DNA of 62,391 nucleotides from Deinococcales bacterium (GTDB taxonomy: Bacteria > Deinococcota > Deinococci > Deinococcales > JAAFIG01). The number at the start of each line of letters is the position of its first letter. Positions within the stretch are counted from its first letter, which is position 1. A model generated the notes under the pieces. That model was given only the letters and a program-made list of their open reading frames with translations, ran no database searches and had not been told where the DNA came from. Shown piece after piece: positions 1 to 62,391 of this stretch. The translations under genes were made by a program, and so were the position numbers. The stretch spans positions 1-62,391 of the forward strand of contig JANNVX010000100.1 in NCBI GenBank assembly GCA_031414595.1. The letters are read 5' to 3'.

Positions 1-531
1 GTGGTACTTGGTTGGGTTTTTTAAGAAATCCACGACTTCGGATAATTCTTCTTTGGCTTCATCGCAACCCGCGACTTCTTTGAAGGTGGTGCTTGGTTTT
101 TCGACTTGTTTAGCTCGAGACTTGCCAAAGCTCATTGCTCCACCCGCTCCATCACCCGCTCCGCTGCCAGAACGCGAACGAATTAGCAAGACCAGCATCA
201 CAATTAAAATGGCGACACCCGCAATTTGTATGCCAATCATGATGTAGTCACCTGTTGGCACAGCCCGACTGACACTGTATTTGGTATTAAAACTAGCCCT
301 GGCAAACTCGAGGGCATCAAACAGGCTTTTATCCATCATCAGTTGGACACGGTATTCGTCGGGTTGGGTACTGCGTTTACGGTCTGTCGTAACCAGAGCG
401 CTGCCATTGGGCGAAAGCACCACTTTTGCCACACCACCCGAGCGCAATTCATTTAAGAAACTGCTGACCGAAGGCGCAGCCAACGACCAGCCTAAACTCA
501 GCCAAAGGGTGATAATCAAGCGAAGTAACAT
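1..531 (-). CDS. ftsH: ATP-dependent zinc metalloprotease FtsH, N-terminal part (runs off window start)
   Basis: Not in the ORF track; my translation from ATG 531 gives a TM segment then [10 protein letters not shown]...[30 protein letters not shown], the conserved FtsH pre-AAA signature. Confidence 0.92.
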
Positions 532-602
532 GGTTAAAGGGTAGCACCTTCGGTGCGTTTTTTGGTGGGAATTTTGACACCGAATTTTTGTTAGACTGAT
601 TT

Positions 603-1796
603 ATGAAACAACAATCTATCAAACAACACTTTCCAGCCCTGAGTTCTGGCTTTTCATTCCTCGATAACGCGGCTGGCGCACAAGTCCCACGGGCTTGTAT
701 TACTGGAATCACCAATTTTCTCGAGTCTGCCAGTTGCAACATTGGAATGCCTTATGTGGGTTCGCAGTTATCCACATCTGTCCGTGACCAAACCAGAATC
801 GAAACCGCCGAATTTTTTGGCTGCAAACCCGAGGAAGTGGTTTTGGGTCCTAGTGCCACTGCCCTGACTTTTAGGTTGTCCACCGCCTTCTCGAGACTGT
901 TTAAGGCTGGCGACGAAATTATTATTTCCGAACTAGAACACGAATGCAATGCCAGTCCGTGGCGCGAACTTGAACAGATTGGTTGTGTGATTAAAATCTG
1001 GCGAGCCACTTGGTCAGAAGGTAAACTTGAACTCTCTGAACTCGAGAAATTACTGTCGTCAAAAACCCGTCTGCTCGCCATCACTGGCGCAGCCAACAGC
1101 CTTGGCAATCGCCCAGATGTGACTGGCGCAACCGCTCTGGCACACGGCGTTGGCGCTTGGGTGGTCAATGACTTGGTGCATGACAGTCCGCATCATCTGC
1201 CAGATGTTCAAAAAACCGATGTGGATTTTGCGTTTTTCTCGGCGTATAAGGTTTTTGGCACACACCTTGGGTTTATGTACATTCGCCAGAACTTACTTAG
1301 GGACTTACCCGCCCAAAAGCTGCATTTTATCCCCGACGACAGTTTACTCAAATTTGAACCTGGCACAAACAATTATGAAGGCATGGCGGGATGGCTCGGT
1401 ACGCTATCGTATCTGCGTCAAGAACTTGGCGATGGACTGAACGGACGGGCGGGCTTAACTCGAGCCTACCAAACCATAGAGAACATCGAAAAACCACTGC
1501 TCGAGTACACACTAGAACGCATTAAAAACTTACCCAATGCCACTTTGTACGGCGAACCGAGCAGCCAAAATCGTGTTGGTACATTCTGCTTTAACCTCGG
1601 CAGTGCCAACCCAATGGAAGTGGTCAAGTACCTTGGAGGACAAGGTGTGGGCGTGGCTGGAGGGCATTACTACGCGATGCTCCCCATGACTGCACTGGGT
1701 TTGTACCCAAGCGGAGCAATCCGAACCAGCCTTGCCCATTACACCAGCCAAGCCGATTTAGACAAGCTCTTTGATGCCCTCGAGAAAAAGGATTAA
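603..1796 (+). CDS. Cysteine desulfurase-like class V PLP aminotransferase
   Basis: FLDNAAGAQVP, EHECNASPW, FSAYKVFGTH (PLP lysine), FEPGTNNYEG, IRTSLAHYT. Confidence 0.85.
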   Translation: MKQQSIKQHFPALSSGFSFLDNAAGAQVPRACITGITNFLESASCNIGMPYVGSQLSTSVRDQTRIETAEFFGCKPEEVVLGPSATALTFRLSTAFSRLFKAGDEIIISELEHECNASPWRELEQIGCVIKIWRATWSEGKLELSELEKLLSSKTRLLAITGAANSLGNRPDVTGATALAHGVGAWVVNDLVHDSPHHLPDVQKTDVDFAFFSAYKVFGTHLGFMYIRQNLLRDLPAQKLHFIPDDSLLKFEPGTNNYEGMAGWLGTLSYLRQELGDGLNGRAGLTRAYQTIENIEKPLLEYTLERIKNLPNATLYGEPSSQNRVGTFCFNLGSANPMEVVKYLGGQGVGVAGGHYYAMLPMTALGLYPSGAIRTSLAHYTSQADLDKLFDALEKKD

Positions 1797-1845
1797 CCAC
1801 AAAACGGGCTGCTCGAGAGATTGCCGATTCTTGGCTTACGGCTAC

Positions 1846-2526
1846 TCAGGTCTCGAGTTTGCCGTCTCGGATTCGCACAATCTGATTGGCTCTGGCTGCT
1901 ACTTCCATATCGTGGGTAATTAAAATCAGGGTGCGGTTCTGACTGCCTTCCATTGGTTCGGTCAAAAGCTCTAAGATGCCCGTGCCTGTTGCGGTGTCTA
2001 AGTTGCCTGTCGGTTCATCGGCAAATAGCACACTGGGGTTGGTGGCAAGCGCCCGAGCTATCGCAACCCGTTGTTGTTCGCCACCAGATAATTGATTGGG
2101 GTAGTGGGTGCTGCGTTTACTCAGCCCGACCCGTTTAAGAATTTCGCTCGAGATACCACTTCGTTTGGCTTTGGGTAGACCCGCCAAGGTCAGAGGCAGT
2201 TCAATGTTTTCTTGGGCGTTTAAGATACTGACCAGATTATAATTCTGGAAAATAAATCCAAAGTGCGCCAGACGGTACGAAGCCAAACTGGTTTCTGGCA
2301 TGGTTGTAATATCGTTGCCTTGGTGCGAGACCATACCACTTGAAGGACGGTCAAAACCTGCCAGCAAGTTCAGCAAAGTGCTTTTGCCACTGCCCGAAGG
2401 TCCAACAATCGCCGTGATTTTACCCGCCTCAAAACCAAGTGATAAATGGTTCAGTGCGGTCACACTACTTTCGCCACTCGGATAGATTTTAGAAATGTCT
2501 TTTGCCTCGAGAATAATTTTTGTCAT
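1846..2526 (-). CDS. ABC transporter ATP-binding protein, LolD/MacB-like
   Basis: [39 protein letters not shown]. Confidence 0.92.
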
Positions 2527-2527
2527 C

Positions 2528-2567
2528 TTAATTCCTACCTAGTGATTGAGTTAATTCCTACCTAGTG
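2528..2567. repeat. 17-bp direct repeat TTAATTCCTACCTAGTG (2528-2544, 2551-2567)
   Basis: Exact duplication of the permease 3' end; the copy supplies an AGGTAGGA RBS-like sequence before the ATPase start. Confidence 0.85.
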
Positions 2568-3726
2568 CTTCGGTAATCACCAAACGGCTGGCGGTTCTGG
2601 CGGGTAATAAACCCGATAGCAAACCAAGTACCAATGCCACCCCAATGGCTAAGCCAGTTAAACGAAAAGTCACTTGGGCGATTTCGACACTGATTAAATC
2701 ACGCACCGCAAAATTAACCGCCAGAGTACCAAGCCAACCGACCACCACCCCGCCCAGACCACCCAAAAGGGCTAAAAGCAGACTCTCGAGAACAACCAAC
2801 TGAAAAACAAAACTGGGCTTTGCACCAATCGCTCGTATTACCCCGAATTCTTTGGTGCGCTCATAAACGCCCATCATCACAGTGTTGGCAACCGCTAAAC
2901 CGCCAACAATTAAGGCGATTAAACTGATTCCAAAGCGAAAAGCATCACCTATGGCTATCGCACGGTCAAGAACTTGAACCACATCGCCTTGGGTTTGGGC
3001 TTTGAGTTCATCCTTGAAGCGCCGATTGATTTCATCGGCGGTTTTACGGGCATCGGCTGGGTCATTGAGTTTTAAGGCAATCAGTGTAGCTTTACCTGTG
3101 ACAGCTAAGGTTTTGGTCAGGCTGGCAAAAGGTAAAAATACGGCGCTGTCAGTAAAACCACCAGATTTTTCGACAATCCCAATCACTTTATAACGGTCTG
3201 TCCGACTTAAACGCAGTTCATCGCCAAGTGCCAGACTAGCAGTTTTGGCAGCTTGAAAACCAACCACTGCCACTTTATCATTGGCTTGACTGGCACTAAT
3301 CCATTGTCCAGAACCGAGTTTCATATTCGGGTAAACATCGGTCAGGGTGACTTTATCAAATGGGTAGGCGGCAATCACATAACCACTGCCTGAAAATCCA
3401 CCTCGAGCAGTCAGCAACAACGGAATCACTTGTTTAATCCCTAACTCAGATTTAAGTGCCTCAAAACGCGATAGCACTTCTAAAGGCACATCTGGAATTG
3501 GGCTACCAAAAATACTTGAGGTTTCAGAACCCGCTAAACCAATTTGAATATCCGGTCCAACATTACCAAGTTCATTGCCCAAGGCTTTGCGAAACCCCTC
3601 ACCGAGCGATAAAAAAACCACCATGCTGGCAACTGCCACAACAATCCCAAGAATGGTTAAAATAGTTCTGACTGGGCGGCGCATTAAGCCACGCAGGGCT
3701 AAATTGGATAAATCCGCAAAATTCAT
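2551..3726 (-). CDS. ABC transporter permease, MacB/FtsX family
   Basis: [47 protein letters not shown]. Confidence 0.9.
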
Positions 3727-3757
3727 AAGTCGAGTTTAACGGGTTTTAACGGGCGGA

Positions 3758-3830
3758 ACGTCTCGAGGTGTACGGCACATCACGTCTCGAGGTGTACGGC
3801 ACATCACATCTCGAGGTGTCACGTCTCGAG
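3758..3830. repeat. Tandem 24-bp repeat ACGTCTCGAGGTGTACGGCACATC (two full and two partial copies)
   Basis: Read directly; four CTCGAG sites in 73 bp of a divergent intergenic region. Confidence 0.9.
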
Positions 3831-3850
3831 CGCATGGTTTAGAATACGGT

Positions 3851-4657
3851 ATGGCTTTTGCTGACCAACTTTCTGAAATCACCAAAGATTTTTCTGGCAC
3901 AATTGGGCTTTATGCCGTTCGGTTCGAGGATGGTTTTAGCCTTTCAGACAATGCCAAAGAAACATTTCCTGCCGCCAGTGTCATAAAACTGCATTTATTA
4001 ATTGCTGCTTTGCAACGGGTACAAAATGGGCAACTCGAGTTAGACACCCGAATTGCGCTGCCCGAAAGCGAAATTGTGCTTGGCAGTGGTTTACTACAAA
4101 AACTCGAGGCTGGAGCGCTTTTAAGCCTAAAAGATTACTTAACCCTGATGATTATTGTCTCCGATAACACGGCTACAAATATGGTGATTGATTTTCTGGG
4201 TGGGATTGAGTCTATCAACGCCCAACTCGAGACTTGGGATTTAGGCAGTACCCGTGTGGTCGGTAAACTGATGTTGCCCCTAGAACGCAAAAATGAAGCA
4301 CAGAAAGCTGGCAAAATGCACCAAATTGTTCCACTCGAGGTGGTTGGGATTTTACAAGCCTTGTATGGTGGCAGATTGCTCAATCCAGAATTAACAGCTT
4401 TAGCCCTCGAGATTCTTAAAAAACAGGAGTACACCGAAATGATCGGGCGCTTACTGCCAACTGGCACAATCACCGCCACCAAGAGTGGGCAGATTATGGG
4501 GGTGCGAAACGATGTTGGGTTTGTCTTTTCATCTCGAGTCTATGCTGTGGCAATTTGCAGCAAAGACTGCACCGATTTGCGTTATCACATTGACAACGAA
4601 GCGATTTGGACAATTGCCAAAGTCTCGAAACTGATTTTTGAGGTTATGCAAAAATAA
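3851..4657 (+). CDS. Serine hydrolase, class A beta-lactamase-like fold
   Basis: SVIK, SDN and KSG motifs; no signal peptide. Confidence 0.85.
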   Translation: MAFADQLSEITKDFSGTIGLYAVRFEDGFSLSDNAKETFPAASVIKLHLLIAALQRVQNGQLELDTRIALPESEIVLGSGLLQKLEAGALLSLKDYLTLMIIVSDNTATNMVIDFLGGIESINAQLETWDLGSTRVVGKLMLPLERKNEAQKAGKMHQIVPLEVVGILQALYGGRLLNPELTALALEILKKQEYTEMIGRLLPTGTITATKSGQIMGVRNDVGFVFSSRVYAVAICSKDCTDLRYHIDNEAIWTIAKVSKLIFEVMQK

Positions 4658-4697
4658 ATGAGCCAAGAAAAGTCTTGGCTCACGAGTGTACTTGAAT

Positions 4698-5975
4698 TTA
4701 CTTGGTTGGAATAATTTCGGGTTTGACTTTAATCTCGAGTTCTTTGCCACCACGTACAATGGTCAGGCTCACTTCATCGCCAGCTTTGGAATTATAGACC
4801 ACCCGTTGTAAATCCTCGGCGTTGGTGACATCGCGTCCGTTAATTTTGGTAATCACGTCACCATTGACCGCAATGTTATCCACTTCTCGAGTCGAAGCCC
4901 GCAATCCGGCTTTGGCGGCTGGGCTGCCCGCCTGTACACCACTGAGCATGATGCCACTGGCGGGTAAGTTAAATTGTTTGCGAAAATCTGGTGAAATTTG
5001 GGTCATGTCATAACTAAAGGTAGATACACCTAATCGCGGGCGGCTGGTGGCAATGGTATCTCGATCAATCACTTTGCCAGCTTTTAGGTCTGGCAATAAA
5101 CTGTTTACTAAGTTAATTGGCACAGCAAAGGCAATACCTGCAAATTGTCCAGTGCCAGTCATGCTTGTGCCGGGTGAAAGAATCGCGGTGTTAATACCAA
5201 TCACTTCGCCCGAAGAGTTTAGAAGCGGTCCTCCAGAGTTTCCGGGGTTGACAGCAGCATCGGTTTGAATCACGTTGTTGGCTAAATTCCCACTGCCTTC
5301 AAAGCTGCGTCCAGTGGCGGACACAATTCCTTCAGAAACACTAAACTCGAGTCCGAACGGGTTGCCCATGGCAATGGCTTTCTGCCCAACTTTTAAGGTG
5401 TCCGAATTAGCAAACGGGATTGGCGTGAATTTCTTATTTGGGGCTTCGATTTGAATTAAAGCCACATCGTAAATGGGGCTGCGCCCGACAACTTTAGCTG
5501 AGTATTTTTTAGGGTCGTTGTGAAACTGGACTTGTAATTCGCCTACCGTGTCTGAGTCGAGTGTCACCACATGGTTGTTGGTTAGCATCAAACCAGATTC
5601 ATCAATTACAAAGCCACTGCCCGAACCGCCACCACTCGAGCCACCACGTTGTTGCTGCATACACATCATGTACTGGGTAAAGTCAGATGGGTCGCATTGA
5701 CCAGACACATTTTGTTTTGCCCTGACTTGGATATAGCCAATGCTCTGGTCAAAGCTCTGAACCACTTCGATGGTGTTGCGTTCATTCTCGAGTTTGGCGC
5801 GTCCGTAATCAAAACCTGTACTCGAAGGTGGAGTGTTTATCAGGGTTCGTGTACTTGTATTTGAACCAGAGTTTAACTGCGCGTTACCGATAGGCGGTGA
5901 GAAACTTTGGTACAACACACCAGCCGCCACCAGTGCGGTGAAAACCATTGTTAAAGCCAGAAAGCGATTTTTCAT
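4698..5975 (-). CDS. HtrA/DegP-family serine protease with PDZ domain
   Basis: GSGFVID, TNNHVV, DVALI, QTDAAVNPGNSGGPL, C-terminal PDZ, N-terminal membrane anchor. Confidence 0.95.
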   Translation of the reverse strand: MKNRFLALTMVFTALVAAGVLYQSFSPPIGNAQLNSGSNTSTRTLINTPPSSTGFDYGRAKLENERNTIEVVQSFDQSIGYIQVRAKQNVSGQCDPSDFTQYMMCMQQQRGGSSGGGSGSGFVIDESGLMLTNNHVVTLDSDTVGELQVQFHNDPKKYSAKVVGRSPIYDVALIQIEAPNKKFTPIPFANSDTLKVGQKAIAMGNPFGLEFSVSEGIVSATGRSFEGSGNLANNVIQTDAAVNPGNSGGPLLNSSGEVIGINTAILSPGTSMTGTGQFAGIAFAVPINLVNSLLPDLKAGKVIDRDTIATSRPRLGVSTFSYDMTQISPDFRKQFNLPASGIMLSGVQAGSPAAKAGLRASTREVDNIAVNGDVITKINGRDVTNAEDLQRVVYNSKAGDEVSLTIVRGGKELEIKVKPEIIPTK

Positions 5976-6221
5976 TTTTTCCTCCGTGTATTCTCGAGTA
6001 GCTTTGTGAGCGCTTGACCCTCGAGTATCTGCTTGAGCGCAGTCTCTTCATTGCTAAATCATTGCACACTGTAGGATTTTTTACAGTAGTCAGCACACCA
6101 TCTGCTGTTTCATATGCTCACAAAATACTATGAAGCCACCATGAAGCCTAGAAGAACCTTAAGTAAACACCCCTTAATAGGCGTGAAACCCGAGATTCAT
6201 TGTGTGCTAAATTAGAGACGC

Positions 6222-7331
6222 ATGATTGTCTACGTGCTGAACCCCGGCTCGACTAGCACCAAACTTGGCTTAGCCACAGTGGTGCAAACCCCAAAAGGGG
6301 TCAGTGCTTTTGTCGAAAAACAAGAAATCGAACATCAACCCAAACCTAAAGATGCCGAAGAACTGATGTTTAGTTTGGATGGCGCTGCCCCAAATATGTC
6401 TTCGGGCTTGGATACCAACGCGCTTGATAAAATCCGTGGGGCGCTGCGTCAAAGCACCCGCGAATGGCCCAAACCAGATGCGATTGCGGCTCGAGGTGGT
6501 TTGATTGGGGCGTGTGAAGCTGGCACATATAAGGTCACGAGGGAACTAGCACAGCACAGCTTAAAACACTTACACGGAGTTCATGCCGCAAACTTCGGGG
6601 CTGCTCTTGCCCTCGAGTGGAGTATGGCACTGCGAATCCCAGCTTTTATTGTTGACCCACCAACCGTGGACGAACTGCTGCCAGAAGCCCGTGTAACTGG
6701 TGTTCCTAATGTCGTGCGCCGCTCGAGATTTCATGCGCTGAACAGCCGAATTTGTGCCAGACGAGCCGCCCTTGAAGTCGGTAAACGACTCGAGGACGCT
6801 GTGATTGTCGCGGCACACCTTGGCGGTGGGGTTAGCGTCACCACCTTTGACCAAGGTAGAGCCGTAGACACCACAGGCGCAATGCTAGACGAAGGTCCGT
6901 TTAGCGCTCAACGTGCAGGTGGATTACCGACCGAAGCGCTGCTTGACCTTGCTTACAGCATTCCACGTCCGATTCTCGAGCAACAACTGACCAAAGAAAG
7001 TGGTTTTCAGGGTTTACTCGGCACATCTGACTTAAAACTGGTGCAGCAACGCGAAGCCGAAGACATTGTGATTCGCCAAGTGATTGCGGCTTTTATTTTG
7101 CAAGTTTCCAAGTCAATAGCTGCTCAAAGCAGTGTGACCACCCGCCCAGATGCAATTGTCTTAACCGGCGGCATGGCACGTTGGACTGAACTGGTGCAAC
7201 GCTTAGAACATAAACTCTCGTGGATTGCGCCCGTGATCGTCATTCCGGGCGAACTCGAGATGGAAGCCCTCGCCGAGGGTGCTGGGCGGGTGCTATTCGG
7301 ACTCGAAGAAGCCAAAGAGTTTAAGAGCTAA
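6222..7331 (+). CDS. buk: Butyrate kinase
   Basis: LNPGSTSTK, ARGGL, HAANFGA, FHALN, AHLGGGVSV, EGPFSAQRAG, PGELEMEAL. Confidence 0.9.
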   Translation: MIVYVLNPGSTSTKLGLATVVQTPKGVSAFVEKQEIEHQPKPKDAEELMFSLDGAAPNMSSGLDTNALDKIRGALRQSTREWPKPDAIAARGGLIGACEAGTYKVTRELAQHSLKHLHGVHAANFGAALALEWSMALRIPAFIVDPPTVDELLPEARVTGVPNVVRRSRFHALNSRICARRAALEVGKRLEDAVIVAAHLGGGVSVTTFDQGRAVDTTGAMLDEGPFSAQRAGGLPTEALLDLAYSIPRPILEQQLTKESGFQGLLGTSDLKLVQQREAEDIVIRQVIAAFILQVSKSIAAQSSVTTRPDAIVLTGGMARWTELVQRLEHKLSWIAPVIVIPGELEMEALAEGAGRVLFGLEEAKEFKS

Positions 7332-7332
7332 A

Positions 7333-7374
7333 ATTAAAGAGAAAGGAGGAAAAAACCAAACCTTTCTCTTTAAT
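7333..7374. terminator. Bidirectional terminator-like inverted repeat between convergent genes
   Basis: ATTAAAGAGAAAGG / CCTTTCTCTTTAAT, 14-bp perfect arms. Confidence 0.65.
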
Positions 7375-7379
7375 CTGTT

Positions 7380-7625
7380 TTAGAGTCCCACTTGCTCGAG
7401 CCATGTGTCTAACTTGGCTCTCGAGAAACCACTCATGCTGACGGCTTGTCCGTTGTACTCGAGGGTTGGAACACTGCGTTTGCCATTGTTTATTTTCATC
7501 ACAGTCTCGGCGGCACTTTCGTCTTGTTCAATGTCAACTTCGGTAAAAGCCAAACCTTTTTGCTCGAGAACGCGCTTGGTGACACGGCAATCACCACACC
7601 AACTGGTTGTGTACATCGTAATCAT
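7380..7625 (-). CDS. Glutaredoxin-like protein (NrdH/mycoredoxin-like)
   Basis: YTTSWCGDC, NNGKRSVPT. Confidence 0.88.
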   Translation of the reverse strand: MITMYTTSWCGDCRVTKRVLEQKGLAFTEVDIEQDESAAETVMKINNGKRSVPTLEYNGQAVSMSGFSRAKLDTWLEQVGL

Positions 7626-7703
7626 GGGCTTAGATTAACACTCACTTGGGCTAAAATAAAGGCTTTCTAACATTGTGCCTGAGCAGTTGTACTCGAGTTT
7701 AGA

Positions 7704-8885
7704 TTATTTACTACTGGTGATTACGATGCCTTGATTTGTGCCGAGCCAGATGGTGTTGGCATCGAGTGCAAAACCTGTGTGCAGTTGTGCGTCTGGTGCA
7801 AGTCCGCGAACCGAAGCGGTGGTGTCTTTCCAAGTTTCGCCGCCATCCACGGTCGAAAGTAGCAACGGATTGCTGACCCCGACTTGTCCGACTGCCCAGC
7901 CATTTTTGCCATCTGGCGCAAAGAAAATACCATTAAACCTCGAGTCTGGACGCATGGTTGGTAACTTGGCAGCTTTCCAAGTCGAAGTTGCGGTTTTTCT
8001 GGCATCGGTGGTGAGGTAAATAAAATCGGTTTTGCCATAAAATACGGCGGCTTTGTTGCTAAAAGTAAAGCATTTTTCGCTCGAGATACAGGTCACACCA
8101 TATGGCGTATCGCCGCTCTGGGCATCGGGCAGATTAGCGCGGTAAAAACGCTTACCGCCGTCGCTCGATAAACACACGCCCTCTTTGTCTGGAGCAGCCC
8201 TCGAGCCACCACTGGTTGGGTATGCCAGAATGCCAAGGTCAGCTGCAATATAAACACTTTGCAATGGCGGAGGCGAAGCTGCCAAACCGGGTAAGGAACT
8301 GCACAAAGTTTTGTTACTCTCGCGCCAGAGTTGAAAGAACCCATCGGGTGCGCTTTCAGGCGACCAAATCGAAGTCCAGAGCGCACCGGCACTGGGTTCA
8401 TCCAAACTTTCGGTAATAAAAGCCTGAACGCCTAAGACCCAACGGTCGTCTTTAACACCAATTCCAGATTGATAATTTAAGCCACCTGGGGTTTTACCAA
8501 GCGTGCCGACACTCCAATTGCCAATGCCATCTTTGCTCGAGATAAGTGCGTTGGAGACATTGGTTAAAGCCATGATTTTATCGCCAGCTTTGGCAAAACC
8601 AAAGAAATTAATACCGCCCAGCAAACCGACTTTGCTTGAATTAGCATCATCAGAGCCATCCACCAGTTTTGCACCCGCGCTTTGACCATTGCTGGCATAA
8701 ACCTTGCCACCACCAGAAACAGCCGTGGCAACCACACAGCTTTTTGGATTAGCACAGTAAATACCGGTTACCCGTTCTTTGGGGTCGGTCAGCTTAAAGG
8801 ACTTAAACTCGAGACTCTGCGAGTTAGCGACTGCCAACAGCACCGTTGTTGCACCAAGAATTGCGCTTAGACCAAGTTTTTTCAT
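7704..8885 (-). CDS. Secreted BNR/Asp-box beta-propeller protein
   Basis: Signal peptide MKKLGL after AAGGAG; Asp boxes SSDGGKRF and STVDGGETW. Confidence 0.7.
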   Translation of the reverse strand: MKKLGLSAILGATTVLLAVANSQSLEFKSFKLTDPKERVTGIYCANPKSCVVATAVSGGGKVYASNGQSAGAKLVDGSDDANSSKVGLLGGINFFGFAKAGDKIMALTNVSNALISSKDGIGNWSVGTLGKTPGGLNYQSGIGVKDDRWVLGVQAFITESLDEPSAGALWTSIWSPESAPDGFFQLWRESNKTLCSSLPGLAASPPPLQSVYIAADLGILAYPTSGGSRAAPDKEGVCLSSDGGKRFYRANLPDAQSGDTPYGVTCISSEKCFTFSNKAAVFYGKTDFIYLTTDARKTATSTWKAAKLPTMRPDSRFNGIFFAPDGKNGWAVGQVGVSNPLLLSTVDGGETWKDTTASVRGLAPDAQLHTGFALDANTIWLGTNQGIVITSSK

Positions 8886-8907
8886 AATTTTCTCCTTAAA
8901 GCTCGAA

Positions 8908-10524
8908 TTACGGATTACCGAGTACGGGTCTTGTCTCAAAACTGCCATTTACTATATTCTCGAGGGGGCTACCTGAGCCATAATCAGCGGCGCTGGTGCT
9001 GATACTCCATGTTACGCTGCTACCAGCCAGATAGGCGGTGCTGGGGGTGTAAGTCATTTGTTTACAATTAAGAAACTGCCCACTAAACAGAACACATTCA
9101 GGATTCCAAGTAATTGTTCCTGCTTTAAGGACATTATTATTGCGAACTTGCAGCGCGGCTTGGGTTAAATTTTTGTTCATGTCTTCAGAAAATGTAATCA
9201 CAATTGGTGCAGTCACACTCGAGAAACCAAAACCACTGGGACTAAACCCAATCACTCGAGGGGGCGCATTACCAGCCGTAAAACCAAAACCATAAGCGGC
9301 TTGTAATGTGTTACCAACAAGGTCTGTGGCACTATTAGCCAGTGTGATTGTGTACGGTGTTTGTTGGCTTAGACGATTTACTGGTTGGCAACTGGCGCTT
9401 AAGGCTGTCATCCATGTCCAAGTACAAGCAATACTGGGTTGACTGGCAAAAGCACTCTGGACACTGGTTTGGTTCATGGCTTTACTAAAATTTAAGGTAA
9501 TCGGCGCACTAAAAAGCACATTGCTTTGGGCATCGGTTGGTGTGAAACCAATCAGCGCTGGTTTTACCAAATCTTGAATTGTTGTAAATCGAGATGTAAA
9601 TGGCGTTGCCAATGCAATTCCACTCAAACTCTGGGCAGTCAAAGCAAGTGCATAATCGTACTGCGTAACGAACCCAAATTCGGTACTTGGGGTGCAAGTT
9701 GCGGTTTGGTCATTGTCCAACCAAAGCCAAGTACAAGTTATTGCTGGCACACTCGAGAAGGCGGTTTCAACACTGGTTTTATTCATGCTTCTCGAGAAGC
9801 GCAGGGTAATTTTGCTGTTCAGGGCAACATCCACGGCATTATTAGCTGGGGTGCTGCTGATCAAAGTTGGGGCGGCGCTAATGCTCGAGAATTGCAGGCT
9901 GGTCGCGCCACCTAAATTATTGCCAGCCACATCTTTTCCTGCCAGTGCAACGGTATATGTGGTGTCAAATTCCAAAGCTGGAGTTATAAAATTAACGACG
10001 GTATTGCCAGCGCTCCAAGTGGCTGCACCAAGCGTTAGGTTGCTGCTCGAGGCTGTCACGGTGCTGATGTTCATACTTTCAGAAAAGGTGAGTTGCACTT
10101 GGGTATTGAGTGCCACAGCCGTGGCATTAAGTGCTGGTGTACTCGAGACCAGGGTTGGCGCGGTGGTGTCTGGTGCAATTGGCATGGCGGACACAACTGC
10201 GGTACTGCTCGAGGTGTTGCCTGTGGTATCAGTCGCCTCTAGTCTAAAAAAATAGCTTGTGCCGTTGGTCAAACCCGTTTTTTCAAATTGCGTAGCGGAC
10301 TTAAGAATGGTTTCAGTGGCATTCTGCATGGTGGCGCTGCTGCCCCAACGCAGGGTGTAATTGGCTAAATCGGCTTCGGTGTTGGCTGTCCACTCGAGCT
10401 TGACTTTGCTATTGCTGGCGGTGGCTTTGAAAGCGGTAGGTGTTGCAGGTGCAGTCGTATCTGGCGTTGGGGTTGGTGTGCAAGCCAATAAACCAACCAA
10501 CAATAAAAGGCATAGTTTTTTCAT
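8908..10524 (-). CDS. Lipoprotein with FN3 domain and about four Ig-like (Big_5/SbsA-type) domains
   Basis: Lipobox LLAC; FN3 (LEWTAN...GLTNGTSYFFRL); repeated APTLxSSTP...LxFSxSM units. Confidence 0.8.
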   Translation of the reverse strand: MKKLCLLLLVGLLACTPTPTPDTTAPATPTAFKATASNSKVKLEWTANTEADLANYTLRWGSSATMQNATETILKSATQFEKTGLTNGTSYFFRLEATDTTGNTSSSTAVVSAMPIAPDTTAPTLVSSTPALNATAVALNTQVQLTFSESMNISTVTASSSNLTLGAATWSAGNTVVNFITPALEFDTTYTVALAGKDVAGNNLGGATSLQFSSISAAPTLISSTPANNAVDVALNSKITLRFSRSMNKTSVETAFSSVPAITCTWLWLDNDQTATCTPSTEFGFVTQYDYALALTAQSLSGIALATPFTSRFTTIQDLVKPALIGFTPTDAQSNVLFSAPITLNFSKAMNQTSVQSAFASQPSIACTWTWMTALSASCQPVNRLSQQTPYTITLANSATDLVGNTLQAAYGFGFTAGNAPPRVIGFSPSGFGFSSVTAPIVITFSEDMNKNLTQAALQVRNNNVLKAGTITWNPECVLFSGQFLNCKQMTYTPSTAYLAGSSVTWSISTSAADYGSGSPLENIVNGSFETRPVLGNP

Positions 10525-10536
10525 GATTCCCTCGAG

Positions 10537-12576
10537 TTACGGCACGCAAATAACATTTCTGACAATTACGGATTTACGTCCTTCGTTTAGCTGCGGGTCT
10601 TTAGCTACCAAAGTGATGCGAATACTGCCGTTGTACCCATTTAAGCAATTCAAACCCAATACAGCCGTTAAATTCACTTGACCGTTAATGTTGGGTGTTA
10701 GGGCAACATCTGAGCCAAAATTTGTGGCGGTGTTGTTGCCAAAGGCAGCCAACCAAGATAAGGTTACGGGGTCGCCGGCTGGGTCGGTGGCACTGCCTGC
10801 TAAGGTCACGAAGCCATTATTAGGTACAACCGTTGTGGCTGTCGGACTTGAGATATTGACTGGATTTGGTGGCGGATTGGCTGGCGTGGGTAAAACATTG
10901 ACCACAACGGTTTGTGAATTACTCAGTCCTTGAGGGTCTGTGGCAGTGATGGTTAAAGTACGTGTTCCAGCGCTCGAGAATACTTTGCTGATTTCACAAC
11001 CTGTTTGCGGGAAAGGGTCGGCGGAATTTGAACTTGTCCAAGTAATATTTGAGCAAGCCAAAGCGTCGTTGGGTTCGTTGATGTCCCTGGCATTTGCCGA
11101 GAAGCCATAACTGAGTGTCTGGTAAATCACCGAAGTGCTGCTTGGGTCAGAAATATTTAATTCTGGGGCGGTATTGACGACGTTAATTGCCTTAGCGCGG
11201 CTGGTCGTTTCGCCGTTGGAATCTCGGACACTCAAGGTGATGGTGCGTGTGCCAACGGTGGTAAAGGCTTTACTGGTTTCTCGAGTGGCAGCAATTGCGC
11301 CGTCAGCCGCTAAACTCGAAGTCCAAGTGTAGGTTAGATTCGTCCCATCTTCTAAATCGCTGGCGTTGCTCGAGAAAAAGGTAGTTCGGTTCAGGTTGCT
11401 TATGTCCAAGACAGTAAAATCGGTAATGCTTGGTGGACTGTTCGGCGAAGCGTAAATTGGATAACGGGTTTCAAAAATACGGGTATCGTAGCTTTTGTCG
11501 ATGCCCCATTTATCAATTTTGACCCCTATGTCAATGCCAATACCCGCATCGAGCTTAAAAAATGGTTTACGTGGTATCTGGGCATCGAGTGCCAGAAAAA
11601 TCTCTGGGCGAATAAATAAGCCTACGCTTTCGTAAAGCAGCAACTCGAGCGTAACGTTGGCAAAGGCTTCGGTGTTCAGGGCAGCTTTGACGGTACTGGA
11701 GTCAATGCTAAAATCTTTGGTAAAACCACTCAGGTTTGTCCATTCTTCGTCGTATTTTGCACCAGCCGTAATAACCATCACTTGGGTCACTTCGACATCC
11801 ACTTCGCCGGTGGCAGAACCACGCACTCCAATGGTTAATTTTATGATTGGGCGGATAACAACCGGTATTGGACCGATTGAAAAAGTAATTGGTCTAAACC
11901 GAATTGTGCCAATATCCACTGATTTATTGAACGAATAGACTACTTTGCCTTTTAAGGACAACCCAGATTGTTGGGTAAATTTGGCTTCGGCTAAAAAATC
12001 AAAATCGGGTGGGAAAATATCAATATCCCAGTCAAAGCGGGTGGTTAGCTTAAAATCAACATAGCCTTTGAGAACCACTTGGTCTTCTTTGGTGTCAGGG
12101 TTGCTGTCCTTATCAAACAGTACCTTATCAAACTTAAAAGTCGGATTGGTTGGTGCGGCTTGGGTGACAATTTCTACCCCACTGGTCAGGCTGCTACTTT
12201 CAATATCGGCATTGGTTAAATCCCGAGTGGCTTGCAATTTGCCTTTTTGGATTGCTTCACGCAACGTGGCTGGAGCAGTCTCGAGAATCGTTTTACCATT
12301 TTCGGTTTTAACTGCCATTACTTTTCGTAAAAAACCATTTGGGGCGCTAACAGTTGGCGCACTGACGATAACATCGCCAGTTGCCATGGTTTGCGCTCCT
12401 GCAAAGGTCAGGCTGTTGGGCTGGACTGTCTCGAGGGCGGTTTGACTGGCAGGACTCAGCACTTTGGTGGTGCTTGGAATAATCACTTCGGGCGGTATAA
12501 CTGGGGGGGTAACACAAGCGACAATACTGCCACTGAGTCCAAAAATCACAAGGGCATGTCTTAACCAGTGTTTCAT
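10537..12576 (-). CDS. Lipoprotein with C-terminal PKD/Ig-like domains
   Basis: Lipobox IVAC; ASDLEDG..YTWTSS and GTRTITLSVRDS PKD-like repeats. Confidence 0.75.
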   Translation of the reverse strand: MKHWLRHALVIFGLSGSIVACVTPPVIPPEVIIPSTTKVLSPASQTALETVQPNSLTFAGAQTMATGDVIVSAPTVSAPNGFLRKVMAVKTENGKTILETAPATLREAIQKGKLQATRDLTNADIESSSLTSGVEIVTQAAPTNPTFKFDKVLFDKDSNPDTKEDQVVLKGYVDFKLTTRFDWDIDIFPPDFDFLAEAKFTQQSGLSLKGKVVYSFNKSVDIGTIRFRPITFSIGPIPVVIRPIIKLTIGVRGSATGEVDVEVTQVMVITAGAKYDEEWTNLSGFTKDFSIDSSTVKAALNTEAFANVTLELLLYESVGLFIRPEIFLALDAQIPRKPFFKLDAGIGIDIGVKIDKWGIDKSYDTRIFETRYPIYASPNSPPSITDFTVLDISNLNRTTFFSSNASDLEDGTNLTYTWTSSLAADGAIAATRETSKAFTTVGTRTITLSVRDSNGETTSRAKAINVVNTAPELNISDPSSTSVIYQTLSYGFSANARDINEPNDALACSNITWTSSNSADPFPQTGCEISKVFSSAGTRTLTITATDPQGLSNSQTVVVNVLPTPANPPPNPVNISSPTATTVVPNNGFVTLAGSATDPAGDPVTLSWLAAFGNNTATNFGSDVALTPNINGQVNLTAVLGLNCLNGYNGSIRITLVAKDPQLNEGRKSVIVRNVICVP

Positions 12577-12619
12577 GTTTGCTCCTTTACGAATCACGCC
12601 GATCATTTTGAATTCGGGC

Positions 12620-12658
12620 TGTCCTAATTCCTAGAGCCGATGTCCTAAAATGTCCCAA
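12620..12658. promoter_or_regulatory. TGTCC(T/C)AA direct repeats, candidate NarL-type regulator binding sites
   Basis: Copies at 12620, 12641 and 12651 in the divergent promoter region. Confidence 0.5.
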
Positions 12659-12703
12659 GCGCTCATCACTACTTCTTGGGCATTACGTGGCGTACAGTTT
12701 GAT

Positions 12704-14860
12704 ATGGTGCAATCGCTCGAGCCAAAAACCAGCCAGTTGGGTTTTGCGGTGGCTCGAGTCGCTTGGTTGTGGCTGGTTGCCTTAATGCTGGTTTTAATCA
12801 CGCTTTTTGCAACTTATTTCTGGCATTGGGCGCAAGTTAAGCCGTGTTACTTGGAAAATTGCAGCCTGATGCTCGAGTGGTTTAAGAACAACAATTTTCC
12901 AGTGCAAATCTATGGGCTGCTGTACCTGATTGCTTTGGTTTTACCCGCCCTCATTTGGATTGGTCTGGGCATCTGGATTTTTCTGGCACAACCAAGATTA
13001 GTTTGGAGTTTGGTGTTCTCAATCGTTTTTATTTTGGGTTGGTATGGCGAAATTAACCAACAGTACATTCGTGGTTCTTTGCCAGATGTTATCAATTTTA
13101 ATCTCGAGATTTTTGGTTTTGGGGCTGTAGCAAAAGACCCACAAACCATTATTTTTAGTAATTATCTGCGTGGAATTCTTAAAATGTTAGCCGATAATCT
13201 GCTGCTGCTTTTGGTTTTTGCTTTTCCCAGTGGGCGTTTAAGACCACCTTGGACAATTGGGTTTTTGCTTTTTATTGGCATATTATCGCTTGGTTATTCG
13301 TTGCCATTTTTGCGCCAAACCAATTGGAATTATACCAACTGGGGGTTTCCTTGGGCGTACCTGCTTAATTTAGGCTGGCTGGCTGGGCTTATTTGGGGAT
13401 TTTGGTTAAGTTACTCAGGGCGCGACCAACTCGAGCAGCGCCAATTTCAAGCTGTTTTTCCGGTTTTATTGGTCAATATGGTTTTGTACGGCGCAATCAA
13501 TGTCGTGCAGTGGTTTGTGATACCGCACCTATTCTTCAGTCCAGAAGCAATGCAAATTATTGTGCCGTGGATACTGCTTTTTAATAAATACTTAAATGGT
13601 CTTGCGATGATTTGGTTGGCGGTGGTGGTAGCCCAAACGATTGTCCATCAACAGCTTTTTGATATTCGTTTTGTACTGAACCGAGCCGTGGCTTTTACTG
13701 CCTTATTTTTGAGCAGCGCCCTGATTTATGGCTTAATCATTGGTGGTTTGGGATCGTTGTTTCGTCAATCTGATGTCTGGTTATCTATTTTAGCCACAGG
13801 TATTATTGCGGTTTTGTTTCATCCAATGCTGGTAATTTTTAGAGCCTTTGCCAATAAATTATTTTATGGCGAACGCCACGACCCGTACCGTGCCATTTCT
13901 AATCTTGGGCGGCAACTCGAGGCAGTGGTCAAACCCGATGATTTGGCACTCACAATCGTGCAAACAGTCTCTAGTACCCTGCGCTTACCCTATGTGGCAC
14001 TGACCACTAATCAAGCAACGGTCGCCATCGGCGTTCCAATCGGGCAGATTCTCGAGTTTCCAATGCTGGTTAAAGGACAAAACATTGGTGCGTTATTGGT
14101 CTCGAGTCGGTTTATTGGCGATTCGTTTAGTAAGGCAGAAATGCGTTTACTCGAGGATTTGGCGGCTCGGGCGGCTGCCAGTGTCCAAGATGCGCTGCTG
14201 ACCCAAGAAGTTCAAGCCAGTAAAGAAGCCATCGTTTTTGCCCGAGAAGAAGAACGCAAACGTATTCGCCGCGATTTACACGATGGCTTAGGTCCAGCCT
14301 TAGCCAGTTTATCCATGAACCTACAAATATCCAAGCAGTTTATTCTTAAAAACCCTACTCGAGCCGAAGAAATGGTGGTCGCCTCGGCGCAAAGTGTGCA
14401 GGATGCGATGGCGGATATTCGCCGTTTGGTTTATGACCTGCGCCCGCCCGCCCTCGATGACCTTGGTTTAGAAGGAGCGCTGCGGCAACAAATCGGGCAG
14501 ATGCTTGGTATCAGCACCCAAATTCATATCTCGCCGCTCGAGTCGCTGCCCGCCGCCATCGAAGTGGCAATTTACCGAATCACCTGCGAGGCTTTGAATA
14601 ACATTGCTAAACACGCCCAAGCCAGTCAAGTTCAATTTAATCTTTACCAAGACCAAACGGGTGTGCTGCTCGAGATTACTGATAATGGGATTGGGTTACA
14701 TGCGCCTAATGGGATTGGGTTTTTTGAAACTCGAGTTGGTGGGCTTGGGCTGCATTCGATGCGCGAAAGAGCCGTAGAACTTGGTGGAAAATTCGAGCTT
14801 GAAACACAAAATGGCACTCGAGTCTTGGCTTGGCTGCCTGTGCGAAAGGATAAAACATGA
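12704..14860 (+). CDS. Membrane sensor histidine kinase, HisKA_3 type with GAF-like region
   Basis: Many TM helices; ERKRIRRDLHDGLG H-box; EALNNIAKHA; DNGIG; GLGLHSMRERA. Start may be 12650. Confidence 0.92.
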   Translation: MVQSLEPKTSQLGFAVARVAWLWLVALMLVLITLFATYFWHWAQVKPCYLENCSLMLEWFKNNNFPVQIYGLLYLIALVLPALIWIGLGIWIFLAQPRLVWSLVFSIVFILGWYGEINQQYIRGSLPDVINFNLEIFGFGAVAKDPQTIIFSNYLRGILKMLADNLLLLLVFAFPSGRLRPPWTIGFLLFIGILSLGYSLPFLRQTNWNYTNWGFPWAYLLNLGWLAGLIWGFWLSYSGRDQLEQRQFQAVFPVLLVNMVLYGAINVVQWFVIPHLFFSPEAMQIIVPWILLFNKYLNGLAMIWLAVVVAQTIVHQQLFDIRFVLNRAVAFTALFLSSALIYGLIIGGLGSLFRQSDVWLSILATGIIAVLFHPMLVIFRAFANKLFYGERHDPYRAISNLGRQLEAVVKPDDLALTIVQTVSSTLRLPYVALTTNQATVAIGVPIGQILEFPMLVKGQNIGALLVSSRFIGDSFSKAEMRLLEDLAARAAASVQDALLTQEVQASKEAIVFAREEERKRIRRDLHDGLGPALASLSMNLQISKQFILKNPTRAEEMVVASAQSVQDAMADIRRLVYDLRPPALDDLGLEGALRQQIGQMLGISTQIHISPLESLPAAIEVAIYRITCEALNNIAKHAQASQVQFNLYQDQTGVLLEITDNGIGLHAPNGIGFFETRVGGLGLHSMRERAVELGGKFELETQNGTRVLAWLPVRKDKT

Positions 14861-15501
14861 ACGATATTGGTGTTTTAATCGTGGATGACCACTTGATTCT
14901 GCGTAGTGGTCTGCGCTTACTGCTCGAGTCCGAAACGGGTATCGAAATCATTGCCGATGCTGCCAGTGCCGAAGATGGGCTGCGTTTAGCCTCCGAACTG
15001 CAACCCGATGTGATTTTAATGGACATTCAATTGCCCAATATGAACGGTATCGAAGCCACCAGACGAATAAAAAGCACCAACCCCAGAATTCAAATTTTAA
15101 TGCTGACGATGTTCCAAGACGACGACAGTGTTTTTGCGGCGATTCGGGCTGGCGCTCAAGGCTACTTATTAAAAGGTGCAAGCCAAGAAGAAATTGCCCA
15201 AGCCATACGCGGTGTGGCACGCGGCGAGGCTGTATTTGGGGCTGGGGTAGCCTCTCGGGTCTTAACCTATTTTGCCGCCAACCGACCAATGGCTGCGCCC
15301 TTGTTTCCAGAACTGACGGCTCGAGAACGCGAAATCCTTGAGTTGATCGCCCAGCACGCTACAAACTCCACGATTGCGACAAGGCTTGAGTTAAGCCCCA
15401 AAACAGTTCGCAACTATGTCTCGAATATCATCTCGAAGTTACAAGTTGCGAGCCGTTCTGAAGCCATCTGGGTGGCAAAAAATGCAGGTATTGGTTTATA
15501 A
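14857..15501 (+). CDS. NarL/LuxR-family response regulator
   Basis: IVDDH, DVILMDI receiver; LTAREREIL...[12 protein letters not shown]. Confidence 0.95.
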
Positions 15502-16461
15502 GGCTAGGGTTTTTGCCAGTTCACGCAACTCGAGCGAAACATCTTTGCGTTTTGTCCATGTATCTTTGAGCGGCACATGAACAATGCTGCCAGCCACCAC
15601 CCCAATCATCACGTCGTTTTTACCAGCAATCAGGGCTTCGACTGCCCCGTACCCCATCTGTGAAGCCAAAATTCGGTCACGGGCGCTGGGGCTGCCGCCG
15701 CGTTGCACATGACCAAGAATACTGACCCTTGCGTCTAAGCCAGTCGCCGCCGAAATTGCTTCCATGACTTTAATGCCGCCGCCTTCGTAGCCTTCGGCAA
15801 CCACAATAATGCTTGAGGTTTTACCTTTGGCGGCACTGGCACGAACAATTTCCACGACTTGCTCGAGCGTTTCGGGGCGTTCTGGAATCAGAACATCTTC
15901 TGCGCCGCCAGCAATGCCAACATCCAAAGCAATAAAACCAGCGTGTCTGCCCATGACTTCAATGATGAAAAGCCGTTCGTGGCTGGCGGCGGTGTCGCGG
16001 ATTCGGTCGATGGCTTGCAAGGCAGTGTTGACGGCTGTGTCGTAGCCAATCGTGTAATCTGTGCCGTACAAGTCGTTGTCTATTGTGCCGGGTACGCCAA
16101 TGACTGGAAAACCCTGTTCTTCGGACAGAAAGTGCGCCCCGTGGAAACTACCATCGCCGCCAATCACCACCAAGCCTTCGATGCCCGCGTTTCGTAAGTG
16201 CTGGGCAGCTTGGGCGCGTCCTTCGGCGGTTATAAATGGTTTGCAACGGGCAGTTAATAAAATTGTGCCACCGCGTTGAATCGTGTTGGCGACATCTCGA
16301 GCGCCGAGTTTGGTGAATTCGCCTTCCATCATGCCGGCATAACCGCGTTTGACTCCCATCACTTCGATACCATGTGCAGTTGCGGTGCGTACCACAGCCC
16401 GAACCGCAGCATTCATGCCGGGTGCGTCGCCTCCACTGGTTAAAACTCCGATTCGTTTCAT
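15496..16461 (-). CDS. pfkA: ATP-dependent 6-phosphofructokinase
   Basis: [41 protein letters not shown]. Confidence 0.97.
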
Positions 16462-16563
16462 ATTCTCTCCACTAAAACTCGAGGCGCATTGTGACACGTT
16501 GTAGGGTAGCAAATGCAAACGCTCGTTCAGGTTTGAGGCTAAAAGATGATTTTCAAGGTTGCG

Positions 16564-18015
16564 TCAGGGATTGCGGTTAAGTTTTTCTTGGACTTGAGCG
16601 AGCGCATCTCGAGTGAATTGGATATTTTCTGGTATATCTCCGCCTTGAATTCTTATGTCAATAGATTTTACAAATGTTTTCTCTGCTTCCTCGAGACGAC
16701 CAGAATCATGTAATACACGACCAAGTATGTGTAATAGGATTCCACGACTCGTCAATGTATCTCCGCCTTGTTCCGCTAATTCCAAACTGGTTCTAAGTGC
16801 TTTTTCCGCTTCCTCGAGACGACCAGAATCATGCAGCACACGACCCAGATAGTCCATTGTGATTCCACGACTTGTTAATGTATCTCCGCCTCGTTCGGCT
16901 AATTCCAAACTGGTTCTAAATGCTTTTTCTGCTTCCTCGAGACGACCAGAATCATGCAGCACACGACCTAGATAGTCCATTGTGATTCCACGACTTGTTA
17001 ATGAAGCATCATCTTTTTCCTGCCATTCTAAACAGACTCTAAGTGCTTTTTCTGCTTCCTCGAGACGACCAGAATGATGTAGTACCTGACCAAGTGCGTG
17101 CATTGTGATTCCACGACTTGTTAATGAATCCTCACCTTGTTCTGCCCATTCCAAACTGGTTCTAAGTGCTTTTTCTGCTTCTTTGAGACGACCCTGAAGC
17201 ATCAAGGTGATACCAATACCAGTTAAAGAACCTACTTTTTCTAGAACTAAAGCGCCAATCATTTCTTCAATTGCCAGCACTTCTCGAGCTACTGCTTCGG
17301 CTTCGACATATCGTTGTCGGTGCATTAAACCACCATAGGCACGTATTAACATCCGAATTAGCATCTTTTCTTCGCCTTTGACCCCGCGCAATTGTGCAGC
17401 CGTCTCGAGGGCAATGTCTGGGTCAAGTAACGCATCGCTCGAATTGTCTTCTTGTAATACTTGCCTACCCATTTCTAGGGCATTTTCTCGCTGCTCGAGG
17501 CGCAAATCACTTAGCATCACTTCTGGTTTTATGTTCACCAGCATTGAACGGATAGACCACCAATCCTTTGCTGACATTTGCAGCACTTCGTTTGTCCAGA
17601 TGGCTGCCACAATAAAAATTGGGATGTTGTAGCGGCGCATCAGTTCGTCCCGCCGTTCATTGACTCGAGCTACAGCGTACTGCCATGCGCTGCGCCATGC
17701 TTGGTGCTGTGGGTCAAACTTGGTGCTAACACTGGCAAGCCAAATTGCTCCTGCGCCTTCTAGGTTTGCGCCCTCGAGTAACCACGGGGCAAATTGAGCT
17801 TGGAGTTCTTCGGGTGTACCAATTTCGATTTGTTCTAAGCGTTGCCCTTTGGTTTTTAAGAACTGCTCGAGAAGCGAGGCACAGACGCGGGCTGCTCCTG
17901 CATCTGGCACTAATATAATGTTGCTCGAGAAACCTGTGCTTAACTCGAGAAAGTCCAGTAAGTACGACCACTCCTCGGCGGCTTGTTTGCCAAATCGGTG
18001 TTCGAGTTCATTCAT
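16564..18015 (-). CDS. TPR-repeat protein with N-terminal degenerate NTPase-like domain
   Basis: 41-aa TPR units SRGITM..LGRVLHDSGRLEEAEKA.R..LE; N-terminus has VNERRDEL...DWWSIR; start overlaps the ATPase stop. Confidence 0.8.
   Translation of the reverse strand: MNELEHRFGKQAAEEWSYLLDFLELSTGFSSNIILVPDAGAARVCASLLEQFLKTKGQRLEQIEIGTPEELQAQFAPWLLEGANLEGAGAIWLASVSTKFDPQHQAWRSAWQYAVARVNERRDELMRRYNIPIFIVAAIWTNEVLQMSAKDWWSIRSMLVNIKPEVMLSDLRLEQRENALEMGRQVLQEDNSSDALLDPDIALETAAQLRGVKGEEKMLIRMLIRAYGGLMHRQRYVEAEAVAREVLAIEEMIGALVLEKVGSLTGIGITLMLQGRLKEAEKALRTSLEWAEQGEDSLTSRGITMHALGQVLHHSGRLEEAEKALRVCLEWQEKDDASLTSRGITMDYLGRVLHDSGRLEEAEKAFRTSLELAERGGDTLTSRGITMDYLGRVLHDSGRLEEAEKALRTSLELAEQGGDTLTSRGILLHILGRVLHDSGRLEEAEKTFVKSIDIRIQGGDIPENIQFTRDALAQVQEKLNRNP
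16660..17200. repeat. 123-bp tandem coding repeats in the TPR gene
   Basis: GCTTCCTCGAGACGACCAGAAT at 16685, 16808, 16931 and 17054; variant copy at 17177. Confidence 0.9.
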
Positions 18016-19339
18016 TTTCTTTTTGGAGTTCTGCAACGATTCGTTTGGCTTCAGGGAGAATCATTTGGTGTGCATCGTACCATTCGTCGCCGTTTTTGAA
18101 GAACAAAATCATGTGTGAATCAATCAGTAATTTAATACGGTCAATTTCGGCGCTTTCAGGGTTTACGGTGCGGGTTCGGGCAATTTCTTCAATCACAATG
18201 GCTTTACTTTGACTCAAGGGTAAGTAATTATTACGAATTTGACGGGTGGCACTCTCGAGAATGGTTGTTTTGACTGGGAAATTGCGTTGACTACGAACAC
18301 TGGCTTCGTAGACCATGCGAAACAAATCGCGGATGTCTCCACTACTGGCACGAATTAAAATTTCGGCGGCTGCATCTGGGTCTGCGCCGAAGAAACGAGT
18401 CCAGGCGTTTGGTTCAACGGCTTCAAAACGCTTTTTGAGCAGCTTAGTAAGCCTTGCAATGCCTTCTTTTTTCTCGGTACGTTCTGGATTGTTACGCCAG
18501 AGTCGTACTCCTGAAAGCATGGTGGTGTCACCCTCGAGTGGTCTTAAAAATTTAAGCCACGGTGGAATGGTGTAAATCATGTGGACATAAGGTAATGCCA
18601 GTTTTGCTCGGTGATTCTGAAAAATAAATTCAATGCTTTTTTGGACATTTAATTGCGATTGTTCATCTGAGCCTTCGATTTTTTCTAGGTTATCGAAAAT
18701 AAAAATAATTTCTTTGTCACCACGTTCGTCTCGAATTGTTGCGACAACTTGTTCAAAATACCTGCGAATTTCGGAATTGAGTTGTTCTACATGGGTTTCA
18801 AAGGCTTTACGAAAACGGGTGCGGAATGTTTCGTTGCCTTTTAGTTCTAAGTTGACACTGGCAAAGTCCATACTCAAACCAAGTTCGGTTATTTTTACAT
18901 CGGTTCGTTTTAGGTAATCGGTTAGCCTATCCCACAAGTCCTTGAGTTTACTTTCGGGATTTTTGACAAAGCCTCCAAAAGCAACAGCAATGGTGTAGAG
19001 CAAATCAGTAATATTGATTGGTGCATTTTTGGAGATAAATTGGTTTGCATCGGCGTAAAGGGCAATGTAACCTTCTGCCTCGAGTTTACCCACCAATTGA
19101 TTTAAGAGTGTACTTTTGCCTGAGCCACGAAAGCCAGAAAAAAACTGAATGCTTTCTCTGGTGATTTGATTGGCTCGGATTCGCTCGAGCATGGATTCGG
19201 TTGGTTCGATATACCCATCTTCGTCATCAGGGTACGGTTCGTAAAGCGGCACGTACAATTTACTATGCGCCTCGAGTGGTTTCTCGGGTTTTAATTGCAC
19301 AGTCAGGTGTTGCAAAAATTCCAAATCGGTGTACGGCAT
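18008..19339 (-). CDS. P-loop ATPase (AAA+/STAND/KAP-like)
   Basis: Walker A GFRGSGKST, Walker B IFIFDNLEK, GDIRDL; C-terminal FKNGDEWYDAH. Confidence 0.8.
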   Translation of the reverse strand: MPYTDLEFLQHLTVQLKPEKPLEAHSKLYVPLYEPYPDDEDGYIEPTESMLERIRANQITRESIQFFSGFRGSGKSTLLNQLVGKLEAEGYIALYADANQFISKNAPINITDLLYTIAVAFGGFVKNPESKLKDLWDRLTDYLKRTDVKITELGLSMDFASVNLELKGNETFRTRFRKAFETHVEQLNSEIRRYFEQVVATIRDERGDKEIIFIFDNLEKIEGSDEQSQLNVQKSIEFIFQNHRAKLALPYVHMIYTIPPWLKFLRPLEGDTTMLSGVRLWRNNPERTEKKEGIARLTKLLKKRFEAVEPNAWTRFFGADPDAAAEILIRASSGDIRDLFRMVYEASVRSQRNFPVKTTILESATRQIRNNYLPLSQSKAIVIEEIARTRTVNPESAEIDRIKLLIDSHMILFFKNGDEWYDAHQMILPEAKRIVAELQKENE

Positions 19340-19364
19340 AAAAACATAATACTCGAGAAAGCCC

Positions 19365-20192
19365 TCATGACCCAAGTTCAGATACGACTTTCAGGGCTAA
19401 GTCATAGGCAGCATTGCGCTCGAGTCCAAGTTGTTGCAATTTGGCTCGGATTTCTTTGACCCGCAGTCCAGCCTTGGCATACTCAAGGGCTTTTGAACCA
19501 TAATCGAGGCTAGGCTCGAGCGAAACCATGTTTGGCGCTAAGACCAGGACAATTTCGCCTTTGACTTCGCCGCTAAAGTGTGTGGCAGTAGCCTCGAGTG
19601 TACCGCGATAAATTTCTTCGTGCAGTTTAGAAAGTTCTCGAGCCACGGCGCAAGCTCGAGCCGAACCGCACAAGGCACTTAACTCGAGCAGCGTGGCGTG
19701 TAAGCGGTGTGGGTTTTCATATAAGACACTGGTGATGTTTGAAACACTGATTTCCTCGAGTCGCTCAGTCCGCTCACGCCCAGAGCGCGGCAAGAACCCA
19801 TGAAAAGTAAAACGTCCACTGGGTAAGCCCGACAAGGTAATGGCGGGAATCAGGGCATTTGCACCAGGTAGAGCCTCAATGCGAATGCCAAGCTCGAGCG
19901 CAATGCTGACCAGTTCCGCCCCGGGGTCAGAGAGTCCGGGGCTGCCAGCGTCGGACACAAATGCCACACGGGGGTATTTCTCGAGGACAGACTTGCCGCG
20001 CTCTAACATCGTGTGGGCATCTAAACGCTCGAGCGGTTTATGAATTCCAAAGTGTTGTAATAATCTGCCAGAGTGACGGGTGTCCTCACAGGCGATACAA
20101 TCAACGTTTTTAAGCGTCTCGAGGGCGCGTAGTGTGATGTCGCCAAGATTGCCGATGGGGGTGGGGACAAGATAGACGATGCGTTCAGTCAT
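19365..20192 (-). CDS. rsmI: 16S rRNA C1402 2'-O-methyltransferase
   Basis: VPTPIGNLGDITLRA, CEDTR, SDAGSPGLSDPG, ARELSKLHEE. Confidence 0.95.
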   Translation of the reverse strand: MTERIVYLVPTPIGNLGDITLRALETLKNVDCIACEDTRHSGRLLQHFGIHKPLERLDAHTMLERGKSVLEKYPRVAFVSDAGSPGLSDPGAELVSIALELGIRIEALPGANALIPAITLSGLPSGRFTFHGFLPRSGRERTERLEEISVSNITSVLYENPHRLHATLLELSALCGSARACAVARELSKLHEEIYRGTLEATATHFSGEVKGEIVLVLAPNMVSLEPSLDYGSKALEYAKAGLRVKEIRAKLQQLGLERNAAYDLALKVVSELGS

Positions 20193-20374
20193 GTGGTCGG
20201 GCTTGGACGTAGTGGAATTCGGGCTGGTTTCTTTTTAGGTGCAAAAGCACTGGTGATTGTGGCACGTACCAGTTCACCGTCGCCTACGGTCACAGTCACA
20301 ATTGCGCCTTCTGGTAATTTGCCGCGCTCGAGGACAATCACGCCATCTTTGACCACACCACGATAAGCCTTCAT
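20189..20374 (-). CDS. Small hypothetical protein (AbrB/DUF104-like beta-hairpin start)
   Basis: MKAYRGVVKDGVIVL..LPEGAIVTV; ATGA overlap with the rsmI start. Confidence 0.65.
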   Translation of the reverse strand: MKAYRGVVKDGVIVLERGKLPEGAIVTVTVGDGELVRATITSAFAPKKKPARIPLRPSPTT

Positions 20375-20467
20375 GGTTTTATTCTAGCAGTTCTTGGGTG
20401 TGGCTCGGTGAGTTTTGGCTCAATTTGGTCTTTTGACCAAGAAAAATAGCTGTCGGTCGGTTACGAT

Positions 20468-20947
20468 GTGACTATGGAAGAAGTCAATCAGCGTTTGTTG
20501 CAAGAACGTGCTAAGCGTCTAGCCAAAGAGAGTGTGCAGGATAATGAAATCCCTCTCGAGATGGTGCTTTTACATGTCGGTGGCGAACAATATGCGCTTG
20601 AATTAACACGCTTAAAAGCAGTTTTGCCTGCCGAAATCACAACCTTGCCACTTGCGCCGCGTTCGGTGGCAGGGGTGATGAATGTGCGTGGTGAGATTGT
20701 CAGTGTGCTTGATTTGGCGGCTTTACTTAAATTTGAACGCGACGAAAAAGCAGTGGCTTCGGTGGTTTTGACCGAAACCAAGTTTGGTTCGATAGGTCTG
20801 AGGATTACAGGTGTTCCAGAGTTGTATCAGGCGTTTTTAAGTCAGTTGTCGCCCGCTCTGTCGGGGCGTGATTCAGTTAAGGGTGTCTTTAATGGGCGGG
20901 TGGCTTGGCTTGATGTGGATGCGCTTTGTGGTGGTTTGGATTTATGA
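20468..20947 (+). CDS. cheW: CheW-like adaptor
   Basis: [10 protein letters not shown]...[27 protein letters not shown]. Confidence 0.88.
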
Positions 20948-23106
20948 AACTTTGGCAATGGTTTGAAAACCTATCACTGCTTGTTAGACTCATTGTTCAG
21001 AGTATATTGATTATTGTGCCATCCATGATTTTAGCGGGTTGGCTGTTTTCGAGTTCAATTGATAGTGTTATTGAGCGTTCGGCGGGTAATCAAGTACGAC
21101 AATTGGCATTTAATGCAGCCGATAAACTAGACCGCAATTTATTTGAACGCTACGGTGACGTTCAAGCCTACGCCAAGTCATCGGCGGCAATCAGCTTGGA
21201 TCGAGTTCAAATCGAACGTTGGATGGAAATCATGCTGACCACGTACCGCCCGATTTATCGTTTGATGCTGGCAAGCAACCTTCAAGGACAGGTGATTGCC
21301 AGTTATGGGGTCAACAACGATGATATGAACCCAAGTTCAGCTTGGCGTAAAATTGACACTTCAAGCCTAAGAGGTCTTGATGTATCCAATGAATCTTGGT
21401 TCAAAGAAGCCGTTTCGAGCAAGATGGTGGATGGTTTAGCGGTGGTGCGTGATGTTGCCCCCAATCCTATTATGGAGCGCTTATACGGCAAGAAAAAATC
21501 GGTCGCCATGACTTTTTCTGCACCAATTCGTAATCCCAAAGGACAAATTATTGGTGTTTGGCACAATTTTTTTAATTGGCAAGTGGCTAAAAATATTATT
21601 CAGGAAGTTCAAGACCGAGCCATTAAAGATGGGTACTCGAGTACCCGTTTTTTATTAGCAGATGAGTCGGGTTTATTACTATACACGCCAACCGACAGAT
21701 ATGCTTTTGAACGCAACATCAAAACCTTTATTTCTTATGTGGCTTCACGTTCAACCACCGAGGGTTTTGTTAAAGCCAGAGATTTTTCTAATCCTGAACT
21801 GACCTTGACCTCCCCGGGTTTGGTTGGTTTTTATGTTTCCAAAGGCTACTCGAGTTACGCTGGGGTCAAATGGCTGGTTTTGTCGAGTCTTTCATCTGCC
21901 GAAGTCCAATCCGAAGGCGCGATTCTTAATCAAATCCTGACTCTTTTACGGGTTGGTACGTTGGCAGTGGTCATTTTTGTTCTGTGGCTTTCAGCAAGTT
22001 ATATCACCCGCCAAGTGCGCGAATTAACAATCAATGCCGAAGGTCTGGCACTTGGGCGTTTAGACCAAAAACTGGGGCGGACTGGACAAGATGAAATTGG
22101 GCGTTTAACCAGTTCTTTTCACAATATGGTCAGCTATCAACGCGAAATGGCTGGGATTGCCAATGCCATTTCGCAAGGCAATTTAGCCAAGTCCTTTACC
22201 CCAAAATCTGAACACGATGAACTTGGTGTGGCGTTTGCCCTGATGTCGAAGAATCTGCGTGAACTCCTCAATGCCGTCACACAAAGCAGTTCGGCGGTGG
22301 CGGCAGCCTCGAGTCAAATTCTGGCAACTTCGGCGCAGCAAGCCAGTGGGGTACATCAACAAAGCGCAGCCGTGGCGCAAACCAGTGCAACCGTGGAAGA
22401 GGTACGAAATAGTTCTGACCAAGCCGTAGGGATTGCCATGACCGTTTCTGAGAGTGCTTCAAGTGCCTCGAGTGTGGCAGCGGCTGGGGTCGAAGCTGCC
22501 AATCAAGCCAATCAAGGGATGTCGGAGATACGCGCTCGAGTCCAACAAATTGCCGAGAATATTCTGGCGTTATCTGAGCAAACCCAACAAATTGGCGATA
22601 TTATTGCTACCGTCAACGACATTGCCGACCAGAGTAATCTGCTTGCCCTAAATGCCGCCATCGAAGCCTCCCGTGCTGGCGACCAAGGCAAGGGTTTTGC
22701 GGTGGTTGCCCAAGAAATCAGGTTGTTGTCCGAACAATCCAAAGCCGCCACAGGTCAGGTCAAATCTATCCTTGGCGAGATTCAACGTGCCACCAACAGC
22801 GCCGTCATGACCACCGAACAAGGCATTAAAGTAGCAGATGTCGGTGTCGAAAGTATTGCTCGGGTTTTAACCGTCATCGAGGATTTACAAAGCACTGTTC
22901 AGTATGCGGCTCACAATGCCCAGCTTATTTCGGCTTCGGTGCGGCAACACAGCGCGGGAATGGAACAAATCACGGGGGCAATGCAGAGTATCGGCAGTTC
23001 GACCAAGGATAATTTAAGCAGCGCCCAGAATACGAGGGCGGCGGCTGAATCACTGGCTGAACTCTCGAGCCAATTACGCGGTATGGTAGAGCAGTATCAG
23101 ACTTAA
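20944..23106 (+). CDS. Methyl-accepting chemoreceptor (dCache-HAMP-MCP signal domain)
   Basis: Two TM segments, [12 protein letters not shown] cache region, [35 protein letters not shown]. Confidence 0.95.
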
Positions 23107-23125
23107 TTTAGTGATTGAGGTGAAA

Positions 23126-25738
23126 ATGACAGATGTTTTAACTCAAAATCTTGGACACGAATTTGCCTTGTACTTAAAGGCAGTCACCGAGGCTACCGAT
23201 TTACCAAGTGCATTTTTAGCCTTGCATCGGGCGCGAGTCGTGGCTCGAGCCGGCAATCATGAACTCGAGCCTTACCTGATGCAGCTTGAAATGGGCAATC
23301 AGGTTAGCCCTGAGTCGGCTTTGCAAACACTTTGGTCTGAGGCTTGGCAACCGCACCTTTATCGTTGGTTAGCGCAAACCGAATTAACCCAAAGGCTCGA
23401 GTTGTTACAATCTGCCGGTAGCCAAGAAGCGGCTCGGCTCGAGATTCATCGGGCGCGGGTGGCTTTACAAAGTGCAGGCTTGGAGACTGAATTGAGCATT
23501 TTTTTAAGTCAACTTGCCACAGGTCAAACACCCATTAGCACTTCACCTGAAACATCGGTTTGGTTAGGAGCTTGGAATCGTTTTGCTGATGTTTCGGTTT
23601 CCTTAGACCCTGCTGCACCAAAAAATTGGCAATTGGTTTTTGCCCAAGAGTTAGCCCAGCGTTTAACGGCGTTGCGTCAAGCCAAAGACCCAAAAGCCAT
23701 GCGTTTAGAAATTCACCGCCTTCGCGTGGCAGCCAGAGCCGTCCAAGATGGTTTAGAACCTGAGTTAAAACGCTTGGAGTTTGGCGAAACCAACATGGTC
23801 ACAGATTCGCGCCTCAAAGCTGCCCTGCCTGTGACTCGAGCCAGTCCAGAACCTGTGACTCGAGCCAGTCCACCAGAGGTACGCCCCGATAATACCCGTC
23901 TGGACAGTGCGCCTACGCTGGTCTCAACGAGCATCATGCCACCAACGAACCGTTCAACCGACCAAAATGCCACTTTGGAAGGTTCGGCTCGAGCCGTTGC
24001 CCAAGAATCGGTGCGGGTTTCGGTGGCACGCCTCGATTCGCTGCTGGCGCAAGCTGGTGAACTGACGGTTGGGCGTATCCGCATCGAAGAACGCCTGCGG
24101 GATTTGCGGGATTTACTGTCACGCCGCAACCTCGAGCGGCGCAACTCGAAACATTCACGCACCCTGCGGCGGCGTTTGCAGGGCTTAGCCGATGAAAACC
24201 GTGATGTTGCCGCGGTGCTTGGTTTACTTGAGACCAGCGAAGAAAACACCCGTCGGGCATTGGATAAACTCGAGGATGTACTCAACCGTTTAGCGGGCGA
24301 TTTAGCCCAACTGCGGACGGTCAACACCACCATAGAAGATGAAGTCCTGAGTGTGCGTTTACTGCCCGCCGCGATGCTATTTCCGCCACTCGAGCGTTTG
24401 GTGCGCGACCTTGGGCAGCAACTCGGTAAACAGGTGCGTTTAATTACTCTGGGCGGCGGTATTGGCATAGATCGTAAAATCCTTGAAGGGCTGCGTGACC
24501 CGTTAATGCACATGATTCGCAACGCTGTAGACCATGGTTTAGAACTGCCCAATGTGCGTGGGGAATTTGGCAAACCCAGCGAAGGTACAATTAACTTATC
24601 GGTCAACTCGAGTGGTGGCATGGTCACACTGAACTTGTCCGACGATGGCAACGGTATGGACGCACAACGAATCCTCAAAAAAGCCGAGGAAAAAGGAATT
24701 ATTCAAAGTGCGCTGACTTACGACCCAAAACTGGCGCTAGACCTGATTTTTGAACCCGGTTTTAGTACGGCGGCAGCCGTGACCGATGTTTCCGGGCGCG
24801 GTGTCGGCATGGATGTGGTGCGGCAAAACATTCGTGCTTTAAGCGGAACAGTCAGTGTGCAGAGCCAACTCGGGGTTGGAAGTCATTTTGTGATGCGTCT
24901 ACCAGCCCAACTTGCTACGGTGCGGGTCTTGTTGGTGCGGGTTGGACACGATAGCTTTGCTGTGCCAACTGCTAGTATTGAACGCACTGGACGGGTCAAA
25001 GTCGAGGGAATTCATCAACTCGAGGGACGCAGCGTGATTATTTTGGAGGGTCGTCCGATTCCACTGGTCGAACTCGGCAGTGTCATGGATGTGCCATTTG
25101 AGGCTGGCGAATCTTGGCAGCCATACTTTATTTTGCGCCGTGACGATGACCGTTTGGCGTGTACCGTGGATGCCATGGTTGGCGAACAAGAAGTGGTGGT
25201 TAAAAAACTATCGTACCCACTCGAGAAATTCGCACCACTCGAGGGCGCGGCTGTGTTGGGCAGTGGGCAATTGGTTTCAATTTTATCCAGCACCCACTTA
25301 ATCGAACGCGGTTTACGGCGTGAAATTCGGGTTCGCCGCGACCTTAAAATTGCACCAACCATCGCGGCTCGAGTTCCACGAATTATGGTGGTGGATGACA
25401 GTATCACCAGCCGAACCTTGGAACGCAGCATTCTCGAGGCGGCGGGCTTTGAAACAATCACGGCAGTCCATGGCGCTCAAGCCCTCGAGTTTTTACGCCG
25501 TGGTGAACATGTGGACTTGGTTGTGTCCGACGTTGAAATGCCAGAACTCGATGGGTTTGGTTTAACATCCGAAATCCGTCGTGACCCGCGCCTAGCCCAA
25601 ATACCTGTTATTCTGATTACCAGCTTAAACGCCCCTGAACACAAGGAGCGCGGCGCAATGGCAGGCGCAGATGCGTATATTGTCAAAGGAGAATTTGACC
25701 AAGGTGTACTTCTCGAGACGATTAACCGCTTGTTGTAG
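23126..25738 (+). CDS. Hybrid CheA-CheW-receiver histidine kinase with atypical N-terminal Hpt-like repeats
   Basis: SVRVSVARLDSL, HMIRNAVDHGLE, IFEPGFST...SGRGVGMDVV, CheW domain, C-terminal receiver VVDDS...SDVEMP. Confidence 0.92.
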   Translation: MTDVLTQNLGHEFALYLKAVTEATDLPSAFLALHRARVVARAGNHELEPYLMQLEMGNQVSPESALQTLWSEAWQPHLYRWLAQTELTQRLELLQSAGSQEAARLEIHRARVALQSAGLETELSIFLSQLATGQTPISTSPETSVWLGAWNRFADVSVSLDPAAPKNWQLVFAQELAQRLTALRQAKDPKAMRLEIHRLRVAARAVQDGLEPELKRLEFGETNMVTDSRLKAALPVTRASPEPVTRASPPEVRPDNTRLDSAPTLVSTSIMPPTNRSTDQNATLEGSARAVAQESVRVSVARLDSLLAQAGELTVGRIRIEERLRDLRDLLSRRNLERRNSKHSRTLRRRLQGLADENRDVAAVLGLLETSEENTRRALDKLEDVLNRLAGDLAQLRTVNTTIEDEVLSVRLLPAAMLFPPLERLVRDLGQQLGKQVRLITLGGGIGIDRKILEGLRDPLMHMIRNAVDHGLELPNVRGEFGKPSEGTINLSVNSSGGMVTLNLSDDGNGMDAQRILKKAEEKGIIQSALTYDPKLALDLIFEPGFSTAAAVTDVSGRGVGMDVVRQNIRALSGTVSVQSQLGVGSHFVMRLPAQLATVRVLLVRVGHDSFAVPTASIERTGRVKVEGIHQLEGRSVIILEGRPIPLVELGSVMDVPFEAGESWQPYFILRRDDDRLACTVDAMVGEQEVVVKKLSYPLEKFAPLEGAAVLGSGQLVSILSSTHLIERGLRREIRVRRDLKIAPTIAARVPRIMVVDDSITSRTLERSILEAAGFETITAVHGAQALEFLRRGEHVDLVVSDVEMPELDGFGLTSEIRRDPRLAQIPVILITSLNAPEHKERGAMAGADAYIVKGEFDQGVLLETINRLL

Positions 25739-25882
25739 GAAAAGCGAAAGGCAAAGTAAAAACTCAATTCCTCAACCACATAGCTTTTTAACCCCTTCGC
25801 CTTTTGCCTTTTGCTTGCTCTTTTCCACTATCCGAAAGTCCATATCTATTTCTCTCTTAAACAAGGTATCTTTTAACGCTTT

Positions 25883-27019
25883 ATGCAGCCATCCAGCCCC
25901 CTAAAACGAATCCGAGTTCTTGTTGTGGACGACTCCAGTGTGCAACGCCGAATGCTGGTCAGTCTGCTTGAATTAGATGGTGGTTTTGAAGTGGTTGGCA
26001 CTGCCAGCAATGGGGCAGAAGCTGTGCCGATGGCGTTGCGCTTACAACCCGATGTGATCACCATGGATTTACGAATGCCAATCATGGATGGCTTAGCGGC
26101 TTCCGAAGCAATTATCGAACAAGCGCCTATTCCAATTTTAATGGTCACATCTAGTGTCTCCAAAGACGACCAACGCCTTGTGGCTAAAGCTATCGCGGCA
26201 GGGGTACTCGCCATTATTGCCAAACCCAATATCCACACTGACACCCATGAATTCTTGCGGATGGTACGGGGTATCTCAAAAGTCAAAGTGATTCGCCGTA
26301 AACCACAACCCAAACCAGCCCCGAGTGCCTTGTCACGCACCGTGATTGCTGAACCGATTACATTGCCTTTTGAACGGCGCAGCAGTAACTCTGCCACACG
26401 CCTCAGCCCAGCCATTTTGCCGTCCAGTGTTAGTCGGGTCAATGTCATTGGGATTGCCTCGAGTACCGGCGGACCCCAAGCCCTCGAGCCATTATTAACC
26501 CGTTTACCCGCCGATTTCCCTGTGCCAATTATTATTGTGCAACACATTGTTGAAGGTTTTGCCGCTAGTTTAGTTGAATGGTTACGCCCACTTTGCGCCC
26601 TGCACATAGACTTGGCACAAATTGGCAGCCCTGTCAAACCGGGGATTTGGATTGCCGGTGGTGGCTCACATCTTGTGGTACGCGAGGGCTTGTTTCACTC
26701 GAGTATGGAAATGCCAGTCTCAGGGCAGCGCCCAAGCGGAACAGTTTTGTTTCGCAGTTTGGTGCGTGAATACCGCAATAATGCAATTGGTGTGATTCTT
26801 TCTGGCATGGGTGACGATGGGGCGGCTGGGCTTGAAATGATGCAAAAGGCTGGCGCAGCCATCCTCGCCCAAGACGAAGCAAGTAGTGTCATTCACAGTA
26901 TGCCAAGTAGTGCCATCCGTAAAGGTGTGGTACATCATGTCATGCCGCCGCTCGAGATTGCCAATACTTTAATAGATTTTGCTAGACGAGCCAGACCTGA
27001 TTGGATACCGCCAACTTAA
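25883..27019 (+). CDS. cheB: Chemotaxis response regulator/methylesterase
   Basis: Receiver domain plus SSTGGP, VQH and GMGDDGA catalytic motifs. Confidence 0.93.
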   Translation: MQPSSPLKRIRVLVVDDSSVQRRMLVSLLELDGGFEVVGTASNGAEAVPMALRLQPDVITMDLRMPIMDGLAASEAIIEQAPIPILMVTSSVSKDDQRLVAKAIAAGVLAIIAKPNIHTDTHEFLRMVRGISKVKVIRRKPQPKPAPSALSRTVIAEPITLPFERRSSNSATRLSPAILPSSVSRVNVIGIASSTGGPQALEPLLTRLPADFPVPIIIVQHIVEGFAASLVEWLRPLCALHIDLAQIGSPVKPGIWIAGGGSHLVVREGLFHSSMEMPVSGQRPSGTVLFRSLVREYRNNAIGVILSGMGDDGAAGLEMMQKAGAAILAQDEASSVIHSMPSSAIRKGVVHHVMPPLEIANTLIDFARRARPDWIPPT

Positions 27020-27086
27020 ATCTATTCCAAAGTATAGTGATTGTAGCCAACCCGTGATGATACTCTTTTGAAGTTAGGGAGACATC

Positions 27087-28046
27087 ATGAAAAAACAATG
27101 GTTACTCGGCGCAAGTGTTGCTGCCGTTATTGCTGGCTTAAGTGTTCAAAGTAGCGCTCAAGTTCAAGGACTTAAAATTATTGCACCAGCCGCCGTGGGT
27201 GGTGGTTGGGATCAGACGGCTCGAGCCATTAAAGCCGTGCTGGATTCGACTAAACTTGCTGATGAAGTCGAAGTGGTCAATATCCCTGGCAGTGGTGGCA
27301 CAATTGGCTTAAATCAATTTGTCAACTTAAAAGGGAACGAAAATACCCTGATGGTCATGGGCTTAGTGATGGTTGGAGCAATTCAAACCAATAATTCAAA
27401 AGCCAATCTCGATATGGTCACACCAATCGCCCGCTTAACTGGCGAATACGAAGTGATTGTTGTCCCAAGCAGCAGTAAAATAGACACTCTTTCTGAGTTT
27501 ATTAGCGCTTGGAAAGCCAATACCAGTAATTTTGTGATTGCTGGCGGGAGTGCTGGCGGGACAGACCATATTGCGGTTGGTTTACTCGGACAAAGCACTG
27601 GAGTTGACTTAAATAAAATTAAGTACCAACCATTCTCTGGTGGTGGTGAAGTGGTCACTGCAATGCAAAATAACCTAGTCTCGGCGGGTGTTTCGGGGTT
27701 ATCGGAGTTTTTGCCTTTAATCGAAGCTGGCAAACTTCGGGCTATCGGAATCACCAGTGGCAAACGCCTTACTGGTGTCAATATTTCTACTTTTAAGGAA
27801 CAAGGGGTACGTTTAGAACTTGCTAATTGGCGCGGTATTGTTGCTCCACCACGTATCAGCAGCGAGCGCCGCCGCGAACTGATCAACATGATGAATCGTT
27901 TAAGCGCTTCAGATTTATGGCAGAGCATTCTTAAACAAAAAAATTGGCTTGACTTATACCAAAGTGGCAGCCGTTTTGATGTTTTCCTAAAACTCGAGGA
28001 TGAAAAAATAACCAACACCCTACGAGGCATTGGGATAATCAAGTAA
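27087..28046 (+). CDS. Tripartite tricarboxylate transporter substrate-binding protein (TctC/Bug family)
   Basis: APAAVGGGWDQTAR, NIPGSGGTIGL, GGSAGGTDH, NWRGIVAPP. Confidence 0.9.
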   Translation: MKKQWLLGASVAAVIAGLSVQSSAQVQGLKIIAPAAVGGGWDQTARAIKAVLDSTKLADEVEVVNIPGSGGTIGLNQFVNLKGNENTLMVMGLVMVGAIQTNNSKANLDMVTPIARLTGEYEVIVVPSSSKIDTLSEFISAWKANTSNFVIAGGSAGGTDHIAVGLLGQSTGVDLNKIKYQPFSGGGEVVTAMQNNLVSAGVSGLSEFLPLIEAGKLRAIGITSGKRLTGVNISTFKEQGVRLELANWRGIVAPPRISSERRRELINMMNRLSASDLWQSILKQKNWLDLYQSGSRFDVFLKLEDEKITNTLRGIGIIK

Positions 28047-28109
28047 CAGCTACCTCACCATACCTTTCTCTCGAGTACCAAAATTGAACTGATGTTAGAG
28101 TGACCTATT

Positions 28110-28148
28110 TTTTACCAGTCGAAACCGTAAGTCGTTCGACTGGTAAAA
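28110..28148. terminator. Bidirectional terminator-like hairpin
   Basis: TTTTACCAGTCGAA / TTCGACTGGTAAAA between convergent genes. Confidence 0.7.
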
Positions 28149-28189
28149 TGCTTTTATTTCCTCGAGAACAGCTTTCTATAGCTCGAGCC

Positions 28190-29032
28190 TTAGCCGTGCC
28201 GAATTAAATTGGCAAATTTAACGTGGGCTTCATGCGAAGCGCTTTCGGCAAGAACATGGGCATGGAGTGGCTTACCAATCAAGTACAGGTCGCCGAGTAA
28301 ATCAAGGGCTTTATGGCGCACAGGTTCGTCTTTGCCACGCAGCAAAATGTTTGTGCCTTCGTCTTCAAAGACGACTGCATTTTCGCCGTTAAAGCCCATG
28401 CCACGCCCTTGGGTAAAAAGGCGGTCGAGTTGGTACTGGAAGCCAAAAGTACGAGCATCGAGTAAGTTGTGCCAGTCGCCGCGTACCCCTGTCCAGCTTT
28501 GCATTCCAATCCGAGGGTGGGCAAAACCAATTTTTACAGTAATACGAAGTGGTTCGTCGGGGCTGGCTGGCTCGAGTCCGACGTACCCCTCACGGACTTC
28601 GGCAACCGCCTCGCGACTAGGACTGATGGGGGTTGGCATCGGGTCTGGGACAACATCGCGTAGCACATGATACCAACCCAAGGCACTGCCATCTAAAATC
28701 GGTATTTCTTCGCCTTGAACTTCGATGATAAACCCAGTCCAGTGATTGAGGATATACAGGGCAGCCAGTAAATGTTCGACAGTGGAAACAGTCACACCAC
28801 CAGCACTTATTTTGGTGGCGAGGTAGGTATCTAGGACATTTTCTGAGACAAGTGGGATTTCGGTACTCCCTACCCGCAAGCGAACTGGTTGCAGTGGGGT
28901 CAGGTGGAAACGAACACGGCAGGTTGCGCCTGTATGGATGCCCGGTCCACTAATCCAAGCGCTTGTGCCACGCCCCGACCAAGGAAGAAGATCGAACTGT
29001 TTGAGTCTTTCAAGATGTTGTTCGATGACCAT
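28190..29032 (-). CDS. lpxC: UDP-3-O-acyl-GlcNAc deacetylase
   Basis: GIHTG, TVEHLLAAL, EIPILDGSA, ARTFGF, EPVRHKALDLLGDL. Confidence 0.9.
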   Translation of the reverse strand: MVIEQHLERLKQFDLLPWSGRGTSAWISGPGIHTGATCRVRFHLTPLQPVRLRVGSTEIPLVSENVLDTYLATKISAGGVTVSTVEHLLAALYILNHWTGFIIEVQGEEIPILDGSALGWYHVLRDVVPDPMPTPISPSREAVAEVREGYVGLEPASPDEPLRITVKIGFAHPRIGMQSWTGVRGDWHNLLDARTFGFQYQLDRLFTQGRGMGFNGENAVVFEDEGTNILLRGKDEPVRHKALDLLGDLYLIGKPLHAHVLAESASHEAHVKFANLIRHG

Positions 29033-29081
29033 GCCTGATTTCTTCCCCTTCCTCTAAAAGATAATAGCACCTAAAACCACA

Positions 29082-30158
29082 TTACTGCATTGATGAGTTG
29101 TCACTTTGTTGGGTGACAGCCTTGGGCAAGGCTTGCTCGAGTTGCTTAAGGCGTTTTTCATAATCTTCTAATCTACGCACTTGCGCCTCTAACCGTAACT
29201 CATCCCTGATTGGCTGGGCTGGCGCACCACGCCAAACTTCACCGGCTGGAATGTCTTTAGATAAGGAACTGCGAGCCGTTAAAACCGCTCCTTTACCAAT
29301 ACGACAATGCCCAATCGTACCTGTTCCACCCCACAAAACCGCGTCGTCTTCGATGATTACGCTGCCGGTCAAACCGACCATACCAATTAAAATGACATTC
29401 TCGCCTAGCTGGCAATTATGGGCAATGATGCAACTCGGTCCAATTTTCGTACCACGTCCAATGCGGGTTGGCTCGAGTGTCCCTCTGTCAATCACGGTAT
29501 TGACCCCGATTTCCACATGGTCAGCAATTTGCACTGCACCAATTTGTTCTTGGCGAATAAAACCATTGGCTGTGCGGTGGAAACCAAAACCATCTGCCCC
29601 AATCACCGCCCCGCTTTGCACCAGCACACCATTTCCTAACTGGCAATCATGACGAACCGTCACCCGTTCATGCAGTAAGCAACCCTCACCCAGACTTGAA
29701 CGTTCACCAAGACTGGAATACGCCCCGATAATGCTGCCAGCCCCAATACTGGTGTTGGCAGCAATGACTGCAAAAGCCCCGATTTGCACATCTGGGGCAA
29801 GAATTGCACTTGGGTGAATTTTTGCACTTGGGTCAATACCCAGATTCTCGAGCGGCAACGCAAAAACCCGAAGCAACTCGAGCCAAGCCACTTCAACATC
29901 GGCTACACGAATCAAGGTTTTTGAGGTCTCGAGCGTCAAGCCTTCGGCAAGCACCAACACCTCGGCAGCACTGGACAGGGCTTTTTCCAAAGCGGTTTTT
30001 TCGCGCAGCACACAAACTAAATCATTTGCTCCAGCCACTAGCGGGTCAGCTAAACGCCCAATCGGAGCATCTATGCCGTGCAATTCACCGCCCAGTAAGG
30101 TGGCGACTTCGGCTCGAGTTTTTGGTTGGCGACTGACATTAAATGGTTTTTGATGCAC
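29082..30158 (-). CDS. lpxD: UDP-3-O-acyl-glucosamine N-acyltransferase
   Basis: Hexapeptide repeats, IGADGFGF, VEIGVNTVIDRG, IAHNCQLG. Confidence 0.9.
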   Translation of the reverse strand: MHQKPFNVSRQPKTRAEVATLLGGELHGIDAPIGRLADPLVAGANDLVCVLREKTALEKALSSAAEVLVLAEGLTLETSKTLIRVADVEVAWLELLRVFALPLENLGIDPSAKIHPSAILAPDVQIGAFAVIAANTSIGAGSIIGAYSSLGERSSLGEGCLLHERVTVRHDCQLGNGVLVQSGAVIGADGFGFHRTANGFIRQEQIGAVQIADHVEIGVNTVIDRGTLEPTRIGRGTKIGPSCIIAHNCQLGENVILIGMVGLTGSVIIEDDAVLWGGTGTIGHCRIGKGAVLTARSSLSKDIPAGEVWRGAPAQPIRDELRLEAQVRRLEDYEKRLKQLEQALPKAVTQQSDNSSMQ

Positions 30159-30170
30159 CCAGATACCCCT

Positions 30171-31877
30171 TTATTTCAAAACTGTTATATCAATATAACC
30201 CCAACCCATCACAGGAACGTCAAAACGTTCAATTCCAACAATCCGAGGCTCATCTGCTAGGGTTTCGACCACCAAATCCGAATCCTTAATCCGGCTTTTT
30301 AAGCGCTCGAGCAGTTCTTCAAGCGTTAAGATACCATCCCACGGGTCAAGATTCTCGAGTTCATTCGGAGGACGCGGTGTACTTGCGCCACGCACCCGAA
30401 AACGGTACTTGCCCTCTATAGCTGGAGCTTTATAAGTAATGCGTTTAACACTGATGGCACTGCGGTAGGCTTGCAAACGCACATTGATGATGGCGAGTTC
30501 TTCTGGTTTGACTATCCTTTTTTCTGGCTCGAGTTTAATTACCCGTAAACTCGAGTAGGCACTGAGTTCGATGTCTAAACTAATTTTTTTAATACGGCTG
30601 TCTTTATACGGATTTTCGGACACCAAGGCGGTCATCAGCGCGGCTCGAACGGCGGCGGCTCTTGCCACATCATCCCCTGTGACCACTTCACGCAGCGTCA
30701 CAGCCGCACGGTCAGCGAATTCTAAAGTAATTCCTAGCCGTGCCAAACCCGGACTCGAGCCTTCTAAGAGTTGTTCAATCCCACTCGAGACACTTGCCAC
30801 AATCATATTGGCAAATAAATCTTCGACTGGCGCAAGTCCAATGTTTAGATTCTTGGTGTTACTGCCGCGTTTCAAACTGATTTCCAGTGGTACAGCATTG
30901 CTCGCCCCCAGTGTTCCAGCAATGGCGGCTGGATGGTCGGTGTTAAACACGCCAATCGGCTGACCAATGGCTGCCCCAAGTTTGTAAGGCACAACCGAAG
31001 ACGGAATAATCGCACTGATATACGCGGGCATGGCAATAAAACGCGCTCGAGCATCGGCAAAAACGGGATGCCCAAAGGCAAGAATCTGATTTTTTTCGAT
31101 GGTTGTGACCGTACCAATTGCCCCAAGACTAATATCTCCCGTGGCAAGTTGCGCCGCGATAGCTGCGCCCGGCTCGAGCTTATACGGACGAGGCAGCGTA
31201 GAAGCCACCACCGAACCCTGTTGTAGCTCGAGTGCATAACCTTTTGCCCTGAGTCCCTCGAGCAGTAAGCCTTGGGCTTTTGGGGTCAGTCCAAAACTCG
31301 AGAACGGCAGACTTAAAGGCGCTGCACAACCAACACCCGCTAAACAAAACTGCTTTAATGGCAATGCCAAAGCCAGTGCGGTTGGTGGCAATTGCGCTCG
31401 GCGCATGGCTGAAATTGGAGTCACCAATGCCAAACGGTGGTCAGCATTTGGAAACCCCCCAGAAACCGCCCCGACCAAACGCCCACCAATGTAGACAGGG
31501 CTACCACTGAAACCCTGTCCAATCCCACCGACGGTATCTAAGAACTTGCCAGACCCACGCACCAAAATTAAAGGAAACCCACGTGGGTCATCCACCAAAT
31601 CAAGCACCTTGACCTCAAAGCGTTCTAGCACATTCCCAGCCCCAGCCGTTAAAGCAAAGCCCTCGAGACCGAGTTTGACCTCGGCAAGAGGAAGGTCTTG
31701 GGCGCGGGCTTGGGGCAAAAGGGCGACCACAAGCGCCCCAAGCCCGAAGGTGCTGCTTTTGCGGGTAAGAAGGGTCGCGCTGACGAAAAACTTTGTTGTA
31801 CCAAACTGATTGAGTGCCAATCTCATCGGTGAGAAAAAATGGGTCAACAAAACTCGAGCCACAGATTTTAAGTTCAT
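30171..31877 (-). CDS. SpoIVB-like peptidase S55 domain protein
   Basis: GGIGQGFSGSPVYIGGRLVGAVS, GTVT...LAFGHP; start uncertain. Confidence 0.8.
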   Translation of the reverse strand: MNLKSVARVLLTHFFSPMRLALNQFGTTKFFVSATLLTRKSSTFGLGALVVALLPQARAQDLPLAEVKLGLEGFALTAGAGNVLERFEVKVLDLVDDPRGFPLILVRGSGKFLDTVGGIGQGFSGSPVYIGGRLVGAVSGGFPNADHRLALVTPISAMRRAQLPPTALALALPLKQFCLAGVGCAAPLSLPFSSFGLTPKAQGLLLEGLRAKGYALELQQGSVVASTLPRPYKLEPGAAIAAQLATGDISLGAIGTVTTIEKNQILAFGHPVFADARARFIAMPAYISAIIPSSVVPYKLGAAIGQPIGVFNTDHPAAIAGTLGASNAVPLEISLKRGSNTKNLNIGLAPVEDLFANMIVASVSSGIEQLLEGSSPGLARLGITLEFADRAAVTLREVVTGDDVARAAAVRAALMTALVSENPYKDSRIKKISLDIELSAYSSLRVIKLEPEKRIVKPEELAIINVRLQAYRSAISVKRITYKAPAIEGKYRFRVRGASTPRPPNELENLDPWDGILTLEELLERLKSRIKDSDLVVETLADEPRIVGIERFDVPVMGWGYIDITVLK

Positions 31878-31975
31878 GGCTCGAGACTCGCAAAATTATG
31901 TGAGATACGCCCTAGGGCTTATGTGAGAAAAAAGAGGAAGGTATAGTTGCACATTTCTCTTTATTACCCAAGTTT

Positions 31976-33007
31976 TTATCTTCCGTAGTAGTTTTCGCTC
32001 GAGTCGAGCGCATCGCGCAGAATTGGAATCATGTCTAGGGCTTTACCTGTGCCAAGTGCCACGGCTTGAATCGCGTTTGGGGCAATAATGACTGGGATAC
32101 CAGTGGCTTGACGCAAGCGTTCATCAAGGTTGCGGAGCATTGCGCCTCCACCTGTTAAAATGATGCCTCGGTCTATGATGTCGGAAACCAGTTCGGGCGG
32201 GGTTGACTCGAGAACTTGTTTGACCAAATCCACAATTTTTTGAACTGGTTCTTGTAGCGCATCGGCAATATCGGCACTGGTTAATTGCACGGTTTTAGGC
32301 AATCCGTTAATCAGGTCGCGTCCACGAACCTCGGCAGTTAAAATCGTGTCCTCGGCGGTTAGCGTAGCTGCCCCAATTTTGACTTTTAGTTCTTCGGAAC
32401 TGCGCTCACCAATCATCAGGTTTTCTTTGCGACGCACGTACTTAATGATGCTTTCATCAAATTCGTTGCCAGCAATTTTAATGCTGCGCGAAACCACAAT
32501 ACCGCCCAAGCTAATGACCGCAATATCGGTTGAGCCACCGCCAATGTCCACAATAATACTGCCCGTCGGCTCGGCAATTTGCACCCCCGCACCAATCGCG
32601 GCTGCCATCGGTTCTTCGATTAAATAAACTTTTCGCGCCCGCTCACGCACTGCCGTGATAATGCCGCGCTTCTCGAGGTTGGTGACTCCACTTGGCACAC
32701 CGACCATAATTGTTGGACGTAAAAACCGAGCGTAACCGGTAATCACTTTATCTAAGAACTTGGTCAGCATTCGTTTGGTCAGTTCAAAGTCGGCAATCAC
32801 ACCATCTTTAATCGGACGTACCGCCACGATATTGCCCGGTGTACGCCCAATCATGCGGTAAGCCTCTTCGCCCACTGCTTTGACTTCTTTAGAGTCCCTG
32901 ACCATTGCAATCACCGAGGGTTCTTGCAAGACAATGCCTTTGCCACGAATGTAAATCAAGAAATTTGCTGTACCCAAATCAATTCCGATGTCCTCTACAA
33001 GTTTCAC
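31976..33007 (-). CDS. mreB: Rod shape-determining protein MreB
   Basis: GIDLGTAN, IEEPMAAAIGAG, VDIGGGSTD, LTGGGAML. Confidence 0.97.
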   Translation of the reverse strand: MKLVEDIGIDLGTANFLIYIRGKGIVLQEPSVIAMVRDSKEVKAVGEEAYRMIGRTPGNIVAVRPIKDGVIADFELTKRMLTKFLDKVITGYARFLRPTIMVGVPSGVTNLEKRGIITAVRERARKVYLIEEPMAAAIGAGVQIAEPTGSIIVDIGGGSTDIAVISLGGIVVSRSIKIAGNEFDESIIKYVRRKENLMIGERSSEELKVKIGAATLTAEDTILTAEVRGRDLINGLPKTVQLTSADIADALQEPVQKIVDLVKQVLESTPPELVSDIIDRGIILTGGGAMLRNLDERLRQATGIPVIIAPNAIQAVALGTGKALDMIPILRDALDSSENYYGR

Positions 33008-33137
33008 GCCATCTCCTAGCTACGCAGTCTAACTGCGAATATCCATAATTTATACTGCGCCAATAAAAAAGCGCGAGTCTCGAGGTGCGAGTATACATCT
33101 TTAGGTGTGCAAGGCATAAGAGAGGTAAACTAGCCCA

Positions 33138-34085
33138 GTGACCCTAGGCTTTTTGTTGCGCCGAGTTTTAACTGCCCTGATGACGCTACTGCTTGCCAGT
33201 GTGATGGTCTTTTTTGCAATGCTGCTTGTTCCCGGCGACCCTGTGCAACTGATTCTTGGCTTAAATTATGACCCAAACCAATATGCGGTGCTGCAAAAAC
33301 AATTGGGTTTGGATAAACCACCACTCGAGCGGTTCTTGGTCTGGCTGGCTGGAATCCCGCAAGGCGACCTAGGCAAAAGCATCAGTTTAAGTAAAGAAGT
33401 GAGTACCTTAATCTGGGATAGGCTACCGATTACCCTGCCTTTGGTTGGACTCTCGAGCCTGCTGGCACTGGTTATTGCCCTACCTGCCGGAGTTTATGCG
33501 GCTCGGCACAGGGGCAGCCTTGCCGATGTACTGGTTGTGACCCTGACCCAAATTGGACTGGCGATTCCGAGTTTCTGGCTTGGGATTATGTTTGTGCTGC
33601 TTTTTGCCGTCACCCTTGGTTGGCTACCCGCCAATGGCTGGACAAACTGGTCAGACGACCCGCTCAAAGCCGCCCGTAGCCTCGTCATGCCTGTGCTGAC
33701 CTTGGCGCTTGGACAAGCGGCTGGACTGGTACGGATGGTGCGTTCTAGTGTGATTGAAACCCAAAGCCAAGACTTTGTTCGCACTGCCCGTTCCAAGGGT
33801 TTACTCGAGGGTGTGGTGATTCGTAAGCATATTTTACGTAACGCAGCCATTAACATCATCACGCTGCTTGGGATTCAATTTGGGCAATTACTGGCTGGCG
33901 GAATTGTGGTTGAAAGTGTTTTTAATATCCCTGGACTGGGCTTACTTGGCTTAGGCGCAGTTCGCTTTGGCGATTATCCTTTGGTGCAGGGCGTGGTTTT
34001 TGTGATTGCGGCGATGATTGTTTTTATTAACTTAATTGTTGACCTGATGTACGGCGCACTTGACCCTAGAATTCGTTACGACTGA
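33138..34085 (+). CDS. Peptide/nickel ABC transporter permease, DppB-like
   Basis: VPGDP, LGLDKP, DFVRTARSKGL EAA loop, DPRIRY. Confidence 0.92.
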   Translation: MTLGFLLRRVLTALMTLLLASVMVFFAMLLVPGDPVQLILGLNYDPNQYAVLQKQLGLDKPPLERFLVWLAGIPQGDLGKSISLSKEVSTLIWDRLPITLPLVGLSSLLALVIALPAGVYAARHRGSLADVLVVTLTQIGLAIPSFWLGIMFVLLFAVTLGWLPANGWTNWSDDPLKAARSLVMPVLTLALGQAAGLVRMVRSSVIETQSQDFVRTARSKGLLEGVVIRKHILRNAAINIITLLGIQFGQLLAGGIVVESVFNIPGLGLLGLGAVRFGDYPLVQGVVFVIAAMIVFINLIVDLMYGALDPRIRYD

Positions 34086-34528
34086 TTCTGGGCTTCAGCC
34101 ACCCACAATGGCACAAGCCCAGACACCAAAATTCGTTTCTCGAGTTGCAAATCAAAAGTAAGAAATTGCAAATCACTGGATAGTGAATGGAGCGTAACAG
34201 CCGTTGCGACATGAACAGCATCGCAACCTTTGAGTAAATGCGTATCGGCTAATGCACCCGCTAACAACGCCAAAGGATGACTGACCTGTAAGGACTGAAC
34301 CATTTTCCAGTCACGTTCAAAATCATGGCTTGCTTGAATAAATTCTTTTTGGGTAATGCGTTTGTTGTGCCGCAAAGACCGAAAAGCCGCCCGAACTTCG
34401 GCATAAGTAATCACACTCGAGGCGGTTGTTTGCGCCTGAGCAATCGCTTGCCCAGTCAGCACTGCATGGTTAGGATTGTCATTGGCGTACAAAGATACAA
34501 AAGCATTGCTGTCAATGTAAAGTTTCAC
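34076..34528 (-). CDS. PIN-domain (VapC-like) toxin
   Basis: LYIDSNAFV, YAEVRAA, LKGCDAVHVATA, FLTFDLQL. Confidence 0.88.
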   Translation of the reverse strand: MKLYIDSNAFVSLYANDNPNHAVLTGQAIAQAQTTASSVITYAEVRAAFRSLRHNKRITQKEFIQASHDFERDWKMVQSLQVSHPLALLAGALADTHLLKGCDAVHVATAVTLHSLSSDLQFLTFDLQLEKRILVSGLVPLWVAEAQNQS

Positions 34529-34920
34529 CGCCGTCCATCCCGAATAATTTCAACGATACTTGAGCCAGTACCACGAATCCGCACCGACCCAATCGAGCCA
34601 ATCGGTTTACCAGTCATACTCGCTTTTTTAACAGTCTTAGCTGCATTTGCCACCAACAAAGCAAAATCGGGTTCTTTGGTCGTCTCTAAAAATGCCTCAT
34701 TTGGGGTTGTTTCAAGTAAATCGTTAATTGTGACGGGTTGACCAATAATTTTCTCGAGGGCAGTAATAACTTGTCCTACAGTAGCCAAGTCAATTCGCTG
34801 AGCCGGTTTTCTAGCAAGGTCGTAAATGGTATTGGGCGATAGGGTCGTTTCTTTAACAATTCGGTAAGGACTGACCGCATGTTGTACCAGAAATTTATTT
34901 AGATTCAAACGGATGTTCAT
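34525..34920 (-). CDS. Xre/Cro-type HTH protein, putative antitoxin
   Basis: VSPYRIVKETTLSPNTIYDL..RIDLAT HTH; C-terminal SIVEIIRDGRR; GTGA overlap with the PIN gene. Confidence 0.75.
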   Translation of the reverse strand: MNIRLNLNKFLVQHAVSPYRIVKETTLSPNTIYDLARKPAQRIDLATVGQVITALEKIIGQPVTINDLLETTPNEAFLETTKEPDFALLVANAAKTVKKASMTGKPIGSIGSVRIRGTGSSIVEIIRDGRR

Positions 34921-34930
34921 AATTTACGAA

Positions 34931-34966
34931 TATATCATACTCCGATAAGTTGCGTAGTATGATATA
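34931..34966. promoter_or_regulatory. Perfect 11-bp inverted repeat, putative autoregulatory operator
   Basis: TATATCATACT-N14-AGTATGATATA just upstream of the HTH gene. Confidence 0.65.
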
Positions 34967-35024
34967 GGTTGTTTCTCAAAAAGCATTGCATCGGCTCGAG
35001 TCACCACTTAGAATGACTTCGGAT

Positions 35025-35384
35025 ATGAGTTCAACAACTTCTACAATTCATGACCCAGCGCCAAGACGCTTACCTACCGATATGCCGACATTAAAACAAA
35101 TCGCGGCTCGAGTGGCAGAATTTACTGGGGCAAAAAAAGTGATTGTCTTTGGCAGTGTGGCACGTGGCGACACTAACGAAAACAGTGACCTTGACTTACT
35201 TTTATTGCTCGAGGATGGTGCTAATTTATGGGATGCAGCCCTAAAAGCCCAAGATGCCTTTTGCCCAAGGTACTTTCCAATGGATTTTGTGCCGATGACC
35301 TTATCGCAGTTCAAAGAAAACAACACGCCACTGGCAATTGTCGTGGCTCGAGAAGGAAAGGTGTTATATGGCAAATCCGCGTGA
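35025..35384 (+). CDS. Minimal nucleotidyltransferase (MntA-type antitoxin family)
   Basis: VFGSVARGD..ENSDLDLL, REGKVLYG; start uncertain. Confidence 0.85.
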   Translation: MSSTTSTIHDPAPRRLPTDMPTLKQIAARVAEFTGAKKVIVFGSVARGDTNENSDLDLLLLLEDGANLWDAALKAQDAFCPRYFPMDFVPMTLSQFKENNTPLAIVVAREGKVLYGKSA

Positions 35385-35421
35385 TTATGCAAGGCATGAA
35401 CTCAAATTGGAAACCGAATGA
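35368..35421 (+). pseudogene. Possible truncated HEPN-partner remnant (MANPRDYARHELKLETE*)
   Basis: 17-codon ORF with a purine-rich RBS overlapping the nucleotidyltransferase end, where a HEPN gene normally lies. Confidence 0.35.
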
Positions 35422-35486
35422 ACTCGAGGCAATAAAGTGTTGACTTCGTATACAATTGTTATCATGAAGATTTTGCGAGTAAAACC

Positions 35487-36584
35487 ATGATTGCTCAAAT
35501 TAGTTTACCCACTGCAACTAAGCAACGCTTAGGGCTACCAAAGCAGCCTTTACTCAATCAAATCACTTGTGGCGATAGTGCCGTACTTCTAAAAAATCTT
35601 AGCAGCGACAGTATTGATTTGGTCATTACCTCACCTCCTTATTTTCAGCAGCGTGATTATGGCAGTGGTGGTATTGGCAACGAAAAGAGCTCAGAAGATT
35701 ATATTGCTGCCCTACTCGAGATTTTTAAGGAATGCGTGCGCGTTCTTAAGCCTACTGGTAGCATTATTTTTAACTTAGGCGACAAATACGAAGATGGAAG
35801 CCTGATGATGCTCCCATACCGTTTTGCCATTGCAGCCACCAACCAAACAAAGGTGAGTTTAGTCAATCAAATCACTTGGTTAAAAACCAATCCAACACCA
35901 CGGCAATTTAAGCGCCGTTTGGTCAGCAGTACAGAACCATTTTTTCATTTTGTAAAATCAAACACTTATCAGTATTTTATTGATGATTACTTAGCGCCAC
36001 TGGAAATGACCAAGCCAACCAGTGCTGGGGGAAATGTTGGACAAAAATACTTTGGCTTAATTGAGCAATCCAATTTGACCGATGCACAAAAAACAATGGC
36101 GCGTGATGCACTCGAGCAGATTATTGAAGAAGTTAAACGAGGTGAGCTTCAAGGTTTTCGGATGAAAATCCGAGGAATACACTCCGAGCCTTTTGGCGGG
36201 CAAGAAGGTGGACGAAAAATTCAACTTGATAAAAATGGGTTTACCTTGATTCGTGTTTATGGCAACCCGCTTAAAAAAGATGCGCTAATTTCGCCTGTTG
36301 AATCCATTAAGAATTGTCCACACCCTGCTATTTATCCTGTTAAAATCATTGCCGAGTTGATTAAATTACTGACTCGAGAAGGGGATATTGTGCTTGACCC
36401 GTTTCTTGGGTCGGGTTCAACTGCGGTGGCAGCGGTGCAGAATAAACGCCAGTACATCGGTTTTGAAATTAGTCAAGAATACTGTGATTTTGCCAGACAG
36501 CGTTTAGAAAATTTATCAACATCAAAACCCATCGCTAAGCAACAACTTGCTTTTTGGGAGAATTATGCCAGTCCATCCAAATGA
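35487..36584 (+). CDS. Beta-class amino DNA methyltransferase (probably N4-cytosine)
   Basis: ITSPPY before HPAIYP and LDPFLGSGST. Confidence 0.9.
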   Translation: MIAQISLPTATKQRLGLPKQPLLNQITCGDSAVLLKNLSSDSIDLVITSPPYFQQRDYGSGGIGNEKSSEDYIAALLEIFKECVRVLKPTGSIIFNLGDKYEDGSLMMLPYRFAIAATNQTKVSLVNQITWLKTNPTPRQFKRRLVSSTEPFFHFVKSNTYQYFIDDYLAPLEMTKPTSAGGNVGQKYFGLIEQSNLTDAQKTMARDALEQIIEEVKRGELQGFRMKIRGIHSEPFGGQEGGRKIQLDKNGFTLIRVYGNPLKKDALISPVESIKNCPHPAIYPVKIIAELIKLLTREGDIVLDPFLGSGSTAVAAVQNKRQYIGFEISQEYCDFARQRLENLSTSKPIAKQQLAFWENYASPSK

Positions 36585-37701
36585 AATTTTAGAAACGGCT
36601 TTGCAGACCGCTCGAGAAAATCCCAAGATTCAATTGCCAAATGATTGTCTGCAAAATCTTAAAATCATCGTGCAGAATGCAGATAAACAAAAAGCTGTCC
36701 TTGGTGCAACACTGACTTCATCGGCTTATAAAATTTTTAATCCGAATCAGGACATTCGATTACACCAAGAAGGCATGGTGGGTGGTTATTCAGCCAGAAC
36801 CTTCGATACCAAGTTTATGACCCCTTTTGTAAGAAAATACTTCCCACATTTTGCAATGGCAGAAAGTGCTTGGCTAACACGTTCGCTCGAGCAGCCTCAT
36901 CCTTTTACACTGGATTTTCCCGGTAAAATCCGTAACCCATTATTAAAAACAGCTTTTTTGCAAGTCATGGATTTTCTCGAGCAGTATCCAAATCAAGCTG
37001 TCAATGTGCTATCTGGTTTGTTTGTATTGCTATTTGAAATCACAAAAGATGATGATTTGTTATTTGAGGTTTTAGAAACAAACGAAGTCAGTATTACCAA
37101 AATAATAGATGCGATTACTCAACACATCAGATATTCTTATCCACAAGGAACAGTTGGTACAGCACGACTTCCAGTGCTTGCGATGTATGCTATTTACCGC
37201 CTATTACTACCAGACTTAAAGCGTTATGAAGGTAAAATACTCGCGCCGCTCGAGTCCCATACCAGCCCAGATTCGCGTTCTAAAGCCTTGGGGGACATTG
37301 ATATTCTCAATACCAATCAAAGCTCTTTTGAGGCTGTTGAAATTAAGCATAATAAACCCATTAGTGCCGAAATGATTGATCTTGCTTATCAAAAAATCAA
37401 AACAAGTCAGACAGACCGTTACTATATTCTGACAACCAATGAACCAAACGTATCTGACCAAACCTTGGTCACTCAAACAATCGAAAAATACAAACAACGT
37501 CACGCTTGCCAGTTTATTGTGAATGGCGTGATACCGTCCTTAAAGTATTATTTAAGGCTCATTAGTCAACCACAAGAATTTTTAGCTGAGTACACGCATT
37601 TACTCGAAACAGAGTTTAAGCGCGGTAGTGGTATTAAGAAACAGCATTTGCAAGTTTGGCAGCAGATTTGTCAAACTGTTTTGAATCAGGATACCCCATG
37701 A
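36565..37701 (+). CDS. Putative type II restriction endonuclease, PD-(D/E)xK
   Basis: GDIDI...EAVEIK catalytic-like motif; overlaps the methyltransferase gene. Confidence 0.75.
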   Translation: MPVHPNEILETALQTARENPKIQLPNDCLQNLKIIVQNADKQKAVLGATLTSSAYKIFNPNQDIRLHQEGMVGGYSARTFDTKFMTPFVRKYFPHFAMAESAWLTRSLEQPHPFTLDFPGKIRNPLLKTAFLQVMDFLEQYPNQAVNVLSGLFVLLFEITKDDDLLFEVLETNEVSITKIIDAITQHIRYSYPQGTVGTARLPVLAMYAIYRLLLPDLKRYEGKILAPLESHTSPDSRSKALGDIDILNTNQSSFEAVEIKHNKPISAEMIDLAYQKIKTSQTDRYYILTTNEPNVSDQTLVTQTIEKYKQRHACQFIVNGVIPSLKYYLRLISQPQEFLAEYTHLLETEFKRGSGIKKQHLQVWQQICQTVLNQDTP

Positions 37702-38549
37702 ATCAAATCACCTCTCAAACTCCAGAACTCGAGCCTAAGCCCACGGCACGTCTCGAGTTTAACTTGCTGTTTGGTTTTGCCACCCTTGGCTTGCTGCTTT
37801 TTGCGGCGCTGCTGGGTTTAATTTGGACTCCGCACAACCCAACATTTCAGAATTTTGCGGTACAACTGCAAAGCCCAAGCCTGACTTATCCACTTGGCAC
37901 AGATAACTTTGGACGCGACACTTTATCCAGATTGCTGCGTGGCGCAAGTACCAGTGTTCTGGTGGGTTTAATCAGTGTTGGCATCGGCTCGAGCCTAGGC
38001 TTGTTGCTGGGCATGATTTCAGGCTGGCTTGGCGGGTTAATAGATGACATTATCATGCGAATTTTGGACGCACTTTCGGCGTTTCCAACGATTTTACTGG
38101 CACTTTTAATCGCTGTTATTCTCCGCCCGAACATTTGGAGTGCCATGCTTGCCGTGGGAATCTCGAGTATCCCAACCTTTGCACGACTGACTCGAGCCGG
38201 TGTCATTGCCACCAAAAACCTAGATTTTATTGATAGCGCCAGAGCTTTAGGCGCTCGAGATGCCCGTTTGATGTTCAGGCATGTCTTGCCCAATATCGCT
38301 TCGGCATTGATTGTTCAAGCCACTTTTGCCTTTGGCATTGCAATTCTAGCCGAAGCTGCGCTTTCTTACCTTGGGCTTGGGACGCAACCCCCCGCCCCAA
38401 GTTGGGGTGTGATGCTGCGCGATGCCCAAACCTTTATTTACCAGAGTGCTTGGGCAACGATTTTTCCCGGTTTAACGATAGCCATAACCGTACTAGGACT
38501 TAATTTATTAGGTGATGGACTGCGTGACCGACTTGACCCTCGGCGTTAA
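37698..38549 (+). CDS. Peptide/nickel ABC transporter permease, DppC-like
   Basis: PLGTDNFGRD, FIDSARALGA, LSYLGLG..PSWG, NLLGDGLRD. Confidence 0.92.
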   Translation: MNQITSQTPELEPKPTARLEFNLLFGFATLGLLLFAALLGLIWTPHNPTFQNFAVQLQSPSLTYPLGTDNFGRDTLSRLLRGASTSVLVGLISVGIGSSLGLLLGMISGWLGGLIDDIIMRILDALSAFPTILLALLIAVILRPNIWSAMLAVGISSIPTFARLTRAGVIATKNLDFIDSARALGARDARLMFRHVLPNIASALIVQATFAFGIAILAEAALSYLGLGTQPPAPSWGVMLRDAQTFIYQSAWATIFPGLTIAITVLGLNLLGDGLRDRLDPRR

Positions 38550-40627
38550 AGCTGCACCTCGAGAATCGGCAACATTACACTCGAGAAATCCCCAATTTGC
38601 AATTCTAAACCAATTTCTTGCCAAGCCATGCCCGAACGAATCACATCGCCAATTTGGTAAAGCCCATTTGGTTTAAGCCCAGCCAAGTGAATTGGTGGGA
38701 GTTTTACGGGGTCTGGTGCGTGGGTGCGAAAAGCAAACAGCACCGCTTGACTTTGGTCAAAGCTAACGTACATCAGACTCGAGAAGAAACTTGTGAAGGC
38801 ACTTCTAAGGCGGTACAACTGCCCATTTTGAATAATTTGCCGTACTGCTTTGTACTCGAGAATGAGTTTTTTGGCTTGTTGGCGCTCGGTGCTATTCCAG
38901 TGGTGCAAATTTGCGCCAATGCCAAGTAAACCCGCCATTGAAACATGGAATCTAAACTCGAGTGACAGGTGTTTAGCGCCCATATCCGTAACCCATGCCT
39001 CCATCGTGTTGGCTGGATAAACCTGCGAGTATCCTTCTTGAATTTGTAAGCGCATGGTTGGTTCGGTCATGTCTGAAATCCAAACTTGGTCGGCAAAGCG
39101 CAGAATCCCAAGGTCGGCACGTCCGCCGCCACCAGAGCAAGATTGCCAAATCACATCGGGATGCGCCCCTCTTAAAGTTCCCCAGACACGGTACAGCCCT
39201 TCAACGTAACGCACCCAAATGGCTCGAGGTTCGTCCTTGTCTTGCCAGCCCGGTTCGGTCACATTGCGGTTCATGTCCCATTTGATAAAAGTAATCTTGT
39301 GTTTGGATAGTAAATCGTCTATCAAGGCAATTAGATAATCTTGAACTTCAACTCGAGCTAAATTCAGAATCATTTGATTGCGGGCTTCGGTGCGAGCGCG
39401 GGTGGGGAAATGAATCACCCAATCTGGATGAGCGCGGTATAACTCAGAATCTGCACTGACCATCTCTGGCTCGAGCCATAAGCCAAAATCCATGCCAAGC
39501 GCACCCACTTTTTCAATCAGTGGATTTAGACCATTAGGGAATTTAGTCTCATCTGCCCACCAATCGCCCAGTGCGGCGTTATCTAGGTTGCGCCGGTGGA
39601 ACCAACCATCATCTAAAACAAACAGTTCCACACCCATTTCGGCGGCAATTTCGGCAAGGGCTACTTGGTCTGGCTGGTTGACATTAAACATTGTGGATTC
39701 CCAAGAATTATATAAAACTTTGCGAAGCTGATGTTTGTGCGGCAAAACCATTTCGCGCACATAGCGGTGTAAAACTCGACTGGCAGCCCCAAAACCAGCC
39801 CTCGAGTAACCACCTAAACTGCTTGGCGTAATGTAGGACTGCCCAGCTTCCAGTTGCAGTGCAAAATCCCAATCGTTGATGCCAATCCCAAGGCGGGTTT
39901 GTCCGTGGATGGTGCTTTCGGCGGTCAGTTTCCAATTGCCACTCCATGCCAAAGCCCCAAACCAAACTTCGCCTGTTTCTTCGCTGGCTGGATTCTGTAC
40001 AGTATCCACAGCAAACCATGGGTTGTTCTGATGACTGCTGGTGATTCGCCGTGACTCGAGGACTTTTGTGCCAAGGTCAAGCACTTCGCGGTGGATTTGG
40101 GTTTCTTTGAACCAAGCCCCAGCCAAGTGACTTAAACGGTATTGTCGGTGGGCTGGTGGATGCCACTGGCTCGAGAAAACCCGCTCGAGTTTAACAGGGT
40201 TGGCATCGTTATTCTGCACCGTCACAAATCGCTCGATCAGGTCAAGCTCGGCATGAACACGGTAATGCAGGGTGATTAAAAGCGGATAATGTGTATCTTT
40301 TAGCACAATTTGCAATTCGTTGTGTTCAATTTGGCTCGAGACAAAAACCAGTACCGCATCGCGGACACCATCGGCAAAACTGACTTTTAAGCATGGTTCA
40401 ATGTACTTATTGCCTGCATAAGCTGGAAATTCCTCGGGCAGTATATCGGCTGCACCACTAAAGGCAGCCCAACCGTCAGATTCGCTTGGTGCAGGATAAT
40501 CTTCGGCTCGAGGCAGTTTAACACCCCAATACGAATGAATCAGTAAGCCTTGGCTGTTCAATCCAAAAGCATAAGCTGTACGGGTCGTCTCGAGAATCCA
40601 AGTGTTTGCTGTGGGAATAATTGCCAT
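38546..40627 (-). CDS. Alpha-galactosidase, GH36
   Basis: YNSWE, FVLDDGWF, FGLWLEPEMV, IKWDMNR, CSGGGGRAD, WISD. Confidence 0.95.
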   Translation of the reverse strand: MAIIPTANTWILETTRTAYAFGLNSQGLLIHSYWGVKLPRAEDYPAPSESDGWAAFSGAADILPEEFPAYAGNKYIEPCLKVSFADGVRDAVLVFVSSQIEHNELQIVLKDTHYPLLITLHYRVHAELDLIERFVTVQNNDANPVKLERVFSSQWHPPAHRQYRLSHLAGAWFKETQIHREVLDLGTKVLESRRITSSHQNNPWFAVDTVQNPASEETGEVWFGALAWSGNWKLTAESTIHGQTRLGIGINDWDFALQLEAGQSYITPSSLGGYSRAGFGAASRVLHRYVREMVLPHKHQLRKVLYNSWESTMFNVNQPDQVALAEIAAEMGVELFVLDDGWFHRRNLDNAALGDWWADETKFPNGLNPLIEKVGALGMDFGLWLEPEMVSADSELYRAHPDWVIHFPTRARTEARNQMILNLARVEVQDYLIALIDDLLSKHKITFIKWDMNRNVTEPGWQDKDEPRAIWVRYVEGLYRVWGTLRGAHPDVIWQSCSGGGGRADLGILRFADQVWISDMTEPTMRLQIQEGYSQVYPANTMEAWVTDMGAKHLSLEFRFHVSMAGLLGIGANLHHWNSTERQQAKKLILEYKAVRQIIQNGQLYRLRSAFTSFFSSLMYVSFDQSQAVLFAFRTHAPDPVKLPPIHLAGLKPNGLYQIGDVIRSGMAWQEIGLELQIGDFSSVMLPILEVQL

Positions 40628-40663
40628 GTACAGAAGTATAACGTAAGGAAACTGGCAGACTGC

Positions 40664-40704
40664 TCGGTATGAGAGCTTGCTTTCTCATCGGTAAGAGAGC
40701 TTGC
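40664..40704. promoter_or_regulatory. 17-bp direct repeat with overlapping dyad upstream of sodA
   Basis: TCGGTA(T/A)GAGAGCTTGC at 40664 and 40688; ATGAGA-N8-TCTCAT. Confidence 0.5.
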
Positions 40705-40771
40705 AGACTCGCTCATCGAGATTCGGTACACTAATACTCAGTCGCCAATGCGACATTTTAAGGAGAAAATC

Positions 40772-41374
40772 ATGAAATACGAATTACCAGCCCTGACCTA
40801 CGCCCATGATGCCCTAGAGCCTCATATTGACACCGCCACGATGCAGATTCATCATGGCAAGCACCATCAAGCCTATGTCAATAACTTAAACGCTGCCCTC
40901 GAGAAACACCCCGAATTTGACATGCCACTCGAGACGATGCTACACGACCTGAGTCAAGTACCGGAAAGCATTCGTGGTGCAGTTCGTAACAACGGCGGCG
41001 GACATTATAACCATGCTTTTTTCTGGACTTTGATGACCCCCGGCGGCTCGAGTAGCCCCGTTGGTGGGCTGTCCGAAGCAATTACGGCAATGGGTGGTTT
41101 AGACACCCTAAAAGAAAAAATCAATACCGCAGGAGCAACCCGTTTTGGTTCAGGTTGGGCTTGGCTTGTGGTTAAAAACGGGGCATTGGAAGTGCTTTCA
41201 ACCGCCAACCAAGATACCCCGCTCGAGTTAGGTGCAAAACCAGTTTTGGCTGTCGATGTTTGGGAACATGCTTATTACCTGAACTATCAAAATTTGCGTC
41301 CAAAGTACCTCGAGTCTTGGTGGAATGTGGTCAATTGGGATATGGCAGAAAAGAATTACCAAGCTGCTAAGTAA
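40772..41374 (+). CDS. sodA: Superoxide dismutase, Mn-type
   Basis: [31 protein letters not shown]. Confidence 0.93.
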
Positions 41375-41386
41375 ATGTATATTTGC

Positions 41387-41416
41387 AATCACCTCAGTTT
41401 TTGGGGTGATTTTTTT
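41387..41416 (+). terminator. Rho-independent terminator after sodA
   Basis: AATCACCTCA/TGGGGTGATT stem followed by a T run. Confidence 0.75.
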
Positions 41417-41515
41417 ATATCTAAACACAAAACGCAACAAGCCTTGATTTTTCGAGAATCGCGACTTAGGGTAAAAAAATACTTTCTCTGACTATATTGT
41501 TTCGCTCTGAGCCAT

Positions 41516-41547
41516 GTTGCGATCTTGTCACGCTAGATTTGTACACT
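41516..41547 (+). promoter_or_regulatory. Promoter box GTTGCGAT-N3-GTCACG-N9-TACACT
   Basis: Same architecture recurs at 43562-43593. Confidence 0.6.
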
Positions 41548-41554
41548 TCATACA

Positions 41555-41661
41555 CATTCTCGAGTCACCCTCTCCCAAGTGACTCGAGGATGCCCAAAAA
41601 AAGTCTCGAGAGTACAGCGCTTCATCGCCGCCTCGAGCAAGGAGAATTTATGAAAAAATTG
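41555..41661 (+). repeat. Two-hairpin leader element, copy A
   Basis: Aligns with 42410-42501. Confidence 0.8.
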
Positions 41662-42402
41662 ATTCCATTGTTAGCCCTAACCGCCGCGATTTTGACCGCT
41701 TGCCCAACACCACAACCTGCTGGTACAGCCGTGCCAACCACTGGCGGCACAGTCAGTAGCAGCGATACGCAAGCCTCGTTGGTTGCGCCCAGTGCCACAG
41801 CAGGAACATTTGTCACGGTTACACCCTTGAGCGACCAAGGGCAAATACCGTCAGGTTTGACATTTGTTCGTGCCTATAATTTCCAAGTCACGGCGGGTTC
41901 AGTCCCCAGCGCGACCATCAGTTTCGCGGTCAATAATGCGGGCGTGAGCAAAGCTACAAGCAATGCCATTCGGTTGTTCCGCCGCGATGGTGTTTATTGG
42001 CGCTATGTGGAAGAACAGATTAGTGTCAAAGGCGCACTCCGGGCAACAGTTCAGACTTACGGTGTTTATGGTGTAATGAGCGGTGTTGCCACGATTAAAG
42101 ATATTGTCCTGACCCCAAACCCAGTCAGTTTGACCGTCGGAAATACCCAACAAATGACCGCCGTTGTGCGTGACAGCTTAAACCAACCGATGCCAAGCGT
42201 GGATAGCGCCATCACTTGGAATCTCGAGAGTCAAACATTGGCAGGCGCAATACCGCAAGCCCTTGAGGTCGTTGGGGTCAACACCATTAGCGCTACAGGT
42301 TTATTCACCGCCAATGCCGTCGCCACCGACAAAATCATTGCCACCACCAATCAAAATGTTGAAGTCCGTGTCCCAGTTACCGTGACCAAAGGAATCAAAT
42401 AG
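41650..42402 (+). CDS. Lipoprotein with C-terminal Ig-like (Big_2-like) domain
   Basis: AAGGAG RBS, lipobox LTAC, IVLTPNPVSLTVGNTQQMTA. Confidence 0.75.
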   Translation: MKKLIPLLALTAAILTACPTPQPAGTAVPTTGGTVSSSDTQASLVAPSATAGTFVTVTPLSDQGQIPSGLTFVRAYNFQVTAGSVPSATISFAVNNAGVSKATSNAIRLFRRDGVYWRYVEEQISVKGALRATVQTYGVYGVMSGVATIKDIVLTPNPVSLTVGNTQQMTAVVRDSLNQPMPSVDSAITWNLESQTLAGAIPQALEVVGVNTISATGLFTANAVATDKIIATTNQNVEVRVPVTVTKGIK

Positions 42403-42409
42403 GCTGACT

Positions 42410-42501
42410 CATCCTCGAGTCACCATGACTCGAGGATACCAAAAAAGTCTTGAGGCTACGGTATCGCCGTCTCGAGCAAGGAGAAAACCATGAAAAAATT
42501 G
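42410..42501 (+). repeat. Two-hairpin leader element, copy B
   Basis: Aligns with 41555-41661. Confidence 0.8.
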
Positions 42502-43122
42502 TTGATTGCCGCTACGCTATTCGTCTCGAGCCTCGCGCTTGCTCAAGCGGATTTTAGTAAGGGTCTGGCAGGTGTGATTCAAACTTTGGCTTCGGAGGAT
42601 ATGTTCTTTACGGGCATTGAAATCCCAACCCTCAAAAAACTGATGGGCAACCCAATCAAAGAAGATACTGTGACCTATAACCTCAAAGACGCGGGTGGAT
42701 TTGAAATGAGTTACCGCGTTAAGAAAAGCCAAGGCTTTGTGCAAATTTTTGAGAGCAAGATGACCTACTGGGTGACTTTTGCCGCCTTCCTGACCTCGGA
42801 TGATATTTTGGTGGGCATGGTCACCAGCGCCCAAAAAGCCAGCAATGGACGCGGCAACGACCTCCAGTTTTTTAGCATTGCTAAGAAAAAGCCAGTCTCG
42901 CCGGTTGGTGCAAAATGGTACAAAGCTGTGACCGATTTTGCCAATGGCAAGTGCAAAGTGCCAATCGAGAACATTCACTTTGAACTCAAAGAAAACGCTG
43001 ACGACATTAAAATTTCGGGCTTTGACATTTTCTTAACAGGCAAAAAATACACCCTCAGTGGTGTGCTGAAATTTGGTGAAAAAGGCGAAATTAGCTTTGA
43101 CCCGAAAACCGCCAAGTGCTAA
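42490..43122 (+). CDS. Secreted hypothetical protein
   Basis: AAGGAG RBS, signal peptide ending ALA. Confidence 0.75.
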   Translation: MKKLLIAATLFVSSLALAQADFSKGLAGVIQTLASEDMFFTGIEIPTLKKLMGNPIKEDTVTYNLKDAGGFEMSYRVKKSQGFVQIFESKMTYWVTFAAFLTSDDILVGMVTSAQKASNGRGNDLQFFSIAKKKPVSPVGAKWYKAVTDFANGKCKVPIENIHFELKENADDIKISGFDIFLTGKKYTLSGVLKFGEKGEISFDPKTAKC

Positions 43123-43132
43123 GGAATGTGCA

Positions 43133-43561
43133 ATGAATAAAACCATTCTCTTGCTATTCTCGAGCTTACTGATTTTGGCTTTTACTCAACATGGTCTGAG
43201 CCAAAATACAGATTTGGGTTCGATTACTACGCCGACTGGCAATATTTTTTGTCGGGTCGAAAAGGTCGCTGGCAGTACACTGCTCACTTGCCAAGTCTCA
43301 CAAAGTACGGCGGTTATTCCGCCAAAACCCAAAGACTGTAACCTCGAGTGGGGTAATCGTTTCCTCATGAGTGAACGCGGTAAGCCAGAGCGAGCTTGTT
43401 ATGGTGATGTGCTGTATAGCCCTAGCTTAAAGCGGCTCGAGTACGGGCAGACCCGGAAGATGGCTGGCTTTACTTGTGATTTAACCACGGCTCGTTTGCG
43501 CTGCGTCAACCTAGAGAAACACGGTTTTGAGCTTTCAAAAGCTGTTCAGAAACTGTTTTAA
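43133..43561 (+). CDS. Secreted Cys-rich protein, DUF6636-like
   Basis: TTPTGNIFC...LEYGQT...GFTC...LRCVN..HGFELS. Confidence 0.65.
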   Translation: MNKTILLLFSSLLILAFTQHGLSQNTDLGSITTPTGNIFCRVEKVAGSTLLTCQVSQSTAVIPPKPKDCNLEWGNRFLMSERGKPERACYGDVLYSPSLKRLEYGQTRKMAGFTCDLTTARLRCVNLEKHGFELSKAVQKLF

Positions 43562-43593
43562 GTTGCGATTTAGTCACGATACATCCTTAAACT
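43562..43593 (+). promoter_or_regulatory. Promoter box GTTGCGAT-N3-GTCACG-N9-TAAACT
   Basis: 15/17 identical to 41516-41532, same spacing to the -10-like hexamer. Confidence 0.6.
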
Positions 43594-43624
43594 ATTTAAA
43601 TCTCGAACCTCGATAAGGAGAACG

Positions 43625-45055
43625 ATGAAAAAAGGTCTACTTGCACTGTCTTTGCTGGCGCTAACTGGCGTAGCACTGGCACAATTTAATCAGAATCGGA
43701 ATTTGCCAACCAAATTCCCAATAGATTGCCGCGCTCTTGACCGTCGCCCGACCAGCCCAGCCGAAGCTGTCCAGAATTGGAACTTTCGCTGCCAGCGCCT
43801 CGCTGACCAATGGGGCAAAGGCGCACGTTTTGGCACGGGTATTGGACCCGCTCAATTGATGACTGGCTTCCCAACCAAACCCGGCTCGAGCCGCTATTAC
43901 GGCGGATTTTTAGACAATGCCAAGCGCAAAATTTACATTGGTAGCACTTGGTCAGATAACCGCGATGTTGGCGGCAACCCAGACTTAAAAAACTTTGGTG
44001 TGATTTACGAAGTGGACATTGACTGGTCAAAACCAGAAACAGTCGGCAACCGCAAAGTGATTTCTGGGAAATATCTCTCGAGACAAGGCGATGTGGATGT
44101 CGGTTCTGGTGATACCTTACGCACGGTGCGAACCATCAAACGCGGCAAGGACGGCATGTTCTATGCTTTTACATATGACTCGGGCAATGTGTCCACGATT
44201 ATGAAAGTAGACCCGACGACAGGAAACCGCACCACCGTCTGGACGGAAAAAGCCATTTTGTACTCTGACAAACCTGAATTTCCCAAAGACCAATGCGAAC
44301 AAGGCAGCGTGCCTCAAGCCCCCGGCGTGATGGGCAGTGTACCCGCAAGCTCGAGACGAAGTAAACAAATCAACACTGGTTTTGCGCCATTTGAAATGAA
44401 CCCCAACACTGGCGAGTTCTACCTGATTCCAAACCCTGGCACAGGACCATTTGGGATTATGAAAATTTCTGCCGACGGCAAAGAATGCTCTTGGGTGACA
44501 CGCATGAAAGCTCAGGGCAACAACCGTTACACCGACAATGCCGAAAATAAAGCCAAAGCAGATTATGGTTTGCCCAATGGCTCTGGTCCAAGGGGTACGG
44601 GTATCACCAACATGACCTTCCCCGGTACAAACATTTATTTTCATGAAATTAAGGGTAAGCAATGGCTCTACGTATCATCAGGCAATACCTACTGGCGTGC
44701 CGATGTTGATACTGGCAACCGTGAACAGGTCATGCAGCAAGAACCCGGTGATTCCTACAGTGTCTGGGACCCTGTTCGTAACTTCCTTTGGACAAGTGGC
44801 ACAGGCAACGGTTCGGGTATTGCACCAGTCACGATTAACGATGAAGACAATCCAAAACTTGGCGGTAATATATTCTGCATGAACCCAACTGCTGCATGGT
44901 TTCAGTGTGTTCGTGGCGTTGGCGAAGCAGGACCCATGCTGCGCGGCGGCTTGTTCTTAGACCCAGCCGATGGAAATTTAATCATGGCGCACGATGCAGT
45001 TGGCTTGGTACGAATCGAAGTTACAACAGGCAACACCTACACATTTTCGTTGTAG
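43625..45055 (+). CDS. Secreted hypothetical protein, probable beta-propeller
   Basis: Signal peptide; repeated xVDxxTGNR blade ends. Confidence 0.7.
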   Translation: MKKGLLALSLLALTGVALAQFNQNRNLPTKFPIDCRALDRRPTSPAEAVQNWNFRCQRLADQWGKGARFGTGIGPAQLMTGFPTKPGSSRYYGGFLDNAKRKIYIGSTWSDNRDVGGNPDLKNFGVIYEVDIDWSKPETVGNRKVISGKYLSRQGDVDVGSGDTLRTVRTIKRGKDGMFYAFTYDSGNVSTIMKVDPTTGNRTTVWTEKAILYSDKPEFPKDQCEQGSVPQAPGVMGSVPASSRRSKQINTGFAPFEMNPNTGEFYLIPNPGTGPFGIMKISADGKECSWVTRMKAQGNNRYTDNAENKAKADYGLPNGSGPRGTGITNMTFPGTNIYFHEIKGKQWLYVSSGNTYWRADVDTGNREQVMQQEPGDSYSVWDPVRNFLWTSGTGNGSGIAPVTINDEDNPKLGGNIFCMNPTAAWFQCVRGVGEAGPMLRGGLFLDPADGNLIMAHDAVGLVRIEVTTGNTYTFSL

Positions 45056-45063
45056 AACACTTC

Positions 45064-45093
45064 AAAACCCCACTCAATTGAATGGGGTTTTTG
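45064..45093 (+). terminator. Rho-independent terminator
   Basis: AAAACCCCA/TGGGGTTTT stem with T tail. Confidence 0.7.
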
Positions 45094-45261
45094 TTGTTTC
45101 TCGAGCCTCGATTTTTTCACAACACCACAGAAAATACTCGAGAAATGGGGTTCGGGACACCAAAAGTCATTCATTAAAATCAGCCAAATATAAGCCCTTG
45201 ATTCTAAATCTCGTGGTGTTTTCCTACAGTCAAAGCTGCCTGTTTTGACGTAAAACAGAGC

Positions 45262-46224
45262 ATGAAACGATTACTGGCTGTTTTACTGTTTTTATTGGTC
45301 TCCTGTGCGCCTGTGGCTCGAGACCCAAATGCGCCTTCGGTAGCGGATGCCCCGCCAGCGCCACGTCTGGCGGGAATGACCTCGAGTGCCTATGTGATTC
45401 TAGCGGGTGAACGGGTTTATTACGAGGTTGGCGGTTCGGGAACACCCGTGGTTTTTGTGCATGGCATTGGCGCGGGCAATTCCATGCACTTGTACCGACA
45501 AAATACTTTAGCACTGAGTAAGCAACATCGGATTTATGCTTTTGATTTTCCGGGCTTTGCTCGTTCTGGCGCACAACCAATCATGTACACCAACGAACTC
45601 TATGTACAAGTCTTGCGCGAATTCTTGCAAAAAGTGGTGCGTGCGCCAGCCGCTATCATCGGCGGAAGTTATGGCGCAGACTATGCCATTCGTGTAGCTG
45701 CCGAAAACCCCGAACTGATCACAAAACTTTTTTTGGCTAATCCAAGCGGTTACGGCTTTTCCGACGAAGCCAGATTTGCGCGTGGCTCAGACCGATTCCG
45801 CCGCAACCCTGACTTATTTAATCAGTACGCCACTACCCCAATCGGGCTGTTTTTATTTCAGATTCTCAGTGGTGAGGGCGGCTTAAATTTTTTCTTGTAC
45901 AACACTGTTTACTTAAATGGCAACTTGGTTACGCCTGAACTGACGCGGATTTACCAGCAGAATCTCGAGGGGGCAAATAAAGCCTTTGCACCGTTTTCGT
46001 TTTTTGCTGGGATGCTCGCCCAAGATGTTAGCGGGTACTGGGCAAAACTCAAACAACCAGCCTATTTGGTTTGGGGTAACGAGGATGTCTTTACACCAAT
46101 TACCGAAAGCCGATATTTTCTCGAGGCACGCCCTGTGCCAATGGCAGTTGTACGCGCCCGTGCAGTGCCTTACGATGAGGCGTTTGAAAAGTTCAATAAA
46201 ATTGCTTTGCAGTTCTTGAAGTAG
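45262..46224 (+). CDS. Alpha/beta hydrolase-fold lipoprotein
   Basis: Lipobox LVSC, VFVHGIG, DFPGFARS, GGSYG, WGNED. Confidence 0.85.
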   Translation: MKRLLAVLLFLLVSCAPVARDPNAPSVADAPPAPRLAGMTSSAYVILAGERVYYEVGGSGTPVVFVHGIGAGNSMHLYRQNTLALSKQHRIYAFDFPGFARSGAQPIMYTNELYVQVLREFLQKVVRAPAAIIGGSYGADYAIRVAAENPELITKLFLANPSGYGFSDEARFARGSDRFRRNPDLFNQYATTPIGLFLFQILSGEGGLNFFLYNTVYLNGNLVTPELTRIYQQNLEGANKAFAPFSFFAGMLAQDVSGYWAKLKQPAYLVWGNEDVFTPITESRYFLEARPVPMAVVRARAVPYDEAFEKFNKIALQFLK

Positions 46225-48543
46225 CTAAATCACGTCTTTGACAAAGCCTTCGCCTCGAGCTTGTAATTCGCCCCGTAGGTGGCTGCTGACGGGTTTCTCG
46301 AGGGTCGGGTCAAATTCGAGGATGCGTTTTGCGAGTTCACGGGCTTGTTCAATAATAATCGTGTCCCTCGCAATATCGCCAAGTTTCAGGTCGGCAAGTC
46401 CACTTTGGCGTGTTCCCATGATTTCGCCGGGTCCGCGCAGTTTGAGGTCAGCTTCGGCTATTCTGAAGCCGTCGGTGGTGGATTCAATCACTTTTAAGCG
46501 TTCCTTGGTTTTTTTGCTGTGGTCGCCCGCCACCAGTAAACAATAACTTTGCTCTGCGCCGCGTCCGACCCGTCCGCGCAACTGATGCAGTTGCGATAAT
46601 CCAAAGCGTTCGGCATTTTCGATGACCATAACCGTGGCGTTGGGGATGTCAACCCCAACTTCGATAACCGTAGTGGAAACAAGAATATCAAAATCGAGAC
46701 TACGGAAACGCTGCATAATCTGGTCTTTGTGTTCGGCGGGCATTTTGCCGTGTAGCAGTTCGATTCTGGCTTCGGGAAGGATTTCTTTGAGGTCGGCTGC
46801 CAGTTGAGTGGCGGCTAGAATCTCCTCGAGTTTTTCCGATTCTTCGATTAAAGGCGCAACCACAAAGGCTTGTCTGCCAAGGCGAATTTGTTGCAACACA
46901 AAACTATAGGCTTGCCGACGATGGGTGTCTAAAAGCAACTTGGTTTGAATGGGGGTGCGTCCGGGTGGCAGTTCGTCTATAATTGTTAGCTCGAGGTCGC
47001 CATAAGCGGTTAAAGCTAGACTGCGCGGAATGGGGGTGGCGCTCATCACCAGAACATCGGGGCGGCTGGCAAGTAACGCTCGGCGCTGCATCACTCCAAA
47101 ACGATGTTCTTCGTCTATGACGGCTAAACCAAGGTTCTTAAAATTAACCCCTTCTTGAATCAGGGCTTGTGTACCCACCGCTATATCAATTTGCCCCGTC
47201 TCGAGCCGTTCACGGGCAGCACGGCGTTCTTTGACGGTCATTGCACCAATCAGTAATTCTATTTTTAAGCCAAGTGGATACAAATACTTTTGAAAATTAA
47301 GGTAATGCTGCCGTGCCAGAATTTCGGTTGGTGCCATCATTGCGCCTTGAAAACCATCCAGTGCAGCCAAGTACAAAGCACAAGCTGCCACGGCGGTTTT
47401 GCCACTGCCGACATCGCCTTGGAGTAACCGTGCCATCTGCTTTGGCAGGCGCATACTAGCGGCAATCTCGAGTAAACAGCGACGTTGGGCTTTGGTAAAC
47501 TTAAACGGCAAGGCAGCTTCAAAACGGTTGATGTCTTCGTCTAACGCCCTGAATTGCTTACCGAGCAAATGACTTTTCCCCTCGAGCATCACCCGTAACT
47601 CGAGAAACAAGAATTCATCGAATTTAAGCCGTTCTAGTGCCAATTCTAAGGTCTCGAGTTCAGTTGGTTGATGAGCTTCCCGCAAGGCTTGAGCAAGCGG
47701 CATCAGCTTAAATTCACCACGGGTTTTGCTGCTTAAAAAATCCTCGAGTTCGGGAAAAGCATCCAGCACCGCTTGTCCGCAGCGCCGCAAAAAGGCTTGG
47801 GAAATGCCATCGGTGGTGCTGTAAACCCCAATCACACGGTCGGTGCTGAGGCTTTCGCCGTCGTCGTCAAGTTCAAAGTATTCGACTCCTACTTCTAATT
47901 TGCGTCCAAAACGCTTGGCTTTGCCAGTCACAATCAGCCGAGCGCCTTCGCGCAGGGTTTTTTCGACCCAAGGCTGATTAAACCAAGTGGCGGCTGCCAT
48001 ATTGCCGTAGTCGTCGCGCAGTTCGGCTTTAAGAATCAGCATTCCTTTACGCGGTTGCACTCGAGATTTACTGGTGACAGTGCCAACAATCGTGACTTTG
48101 GCGGCATCTTCGATTAAGTGAAAGCCCGGTAATTTGCGCCTGTCTTCGTAACGACGCGGATAGAAATGCAGTAAATCCCGAACGGTACGCACATTTAAGA
48201 GCGCCAGTTTTTTGACCGCACCAATCGGCAGGGTCAGTTTCTCGAGCAGGCTGTCCAGATGCACAGGGCTGCGTTCGGTTGGTAAATCTTTTTGGACTCG
48301 AGTCACCACGGGTTTAGCTATTGGCTCGAGCAGTGCCAGTGCCTCGAGCAGTCGGGTTTGGCGTTCTTCTAAGCTAAAGGTGCTGTAGCCATCCAACACT
48401 GCCCGCACCTTGGGGAAAGGTTGTGCCACATTGCTGAGTAACGCCTCAAGTCCAGCCGTCACGACTTTATCCTGACAACCAGTAGCCAATTCGCGTTCCA
48501 GTGGTCTTTTTAGGCGTTCACGCAGTTCTTCAACAGTTGGCAC
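46225..48543 (-). CDS. recG: ATP-dependent DNA helicase RecG
   Basis: [41 protein letters not shown] start at 48543 inferred. Confidence 0.97.
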
Positions 48544-48636
48544 ACCTCGGATTTTAACATATTCTGTTTTGGGCGAAATAATAGAAAAATACCAATGACA
48601 CATAACGCATCATTGGTATTTGAATCTGGCAAAACT

Positions 48637-49164
48637 TTATTTCAAATCAAATGAAACTTTAATCTGGTCTGTGCCTACCAACGTAGATTTTAGTGACAAG
48701 GTAAAGCTCTTAAAGCTCAGACTTGCCTCGAGACCTTTATCCATCATTGTGCCGCCCATTGCATCGGCTGGTTTGTCCATTGCTCCACCTGGTTTGTCCA
48801 TTGCGCCACCCGGTTTGTCCATTGCTCCATCGGCTGGCTTGTCCATTGCGGCGGCTGGTTTGTCCATTGCTCCACCCATCATCGCATCGCCGCCCATATG
48901 GGTTACTTTCCAACCTTGTTTTGCAAAAGCAGTTTCATGGAACTTAAAAGGTTCGGCGGCATCCTTACCTTTGTAGACCAAAACAACACTTTTACCAGAG
49001 TTACTGCGTGTCAAAATTGGTAGTTGTGTGTAAGCAGCGATATTGACCACTTCGCCAGTCACCCGACCATTTTGCAAAGCACTCGAGGTTAAACGCAGAG
49101 CAGGAGCAGCGAGGGCGATTCCACCAACGACAACAGCAGCAAGAGCTAAAGCAATACGATTCAT
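48637..49164 (-). CDS. Secreted protein with Met-rich AMDKP repeats
   Basis: Signal peptide, five AMDKP units, AGGAG RBS. Confidence 0.8.
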   Translation of the reverse strand: MNRIALALAAVVVGGIALAAPALRLTSSALQNGRVTGEVVNIAAYTQLPILTRSNSGKSVVLVYKGKDAAEPFKFHETAFAKQGWKVTHMGGDAMMGGAMDKPAAAMDKPADGAMDKPGGAMDKPGGAMDKPADAMGGTMMDKGLEASLSFKSFTLSLKSTLVGTDQIKVSFDLK

Positions 49165-49220
49165 AATTTTCTCCTAGGGCGTAACAACCCATCGTGACCT
49201 TCTAGGTCACGGGCATAACA

Positions 49221-49313
49221 AACGAATGAGGATCGCAAAAAAGTTCTAACGACTCGAGTCCGTCAAACATTGGTGCGTCAGTGGAAGATACGGGCGGTAG
49301 TGCGAGGAAGTTC
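49221..49313 (-). promoter_or_regulatory. Two tandem ECF-sigma-like promoters
   Basis: Minus strand GAACTT-N15-CGTA (49313-49289) and GAACTT-N16-CGTT (49246-49221). Confidence 0.5.
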
Positions 49314-49331
49314 AATTGGACTTGAGTTCAC

Positions 49332-50441
49332 TTAACGGATTTCCCTAGACCGAATTAGCCAGACACCGGCAATTAAAAACCCAGCATTGGCAAGCCAAGG
49401 GGCAATAAAGGCGGGCAGCACGCCCATTTGCCCTAGGGTGCGCCCAAGAAACAAAGCCGCGTAAAAGCCAATCGCAATCAGCACCGCGTAACCAAAAGCG
49501 GTACTCGAGTTTCGAGCGCCCCTTGAAGCCACCGCCACACCAAAAAGTAAAATAATAAAACTAGCAAAAGGCAAAGCGGTTTTTAAGCCCAGTTGCGCTG
49601 CAACTTCGCGTTTTTGTATCCCTTCAGCTTTTTGATGGTCAATATACAAATCCGAAATACTGCGTGGGTCTTCAAAACCACTGCCGTCATTTTCGGCAAC
49701 CAACTGGTCGGTTGTTTTTTTAATTGGCACACTGGTTTTGGCATTTACATTCAGCGAACCGCGAAAAATCTCGAGAAAAGCATTCTGCGTCCAAGTGGTG
49801 GTAATTTCATCGGGTGGTGGAAAAAAATCGTGGTCTACCGTGTACTTACGAAAACCAACCATCTCGAGCCGATTCTTGGTAATTTGGGCGGTGCGAGCTA
49901 ACGTAATGCTTTGCTTATTGCCGACCCATTCTTCAAGGCGGACATTCTCGAGCCTGTTACCACTGACCCCCGTAAAAAACAGGGTTTTACCGTCTAAGTC
50001 AAGGCGTTTACCCGCAATTCGGGTTAAGGCATTGCCAGAAACACCATCCCACCAAGTCACACTGACGAGTTGATTGGCTCTTGGGGCAATAAATTCTGAC
50101 ACCACATAACCCAAACCTGTCACCAACGCCCCAAAAAGCAGCACCGGACGCGCCACTTGCAGTAAACTGATTCCACCAGACTGCGCCGCCAGAAGCTCGT
50201 TTTCTCGAGCCAGCCGCCCAAAAACCATCAGGGCAGTAAAGACCGAAGCGATTGGGAAGGCTTGCAGCGCAAAATTGGGAATTTGGTATAGCATCCAAGG
50301 CAGCAACGACTTGGCGGGTAATGCCGATAAGAATGGTTGTGCCAGAATTCGCCAGAGCAGAAAAATACCAATGTACAAAAAAGTACCGATTAAAAAGTTG
50401 GGGATGGTTTCACGGGCTACCATACGCTCGAGTCGCGTCAT
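49332..50441 (-). CDS. LptF/LptG-family permease
   Basis: FGRLARENELLAAQSGGIS, ALPFASF, LPAFIAPWLAN. Confidence 0.88.
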   Translation of the reverse strand: MTRLERMVARETIPNFLIGTFLYIGIFLLWRILAQPFLSALPAKSLLPWMLYQIPNFALQAFPIASVFTALMVFGRLARENELLAAQSGGISLLQVARPVLLFGALVTGLGYVVSEFIAPRANQLVSVTWWDGVSGNALTRIAGKRLDLDGKTLFFTGVSGNRLENVRLEEWVGNKQSITLARTAQITKNRLEMVGFRKYTVDHDFFPPPDEITTTWTQNAFLEIFRGSLNVNAKTSVPIKKTTDQLVAENDGSGFEDPRSISDLYIDHQKAEGIQKREVAAQLGLKTALPFASFIILLFGVAVASRGARNSSTAFGYAVLIAIGFYAALFLGRTLGQMGVLPAFIAPWLANAGFLIAGVWLIRSREIR

Positions 50442-50483
50442 GGGTGCATCCTAACTTTTAGGAAATAAGAAATAATGAGGCGC

Positions 50484-50525
50484 AAAATAAAATCAGGAGG
50501 CGTGATACTCGTGCCTCCTGAAAAA
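50484..50525 (-). terminator. Terminator after the alpha-2-macroglobulin gene
   Basis: TCAGGAGGCG/TGCCTCCTGA stem flanked by A runs. Confidence 0.65.
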
Positions 50526-50536
50526 TCTTGTCAGAT

Positions 50537-53500
50537 TTATTCTTTAATCGTCAGGGTGGCAGCACTCGAGCGTCCGCGGACACTTGGGTCGTACATCAAG
50601 TCGGCTGTGGTCGGTAAGGCAGTGAATGTACCGGGGGTTTGGGCGCGTAAGATAACCGTAAATTCTTGTTCGCCACCAAAAGTATCGGCATAGAGTTCTA
50701 CGCGGTCTTGGTAGATTTCGCGTCCAGAATACCAGTACCACCAACGATAGTAGGATTGAAAGCGGATTGGTCTGCCGGGTTCAAAATCCCAGCCGTTTTC
50801 GTTGACGGCGCTAAATCCAGCCGGTACGGGTTGAATCACTTGCAAATGGCGCATACTGCCGCTTTCGGGTTTAATACGGATATGCACCGCAATCATTTCG
50901 CCGACCTCGAGGGCTTGGGCTACACCATCTTTAATCAGGGGTACAGGAGTGTAATCATAATTACGGGCAGATTCGTTCCACTTTTTCTCGAGTTTGTAAT
51001 AGGTTGGGGAGACGTTAATACCGCTCGACTCTGCCACCAAGCGCTCTGGTTCACGCACGTACTCGAGACTAGCGGCGTAATTGAGGTCGCCACGAACCTC
51101 TAAGGTATTTTCGCCAATTTTAAGTTTGGGGTCTAAGTCGAGGGTTGCGCCTTTTTCGTCTATGGTTTTGACGGCAATTTCTGTGCCGTTCAGTAGCACC
51201 CGTACAGTTTGGTTGCTGCTGGCTGGTTTGGGTAGGGCAAGCGCCGCAATAACAGTGGCGGCAGTATCCTGAGTGCTAACCCACCAGTAGCCGCGTCGTT
51301 GTTGCAGTAAATAATTAATGGTTTTGGGAATCAAGCTGCTTTTCGGTTCAATTTTAGCCAAGGCTTCTAGGGCAACAGCTGTCACCAGCACTGGATTATC
51401 TTCCCAGTAATAATACCAACGGTACTGACGGTTTGGACGTTCCCAACGCACATTGCTGTCAGTTTCGATACGAGCAGTTTTCAGACGGGTCAGCATTTTT
51501 CTGGCTTCCTCGAGCTTACCGAGTTTGTGGTAAGCCAGTGCCAGTTGCCCAAGGTGATACGGCTCGAGGTCACGCAGATTGGCAAAAGCCTCCATGCTAT
51601 CTGTGGCAGGGCTACCAGCTTCGGCAAGGGCGCGGTACGCCACCGAACGAGCGCCGCGTTGAGCATTACTGTCGTTGATGTTGTTGCGTAACCACTGGAC
51701 TGCGCCCTCGAGTAAATACGCCTCGAATTTCACCCCAGCATTTTTGGCTCGAGCCAGTGCCAAGACAACCTGACTGGTCATCTCTAAGGTGCTGTTGTCT
51801 TGTGTCCAGAATCCCCAACCGCCATCATCGTGGCGCAGCGTCTCGAGTCGGCTAAGCCCAGCATCGAGTAAATCGGGCAGGTCATCTCGAGGGAAGGCTT
51901 GTTGTGCCAGCAGCGTCGGTAGAAAGCGCGACAACGTTTGTTCGGTGCAGCCATACGGGTAGCCAATCAGTTGTTCTAAAGCAGGGCGAACAGCACTGAG
52001 TAAACTTGGGGTCAGGGCAATTTTTAATCTGGCGCTGTCAAGGTTAGCATCTTGTGGGATACTAAATTTCTTAGCGCCGCGTTTGGCATCGGCTGCCCAA
52101 CCAGTGCCATCGGTAAAACCACGTGGTTTAACGTTAATCGGTAACTCGAGCGCATCTCCGCCAAGGCTGTCTACATATTTAGCCGTGACTTTGGCAATGC
52201 CAAATTCGGTAGCCGTGACTCGAGCATCAAAACTGCCACGCTGACCAGATTTAATGCTCAGGTTGGTCTCGAGTGGGCTGCTGGTGCTTAAGCCATTTAA
52301 GGCAATACTGAATTTTCCTGCGGCGGTGGTTTCGCGGTTGTTGTTGACAATACCGCGCAACTGGAAACTATCGCCACGCACCAAAAAGGTCGGTTGTGAA
52401 ATTCTGGCAATAATATCTTGGGTGACCATCACTTCGGTTTTGCTTGTACCAGCTTTGGCTTCCAGAGTTTGTCCCCTTGCGGTGATTCGCCAAGTGGTCA
52501 GGTTCTCGGGAAATGGGATGGTCAGGGTGGCTTCGCCAGCTTCGTTGGTAATTAAACTGGCTCGCCAATCAGCGGTGTCCCTAAAATCCTTACGGACTTT
52601 GACATCTGGGGCAGCAGGTGCTTCGGCTTTGGCGGCACGGTCTGCGGTTGCCGAGGTTGGCGCACTTGCCGATGGTGAAGCTAAGGCAGTTGCCACTGGG
52701 CGCGGCGCATCTACATAAAGTGGTTCGTCCTCGCTCGAGACCGTTCCCACAAGGTTATAACGACTGCCGTGCAGCACTTCAAATGGGTCTGGGGTGTTGT
52801 CCTCTTTTAATAAGTAGATTCCCTTATCTACCACGGTTATGCCCAATTCGGTTTTGACTGGTTTGCCGGTTGCATCTTTGACCAAAAGTTTAACTTGTCC
52901 TTGTTCACCAGCTTGGAATTTTTGCTTACTGGGCAGAACCTGAATGCTCAGTTGTTCTTGGATTTTTGGTACAACTAAACCCACTTCAGTTTCGCTTTTT
53001 GCGCCCCCAGAGATATAACTGGCTTTTAAGGTGGTGTTTGGCTGCATCTCCTTGGTGATTTTGAATGTCCAAGCGGCATTGCCACCTGCGGCTCGAGACA
53101 CACGCTGAGCCATAATTTCATTGCCCTCTAAAGTCAACCAGACATCTGCGCCTTGTTTGATGCCGCTAATAAACGCCACGGCGGTATCGCCCACGGCGTA
53201 TTCGCGTTTATCCATCTTAATTTGCATCCCGCCATTTTCGTAATACCAGTACCACGAAGGGTTATCTTCCGTGACCCAAACAAAAGCCTCACCCAAAGAA
53301 ACTCGGTCTTGTGGGTCTTTGGCTTTTGCCATGACGCTGTACCCGCCGCCTTTGCTGGCTTTGAACTTGACCACGGCATTGCCATTTTTAGTGGTCACAG
53401 TGCGGGTCTCGAGCCGTTCTTCGCGCTGCGTCCAACGGCTTGTGTTGTACCAGTAATCACGGCGCACAAGGGTTAATTCGACAGGCGCATCGGCGGCTTC

Positions 53501-54961
53501 ACCCTCCAGATTACGAGTACGGACATTCATCTCAATTTCTTCGCCAGCTTTGACCACATACCGATTCGAGCGCACCGCCACCCGCACGGTACTGGGGTAG
53601 GCAATAATCGTTTTACTGGTGGTTTGCGGACGGCGGGTTTCATCTTCGATGGTGGTTTGAACCGTGTAAGCCACAATTGCATTATCAGGGTCGCGCTCGA
53701 GTGGCACACTGACCTCGAGTTTGCCGTTATCGCCTAAAACGGTGTTTTTTTCTAAAATAATCGCTTGGCGCGGCTGCCAATAATCCCATTCGCCCCAGTA
53801 ATAGCCAAAGTCCGAGTAACGCGGGTCGTCACGGCGGTAACGCTGCGCCCGAGAAACTTGTAAATTGACCTTACCACCCGATACGCCGCCGCCAAATAAG
53901 TATTCGGCACTGGCAGCCACTTTAACACTGCTGCCCTGCAAAGCAATTTCGGGATTCTCGAGGGCAACCGTAAATTCTGGCTTGATGTAATCTTCAACTT
54001 GGAAACTGGCGACAGTCAAACCCGCACCACAAGCCGCTTCGCCACTTGGCGCAACAAAGACACGGTATTGTTCATACTCCGAGGTTTTAGCGCGTCTCGA
54101 CAGGCTAAATGTTCCACTGAAAGTGCCGTATTCATTGACCGCTTGTTTGCCGCGCCAAAGTTCGGTGCTGTCATAACAGGCAACCACACTGATTTCTTTA
54201 AGTTTAATTGGCTTTAAGGTGTTGCCTTCGCGCAGTGTCCCACGAAAAGACACCGCATCGGCGGGTTTATACAATGGTCGGTCGGTCTGCCCAGTTATTT
54301 TCCAGCGCTCGACCCCGTAACTCTGCCACCATGACCTCGAGACTGCCCAATTTGCGCCACTGTTTGCGACAATCACACCGTTTTTATCGGTATACAGCAC
54401 CAATTTACCCAAGCCGTTAGAATCGGTCTGAATTTGCTTGGCATTTGTACCATCAATCCCGTAGACGGCGGCATTACGGCGCTGCCCATTGACCCGATTG
54501 ACGGTCAGTACCGTCACGTTTTTATCAGCACGTTTGACCAACATCCCTAAATCTGTAACCAAGGCAATCCCCACGCCTTTGGCTTGTCCTGCCGAGAACC
54601 CCAATAAGTACAAACCGGGCGAGAGTTTGCCAAGATTGACCTGCCCGTAATTTCTGTCCAATTTAACGCTACTGCGTTTGACGACACTGGTTTTCAGACC
54701 CTCGGGAATTTTAATTGCCGTATAGCCATCGTTGGATTTTAAGCGCAGTAAATCAAGTGGCTCGAGAACCTTATTGTAGGTCACACTGATTTCAGAAGGG
54801 TCAGCCCCATAACTGTACAAATCAAAACGCAGGTCGTCGGATGGTAAAAAAATCCCCCGCGAATAGACATAGAGCGCTTGATTTTGTTGCGCCCAAACAA
54901 AAGCCGCGCTTAAACTTAACAGCACCATCAGAACGCCAAATAACCTCGAGAATGGTTTCAT
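50537..54961 (-). CDS. Bacterial alpha-2-macroglobulin family protein
   Basis: TDRPLYKP, VEDYIKPEF, VRKDFRDTA..FPENLTTWR, thioester motif GCTEQ, STQDTA. Confidence 0.93.
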   Translation of the reverse strand: MKPFSRLFGVLMVLLSLSAAFVWAQQNQALYVYSRGIFLPSDDLRFDLYSYGADPSEISVTYNKVLEPLDLLRLKSNDGYTAIKIPEGLKTSVVKRSSVKLDRNYGQVNLGKLSPGLYLLGFSAGQAKGVGIALVTDLGMLVKRADKNVTVLTVNRVNGQRRNAAVYGIDGTNAKQIQTDSNGLGKLVLYTDKNGVIVANSGANWAVSRSWWQSYGVERWKITGQTDRPLYKPADAVSFRGTLREGNTLKPIKLKEISVVACYDSTELWRGKQAVNEYGTFSGTFSLSRRAKTSEYEQYRVFVAPSGEAACGAGLTVASFQVEDYIKPEFTVALENPEIALQGSSVKVAASAEYLFGGGVSGGKVNLQVSRAQRYRRDDPRYSDFGYYWGEWDYWQPRQAIILEKNTVLGDNGKLEVSVPLERDPDNAIVAYTVQTTIEDETRRPQTTSKTIIAYPSTVRVAVRSNRYVVKAGEEIEMNVRTRNLEGEAADAPVELTLVRRDYWYNTSRWTQREERLETRTVTTKNGNAVVKFKASKGGGYSVMAKAKDPQDRVSLGEAFVWVTEDNPSWYWYYENGGMQIKMDKREYAVGDTAVAFISGIKQGADVWLTLEGNEIMAQRVSRAAGGNAAWTFKITKEMQPNTTLKASYISGGAKSETEVGLVVPKIQEQLSIQVLPSKQKFQAGEQGQVKLLVKDATGKPVKTELGITVVDKGIYLLKEDNTPDPFEVLHGSRYNLVGTVSSEDEPLYVDAPRPVATALASPSASAPTSATADRAAKAEAPAAPDVKVRKDFRDTADWRASLITNEAGEATLTIPFPENLTTWRITARGQTLEAKAGTSKTEVMVTQDIIARISQPTFLVRGDSFQLRGIVNNNRETTAAGKFSIALNGLSTSSPLETNLSIKSGQRGSFDARVTATEFGIAKVTAKYVDSLGGDALELPINVKPRGFTDGTGWAADAKRGAKKFSIPQDANLDSARLKIALTPSLLSAVRPALEQLIGYPYGCTEQTLSRFLPTLLAQQAFPRDDLPDLLDAGLSRLETLRHDDGGWGFWTQDNSTLEMTSQVVLALARAKNAGVKFEAYLLEGAVQWLRNNINDSNAQRGARSVAYRALAEAGSPATDSMEAFANLRDLEPYHLGQLALAYHKLGKLEEARKMLTRLKTARIETDSNVRWERPNRQYRWYYYWEDNPVLVTAVALEALAKIEPKSSLIPKTINYLLQQRRGYWWVSTQDTAATVIAALALPKPASSNQTVRVLLNGTEIAVKTIDEKGATLDLDPKLKIGENTLEVRGDLNYAASLEYVREPERLVAESSGINVSPTYYKLEKKWNESARNYDYTPVPLIKDGVAQALEVGEMIAVHIRIKPESGSMRHLQVIQPVPAGFSAVNENGWDFEPGRPIRFQSYYRWWYWYSGREIYQDRVELYADTFGGEQEFTVILRAQTPGTFTALPTTADLMYDPSVRGRSSAATLTIKE

Positions 54962-55048
54962 GGCATACAGTCTAATCCTCAAACCTGATTTCTGTCTGAT
55001 GAAGAATTTTGGACTGGAAACAAAAAAGTGTTATCATTGCCCTCTGTG

Positions 55049-55684
55049 ATGACCCTTTCTACACCCGCGCCAAAACCGCTCTTGCAAGACGACTTAAAAC
55101 TCTCATTGCGTGAGCGTCAAAAAATTCGCCGCCGAAACCGCATTTACCAAGTGGCAATCCAGTTGTTTAAGGAAAATGGTTTTGATAAAACCACCGCCAC
55201 CGACATTGCCCGTACTGCCCATGTCTCACGTGGCACATTCTTTAATTACTACCCCTACAAAGAAGCGGTACTGCTCGATTATGGGGCATACATCGTTTCC
55301 AACCTTCACGATGTGATTGAAGAACGCCGACAAGAAGGCTTAGATGCCGCCGCGATGCTCGAGGAACTCTGGCTTGAACTGGCTCGAGTCACCCAAGAAG
55401 AACGCGATTTAATCCCGCCTTTAACTTATGAACTGATTAACCCAGACCCAATTCGCGCCAAAGCCGCCTATGAAGCCATGCCACTAGCCAAAATCATCGA
55501 ACCTTTGCTGCGCGAAACCCACCGAATCCGCGATGATGTCAGCATTGAACGAATTGCCGCCACGATTGCCTATACATACTTAATGACTGCCCTGCGTTGG
55601 AGTGCTTTTCACCCAAACCGCCCAGCCAAAGATGAACTCAAAAAAGCCTTGACCTTGGTCTTAGATGGGGCGTATAAACGCTGA
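55049..55684 (+). CDS. TetR/AcrR-family transcriptional regulator
   Basis: LFKENGFDKTTATDIARTAHVSRGTFFNYYPYKE. Confidence 0.92.
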   Translation: MTLSTPAPKPLLQDDLKLSLRERQKIRRRNRIYQVAIQLFKENGFDKTTATDIARTAHVSRGTFFNYYPYKEAVLLDYGAYIVSNLHDVIEERRQEGLDAAAMLEELWLELARVTQEERDLIPPLTYELINPDPIRAKAAYEAMPLAKIIEPLLRETHRIRDDVSIERIAATIAYTYLMTALRWSAFHPNRPAKDELKKALTLVLDGAYKR

Positions 55685-55694
55685 ACTTGGAAGT

Positions 55695-56819
55695 TCAGTC
55701 GGCTGCTTCGAGTGCTGCGTAGATTTTTAACTCATCGTAATAAGCGTTACGTTCGACTGGTGTACGCCCAGCCCTTCTAATCATGTCCACCATTTTGTCC
55801 CTTGATAACCCTAACGGGCTGGTTGCGCCAGCTGCATGGGCAATGTGTTCTTCGATGATTGTGCCGTCAACGTCCGACACGCCCCAATCAAGGGCAACCT
55901 GCACAAGGTCTGAGCCAATCATCACCCAGTAACCTTTGATGTGCTGAAAGTTGTCTAGGTACAGTCTCGAGACCGCCAGATTTCGCAGGTCGTCTATGCC
56001 AGTCGTAAATTCGGTTTTGCCAAGGTTAAAAGCCAGTGCATTGGCATCGGGCTGGAAGGCAAGCGGAATAAAACTATGGAAACCCCCAGTTTCGTCTTGT
56101 AAGGTGCGTAACCTGTCCATGTGGTCAAGGCGTTCTTCGAGCGTTTCGATATGACCATACAACATGGTGGCGTTGGTGCGAATACCAAGACTGTGGGCTT
56201 GACGGTGAATCTCGAGCCATTGGTCAGCACTGACTTTGCGGTGCGCGATTTGCAGGCGCACTCGGTCAGCAAAAATTTCCGCCCCACCGCCGGGCATGGC
56301 GGCAAGTCCAGCAGCTTTAAGTTCGGTCAGCACCTCGAGCGTAGATTTCTTGGCAATGTGGCTGAGGTGTTCGATTTCGGCAGCTGTGAAGGCTTTAACT
56401 TGTAATCCGGGGAAACTTTTATTCAGTTCACGCACCATCTCGGGGTAGTACGCCCACGGGCGGGTTGGATGATGTCCACTGCTCATGTGCAGTTCTTGCA
56501 GTCCGGGTTCGTACTTTTCGCGCACATGATTAACCACATCTTCAACACTGTAATCCCAAGCTCGAGCCTCGTTTTTATGGGCGGCAAAGGCACAAAATGT
56601 ACAGCCAACATAACAGATATTGGTAAACTCGAGGCGCATCGAATGGACAAAATAGGTTTTATCGCCGTTTTTGCGTTCCCGTACTAAATTAGCCAGTTTT
56701 GAAAGCGTGTTCAGGTCATGGGTGTTGTACAGTGCCATCCCTTCGGCAAAACTGAGGCGTTCGCCAGCCTGTATTTTTTCGGCGATTGGCTCGAGGGCTG
56801 GGTCTAAAATTAACTTCAT
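55695..56819 (-). CDS. mqnE: Aminofutalosine synthase (radical SAM)
   Basis: CYVGCTFC, MPGGGAEIF, NATMLYGHIET, FIPLAFQP, HIKGYW. Confidence 0.9.
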   Translation of the reverse strand: MKLILDPALEPIAEKIQAGERLSFAEGMALYNTHDLNTLSKLANLVRERKNGDKTYFVHSMRLEFTNICYVGCTFCAFAAHKNEARAWDYSVEDVVNHVREKYEPGLQELHMSSGHHPTRPWAYYPEMVRELNKSFPGLQVKAFTAAEIEHLSHIAKKSTLEVLTELKAAGLAAMPGGGAEIFADRVRLQIAHRKVSADQWLEIHRQAHSLGIRTNATMLYGHIETLEERLDHMDRLRTLQDETGGFHSFIPLAFQPDANALAFNLGKTEFTTGIDDLRNLAVSRLYLDNFQHIKGYWVMIGSDLVQVALDWGVSDVDGTIIEEHIAHAAGATSPLGLSRDKMVDMIRRAGRTPVERNAYYDELKIYAALEAAD

Positions 56820-57073
56820 AGCTGTAGTTTAGTCTCAACAATGGGGGACTTTGGCTTTTTTGCTGTACAAGCGCTTGAAAACTTCCAAGTCTTGTGCTTA
56901 TTTTCACCTTTGAATTGATGATTTAATGGTGCTGCCGACAGCTTCAAATCAGAGTGGCAAATTTACCTGATGGATTGTCAGAATCCTTTGACAAACAGCC
57001 TTTTTCTTAGGTTTTGCCCATCTTCGCGGCTAGTATAAAGGGGAATGAAACCTTTCATTCAGGAGATGATACT

Positions 57074-57178
57074 ATGTTCGGGCTTATTCTAACTGTACTT
57101 GTTTATGTCGTTGTTATTACCTTGGCTGCCACTGCTACCAAGCACCTTGTTCCACAAAAACCATTTGATGCACGATAG
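57074..57178 (+). CDS. 34-aa small membrane protein MFGLILTVLVYVVVITLAATATKHLVPQKPFDAR
   Basis: Below the ORF-track cutoff; AGGAGA RBS, one TM helix, downstream hairpin with T-rich tail. Confidence 0.6.
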   Translation: MFGLILTVLVYVVVITLAATATKHLVPQKPFDAR

Positions 57179-57243
57179 ACCACCTCACTTCTTGTTGCGC
57201 CTCGAGAGAACCCGAGGCGTTTTGTTTGGATTATAATGACCGC

Positions 57244-57603
57244 GTGACAACTAAAATTCCCGTAAAAGAATTGCGTGGTGCATGGGCAGAAATTCTGGCA
57301 GCCGAACATCTCGAGCAGGCTGGGTTAAAAATTCTCGAACGCAATTACCGCATTCGTGGTGGAGAAATAGACTTAATTGCCATAGACCCAAGCCAGACCA
57401 CGGTTTTTATTGAAGTCAAACAACGCACTTCAACTTCGCATGGCACGGCTGGAGAATTTATCAATGCCCGTAAAGCTGCCCTCATTCGCCGAGCAGCCCT
57501 GTATTACCTTGGGCGAGACGATTTACCTTGTCGTTTTGATGCGGTGCTAATCGAAGGCTCTCGAGCCAACCCAAAGCTGACGTGGTTACAAGATGTTTTT
57601 TAG
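57244..57603 (+). CDS. YraN-family (UPF0102) protein
   Basis: GAWAE, ILERNYRIRGGEIDLIA, VFIEVKQR, CRFDAV. Confidence 0.9.
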   Translation: MTTKIPVKELRGAWAEILAAEHLEQAGLKILERNYRIRGGEIDLIAIDPSQTTVFIEVKQRTSTSHGTAGEFINARKAALIRRAALYYLGRDDLPCRFDAVLIEGSRANPKLTWLQDVF

Positions 57604-57651
57604 TTGGCTATGGGCTATGAGTCTTGAGCTATGAGGAAACCATCCGACTGA

Positions 57652-59358
57652 TTACCGCATCAGACTTAAATAGGTTTGCACTGGTCCGGCAGGGGTGATT
57701 TCTCGTCGGGCGGAGACAGCAATCCAAACTGTTCCACCAAAATTCTCGAGTTGGTCAATAAAGGCATTGATTTCTGTTACTGATACCAGTCCTGTCGGAA
57801 GGTTCTCGCGAGGTACACCACGTTCGATTAAGTCACGTTCAGTTTCACGCAGTAAATTCTCTATGGCTACCCGCCAACTCGAATTGGGACGCTGGTTGCT
57901 GATGGTGCCAAGTCCGAGTTCTCTGGAGCGAATTGGCTGACCAGAGCTAAACAGAACTTCGTTGGAGCGCACTTCTAAGGTGACTGGTAATTCAATGCCC
58001 GTTTGGGTGACGCTGCGCGAGGTTCGCATCAGAATAAGGTCAGAGCCTTTACTTTTAAGGGCTAAATTAATGTATGGGTCTAAATCCGGGGATGGTTTTA
58101 GCACCACCGATTTACTGCGGGTCGCACCACGAATCTGTGCCACTTGGGAGGCTTGTTTTAACCATTTTTGCAATTGGTCACGCATTATGTCTGCCGAATT
58201 GGTCTCGAGAACCAGTTGTGAAACCAAATCGCCTTGACGGAAAATAAAGTTGCCACTGGTGGCTTCGGCTAGGGCTTCTTGGGCATCGCGCAATTCGGTT
58301 TCGGCACGGTTGAGTTGCTGGGTTAAAGTGGTGTTTTGGGCTTCTAAGCGGTTGACACTGGCTTCTAAGGAGGTGCGGGTTTGGTTTAATTCCCGAATAT
58401 CACTTTGTAATTTAGAGCGCTCATTCCTAAGCACATTTGATTGATTCTCGAGTTGCCCAATCGAAGCATTTAAGCCCGTGCGTTCGGCTTGTAGACTATT
58501 GCGTTCGGCTTGTAAGCCGTTGCGTTCACTCAGTAAGCTGTTGCGTTGGGTTTCTAAATGGGCTTGTTGGCTCTCGAGGGTTTTCTTACCAGCCTCGAGT
58601 TTTGCCACGGTCGTTTCTAAGTTGCGTTGTTGGGTAAGGGCTTGTTCGGTGGCGGTCTGGGCGCTTAGGACTTTATTCTCTAAACTGATGCGTTCTGTGC
58701 CAAGTGCCAAAATGCGTTGCTGCAATTGGCTGCGCTGCGTGTTTAAGCGTTGTATCTGGGTGGTGGATTCATTGCGCTGGATTTCTAAAGAAGTTAATTC
58801 TTTTCGCAGTACCGCAATGCGCTCTTTAGACTCGAGACCAAGGCGTTTAAGCTCGCCTATTTTTTGAGTAATTTGCTGCCCTAACTTATTGCGCTCAGAT
58901 TCCAAGCCCACAATTCGACCACCCAAACGCCCATTTAAGGCAGTCGTGGCGTTTAATTCATCTTGACGCAATTGTAACTCGTTGCGAACCCGTTCAAATT
59001 CTTGTTGCTCGAAAACTCTTCGATCCTTCATTTTGACAAGGTTAGCTTTGCTGCTTTGGTACTCAGATTCGATTGACTTAAGGCTGCGTTTTAACTGCTC
59101 GAGTTCAAGCCGCATTTCTGGGGCTTTAATGGCATTGTTCACGGTGCTACGCGCCAAAATCGAAACTGTACCAAAGGTCGCAAGGGCAACCAGCACACCA
59201 CTGCCGACCGCAAAGACCAAGCCAGTGGTTTTAGGTCTTAGTCCAAAAATCCGCAGGTGTTTACGCCCAACCCGCCGTCCGACACTATCGCCAAGCCAAG
59301 CAATCAGCCCACCAATTAAGGCGACCCCAAGAATCAGCAGCAACCAAAAAAGTTCCAT
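57652..59358 (-). CDS. DUF3084-family membrane-anchored coiled-coil protein
   Basis: GGLIAWLGDSVGRRVGRKHLRIFGLRPKTT plus a long heptad coil. Confidence 0.85.
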   Translation of the reverse strand: MELFWLLLILGVALIGGLIAWLGDSVGRRVGRKHLRIFGLRPKTTGLVFAVGSGVLVALATFGTVSILARSTVNNAIKAPEMRLELEQLKRSLKSIESEYQSSKANLVKMKDRRVFEQQEFERVRNELQLRQDELNATTALNGRLGGRIVGLESERNKLGQQITQKIGELKRLGLESKERIAVLRKELTSLEIQRNESTTQIQRLNTQRSQLQQRILALGTERISLENKVLSAQTATEQALTQQRNLETTVAKLEAGKKTLESQQAHLETQRNSLLSERNGLQAERNSLQAERTGLNASIGQLENQSNVLRNERSKLQSDIRELNQTRTSLEASVNRLEAQNTTLTQQLNRAETELRDAQEALAEATSGNFIFRQGDLVSQLVLETNSADIMRDQLQKWLKQASQVAQIRGATRSKSVVLKPSPDLDPYINLALKSKGSDLILMRTSRSVTQTGIELPVTLEVRSNEVLFSSGQPIRSRELGLGTISNQRPNSSWRVAIENLLRETERDLIERGVPRENLPTGLVSVTEINAFIDQLENFGGTVWIAVSARREITPAGPVQTYLSLMR

Positions 59359-60120
59359 TTACAACTCAAACTCCTCGCCAAGATAATGCTGACGCACTTC
59401 TGGATTTCGGGCAAATTCTTCGGGCGTTCCCTTAAAAACCACTTTACCATCCCACATTAAATACACGCGGTCGGTAATCGCCACAGTTTCACGCACTGCA
59501 TGGTCGGTAATAAAGACACCCAAACCACGTTTTTCTCGGAGTTCACGAATCAAACGCTGAATTTCTCGGACACTTTTGGGGTCTACGCCCGTAAAAGGCT
59601 CGTCGAGCAGAATAAAATCTGGATTGGTGGTTAAACTTCTGGCAATCTCGAGTCGGCGGCGCTCGCCACCCGATAAGGTATACGCCATTTTATCGGCTAA
59701 GTGCGACAACTGAAATTCCTCGAGCAGCGAATTTGCTTTATCCATCCGTTCTGAAGGGGTTAATTTTTGGTACTCGAGAATGGCGAGCAGATTATCTCGA
59801 GCCGTCATTTTGCGAAAGGCACTCGGTTCTTGCGGCAAGTAGCCTAAACCCAACTGAGCGCGGCTGTGCATTGGTAAACGGGTAATATCGGCTTGACTTA
59901 AGTGAATTGTGCCAGAATTGGGTTTAACAAAGCCAACCATCATATAAAAAGTTGTGGTTTTGCCTGCCCCGTTTGGTCCAAACAAAGCCACGATTTCGCC
60001 TCGAGCCAATTCGAGGTCTACCCCACCGACCACTTCTCGTTGTCCAAAACGCTTATGCAAACCTCGAGCCACCAAAAAAGGCGCAGCCGAGGCACTAGAA
60101 GAAGGAGAAGCAAAAGTCAC
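59359..60120 (-). CDS. lptB: LptB-like ABC ATPase
   Basis: [51 protein letters not shown]. Confidence 0.92.
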
Positions 60121-60182
60121 AGCACTACTTTACGCCATACCCTCAGTGTTTTTGTGAGGACTGGCACGCAACTGGTGAGAGA

Positions 60183-60362
60183 CTACATCTGAGTTCTGCG
60201 GTACGCCACCAAAACACTGTAAATCACTTCGCCGTTCTGCATCACGGCGGTTGAAAAATTGATGTTGCCAATGGTCACGTTTTTCCCAAGGCTTTCTATA
60301 AAATCCCTGAGACGAGTCTCGAAAATATCCTGATCGGGGGCGGAAATAAGTTTGAATTCCAT
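60183..60362 (-). CDS. 59-aa hypothetical protein MEFKLISAPDQDIFETRLRDFIESL...IYSVLVAYRRTQM
   Basis: My translation; below the ORF-track cutoff; fills the gap co-directionally; possibly Cse60/DUF2758-like. Confidence 0.65.
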   Translation of the reverse strand: MEFKLISAPDQDIFETRLRDFIESLGKNVTIGNINFSTAVMQNGEVIYSVLVAYRRTQM

Positions 60363-60489
60363 AATCCTATTATGCTCCTTTTTGCAACAATTTGCTCTAG
60401 TGGGTCATTCTATTTACGTCACACATCTTTAGAAATACTCGAGAATTGTATTGAGCGTCTAATGGCTAGTAGCCGAATGCCCCATTCGC

Positions 60490-61755
60490 TTATTTTAAGC
60501 CACTTCGGGCAACTCCAGCAATAAATTGCTTTTGTGCCACCAAAAACCCAACAATAATTGGGGTAATCACCAGAATACTGGCTGCCATCAGTTGCCCATA
60601 ATTGCTGCCCGCCTCACCAATAAAGCTTTGCAAGCCAACTTGGAGGGTACGCATTTCGGTTTTGCTGGTGACGATGATGGGCCAAAGCAGCGCATTCCAA
60701 GACCCTAGAAAACTAAAAATCCCAAAGGTCACAATCCCCGGTACTGCCAATGGCAACGCCACTTTGGTCAGTTGTGTACCGTATCCCGCCCCATCAATTC
60801 GGGCGGCTTCAAACAATTCGTTCGGCAAACTTAGGAAAAATTGGCGCAACAAAAAAATCCCAAAGACACTGGCAATCCATGGCACAACAATGCCCGCGTA
60901 AGAATCGAGCCACCCGAGCTTAAAGACGGTCACGAAATTTGGTACAAGCAGCATCTCGCCGGGAATCACCAAGCTCGAGAGAATCGCCGCAAAAACGACA
61001 TTACTGCCCCAAAATGGAATTTTAGCAAAAGCAAAAGCTGCCAGCGTGACCACCACCATACCCAGCAGAACTTGGGCAACTGAATTGATAACGCTATTTA
61101 AGAAATACTGACCGAACGGTGCGACCCGCAGTGCATCACGGTAATTTTCTAGGATATAACCAAGCAGTCCGGGTGCAACATTGCTCCAATCGTACACCGC
61201 CCCCGTGTCATTCCTCGAATTGCGGTCTGGCGGCAGGGTACTCGAGACCAAGGTCATGCCATCAGGCAAACTGATTTTAAGTGGGACTTTTAACTCGAGA
61301 GCATCTGAAGTGTTTTCGATTTGCACTGACCAAAGATTGGGCTTTAGACTGGAGACACTGACTTTTCGTGGGTCGGTGTTTTCGGCATTGCTCGAGCCAA
61401 ATAAAAACGAATTGGTGTTGCTGCGTGAATCCGATGGCACTTCGGCGACCAGTTGCCCATCTCCTGTTGTTTGCACCTCGAGCCGAATTTCTTTTTTAGC
61501 CGCAATCCCGCCCCAGGTGGCATCTCCGCCAAGTGAACCAAGGCTTTGAGCGGCGCTCCAATTAGCCACATGCAAACGCTGCGGAAACCAAACAGGTGTG
61601 GCTTGCAGACTTTCCTGCGGACTTTGAAAACTGGTGACAATCATCCATAAAAAAGGAAATGCCATCAGTAAACTCCCCGCAATCAGCACAAAGTACAAAC
61701 TGGCTCGAGAAAAAATAGCTTGTGGGGTTCGGCGCATTTGCCTAGGGGCAGTCAT
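60490..61755 (-). CDS. Carbohydrate ABC transporter permease (MalG-like) with extracytoplasmic insertion
   Basis: FPFLWMIVTS, LFEAARIDGAG EAA loop, WNALLWP, AQKQFIAG. Confidence 0.9.
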   Translation of the reverse strand: MTAPRQMRRTPQAIFSRASLYFVLIAGSLLMAFPFLWMIVTSFQSPQESLQATPVWFPQRLHVANWSAAQSLGSLGGDATWGGIAAKKEIRLEVQTTGDGQLVAEVPSDSRSNTNSFLFGSSNAENTDPRKVSVSSLKPNLWSVQIENTSDALELKVPLKISLPDGMTLVSSTLPPDRNSRNDTGAVYDWSNVAPGLLGYILENYRDALRVAPFGQYFLNSVINSVAQVLLGMVVVTLAAFAFAKIPFWGSNVVFAAILSSLVIPGEMLLVPNFVTVFKLGWLDSYAGIVVPWIASVFGIFLLRQFFLSLPNELFEAARIDGAGYGTQLTKVALPLAVPGIVTFGIFSFLGSWNALLWPIIVTSKTEMRTLQVGLQSFIGEAGSNYGQLMAASILVITPIIVGFLVAQKQFIAGVARSGLK

Positions 61756-61769
61756 GAATTCAGTTTACC

Positions 61770-62237
61770 TCAAGAATTCACTAATCGTTCCCAAATCAGG
61801 TAATCCAAACCGTACCAATGCTTTTTTAGGGTTGCCACGACCACATACCCAGCTTTCTCGAGCATCCGCGCACTGGCAGTATTCCCAACCCGAGAATCAC
61901 ACCAAGTTTTATGCACTCCTCGAGCCTTGGCACTGGCATGAAATGCCTCGATTAACGCCCCAGCAATGCCGCGTCCTCTTGCCGCAGGGGAGACCACACA
62001 CCAAGACAGCCACAATAAACCAGCTTCTTCTGAACTCGAGACGAGAACACCTAAAACCACGTCATTCTCGAGAAAAATCAGTACATTTTCTTTTGGTATG
62101 GTCAGTAACTTATCGGCAGTTAGACCTGCCATTTCTTCGGATTTTGCCCAGTCAGAATAAAACGGACTCTCGAGAATGGCAGCTTTTAAGAGTTCGGCAG
62201 TTGGAACGGCAAAATGCGGCGCGAGATTTTGAATCAC
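61770..62237 (-). CDS. GNAT-family N-acetyltransferase
   Basis: VSPAARGRGIAG, NTASARMLEKAGY; start uncertain. Confidence 0.85.
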   Translation of the reverse strand: MIQNLAPHFAVPTAELLKAAILESPFYSDWAKSEEMAGLTADKLLTIPKENVLIFLENDVVLGVLVSSSEEAGLLWLSWCVVSPAARGRGIAGALIEAFHASAKARGVHKTWCDSRVGNTASARMLEKAGYVVVATLKKHWYGLDYLIWERLVNS

Positions 62238-62313
62238 AAAGAAAATATAGGCTAAGGAACTGTCCAAGAATAACTTCCTGATTTCAAATAGACCAAAAAC
62301 AGACAATTGGTCA

Positions 62314-62391
62314 CAGGGCGGACACGGGGGTCCGCCCCTACCTGACGTATTTTTATGGATTTTGTAGGGACAGACCCCTGTGTCTGTCCTG
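62314..62391. repeat. Inverted pair of GTAG-type REP sequences (REPIN-like)
   Basis: GTAGGGGCGGACCCCCGTGTCCGCCCTG (minus, 62341-62314) and GTAGGGACAGACCCCTGTGTCTGTCCTG (plus, 62364-62391). Confidence 0.85.

Follow-up and report, generated by a model that had tools for sequence, protein, structure and literature searches.

The window analysed here, a stretch of 62,391 bases, contains 321 copies of the palindrome CTCGAG (5.1/kb), compared with a mean of 7.37 (sd 2.58, maximum 15) in 100 dinucleotide-preserving shuffles, none of which reached 321. The sites lie across the whole window, in genes on both strands and in spacers, and 47 of the 48 gene models carry at least one (range 1-22). The features needed below are:

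3758-3819, intergenic: tandem repeat with a 24-bp unit in 2.6 copies and a CTCGAG in each unit (3762, 3786, 3810)
3825: fourth CTCGAG beside this repeat, from the site list (feature span 3758..3830)
15496..16518, minus strand: pfkA, aligned by codon across 15 genomes
16678..17193, minus strand: tandem repeat with a 123-bp unit in 4.2 copies, inside ORF 16564-18036
19365..20192, minus strand: rsmI, 16S rRNA cytidine-1402 2'-O-methyltransferase (TIGR00096, E 2.1e-68)
35487..36584, plus strand: N6/N4 DNA methyltransferase (PF01555), part of a restriction-modification islet of low GC content that interrupts an opp/nik permease operon

The densest gene is rsmI, with 11 CTCGAG in 828 bp (13.3/kb), all between 19,365 and 20,192; this is the number given in the first-pass annotation, whose count of about 31 in bases 1-6060 also agrees with the 31 sites listed up to base 6,025. 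Its statement that the word occurs in tandem duplications is true of both repeats, the longer of which has one site per unit (16690, 16813, 16936, 17059). The hairpin stems that it mentioned proved anecdotal, extended palindromes being at chance frequency in coding and intergenic DNA.

In the genome as a whole (120 contigs, 47.2% GC), CTCGAG is the top-ranking hexamer by count, with 23,235 copies (5.2/kb; 5,176 per Mb), or about one per 190 bases. The composition expectation of 0.22/kb given earlier is correct at this GC content, and the excess of roughly 20-fold derived from it is, if anything, too low, since the genome-wide observed/expected ratio (O/E) is 23.9 at zero order, 43.5 under a first-order Markov model and 18.1 at second order. 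The transition variants TTCGAG (O/E 1.23) and CTTGAG (1.07) are not depleted, and 34 of the 64 palindromic hexamers have an O/E below 0.1.

Counted over 3,852 ORF-based gene models genome-wide, coding CTCGAG sites numbered 12,212, 4,016 and 4,298 in the three frames. Shuffling of synonymous codons, with proteins and per-gene codon usage kept, gave 1,294, 417 and 258 sites, and shuffling of codon order gave 522, 247 and 154; every frame was 9-17-fold above the synonymous shuffles. The earlier claim of occurrence in all frames is therefore upheld, as is that of occurrence between genes, where density was 5.40/kb versus 5.13/kb in coding DNA. These results bear directly on the view that no special process operates and that CTCGAG arises as a by-product, whether of how often Leu-Glu occurs, of biased codon pairs or of a small mobile repeat. 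In-frame CTC-GAG does account for 59.5% of coding sites, and in a GC-rich outgroup codon usage covers much of the count (539 observed versus 304 in synonymous shuffles), but GAGCTC, built from the same two codons in the other order, has only 6 copies in the genome, and information in the flanks of CTCGAG does not exceed 0.046 bit per position, so that there is no longer repeat unit. The first-pass annotation had named loss of the excess after Leu-Glu and codon control, or its confinement to one frame, as the outcome that would overturn its reading; with these controls run, the excess persists in all frames. We conclude that the by-product view is already refuted by the frame and shuffle, intergenic and flank results, and give it practically no chance of being right. 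A mobile repeat of the REP/MITE type was rejected on the lack of flank conservation and the chance frequency of extended palindromes. The recognised unit is the bare hexamer, as a symmetric dimeric protein would read it.

The process also reshapes proteins, as had been suggested. Among dipeptides, Leu-Glu shows the strongest over-representation (O/E 2.23; Glu-Leu, 0.98), with a surplus of about 11,000 pairs over the residue-frequency expectation, and 60% of the 20,373 Leu-Glu pairs are encoded as CTC-GAG, where codon usage predicts 5%.

Comparison between genomes revealed that sites are both kept and made. In a relative at 78.6% identity, 1,189 of 1,594 CTCGAG sites were retained (74.6%, versus 29.7% for all hexamers); a further comparison gave 384 of 444 (86.5%, versus a background of 59.5%), and in a comparison with another genus, at a nucleotide identity of 60%, 231 of 1,017 sites (22.7%) coincided, versus 6.8% for hexamers in general and 4.1 sites by chance. 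At conserved Leu-Glu pairs CTC-GAG was kept in 705 of 839 cases (84%), versus 21.6% predicted from non-motif CTC and GAG codons, while 228 of the 450 non-motif Leu-Glu pairs of this genome were CTCGAG in the relative. On the two closest branches gains (17) balanced losses (16), and C/T differences were equal at positions 1 and 3 of the word (111 versus 117). One pfkA site (xxC TCG AGx, Ser-Ser) was present in seven of eight family genomes and in none of seven outgroups, and several others fall where outgroups encode other residues. The proposal that an active process makes or keeps these sites is borne out by the retention and Leu-Glu figures: a directional process does both. Site conservation and excess gain suit selection, uptake drive and biased repair equally.

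All 18 other family genomes carry CTCGAG at 4.3-6.8/kb, at 47% and at 60% GC; the complete relative, G013, compared through samples of its genome, has 4.8/kb at 60% GC. Across Deinococcota the trait is graded: one large genus avoids the word and a second is neutral towards it, several have 1.4-3.4/kb, and the family has 4.3-6.8/kb. The host is not cyanobacterial, its closest named records being Deinococcales at 94-96% protein identity, and no publication on the trait turned up in a literature search. We are highly confident that this whole family of uncultured Deinococcales has, in CTCGAG, a true highly iterated palindrome, held at about 5/kb by a directional force at the DNA level. Reading frame, location inside or outside genes and base composition (47% to 60% GC) make no difference to this force, under which CTCGAG is lost more slowly and gained more quickly.

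One possible source of such a force is selection at the level of the chromosome, in which an abundant nucleoid or segregation protein would bind CTCGAG and an even, dense cover would be favoured, as Xu, Lawrence & Durand (2018; PMC5861425) argued for HIP1. Conserved positions and a density near 5/kb across genera and GC contents are consistent with it, as are the minimum of four sites per 5-kb window over 1,620 windows and the slight rarity of long gaps (90th percentile 407, versus 440 for an exponential). Spacing is otherwise near-exponential and close to random (CV 0.99), however, window counts are over-dispersed (variance 41, mean 26), no candidate protein was identified, and the equal density in outside DNA sampled by CRISPR would not be expected of a role confined to the chromosome. 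We regard this source as quite unlikely.

CRISPR spacers are samples of invading DNA. The 59 spacers contain nine CTCGAG, where composition would predict 0.43 and a density equal to the host's 9.8; GGCC, which the host also avoids, is absent from them (7.0 expected). None of the spacers had a full match in this assembly. The CRISPR repeat of this genome also has CTCGAG embedded in it. The directional force also marks the foreign DNA that CRISPR samples. The motif-poorest islands, at 0.9-2.5/kb, are an O-antigen cluster and a defence island, both likely imported. One reading of this pattern is that a nuclease or defence system spares CTCGAG-rich DNA, much as Chi protects DNA from RecBCD, and that the host and its successful invaders are selected to carry the word. 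The host-like spacers, the motif-poor islands and the extreme restriction pressure suggested by the many depleted palindromes would fit, but AddAB-like nucleases (PDDEXK_1) are patchy (12 of 18 family genomes, 10 of 12 others) and fail to track the trait, and the motif-poor islands persist. The idea is speculative, we know of no self-marking system for a palindromic hexamer, and we consider it improbable.

The search for a cognate enzyme bears on another proposal, Elhai's model of a methylation-linked drive, in which CTCGAG would be methylated throughout the family by non-orthologous enzymes of the same specificity and methyl-directed or biased repair would restore and create sites on all replicons. 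A 6-bp palindrome is a classic type II methylase target, and action on all replicons would account for motif-rich CRISPR spacers. At least 21 genes for DNA methylases are present in this genome (G000), among them a candidate, an Eco57I+TaqI_C methylase (C89:286-1962) with a 48%-identical relative that its source calls 'Modification methylase BstVI'; we take BstVI to be a CTCGAG enzyme. The first-pass annotation had suggested a conserved orphan XhoI/PaeR7I-like methyltransferase, which did not emerge: of the two TaqI/PaeR7I-like enzymes of G000, one is present in 3 and the other in 2 of the 18 relatives. The BstVI/PaeR7I-like one is in three (one only 31% identical) and was not found in complete G013; the contig with its gene is 2.1 kb long and has a repeat at its end, a kind lost from metagenome bins. 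The five methylase candidates of G013 (one C5, two D12, one type ISP, one HsdM) have no ortholog in G000, the best matches being 23-35% identical. PF01555 gave no hits in G013 and PF00145 none in relative G010. The methyltransferase at 35487..36584 is a candidate by location only: nothing ties it to CTCGAG, and it has no ortholog among the methylase loci listed for four relatives. No family-wide methyltransferase was found in these bins, which are 57-94% complete. The failure to find Vsr (PF03852) in any of the 19 family genomes, the undepleted T-variants and the equal C/T differences also count against methylation-linked drive, which, even though a cognate methylase accompanied every alternate cyanobacterial HIP in the accessible part of PMC4390886, we think unlikely.

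In outgroup genomes a PF01555 methylase lies next to a nuclease of the XhoI family; this methylase has no close relative in G000. Its homologs are present in 19 of the 27 genomes of an unenriched genus and in none of 20 of the moderately enriched genera g13-g15; across 150 genomes it does not track enrichment. An XhoI-type restriction target was rejected: R.XhoI (PF04555), which the same search finds in an outgroup, was not found in the 19 family genomes, and CTCGAG is enriched, not avoided. A Vsr-driven word excess was rejected because Vsr was not found in these 19 genomes and the variants are undepleted.

Our best guess, with methyl-directed repair ranking next, is that CTCGAG works in DNA exchange or recombination, as an uptake word and/or a Chi-like word that favours recombination; we put this forward tentatively, as a possibility. 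Alleles with CTCGAG would be preferentially taken up or recombined in a competence-capable lineage and would spread, a molecular drive perhaps joined by selection, for which a fixed cognate methyltransferase would not be required. Thermus and Deinococcus are naturally competent, and ComEC (PF03772) and DprA (PF02481) scored above cut-off in all five family genomes tested, which discriminates little because both are near-universal. Their presence, the failure to find a family-wide methylase, Vsr or XhoI nuclease, and reports on HIP1 support the exchange role, which the accessible portions of bioRxiv 10.1101/2024.09.10.611283 and PMC13756078 report or propose for HIP1. In the available part of the former, the effect of HIP1 on transformation depended on methylation, which, with no conserved methylase found here, argues against an exchange role for CTCGAG. 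So do the discrimination of only about 20-fold that the hexamer affords, known uptake sequences being longer and non-palindromic, the patchy occurrence of AddAB-like nucleases, and the entry of the motif-poor islands in spite of their composition. If the spacers derive from lytic phages, uptake cannot account for their host-like density, and a cell-wide repair drive or self-marker would do better.

A more specific proposal, which we find rather doubtful, is that a family-conserved protein other than a methyltransferase reads CTCGAG and imposes it through recombination, uptake or repair on every replicon, including phages and plasmids. If true, an iterated palindrome without a cognate methylase would represent a new sequence-specific genome drive or 'self' word, and its graded strength across Deinococcota would allow the factor to be sought by phylogenetic correlation.

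The DUS of Neisseria and USS of Pasteurellaceae are 9-12 bp long and asymmetric, with informative flanks. CTCGAG resembles them in its excess in all frames and spacers, its effect on peptide composition and its lower density in imported DNA; molecular drive could accumulate it as well, and competence genes are present. It differs in being a palindrome of only 6 bp at roughly five times their density, and was rejected as a canonical DUS/USS for want of a 9-12 bp asymmetric core and of flank information. In E. coli, Dcm and Vsr very-short-patch repair produce a small excess of CCWGG; that model shares the idea of a repair bias raising the frequency of a methylase target word, but Vsr was not found in the family genomes, the T-variants of CTCGAG are not depleted in this genome, and the CTCGAG excess is 24-fold. 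Restriction-modification systems of the XhoI/PaeR7I/BstVI type have the same target word, yet such targets are normally avoided. A Chi-type hotspot, an asymmetric and orientation-biased word, was rejected as CTCGAG is palindromic and AddAB-like nucleases are patchy.

For three decades HIP1 has remained puzzling, and it has been regarded as peculiar to cyanobacteria and tied to two orphan methylases. HIP1 (GCGATCGC) and the alternate cyanobacterial HIPs (GGCGCC, GCsGC, rCCGGy, GGGATCCC, TCGATCGA) are, from the accessible parts of PMC4390886 and PMC5861425, the closest known systems. CTCGAG shares with them the form of a short palindrome rich in GC, an excess of tens of times over expectation, occurrence in every frame as well as in intergenic DNA, a distribution across the whole clade and positional conservation above background. 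The first-pass description of the word as HIP1-like is well founded: by copies per Mb and O/E, frame independence and site conservation it belongs with the HIPs, and it is equally dense between genes. HIP1, too, occurs in a CRISPR repeat (PMC6604393, available text). CTCGAG differs from HIP1 in phylum, in word and in its higher density (5,176 per Mb, versus 300-2,700 in the accessible part of PMC4390886), and from HIPs in general in that a conserved cognate methyltransferase was not found for it in the genomes searched, while one goes with every high-frequency HIP in the same part of that paper (Elhai 2015). What makes the question tractable is the simplicity of the word, a plain hexamer, together with a set-point that a 13-point GC shift leaves in place, the Leu-Glu surplus, the signature in invaders, the failure to find a conserved methylase and the graded strength of the trait. 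Since that strength varies among about 170 sequenced Deinococcota, some genera probably with cultured members, correlation could be used to look for the factor behind it, and bench tests could follow. In these genomes low CTCGAG density flags imported DNA, and the density is a strong signal for binning and for assigning plasmids and phages to hosts; provided that the sites are unmodified, XhoI would reduce this DNA to pieces of about 190 bp. The CTCGAG family is an independent and denser HIP case in another phylum.

The hexamer CTCGAG occurs 321 times in the window, against 7.37 ± 2.58 (maximum 15) in 100 dinucleotide-preserving shuffles. The first-pass annotation had described it as a highly iterated palindrome (HIP) resembling cyanobacterial HIP1, and its local counts were confirmed (31 copies up to base 6,025, and 11 in the ORF at 19365-20192, which is rsmI; NCBIfam TIGR00096, E 2.1e-68). 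The assembly of the genome that contains the window (G000; 4.49 Mb, 120 contigs, 47.2% GC) holds 23,235 copies, or 5.18/kb, and ca. 3.1% of its bases fall within the word. Freshwater-sediment samples contain this population, at a contig depth of ca. 12x. CTCGAG is the most frequent hexamer of this genome, with ranks 2-7 occupied by its own overlaps. The observed-to-expected ratio (O/E) was 23.9 by base composition, 43.5 under a first-order and 18.1 under a second-order Markov model. A maximal-order model returned 1.16; it was discarded as a control, since CTCGA and TCGAG are pentamers almost confined to CTCGAG itself, and the M3 Markov value of 3.8 is inflated for the same reason.

Genes of G000 were delimited with a simple longest-ORF caller rather than a trained gene finder (3,852 models, 88.9% of the genome), and CTCGAG was counted by frame in observed and shuffled sequences. 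The synonymous shuffle preserves every protein and the codon usage of each gene, and is conservative, since CTCGAG itself inflates the codon usage used.

CTCGAG by codon frame in the gene models of G000
Frame CTC GAG: observed 12,212; synonymous-codon shuffle 1,294; codon-order shuffle 522
Frame xCT CGA Gxx: observed 4,016; synonymous-codon shuffle 417; codon-order shuffle 247
Frame xxC TCG AGx: observed 4,298; synonymous-codon shuffle 258; codon-order shuffle 154

With these models, intergenic DNA contained 2,756 sites in 510 kb (5.40/kb, versus 5.13/kb in coding sequence). Thus, in the Markov and codon-shuffle check that had been proposed with the claim, the excess persisted in three of three frames and between genes, and it is neither a Leu-Glu or codon-pair effect nor an excess of a single frame.

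The flanks of the site carried at most 0.046 bit per position over 12 positions on each side, and extended palindromes around it were found at chance frequency in coding and intergenic DNA alike. The recognised unit is the hexamer alone, without extension; the sites are therefore not REP- or MITE-like and not usually hairpin centres, and the hairpin stems noted in the first-pass annotation are no commoner than chance. We infer that the hexamer is read by a symmetric protein. Fully 69% of TCGA occurrences in G000 are part of CTCGAG. Among extended forms, the 8-bp palindrome CCTCGAGG is rare (178 copies, ca. 750 expected from flank frequencies), the other fifteen NCTCGAGN forms having 1,108-1,904 copies each; CTCGAGCTCGAG does not occur in G000. 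Spacing between sites was near-exponential (mean 191, CV 0.99), with gaps below ca. 20 bp under-represented, long gaps slightly rarer than expected, and a periodicity of three. Pairs 7 apart were over-frequent (101). Each of 1,620 5-kb windows contained at least four sites (mean 26, variance 41). A role of CTCGAG in the nucleoid, ranked third among the explanations considered, appears improbable to us.

The excess stands out from a background of palindrome avoidance. O/E was below 0.1 for 34 of the 64 palindromic hexamers in G000 (GGGCCC 0 copies, TGCGCA 2, CGATCG 3, GAGCTC 6), and that of GGCC was 0.011. The reversed control word, GAGCTC, is rare in 19/19 family genomes. A 400-kb sample of G013, a complete genome of another genus of the family, contained 3 GAGCTC and 1,268 GGCC, so GGCC is not avoided there and avoidance differs in part between lineages of the family.

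The density of CTCGAG is a family trait. All 18 relatives (five genera; metagenome bins, 57-94% complete) have 4.3-6.8 CTCGAG/kb, with 0-568 GAGCTC per genome. One protein encoded in the window, 689 residues long, shares 94-96% identity with proteins in records named 'MAG: Deinococcales bacterium', whose contigs carry 5.5-6.4 CTCGAG/kb. In G013, a single contig, the density is 4.8/kb at 60% GC; as GGCC is not avoided there, the set-point is independent of base composition and of other avoidances. A sample of 150 further Deinococcota genomes revealed a gradient: the largest genus (77 genomes) has 26-1,010 sites per genome, and a genus of 27 genomes has CTCGAG at parity with the control word, while three genera of the latter's family reach 1.4-3.4/kb with the control word depleted, and two genera of another family 1.5-2.4/kb. 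In 172.5 kb of coding sequence from a GC-rich outgroup, counts by frame were 539, 11 and 18, versus 304, 0.3 and 4.4 in synonymous shuffles, and GAGCTC matched expectation; the excess there is mild yet frame-independent.

Gain and retention of sites were followed in pairwise comparisons, which rest on samples of 74-400 kb rather than on complete genomes. G000 and its congener G003 are 78.6% identical across 285 kb. Unchanged in G003 were 1,189 of 1,594 CTCGAG sites (74.6%), versus 29.7% for all hexamers, and CTCGAG was the most conserved of hexamers with at least 60 aligned copies. Where Leu-Glu is conserved in both genomes, CTC-GAG was retained in 705 of 839 cases (84%); outside CTCGAG, retention was 40.2% for Leu CTC and 53.8% for Glu GAG, the product being 21.6%. 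Conversely, conserved Leu-Glu pairs encoded otherwise in G000 were CTCGAG in G003 in 228 of 450 cases (50.7%), and just 85 of the 450 kept their own codons. Single-step differences were mainly transitions: C<>T changes numbered 111 at position 1 and 117 at position 3, and 46 T<>C changes affected position 2; no position of the word was prominent among them.

A closer relative, G001 (89.7% identity over 73.7 kb), shares 384 sites with G000, while 60 are private to G000 and 52 to G001; 44% of site/non-site pairs differed at two or more positions, versus 33% of other differing hexamers. With G003 as outgroup (21.8 kb), 102 sites were common to all three genomes, and the two terminal branches had 10 + 7 gains and 9 + 7 losses, polarised by parsimony on few events. 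Rough arithmetic from these counts suggests that site loss is several-fold lower, and gain several-fold higher, than under unconstrained substitution.

The signal persists between genera. The 205 orthologs compared between G000 and G013 are 62.5% identical in amino acids and 59.9% in nucleotides; within them 231 sites coincided, i.e. 22.7% of 1,017 G000 sites and 30.0% of 770 G013 sites; the hexamer background was 6.8%, and chance overlap 4.1 sites. G000 has 47% GC and the sampled part of G013 has 60%, a difference of 13 points between genera that belong to the same family and whose proteins are on average 62.5% identical. A Ser-Ser site in pfkA was present in 7/8 family genomes and in 0/7 outgroups. 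We conclude that a directional force, blind to frame and composition, retains and creates chromosomal CTCGAG; the retention of 74.6% versus 29.7% and the 228 of 450 Leu-Glu pairs bear out the earlier proposal of an active process that makes or keeps sites. Lower loss and higher gain would be expected alike from selection, uptake-biased drive and biased repair, and the data separate none of the three.

Protein sequences are affected. Leu-Glu is the most over-represented dipeptide of G000 (O/E 2.23; Glu-Leu 0.98, Ser-Ser 1.50), and CTC-GAG encodes 12,212 of 20,373 Leu-Glu pairs (60%), versus 5.1% predicted from codon usage. Of 936 CTC-GAG sites aligned with G003, 97 correspond there to a different dipeptide, mostly a one-step neighbour (LD 17, LA 8, IE 8). 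Testing for Leu-Glu gain against the GC-rich outgroup gave a blurred result, because that genome is also Leu-Glu-rich (1,025 versus 622 Glu-Leu; in G000, same columns, 1,258 versus 562) and has a mild CTCGAG excess; of 795 positions with CTCGAG in G000, 259 encode Leu-Glu in the outgroup.

The first-pass annotation had suggested a search for a conserved orphan XhoI/PaeR7I-like methyltransferase. At least 21 DNA methylase genes are present in G000, and none was found family-wide among the relatives (bins 57-94% complete). Candidates were sporadic, the Eco57I+TaqI_C enzymes occurring in 3/18 and 2/18 relatives. One 48%-identical relative of the first of these is labelled 'Modification methylase BstVI' by its source, the specificity being only predicted. 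The gene lies on a 2.1-kb contig with a repeat at its end, and may thus be lost from bins; complete G013 has no candidate for it. That repeat, near the contig end, is the one forming the last ca. 140 bases of the window (62252-62391), which is repeated, at 92-100% identity, on over 40 further contigs, mainly at ends; the first 141 bases (1-141) recur at three contig ends. Both are multi-copy elements that break the assembly.

G013 has five methylase candidates (C5, type ISP, HsdM and two D12), which are only 23-35% identical to G000 proteins and are not orthologs; PfkA of its genus-mate G009, taken as a yardstick, is 79% identical. G013 gave no PF01555 match and one PF00145 match, G010 no PF00145 match, and D12-class enzymes showed no orthology across genera. 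Among the matches listed for G000 methylases in five relatives, four scattered orthologs were found. An alpha-like methylase (contig C72, 42131-43402) was rejected as a conserved candidate, being present in just 6/18 relatives, three of them with distant paralogs; when its paralog on C86 was compared with five genomes of other genera, just one had matches, and these were weak (30-34% identity). Vsr was found in 0/19 family genomes, as was an XhoI-family nuclease, for which the identical search was positive in an outgroup.

In three genomes of one outgroup family, this nuclease is convergent with a PF01555 methylase (e.g. locus L106, contig C1 of genome G021, 68000-84000); in a fourth outgroup genome it is broken. 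Of the 151 genomes sampled across the phylum, 4 have R.XhoI. Nothing in G000 is closely related to the nuclease-linked methylase, the best match reaching 26% identity. Homologs 62-66% identical to it, with the nuclease absent, occur in 19/27 genomes of the non-enriched genus, where they look like a conserved orphan methylase, and in 0/20 genomes of three moderately enriched genera. Methylation-linked repair by non-orthologous enzymes sharing one specificity, ranked second, seems to us rather unlikely. ComEC and DprA were present in 5/5 family genomes tested. An AddAB/Chi explanation was rejected: AddAB-like nucleases are patchy and do not correlate with the trait.

The window itself contains a PF01555 DNA methylase (35487-36584), in a low-GC islet (0.39-0.46; 34079-37698) that interrupts an opp/nik ABC-permease operon (33138-34082, 37656-38546). 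With three small ORFs and an unannotated 384-residue ORF (36547-37701), the islet looks like an inserted restriction-modification unit. Lipid A/LPS-export genes were seen at 28190-30158, 49332-50441 and 59359-60120 (lpxD and lptB over cut-off; lpxC-like and lptF/G-like genes below it), and a class A beta-lactamase-like ORF with 6 CTCGAG at 3851-4657 (NF033103, 121 bits, cut-off 200). Neither Rfam models nor a tRNA search gave a match in the window.

Within G000, CTCGAG is scarcest in windows that hold an O-antigen/polysaccharide cluster or a defence island (GTPase-associated system, SIR2, 3,647-residue protein), whose genes have 0.9-2.5 CTCGAG/kb, still above chance. Foreign DNA was sampled through three CRISPR arrays.

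CRISPR arrays of G000
C11, 14153-16128: CRISPR array
C82, 70769-71719: CRISPR array
C101, 60-1435: CRISPR array

The 59 spacers (2,178 nt) contain 9 CTCGAG (4.8/kb), where base composition predicts 0.43 (Poisson P 1e-9) and the density of the host predicts 9.8; GGCC was found 0 times (7.0 expected) and GATC twice (7.8 expected). No spacer had a full-length match elsewhere in the assembly. The foreign DNA met by the G000 cell therefore bears the host's word signature, CTCGAG included. A function of the word as a self-marker, ranked fourth behind the nucleoid role, seems improbable. Three spacer cores had no match in viral_contigs, and the G000 repeat was absent from the 18 other family genomes searched. 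Clusters of three sites were also sought in viral contigs, with an outcome uninformative on phages of this family; the 30 densest of at least 120 loci were all phages (51-71% GC), and GAGCTC was common too in many.

We tentatively rank exchange or recombination first, at less than even odds, because the search yielded no fixed methylase, the family genomes tested have competence genes, and current HIP1 work, in its accessible text, points to exchange or recombination (PMC13756078; bioRxiv 10.1101/2024.09.10.611283). If the spacers derive from lytic phages, methylation-linked repair would rank above it. No published account of the CTCGAG trait was found in the iterated-palindrome, over-representation, Deinococcus/Thermus and methylome literature (abstracts and main-text passages); the HIP literature, as far as its accessible text goes, deals with cyanobacteria only (PMC4390886, PMC5861425, PMC13756078, bioRxiv 10.1101/2024.09.10.611283). 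The CRISPR repeats offer a parallel. G000 has two 35-nt repeat variants, with one 20-nt half common and the other half different, and each contains one CTCGAG, at differing offsets. HIP1 likewise sits within a Synechocystis CRISPR repeat, according to the accessible part of that report (PMC6604393).

Follow-up and report, generated by a model that had tools for sequence, protein, structure and literature searches.

On the minus strand of the window, which is the whole 62,391-nucleotide stretch of Deinococcales DNA analyzed here, two overlapping genes (18008–19339 and 16564–18015) encode an active AAA+ ATPase and a partner protein in which a catalytically inactive AAA+ domain is followed by a TPR array. 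The cassette is interpreted, with about an even chance, as a split NLR-like switch that is probably related to conflict. The two genes would be the halves of an ATP-driven NLR/STAND-like switch carried on two polypeptides. The first protein would provide the working nucleotide-binding module, and the second would bring a ligand-binding TPR array that is tethered to the ATPase by the dead AAA+ domain. A preliminary description made from the sequence had likewise proposed a split sensor composed of an active and an inactive NTPase; the structural half of that proposal is well supported by the folds of the two proteins, the coupling of their genes and a model of their complex.

The gene pair and the active ATPase

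The location of the pair between rsmI and pfkA, as given in the preliminary description, agrees with the list of ORFs and with family-model matches of the flanking genes (rsmI: TIGR00096, 230.7 bits, cut-off 167.9; pfkA: TIGR02482, 414 bits, cut-off 371). The neighborhood in the window further includes a two-component pair and chemotaxis genes. From an ATG at 19339, the ATPase gene encodes 443 aa; at its maximum extent (18008–19375), the ORF encodes 455 aa from a TTG. The partner gene encodes 483 aa from an ATG at 18015, or 490 aa from a TTG at maximum extent (16564–18036), and comprises the pseudo-AAA+ domain, a helical linker and the TPR array. The ATPase stop and partner start overlap by 8 nt (18008–18015, minus strand, ATGAATGA); the junction reads ...GAAAATGAATGAACTC, with the ATPase TGA at 18010–18008 and the partner ATG at 18015–18013. 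The size of the cassette is 2.8 kb. Promoter- or terminator-like sites around the pair did not exceed the count expected by chance.

The ATPase (18008–19339) may be considered in terms of an N-terminal helix, an ASCE core with a helical insert (approximately residues 128–206), a lid and a C-terminal winged helix. Its Walker A and Walker B motifs, described previously as intact, both lie on columns that are invariant in 20 relatives. In the Walker A motif or P-loop (SGFRGSGKST, residues 68–77; 19109–19138, minus strand), these columns are S68, G69, R71, G72, G74, K75 and T77. In the Walker B strand (IIFIFDNLE, residues 211–219; 18683–18709, minus strand), they are D216 and E219, and the model places the strand at 211–216. 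The lid contains the motif G334-D-I-R337-D338 (18326–18340, minus strand; family consensus GGHxRDL), in which G334 and R337 are invariant among the same relatives, D338 is nearly so, and R337 is a candidate sensor-2 arginine; the motif presumably resembles the GDAR sensor-2 motif of Cdc6. In the winged helix, D407 is invariant and H409 almost invariant. A conserved winged-helix histidine, part of an MHD-type motif, touches the nucleotide in STAND NTPases. All 32 invariant ATPase residues are present in the window copy because the window sequence was itself included in the calculation of invariance. Relative to its closest relative (G001), the ATPase has a dN/dS of 0.11 at a dS of 0.036.

The AF2 model of the ATPase (pLDDT 89.4, pTM 0.88) was matched best by ORC4, BrxC and archaeal Orc1/Cdc6 in a Foldseek search (E 1e-6, prob 1.0). 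With VIA-align, the highest similarity was to Cdc6 (Z 15.4, rmsd 3.5, 243 aligned), TnsC (Z 15.1) and archaeal ORC2 (Z 15.0, aligned across residues 5–443), with the archaeal ATPase_2 structures 2qen and 2fna (Z 14.2 and 13.8) and the NOD modules of the NLRs NRC4 and CED-4 (Z 14.0 and 13.0, over residues 18–443) following. The assignment of the protein to the ORC/Cdc6-TnsC-STAND assemblage of AAA+ proteins, complete with lid and winged helix, is well supported.

Sequence models place the ATPase less precisely. Pfam ATPase_2 (PF01637) fell slightly under its cut-off (32.7 versus 33.2 bits), and AAA_22 (PF13401), a generic model, was over it (30.3 versus 27 bits). The STAND models all scored below their cut-offs, given in brackets: AAA_16 at 23 (32.6), NACHT at 14.4 (26.7), nSTAND_NTPase5 at 19.3 (34), nSTAND6 at 15.3 (27.7) and nSTAND3 at 14.0 (27.2) bits. 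Among 20 family members, AAA_16 matched 16, nSTAND_NTPase5 eight and NACHT three at E-values from 1e-6 to 0.01, the best being 1.1e-6, 3e-5 and 7.9e-4, respectively. The STAND label applied previously is loose, given a sensor on a separate chain and these sub-cut-off matches. The NCBIfam model NF047389, 'P-loop ATPase, Sll1717 family', aligns to residues 69–384 of the 455-aa ORF (approximately 57–372 from the ATG); at 25.5 bits against a cut-off of 75, membership was rejected. A literature search found no paper on 'Sll1717'. Cyanobacterial clusters annotated as KAP/AAA_22 are likewise among the closest known systems, and the closest ESM Atlas clusters are mostly cyanobacterial hypothetical proteins of 430–480 aa.

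The inactive partner and the predicted complex

The pseudo-AAA+ domain of the partner (residues 1–166; 17518–18015, minus strand) has no P-loop. In its place is LVPDAGAAR with no GK[ST], the loop after strand 1 being PDAGAAR where the family consensus is PDxxxA without K[ST]. The absence of Walker A from this N-terminus, as noted in the preliminary description, is thus correct, and by fold the domain is nonetheless an AAA+ core. Two motifs that had also been pointed out, NERRDEL (119–125) and DWWSIR (151–156), fall on the family-invariant columns N119, R122, D151, W153 and S154; the other invariant residues are W16, W92 and A149. With the AF2 model of the domain (pLDDT 89.3), Foldseek identified Hda, IstB, Rif2, ORC and RFC (E 7e-5, prob 1.0) as well as DnaC, and VIA-align identified Hda (Z 10.5, rmsd 3.7, 143 aligned), RFC (Z 10.4) and TnsC (Z 10.3), all 50 of the 50 matches listed being AAA+ proteins. 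That the domain is a catalytically inactive, five-stranded ASCE α/β core of the AAA+ fold is well supported. No Pfam or NCBIfam family covers residues 1–166. A profile search with the domain at E≤1e-3 returned 2159 cluster representatives; the match begins inside the first 30 residues in every one of the 150 listed. A profile-profile comparison of the domain with the ATPase was not significant (probability 4%), so that the fold is what speaks for the common descent of the two AAA+ domains.

The domain is under constraint relative to G001 (dN/dS 0.09). At two family positions, R146 (R in 56 of 59 sequences) and P150 (P in 57 of 59), the window partner has Q146 and K150. Both residues are unique to this version of the partner among the 59 sequences and are also present in G001, so the change is old and tolerated. 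If R146 is a trans-acting arginine, then the window copy is without it.

A helical linker (residues 167–240; 17296–17517, minus strand) follows, with a low-confidence segment (pLDDT 65–74 for residues 161–200, AF2) and then DPxxAL...RLRG helices. It is 80% identical to that of G001 in amino acids and 82% in nucleotides. The TPR array (approximately residues 241–475; 16591–17295, minus strand) contains five 41-residue units, of which the inner ones form a 123-nt tandem repeat (16678–17193, 4.2 copies, 85% matches by TRF) and also constitute direct-repeat family D1. Pfam TPR_12 matched four stretches of the partner (122.7 bits, cut-off 30.1), all after the N-terminal domain, which agrees with the order of domains proposed previously. 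TPR_MalT also matched the TPR region (64.5 bits, cut-off 45), and the AfsR and NsdA models gave weak matches.

Modeling of a heterocomplex, a check put forward in the preliminary description, gave an ATPase-partner model that passes its controls, with an ipSAE of 0.78 (runs 0.76, 0.78 and 0.81) against 0.00 for the best control. The runs share at least 89% of contacts, and the partner has a pLDDT of at least 88. Of 157 solved complexes, 116 attained the ipSAE mark, compared with 2 of 215 mismatched pairs; because our own alignments were used, these counts are only roughly valid as a calibration. On the ATPase side, the predicted interface comprises Walker A residues 71–72, residues 220–229 after Walker B, R337, the lid (341–351) and the region of the winged helix (404–409) in which D407 and H409 are found; on the partner side, it comprises residues 109–120 and 146–161. 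Seven of the 15 most conserved partner residues lie in the interface, which takes up 33 of the 166 residues (hypergeometric p 0.013). For conserved ATPase residues, the interface shows no such enrichment (7 of 67, p 0.32). The model supports a heterodimer in which the dead domain would dock on the nucleotide face of the ATPase as a neighboring AAA+ protomer would. As a mechanistic analogy only, Hda stimulates the hydrolysis of DnaA-ATP by means of an arginine finger.

Distribution, divergence and possible roles

In 77 of 80 related loci, the dead-ATPase gene comes directly downstream of the ATPase gene and shares its strand, and in two of the three exceptions the contig stops less than 100 nt from the ATPase gene. 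The pairing exceeds chance and the two genes are a conserved cassette. In most related loci, the partner ORF starts between 49 nt before and 21 nt after the end of the ATPase ORF, with a 4-nt ATGA-type overlap in 26 of 64. Tallied by hand from taxon labels, the 80 loci belong to Acidobacteriota (37), Myxococcota or delta-labeled taxa (10), Verrucomicrobiota (9), Acetobacteraceae (7), other Proteobacteria (5), Deinococcales (4), Actinomycetota (3) and others (5), and they span at least eight phyla; at the species level, 304 genomes belonging to many soil phyla contain the pair. The pair has no conserved third gene, no other gene cluster occurring in more than 8 of the 80 loci, and the most frequent neighbor clusters are metabolic genes. 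Among proteins of 777–2215 aa, no fused ATPase-TPR chain was observed, which is weak evidence.

The cassette is accessory, and it has been gained and lost. Strong ATPase matches were found in 6 of 41 related genomes. Of the eight genomes of the genus, two carry the intact cassette and a third (G007) a decayed, TPR-only remnant broken into ORFs of 226 and 115 aa; in three others, rsmI directly adjoins pfkA and the cassette is absent. In other genera, neither rsmI nor pfkA was found within 1.5 kb on either side of the pair. The preliminary description held that a pair that was core and syntenic across the lineage, not linked to defense islands and without a phage phenotype would argue against a defensive role; here, the cassette is missing from most genomes of the genus. 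The cassette bears the CTCGAG signature of its host (18 copies in 2776 nt), so a distant lineage is not its recent source. A family member with 36% identity resides on an Acidisarcina plasmid near CHAT, LRR, IS6 and integrase genes. More distant plasmid-borne relatives of the ATPase (22–24% identity) are followed by nSTAND1-WD40, TIR or giant WD40 proteins and adjoin NB-ARC, NACHT, TIR and HicAB genes.

The TPR array is a hypervariable hot spot of divergence. Compared to G001, protein identity is 99% for the ATPase and approximately 48% for the TPR array. Nucleotide identity is 98.9% for the ATPase, 96.4% for the N-terminal domain and approximately 68% for the TPR array, which is alignable in part only, with 88% for rsmI and 91.6% for pfkA. 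The dS of the array is 1.05 (ATPase 0.036), and its dN/dS of 0.43 points to replacement or conversion more than to demonstrated positive selection. Within the family, partner lengths range from approximately 340 to 1190 aa.

TPRs are the sole addition to the dead domain in at least 115 of 148 representatives and in 58 of 64 genome partners, and hence no effector is present in most. The preliminary description saw no effector, and none is conserved in partners or neighbors. TIR_2 occurs in 1 of the 148 representatives. One partner combines the N-terminal domain with TIR_2 and NACHT, and another combines it with SIR2_2, NACHT and FGE-sulfatase. The PADLOC and neighborhood analysis that had been suggested turned up no system match and few defense-type neighbors. 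No system model in PADLOC-DB v2.0.0 (2023) matches either protein beyond P-loop or TPR noise: the best match of the ATPase is PDC-S01 (E 3e-4, 42 P-loop residues), and the partner matches generic TPR models. With two genes scanned on each side of 29 of the 80 loci, 7 of 114 neighbor proteins in 6 of the 29 loci had PADLOC matches at E≤1e-15, a raw count, and these were mostly generic (helicase, group-II-intron-like RT, E1 and PDC candidates). No phage homologues were found, with one marginal match in 2.9 million viral contigs. The earlier suggestion of a conflict or antiphage system is therefore plausible from the non-core status, the TPR hot spot, the rare TIR- or SIR2-NACHT partners and the plasmid relatives near NLR-like genes, but it is not demonstrated, given the lack of a PADLOC match, of more than a few defense neighbors, of a conserved effector and of phage homologues.

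In a split NLR-like switch, a ligand, most likely a foreign or stress-related protein, would bind the variable TPR array and alter the interface between the ATPase and its partner; this altered interface would change the nucleotide state or oligomerization of the ATPase. The TPR module may be quickly exchanged or diversified within the gained-and-lost cassette, which would most likely act in conflict with phages or other mobile elements. As output, the assembled complex could act by sequestration or as a scaffold, the winged helix could bind DNA, or an effector encoded elsewhere could be activated. A more specific proposal is speculative and is considered unlikely: the cassette would be a widespread, effector-less two-chain NLR whose dead AAA+ domain acts as an Hda-like, built-in regulator of the nucleotide state of a separate ORC/Cdc6-type ATPase. 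Ligand capture by the fast-exchanged TPR array would gate ATP turnover and drive an oligomer resembling ORC or TnsC to assemble on nucleic acid or an invader protein, with immunity or another conflict outcome arising from sequestration or DNA occupancy and not from an enzyme. Because the docking domain also occurs on TIR- or SIR2-NACHT proteins, the ATPase might in addition license conventional bacterial NLRs in trans.

Less likely is a regulatory or assembly switch outside of conflict, in which the pair either serves a cellular complex as ATP-dependent adaptor or chaperone or integrates signals in the style of MalT/AfsR. Such a switch would be dispensable and lineage-variable, like many STAND/TPR regulators in large-genome bacteria. 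It is consistent with the near absence of effectors from partners, mostly housekeeping neighbors (amidohydrolase, permease, aldehyde dehydrogenase, SecA), the scarcity of PADLOC matches nearby, the tight placement of the pair between rsmI and pfkA with promoter- and terminator-like sites at chance level, the TPR_MalT match with its weaker AfsR and NsdA counterparts, and purifying selection on both genes. However, domain scans found no DNA-binding HTH or other output domain, and the patchy distribution, the insertion/deletion polymorphism and decayed remnant in one genus, the divergence of TPR DNA (~68% identity versus 88–99% in the flanks), the fusion of the same docking domain to TIR- and SIR2-NACHT, and the plasmid relatives adjoining NLR-like genes all speak against it.

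A TnsC/IstB-like accessory AAA+ system that controls how an element lodged between rsmI and pfkA transposes or selects its target is very improbable. For both proteins, TnsC ranks among the best fold matches (Z 15.1 and 10.3), the N-terminal domain is also matched by IstB and DnaC, the cassette varies in presence at a single chromosomal site, and the IS6 transposase and integrase genes lie less than 5 kb away on the Acidisarcina plasmid; against this, no transposase, integrase or third gene is conserved across the 80 loci, the cassette borders have no terminal inverted repeats or clear target-site duplication, and the repeat matches at the borders all contain the genome-wide CTCGAG motif. TnsC and IstB systems are not known to include TPR arrays. 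There is equally little to recommend a decaying or functionless window copy that, with R146 and P150 lost and substitutions unique among 59 sequences, is heading toward the locus decay of G007, as both ORFs are intact, the invariant ATPase residues are kept and dN/dS is low in both the ATPase and the N-terminal domain.

Comparison with known systems

AAA+ assemblies with dead subunits include ORC (Orc2/3), clamp loaders (delta, delta'), Hda-DnaA and Rif2, and the best folds for the dead domain of the cassette are Hda, RFC subunits, ORC3 and Rif2. In contrast to those assemblies, the cassette has no sequence relationship to them and no replication context.

No published description of the cassette was found; the nearest is the nSTAND2 two-gene system, a computational prediction (Kaur, Iyer, Burroughs and Aravind, eLife 2021, PMC8195603). 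As outlined in that paper, nSTAND2 is a mobile two-gene operon with ORC/STAND-clade cores, one active and one with eroded NTP-binding motifs, for which conserved arginines suggest a hetero-multimer. An active/inactive two-gene operon of this clade is also found here, in architecture only, and in both cases a variable module is fused to the inactive NTPase. The paper places nSTAND2 nearer to CR-ATPases, S29/Dap3 and RNA12 and describes GT4 or HEPN effectors on its inactive protein (PMC8195603). In contrast, the closest folds to the present ATPase are Cdc6, TnsC and ATPase_2, the dead module is a 166-residue AAA+ core alone, and a TPR array is fused to it with an enzyme absent in at least 115 of 148 representatives. 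Partner scans identified no GT4 or HEPN family, and no nSTAND2 model was among the Pfam matches. This separation is drawn from the published description and the folds.

An inactive STAND-type NTPase also stands beside an active AAA+ protein in the iSTAND and iSTAND2 types of MoxR-vWA ternary conflict systems (PMC7159879; Kaur et al. 2021). There, the inactive NTPase is a constant, non-enzymatic component, TPRs or other repeats are common in the 'effector position', and soil and multicellular-type bacteria are the hosts, as they are here. The ternary core described there requires MoxR and a vWA protein (PMC7159879), whereas no MoxR and vWA genes were found to be conserved beside the pair in 80 loci and the active partner resembles ORC/Cdc6 instead of MoxR.

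Avs and bacterial NLR-like STAND receptors are single chains of effector, NTPase and TPRs that share with the cassette an ORC/STAND-clade NTPase and a variable TPR sensor (Nature 2026, PMC13581612). Here, the NTPase and sensor are on two chains by way of the pseudo-AAA+ domain, and the N-terminal effector is absent. The same-chain tripartite STAND architecture (effector-NOD-sensor) does not fit the pair, whose TPRs are encoded by the following gene in 77 of 80 loci. The pair is small, self-contained and a predicted heterodimer, and its function is therefore directly testable; the rare TIR- and SIR2-NACHT variants offer NAD+ consumption as a readable output. Even if not defensive, the cassette would be a widely distributed and uncharacterized ATP-dependent switch. 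Known bacterial NLR/STAND receptors have their effector built into a single chain, and the cassette would, if the split-switch reading is true, be a common alternative design in which the effector is usually absent and switch and sensor are separate proteins. The link between them would be a dead ATPase domain that falls outside all curated families and that by itself accounts for at least 2159 sequence clusters at 50% identity.

Organization and conservation of the gene pair

The two overlapping genes reported between rsmI and pfkA in the preliminary description are present as described. On the minus strand, the upstream gene (18008–19339) encodes a 443-aa ATPase with the Walker A motif GFRGSGKST and the Walker B motif IIFIFDNLE, and the downstream gene (16564–18015) encodes a 483-aa partner whose start lies within the final codons of the ATPase gene, giving an overlap of 8 nt (ATGAATGA). 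The flanking genes rsmI (19365–20192) and pfkA (15496–16461) both score above the NCBIfam equivalog cut-off. Residues 1–166 of the partner, considered here as the N-domain, have no counterpart among the Pfam, NCBIfam or PADLOC families; the NERRDEL and DWWSIR motifs singled out earlier are real and fall on the most conserved columns of a 59-sequence alignment of this domain. After a linker (residues 167–240), residues from about 241 to 475 form an array of TPR_12-type repeats, the inner ones being encoded by a 123-nt tandem array (16678–17193; 4.2 copies, 85% matches).

The G+C content of the cassette (0.40–0.51) is somewhat lower than that of pfkA and rsmI (0.54–0.55); nevertheless, the CTCGAG signature of the host is present within it. 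This palindrome occurs 321 times in the 62,391 nt of the window against 7.4 ± 2.6 copies expected from dinucleotide-preserving shuffles, an excess of about 43-fold or one copy per 194 nt, and is distributed throughout coding regions (examples are at 114–119, 16478–16483 and 19352–19357). It is reminiscent of the genome signatures formed by highly iterated palindromes, such as HIP1 in cyanobacteria. A scan of the cassette for promoters and terminators returned 3 and 5 sites, respectively, and is uninformative since 5.3 and 7.2 were expected.

A pattern scan of one genome per species (185,579 species) identified 304 loci with relatives of the ATPase, and the best 80 of the 304 were analysed. Cultivable carriers include Roseomonas nepalensis, Myxococcus sp. 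and Sorangium cellulosum. An HMM of the N-domain detected a same-strand partner gene directly downstream at 77 of these 80 loci, and two of the remaining three are contig ends. Family counts refer to the 64 downstream ORFs obtained in a first ORF pass: the N-domain was matched by phmmer in 62 and TPR families were found in 58, with TIR_2 and NACHT in one ORF (locus L004) and SIR2_2, NACHT and FGE-sulfatase in another (L023). Four had no family, three of these being short or cut. Among the best 80 of 304 loci, there was no conserved third gene or effector and no other cluster in more than 8; the clusters common to 7–8 loci consist of metabolic genes and come from related genomes of Pyrinomonadaceae. 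In a wider search of 1.84 billion cluster representatives, the N-domain profile identified 2159 at E ≤ 1e-3. Among the matches listed, the N-domain begins within the first 30 residues in all 150 of 150, and 115 of the 148 new representatives listed contain TPR_12 (TIR_2 in one). No single chain fusing ATPase and partner was found among proteins of 777–2215 aa, although this is weak evidence.

The only evaluable locus with no partner gene (L024, 7001–12069) encodes an ATPase with an altered P-loop region (SACQGAGKT), followed by ORFs of 381 and 739 aa. By eye, motifs in one or both of these ORFs resemble those of an E1 (ThiF-type) protein plus a JAB peptidase.

Predicted folds and a predicted ATPase–partner complex

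A model of the ATPase built from a 20-sequence alignment (pLDDT = 89.4) matched Cdc6 (Z = 15.4), TnsC (Z = 15.1) and archaeal ORC2/Cdc6 (Z = 15.0), the last of these over residues 5–443. Further matches were archaeal ATPase_2 proteins (Z = 14.2 and 13.8) and the NOD modules of NRC4 (Z = 14.0) and CED-4 (Z = 13.0). Since these structural matches are near-tied, the predicted fold places the ATPase in the ORC/Cdc6–TnsC–STAND assemblage as a whole and not in one family. Curated models agree weakly, with AAA_22 above its cut-off, ATPase_2 0.5 bit under its cut-off, and all STAND models under theirs. Against the sequences of solved structures, the ATPase profile returned P-loop matches only (SRP receptor, DnaX and kinases).

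The N-domain of the partner was modeled from the 59-sequence alignment (pLDDT = 89.3) as a five-stranded α/β AAA+ core. The closest structural matches were Hda (Z = 10.5), RFC subunits (Z = 10.4), TnsC (Z = 10.3) and ORC3 (Z = 9.8), and AAA+ proteins accounted for 50 of the 50 matches listed. At the position of the P-loop, the sequence reads PDAGAAR (family consensus PDxxxA). The earlier naming of this region as a degenerate NTPase is thus correct on the fold evidence, although the profile–profile link to the ATPase is not significant (probability 4%). In the sole alignment obtained at this probability, strand 1 of the N-domain is paired with the Walker A strand. A comparison of the N-domain profile with the sequences of solved structures gave nothing below E = 0.09, and ESM Atlas matches were limited to clusters of hypothetical proteins, mostly cyanobacterial, which serve as leads only.

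A complex of the ATPase with partner residues 1–166 was predicted with each protein supplied with its own alignment. The ipSAE was 0.78 (runs of 0.76, 0.78 and 0.81) compared to 0.00 for the best control; a resemblance to AAA+ assemblies of known structure may have raised the score of the pair. The runs agree in at least 89% of contacts with a partner pLDDT of at least 88. Of 157 solved complexes, 116 pass the mark used for this score, as do 2 of 215 mismatched pairs; this calibration is only rough here since own alignments were used. On the ATPase side, the predicted interface comprises the N-terminal helix (residues 6–19), Walker A residues 71–72, residues 220–229 after Walker B, R337, the lid (341–351) and winged-helix residues 404–409; on the partner side, it comprises residues 18–31, 109–120 and 146–161. 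Seven of the 15 most conserved partner residues lie in the interface (p = 0.013); conserved ATPase residues are not enriched there (p = 0.32). The modeling supports binding between the ATPase and the dead domain, and suggests that the latter may occupy the place of a neighboring AAA+ protomer. With coupled genes, AAA+ folds, a lost P-loop and a model of the complex, the earlier reading of a split active/inactive NTPase with a TPR sensor is well supported.

The dead domain has three conserved arginines, namely R122 (59/59), R146 (56/59) and R156 (57/59). The partner in the window and that of the sister genome G001 have Q146 (17578–17580 in the window) and K150 (17566–17568), where other family members have R in 56 of 59 and P in 57 of 59, respectively; no other such substitutions were aligned. 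As Q replaces R146, an arginine finger at this position was dropped for the copy in the window.

Distribution and mosaic divergence

Of 41 related genomes, 6 have a strong ATPase match; within the genus the count is 2 of 8, and three further members have distant ATPase paralogues only. An intact pair is found between rsmI and pfkA in G001, a Deinococcales MAG whose ATPase relative is 99% identical. In three other genomes of the genus (G002, G003 and G006), rsmI directly adjoins pfkA; when these empty sites are aligned, the intergenic sequence next to pfkA is seen to be retained at the right border. At the same site in G007 (L090, 2322–3440) lies a decayed TPR-only remnant, with ORFs of 226 and 115 aa matching partner residues 198–475 and no ATPase or dead-ATPase domain. 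In two other Deinococcales genera, the pair has neither rsmI nor pfkA within 1.5 kb in either direction. The cassette has no transposon-like ends in the form of flanking inverted repeats or a target duplication; the border repeats D4, D8 and I1–I3 were rejected as element ends since all contain the genome-wide CTCGAG motif.

G006 carries a second, divergent ATPase (L088, 2–2721, minus strand; 411 aa, about 26% identical) that overlaps a downstream TPR protein, in a genome with no rsmI–pfkA cassette. The N-terminus of this TPR protein is dead-domain-like by eye but is not recovered by the HMM at E = 1e-3. The neighboring gene, as judged by eye, is presumably hrcA-like. This second pair shows the ATPase plus TPR architecture to extend beyond the family studied.

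Compared to G001, the window is a mosaic between 15496 and 20192, in which the ATPase is far more similar than the housekeeping flanks. Nucleotide identity is 88% for rsmI, 98.9% for the ATPase, 96.4% for the N-domain, 82% for the linker, about 68% for the only partly alignable TPR array, and 91.6% for pfkA. Since the ATPase exceeds both flanks, these identities suggest that the ATPase and N-domain segment may have been recently exchanged between the two lineages. The dS is 0.036 in the ATPase but reaches 1.05 in the TPR array, and purifying selection is evident in the ATPase (dN/dS = 0.11) and N-domain (0.09). With a dN/dS of 0.43 and a saturated dS in the TPR array, positive selection was dropped; the values fit a repeat module that was probably replaced or converted.

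A possible conflict role and comparison with published systems

The antiphage role put forward in the preliminary description is plausible but unproven. It is favored by the accessory pattern of the cassette, by its variable TPR sensor, and by two fusions of NLR type (L004 and L023), where TIR or SIR2 plus NACHT follow the dead domain. An Acidisarcina plasmid with a 36%-identical pair beside CHAT, LRR, IS6 and integrase genes also counts in favor, as do the second, divergent pair of G006 and distant ATPase relatives on cyanobacterial plasmids (L094–L097; 22–24% identity, HMM E = 7e-56 for one). The plasmid relatives often overlap the next gene by 4 nt. The product of that gene is an nSTAND1-WD40 protein of 1290 aa, a TIR protein of 697 aa or, in two cases, a giant WD40 protein of 1844 or 1920 aa, with NB-ARC, NACHT and TIR genes, HicAB and integrases in the surroundings.

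Other results disfavor a conflict role. The PADLOC scan produced no system match for either protein, only P-loop and generic TPR noise. Defence-model matches were found in 7 of 114 neighbor proteins at 6 of 29 loci and were mostly generic, and the neighbors in the window are housekeeping genes. The great majority of partners carry no effector, phage records contain no match, and in viral contigs 115 candidate stretches yielded a single match of 74 residues.

The pair was not found in the portions of the literature covered on Cdc6, TPR, anti-phage and AAA+ two-gene systems, although the source data of Kaur 2020 and 2021 might list the family; nothing was found on "Sll1717", nor anything relevant under nSTAND3–6. 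The passages on EACC1 and KAP in these two papers concern other systems. As far as these sources extend, the nearest published system found is nSTAND2, a two-gene operon that Kaur et al. 2021 predicted (PMC8195603). It pairs an active STAND NTPase with an eroded one; each has a conserved arginine, and GT4 or HEPN is fused to the eroded protein. Dead STAND modules have another precedent in iSTAND and iSTAND2, which belong to MoxR-vWA ternary systems (PMC7159879). The cassette shares with both systems the logic of an active plus a dead NTPase; it differs in the lineage of its ATPase, in the minimal size of its dead core, in carrying TPRs where enzymes would stand, and in having neither MoxR nor vWA.

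Follow-up and report, generated by a model that had tools for sequence, protein, structure and literature searches.

Two copies of a two-hairpin leader (copy A, 41555-41661; copy B, 42410-42501) stand directly ahead of consecutive exported-protein genes in the 62,391-nt stretch of Deinococcales DNA analyzed here as a whole (the window). These copies and their homologs in related genomes share a conserved geometry, predicted folds and some covariation. The leaders form a small, unnamed family, most likely a lineage-restricted set of mRNA leaders that serves variable, co-regulated arrays of exported-protein genes in a low-GC, uncultured Deinococcales clade.

Two leader copies and their genomic setting

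Copies A and B show 82% mean column identity over a 132-column alignment. All sequence blocks of the duplicated two-hairpin leader reported in a preliminary description of this DNA are present, and both copies fold as claimed (Table 1). Each consists of a long first hairpin (HP1), an A-rich spacer, a short second hairpin formed by two CTCGAG words (HP2), a strong Shine-Dalgarno (SD) sequence and the codons ATG AAA AAA. A search tolerating up to three mismatches found the 23-nt block at the 3′ end, ATCGCCGYCTCGAGCAAGGAGAA, at exactly two places in the window and at none in 100 shuffles. On the plus strand, both copies are predicted to fold into two hairpins, at −33.6 kcal/mol (z = −4.39) for copy A and −31.4 kcal/mol (z = −5.56) for copy B; none of 200 shuffles folded as well, and the minus-strand folds are less exceptional (z = −2.67 and −2.21, respectively). 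HP1 of copy A is conserved in relatives, with compensatory changes, while its HP2 loop is enlarged to 21 nt from the 5–7 nt seen in relatives. The two copies differ by an indel within the stretch that covers the HP1 3′ arm, the spacer and the HP2 5′ arm.

Table 1 Features of the leader region in the window
Feature	Position	Strand	Description	Basis
sodA intrinsic terminator	41387..41417	+	11-pair stem followed by a T run	Terminator scan
Promoter box	41516..41532	+	Direct repeat GTTGCG-N5-GTCACG, 11-nt period	Exact-match searches
−10-like TACACT	41542..41547	+	9 nt past the box, 7 nt ahead of copy A HP1	Predicted from sequence
Copy A HP1	41555..41592	+	14-pair stem, 41555-41568 with 41579-41592; 10-nt loop including CUCCCA	Folding
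Copy A spacer	41593..41604	+	A-rich, single-stranded; unpaired in MFE and centroid structures	
Copy A HP2	41605..41637	+	CTCGAG 41605-41610 with CTCGAG 41632-41637; 21-nt loop	Folding
Gene A SD and start	41639..41652	+	SD AAGGAGAA at 41639-41646; ATG at 41650	Sequence
Gene A	41650..42402	+	250-aa lipoprotein-like exported protein; true ATG at 41650	Translation
Copy B HP1	42410..42438	+	12-pair stem, 42411-42422 with 42426-42437; 3-nt loop	Folding
Copy B spacer	42439..42448	+	A-rich; copy-A type, unlike the junction type of L001 and L003	
Copy B HP2	42449..42476	+	CTTGAG 42449-42454 with CTCGAG 42471-42476; one G-U pair	Folding
Gene B SD and start	42478..42492	+	SD AAGGAGAA; ATG at 42490	Sequence
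Gene B	42490..43122	+	210-aa exported protein with signal peptide; 21 homologs	
DUF6636 exported-protein gene	43133..43561	+	Third array gene; present or absent among relatives	
Second promoter unit	43562..43624	+	Box 43562-43578, −10-like TAAACT 43588-43593 and SD, ahead of the 476-aa gene	
476-aa exported-protein gene	43625..45055	+	Fourth array gene	

A repeat search of the whole window detected no third leader copy; the third member of that repeat family, at 22990, is a 74% chance match. The half-copy previously suspected at 34995-35024 also looks like chance, as its 11-mer, CTCGAGTCACC, occurs five times in the window, its fold is at shuffle level (z = +0.85) and the covariance model described below did not report it at E ≤ 10. 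A 22.5-bit match of that model at 3758-3851 is unrelated to the leader and represents a tandem repeat with a 24-nt unit containing CTCGAG.

The sodA gene lies upstream of copy A, at 40748-41374 (SodA domains by Pfam), and the intrinsic terminator behind it sets the transcription unit of the leader off from this gene. The direct-repeat box that follows is probably an activator site replacing a −35 element; a sigma-70 consensus scan called neither the copy A promoter nor its TACACT. In L006 and L003, BTAD/AAA regulators are encoded nearby. Exact matches to the box occur in the window only at 41516 and 43562, and all eight exact matches in the related loci lie on the array strand. Relaxed matching yielded 13 boxes, all with an identical box/−10/leader layout: a TAnnnT hexamer occupies the same position in 13 of 13, and a CTCGAG-containing hairpin starts 5–13 nt past it in ten. 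Copy A had been placed about 7 nt past a −10-like box and copy B shortly past the previous stop codon, and both placements are accurate, at 7 nt after TACACT and 7 nt after the gene A stop TAG (42400-42402). The second promoter unit contains a decayed CTCGAG pair, CTCGAA (43602-43607) and CTCGAT (43609-43614), at a place where relatives carry CTCGAG-A-CTCGAG.

The downstream proteins are unrelated, as the preliminary description had supposed; a BLASTP comparison of the gene A and gene B products found no similarity (best E = 42). Pfam was scanned with 51 ORFs of the window (seven including gene A at 41650-42399, plus 44) and one ORF of L006. Gene A gave a weak match to Big_2 (E = 0.0044, below the curated cutoff), and neither gene B nor the 476-aa protein matched a Pfam family; NCBIfam returned nothing for any of the three. 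The predicted model of the gene B product (pLDDT 83.7) has as its best fold match the uncharacterized domain 2p3p (TM about 0.5), and for the 476-aa protein Atlas gave weak beta-propeller leads only.

Two local readings were rejected. The leader-peptide reading was dropped because the ATG at 41590, in frame in copy A only, is out of frame in the L003A copy and missing in copy B. The reading of HP1 as an intrinsic (Rho-independent) terminator was dropped for want of a U run: on the plus strand an A run comes after HP1, on the minus strand a T run comes before it, and a terminator scan of both strands made no call at 41555-41592 or at 42410-42438. A mobile-element origin was likewise set aside: a blastn search of plasmid and phage collections with 41500-41665 gave no match.

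A leader family in related arrays

The covariance model R1 was searched against 150,787 nt, comprising the window and seven related loci (L001–L007, about 10 kb per side each). It found ten full copies in five of the eight sources, all at E ≤ 2e-8. Three of the ten are outside the R1 training set (L007:8394-8490, 67.8 bits; L006:8987-9081, 52.8 bits; L006:14354-14449, 40.7 bits). Three partial copies were found in addition (L005:864-983, L003:2846-2947 and L006:9946-10012). Matches of R1 on the minus strand are merely the palindromic mirror of HP1. The possibility that only the two window copies exist, with no covariation, fails because ten full copies and four compensated base pairs were found. 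In line with the earlier suggestion of an unnamed structured leader, Rfam 15 gave no match at the gathering score across the whole window. A permissive Rfam scan of 41350-42650 gave only hits far short of threshold (at best 22.8 bits, where the gathering score is 44), and the seven loci contained only a TPP riboswitch elsewhere in L002.

The full copies precede at least four unrelated exported-protein families, namely gene A-type lipoproteins, gene B, a 283-aa family and a paralog of the 476-aa protein. Six of the ten lie behind the direct-repeat box and −10 element, with HP1 beginning 5–9 nt past the −10 box. This would put HP1 at the very beginning of the predicted transcript, compatible with a start at the stem or just upstream of it. 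The remaining four are located within operons, 7–14 nt past the upstream stop codon. An AAGGAG-type SD follows HP2 by 0–6 nt in all ten. Throughout the 150,787 nt, the full copies are found only in arrays, on the gene strand and ahead of start codons, and this confinement with a single orientation led us to reject a dispersed repeat or MITE (REP, BIME or Correia-like). There are 17 instances of CTCGAG with an RGGAG no more than 10 nt downstream and then a start codon; 16 of them are real starts, all of array genes. Among 38 strong-SD starts, 15 have CTCGAG no more than 16 nt upstream (14 array genes, one spurious start and no non-array gene). The leader is dispensable: it is missing at the gene A/gene B junction in L002, where the gene B protein is 95% identical, and in L005, and it is also missing ahead of gene B in L004.

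The 10-sequence alignment, fitted to the covariance model, was analyzed for covariation. All ten members are predicted to form HP1, and RNAalifold independently recovers both helices; 90.5% of the pair cells are paired, versus 26–42% when the partners are slid. Compensatory change was detected at four pairs (six cells), all of them in HP1, with a covariation score reached by 21 of 500 shuffles, and HP2 showed none. In a 7-sequence alignment, two covarying pairs were not above shuffles (170 of 500 reach the score). The covariation is thus modest. HP2 pairing follows automatically, since its two arms are the same palindrome, whose abundance has other causes. Single-side changes in the helix cores gave a sense-strand G-U pair six times and an A-C mismatch (an antisense G-U) once or twice, although across all pairs the two are about equal (nine G-U versus seven A-C cells). 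The HP1 loop varies from 3 to 10 nt and the spacing of the HP2 words from 1 to 22 nt; RNA pairing therefore fits better than a fixed protein-DNA site. The predicted accessibility of the SD is only 0.06–0.56, and a role in exposing the ribosome-binding site is therefore not evident from folding.

CTCGAG as a genome-wide palindrome

The preliminary description had the leader built from CTCGAG. However, CTCGAG is the commonest six-letter word of these genomes, a background and not a leader-specific property. The window contains 321 occurrences against 7.37 ± 2.58 expected, with densities of 5.1 and 6.2 per kb in coding and non-coding DNA, respectively, and the densities in the seven related Deinococcales MAG loci are 4.8–6.3 per kb. 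The frequency of about one per 190 bases is common to the eight related genomes, the observed/expected ratio (O/E) being 46 in the pooled 150,787 nt (43–46 taking the window and the pooled sequence together); as a control, the D. radiodurans plasmid MP1 has eight CTCGAG in 50 kb. Since the word is abundant in both coding and non-coding DNA and in relatives, it is not the leader's own building principle. Nor is it clustered: runs of at least four CTCGAG within 110 nt number 4, versus 5.3 expected for random placement of the 321 sites. What sets the leader apart is the extended stem of HP1. Among the 72 CTCGAG pairs in the window no more than 60 nt apart, the two HP1 stems take first and joint second place, with 12 and 10 perfect pairs. 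An iterated palindrome of this kind can mislead local reading, in that any two nearby CTCGAG words resemble a designed hairpin.

The genome-wide excess of CTCGAG is more surprising than the leader itself. It arises partly via synonymous codon choice. The deamination-type one-off variants CTTGAG and CTCAAG are not depleted (O/E 1.06), and a simple mismatch-repair origin therefore receives no support. The window encodes, at 35487-36581, a type II N6/N4 methyltransferase, a possible cognate enzyme for the word, next to a 384-aa ORF without a family. No account of CTCGAG over-representation was found in the literature searched, and the excerpts of papers that mention the word present it as a methylation motif in other organisms. 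With its tens-fold excess in coding and non-coding DNA across the clade, CTCGAG qualifies as a highly iterated palindrome. Such palindromes are described for cyanobacteria (excerpt of PMC5861425), where HIP1 occurs at 300–2,700 per Mb (excerpt of Elhai 2015, PMC4390886). Like HIP1, CTCGAG is a short palindrome that is tens-fold over-represented, clade-wide, in coding and non-coding DNA alike and in part through synonymous codons. It differs from HIP1 in having six letters instead of eight, in its phylum, in the lack of an identified linked orphan methyltransferase, and in density, which at about 5,100–5,500 per Mb exceeds the 300–2,700 per Mb given for HIP1 in that excerpt (PMC4390886). A HIP1-like phenomenon outside cyanobacteria, at higher density, could make the question of palindrome accumulation testable in a second lineage.

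Possible roles and comparison with known leaders

We tentatively favor, with a little less than even confidence, a leader that protects the mRNA and presents the ribosome site. A full leader runs from HP1 (12–15 pairs) through an A-rich or variable spacer and HP2 (two CTCGAG) to a strong SD (AAGGAG) and AUG AAA AAA; as proposed, it would act in the sense RNA. HP1 would shield the 5′ end of the mRNA against 5′-end-dependent decay, and HP2 would sequester the bases immediately preceding the SD, keeping the ribosome site exposed. In intercistronic copies such as copy B, HP1 may guard both the 3′ end of the upstream segment and, after processing, the 5′ end of the downstream segment. The CTCGAG arms may have been drawn from the hyper-abundant palindrome of the clade, a source of ready-made self-complementary words, and the combined outcome would be long-lived, well-translated messages for secreted proteins. 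The excerpted text of PMC3997798 gives the general principle of Bacillus 5′ stabilizers, that a hairpin or ribosome site at or near the 5′ end stabilizes bacterial mRNAs. If the leader works as proposed, it would be the first defined post-transcriptional element for a Deinococcota secreted-protein regulon, and a compact natural expression leader.

Copy B, which has no promoter box, most likely originated by recombination between leader copies. The leader that gene B had before gene A came to lie upstream, or else a recombined copy, may have stayed behind within the operon as copy B; its spacer and HP2 may later have been overwritten from copy A by gene conversion. Copies A and B share 21 of 33 HP2 columns, versus 15 of 33 for copy A and L003A, and the copy B spacer equals that of L003A at 10 of 10 positions and that of L003B at only 6 of 14. 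Of the cassette-joining site suggested earlier, a dedicated integron-type version has no support (no integrase-type family appeared among the 51 window ORFs scanned with Pfam at the thresholds used, and the leader is absent from the L002 and L005 junctions), but recombination between leaders is the likeliest source of copy B.

Could the leader lack a function of its own, as a by-product of a genome-wide CTCGAG drive and of a duplicated promoter–leader–signal-peptide block, its palindrome pairs folding on paper anyway? The 46-fold excess of CTCGAG, the 72 close pairs in the window with clusters no commoner than random placement, the lack of covariation in HP2 and the absence of the leader from the same junction in L002 and L005 all agree with this explanation, as does the HP1 of copy B, which is conserved no better than the synonymous sites of the adjoining gene (25/29 versus 69/80). 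We nonetheless consider it unlikely, given that the non-CTCGAG positions of the HP1 stem are kept via compensatory change at four pairs, that the two HP1 stems stand at the top of those 72 pairs, and that an SD-adjoining CTCGAG marks 14 array genes and no others. Comparison of the window with L006 points the same way: the CTCGAG positions of the leader are kept in 4 of 4 cases versus 3 of 10 in coding DNA, and the non-CTCGAG columns of HP1 are 18/26 identical against 45% identity at 4-fold degenerate sites (HP1 as a whole is 30/38 identical, with its stem compensated). HP1 could also be a DNA operator, an inverted repeat over the transcript start that is bound by a dimeric repressor or read via CTCGAG methylation. 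A 13-nt-arm inverted repeat does lie directly past the −10 box in five promoters, and the window encodes the type II DNA methyltransferase mentioned above. This role is highly improbable because the arm spacing varies over 3–10 nt and the inner arms differ between copies, which a dimeric DNA binder would not tolerate; moreover, four copies lie in operons without a promoter, and G-U pairs are retained on the sense strand.

A translational or regulatory switch, which we regard as doubtful, would have the CUCCCA loop of HP1, which resembles an anti-SD sequence, base-pair either with the SD or with the SD-like GGGAG of the HP2 loop, or would have a GGA-binding protein of the CsrA type or a small RNA bind the loops and set translation of the regulon. 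The HP1 loop reads C[U/C/A]CUCCCA in five of six promoter-proximal copies, though the stem beneath varies, and in none of the four intercistronic copies. The HP2 loop reads (A/C)GGGAGU or nearly so in five of the ten full copies and in L005A, and CUCCC is complementary to GGGAG. In copy A and L003A the loop sequence UCUCC could base-pair with GGAGA of the SD; at L006:14354 loop and SD have changed in step, to ACUCC and GGAGU, so that they could still pair. CsrA targets carry GGA in a hairpin loop and GGA in the SD, a layout that five of the ten full copies resemble, but not the two in the window. However, two copies break the loop/SD match, L006A with U opposite U and L007:8394 with AGGAU as its SD. 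GGGAG is kept without the HP1 loop motif (L001B, L005A) and missing where the motif exists (copy A, L006:14354), so the two do not co-vary. Any pyrimidine-rich CUCC loop complements any SD by nature, only about three independent lineages are involved, and no CsrA-like family appeared among the 51 Pfam-scanned window ORFs at the thresholds used. It is quite unlikely that the leader is instead a DNA-level recombination site, a shared stretch of homology for inserting, stacking, swapping and losing genes in which the hairpins are incidental. Array gene content does vary between strains, a point that had been put forward for checking, and over the eight sources the DUF6636 gene comes and goes, as does gene A upstream of gene B, and L006 has extra genes. 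Gene A is flanked by leader copies on both sides in the window and in L003, the leader of the 283-aa gene bears a promoter in L007 and none in L006, a leader and the first 25 codons are common to gene A and an otherwise different 665-aa lipoprotein, and conversion tracts occur within the genome between copies A and B. Yet ordinary homologous recombination between repeated leaders gives the same pattern without selection for it and needs no compensatory stem changes. Every copy has the same orientation and stands directly ahead of a start codon, SD included; neither terminal inverted repeats nor target duplications are present, the scanned window ORFs include no integrase, transposase or recombinase family, and leaderless junctions exist (L002, L005). 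A composite in which the CTCGAG stem module was co-opted into a regulon-wide switch for secreted proteins, CUCCCA serving as a cis anti-SD that alternates between the SD and a GGGAG decoy and the leader doubling as homology for gene exchange, seems to us very unlikely.

The favored leader, protecting the mRNA and presenting the ribosome site, can be set against several known systems. In integrons, attC sites are imperfect inverted repeats between stacked gene cassettes, and the leaders are likewise imperfect inverted repeats between stacked variable genes of unrelated function. Unlike attC, the leader carries the ribosome site of the downstream gene instead of ending the upstream cassette, and some copies have promoters; no integrase was found among the Pfam-scanned window ORFs, and no attC-type core sites were seen. 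REP/BIME-type intercistronic stem-loops protect upstream mRNA segments, for example in malE-malF. Copy B and three other copies similarly place a stable hairpin 7–14 nt past a stop codon inside an operon. The leaders differ in that, within the 150,787 nt, they are not dispersed genome-wide but confined to the arrays, where all point the same way and each is coupled to an SD and a start codon.

Further parallels are offered by 5′ stabilizers, a principle that applies to organisms with RNase J, which Deinococcus has. The Bacillus aprE leader combines a 5′ stem-loop with ribosome binding, and STAB-SD is an SD-like sequence in the 5′ UTR. The leader resembles aprE in combining a predicted 5′ stem-loop with a strong SD, and STAB-SD in having an extra SD-like GGGAG upstream of the real SD in five of ten copies. 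Unlike in STAB-SD, this word lies in a 5–7-nt hairpin loop and not in open RNA, and it is missing from the two copies in the window. A strong ribosome site close behind the hairpin, as in leaders of the ompA and aprE type, is present in all ten full copies. The 5′ untranslated region of E. coli ompA, reportedly the subject of work by Emory (1992) and Arnold (1998), consists of a 5′-terminal hairpin, a single-stranded segment and a second hairpin beside the ribosome site. The leader has no sequence or Rfam relationship to it; its stems are built from a genome-wide palindrome, it also occurs inside operons, and its transcript start and stabilizing effect are predictions. The order of elements is nevertheless the same, with a predicted terminal hairpin, an A/U-rich single strand, a second hairpin and a ribosome site ahead of an exported-protein gene, and by analogy the leader would act as proposed for ompA, through protection of the 5′ end and a protected ribosome site.

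Leader copies, their genes and their relatives

The two leader copies of the window are homologous, with a mean column identity of 82%, and the 23-nt 3′ block of the leader occurs just twice in the window at up to three mismatches and never in shuffles. On the + strand both copies fold, in order, into a long 5′ hairpin (HP1), then a single-stranded A-rich stretch and finally a short CTCGAG/CTCGAG hairpin (HP2), the 3′ arm of which stops two bases ahead of AAGGAGAA and an ATG AAA AAA TTG start. Folding energies are −33.6 kcal/mol for copy A (z −4.4) and −31.4 kcal/mol for copy B (z −5.6), versus z-scores of −2.7 and −2.2 on the − strand. BLASTP revealed no relationship between the proteins of genes A and B. 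By alignment, folding and BLASTP, the preliminary description of two two-hairpin copies before exported-protein genes was right in every main point.

Gene B has 21 homologues (51–94% identity), one of them named as from a Deinococcales MAG. A genome search with their alignment (A2) yielded seven loci (L001–L007), all from Deinococcales or Deinococcota MAGs. A covariance model (R1), built from an alignment of seven leaders (A3), was run against the window and the seven loci with ~10 kb either side (150,787 nt). It returned 53 matches at E ≤ 10, with 10 full copies (E ≤ 2e-8) in five of the eight sources, three of them beyond the training set, and no third copy in the window; three partial copies consist of HP2 only or a miniature form. 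Downstream of the full copies lie genes for gene A-type lipoproteins, for a 283-aa family and for a paralogue of the 476-aa protein, as well as gene B; the 665-aa member of the gene A-type group has only its first 25 residues in common with gene A. Nothing in Rfam matched the leader, nor did anything in plasmid and phage collections.

Gene content at the locus differs between sources. In the window, sodA comes with genes A and B, DUF6636, the 476-aa gene and a hydrolase. DUF6636 is missing from L001 and L005, gene B lacks gene A upstream in L004, L006 and L007, and L006 carries a long array of extra exported-protein genes. Between genes A and B, the window, L001 and L003 carry the leader; L002 and L005 lack it, the stop codon there abutting the Shine-Dalgarno site (SD); the gene B protein of leader-less L002 is 95% identical. 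Juxtaposition of CTCGAG and SD is specific to array genes: all 16 real starts showing it lie in arrays, and among 38 strong-SD starts it is found at 14 array genes and no others.

Six full copies lie behind a conserved promoter block, a direct repeat RTTRCG-N5-RTYRCG followed after 9–10 nt by a TAnnnT hexamer, with 5–9 nt between hexamer and HP1. The strict box occurs twice in the window and eight times in the loci, there always on the array strand; 13 relaxed matches share one layout before exported-protein transcription units (window, L003–L007). The 11-nt period of the direct repeat points to a winged-helix activator. Genes for regulators with BTAD and AAA domains adjoin the array in L006 and L003 (26% identical to each other), and we infer that they may be linked to the box. 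The four box-less copies (copy B and its counterparts in L001 and L003, and L006:8987) begin 7–14 nt past an upstream stop codon.

Coordinates of the leaders and other features (positions refer to the window unless a locus is named)
Feature	Position	Strand	Remarks
24-nt tandem unit	3758-3781, 3782-3805		two exact copies, one CTCGAG each
Further CTCGAG sites	3810, 3825		beyond the tandem copies
CTCGAG run	3758-3830		directly upstream of the next ORF
Beta-lactamase-family ORF	3851-4654
123-nt-period repeat	16549-17286		five copies
TPR-repeat protein gene	16567-18036	-	contains the 123-nt-period repeat
ABC-permease genes	33138-34082, 37656-38546
Island	34079-37698		between the permease genes
Type II N6/N4 DNA methyltransferase gene	35487-36581		predicted; in island
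Strict promoter box	41516-41532		before gene A leader
Copy A leader	41555-41661	+	homologous to copy B
Gene A	ATG 41650		250 aa, lipoprotein-like; weak Big_2 match
Copy B leader	42410-42501	+	homologous to copy A
Gene B	ATG 42490		210 aa; no family
Strict promoter box	43562-43578		before 476-aa gene; CTCGAG pair decayed to CTCGAA + CTCGAT
175-aa ORF	48640-49164	-	no family
21-nt-period repeat	48741-48898		GGTTTGTCCATTGC-like; within the 175-aa ORF
First 25 codons shared behind leader	41650-41724; L006 6979-7053		80% amino-acid identity
TPP riboswitch	L002 9681-9770	-	58.1 bits, above Rfam gathering score
BTAD + AAA relative	L003 8632-9768
BTAD + AAA protein gene	L006 287-3553	-
Leader, full copies beyond training set	L006:8987-9081, L006:14354-14449, L007:8394-8490

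The 25 codons shared with L006 encode a signal peptide and lipobox, and the mature parts differ (250-aa weak Big_2 protein vs 665-aa lipoprotein). The CTCGAG run before the beta-lactamase-family ORF was rejected as a leader: it matches R1 weakly (22.5 bits), but its architecture differs. Also in the island are genes for a PIN-domain protein and an MntA-like nucleotidyltransferase, a 131-aa ORF that weakly matches HTH, and a 384-aa ORF of no family, which overlaps the methyltransferase gene and possibly encodes its endonuclease.

The CTCGAG background

Far from being peculiar to the leader locus, CTCGAG is a hyper-abundant iterated palindrome of the window and all seven loci. It is the window's commonest hexamer, with 321 sites in 62,391 bases vs 7.4 expected (maximum of 100 shuffles, 15), a median spacing of 150 nt and no flanking consensus. 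With coding DNA defined by a crude set of 51 ORFs, there are 5.1 sites per kb inside it and 6.2 per kb outside. Every related locus has 4.8–6.3 sites per kb, and the pooled observed/expected ratio is 46; plasmid MP1 of D. radiodurans has only 8 sites in its first 50 kb. About 70% of all TCGA fall within CTCGAG, and 178 of 296 coding sites are read as CTC GAG. Synonymous multi-base recoding gives rise to sites among orthologues of the 476-aa gene; Leu-Ser-Arg, for example, is written CTA AGT CGT or CTC TCG AGA. Runs of at least four sites within 110 nt show no excess (4 vs 5.3 by random placement). Our literature search found no published account of this over-representation, although one may still exist.

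Any two neighbouring copies of a palindrome pair on paper, and 72 CTCGAG pairs in the window lie within 60 nt of each other. At 12 and 10 perfect pairs, the HP1 stems take first and joint second place among these 72, and HP1, not CTCGAG content, stands out as the local peculiarity.

Other palindromes are depleted: GGCC occurs twice in the window vs 265 expected and GTCGAC never vs 9.4, which looks like strong restriction avoidance. AGGCCT, CGGCCG, GGGCCC and TGGCCA have zero occurrences in the pooled 150,787 nt.

Pairing, constraint and probable gene conversion

HP1 is predicted in all 10 copies, and RNAalifold recovered both helices (−25.4 kcal/mol, covariation term just −0.28). In a MAFFT alignment of seven sequences, 88.7% of pair cells are paired, vs 22–39% with partners slid, and there are only two compensated pairs, a number equalled or exceeded by 170 of 500 shuffles. 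The 10-sequence alignment, itself fitted to R1, gives 90.5% vs 26–42% and four compensated pairs (six cells), all in HP1 and none in HP2, with a covariation score equalled or exceeded by 21 of 500 shuffles. Non-Watson-Crick cells comprise 9 G-U, 7 A-C and 13 others; within helix cores G-U outnumbers A-C (6 vs 1–2). Sense-strand RNA pairing thus has genuine, if modest, support.

HP1 of copy A is conserved above neutral sites and that of copy B is not, as identity counts against L006 and L003 show. Between the window and L006, 45% of 4-fold degenerate sites are identical, vs 30/38 HP1 positions (18/26 without CTCGAG); the leader CTCGAG positions are all kept (4/4), and 3/10 coding CTCGAG sites are shared. 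Against L003, 37/38 positions are identical in copy A HP1 and 25/29 in copy B HP1, with 69/80 at gene B synonymous sites. Moreover, the copy B spacer is of copy-A type, matching the L003 copy A at 10/10 positions and its own L003 orthologue at only 6/14, and the two window copies have in common an enlarged HP2 loop lacking in both L003 copies (21/33 shared HP2 columns, vs 15/33 between copy A and its L003 orthologue). This is the signature expected when copy A converts copy B, and such gene conversion probably occurred in the window's lineage.

Possible roles of the leader

The HP1 loop reads C[U/C/A]CUCCCA in five of six promoter-proximal copies and none of four intercistronic ones. A loop-based switch, in which the anti-SD-like CUCCCA would pair with the SD or with an SD-like GGGAG in the HP2 loop, seems unlikely to us. 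The prospect that the leader is a functionless by-product is dimmer, and a role as a recombination site would be still more surprising; a DNA operator is highly improbable.

We tentatively favour, at somewhat short of even chances, the leader as an RNA stabiliser. HP1 would shield the 5′ end of the transcript or, within an operon, the ends of processed segments, and HP2 would hold the stretch directly upstream of a strong SD occupied. Several points argue against a stabiliser: predicted SD unpaired probabilities of 0.06–0.56 leave no clearly open SD, some junctions do without the leader, HP2 pairing follows automatically from two palindrome copies, and the transcript ends on which this role rests are predicted. 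Either a hairpin or a ribosome site, lying at or near the 5′ end, is an established stabiliser of bacterial mRNA (PMC3997798). The nearest analogues of the leader are those of ompA and aprE.
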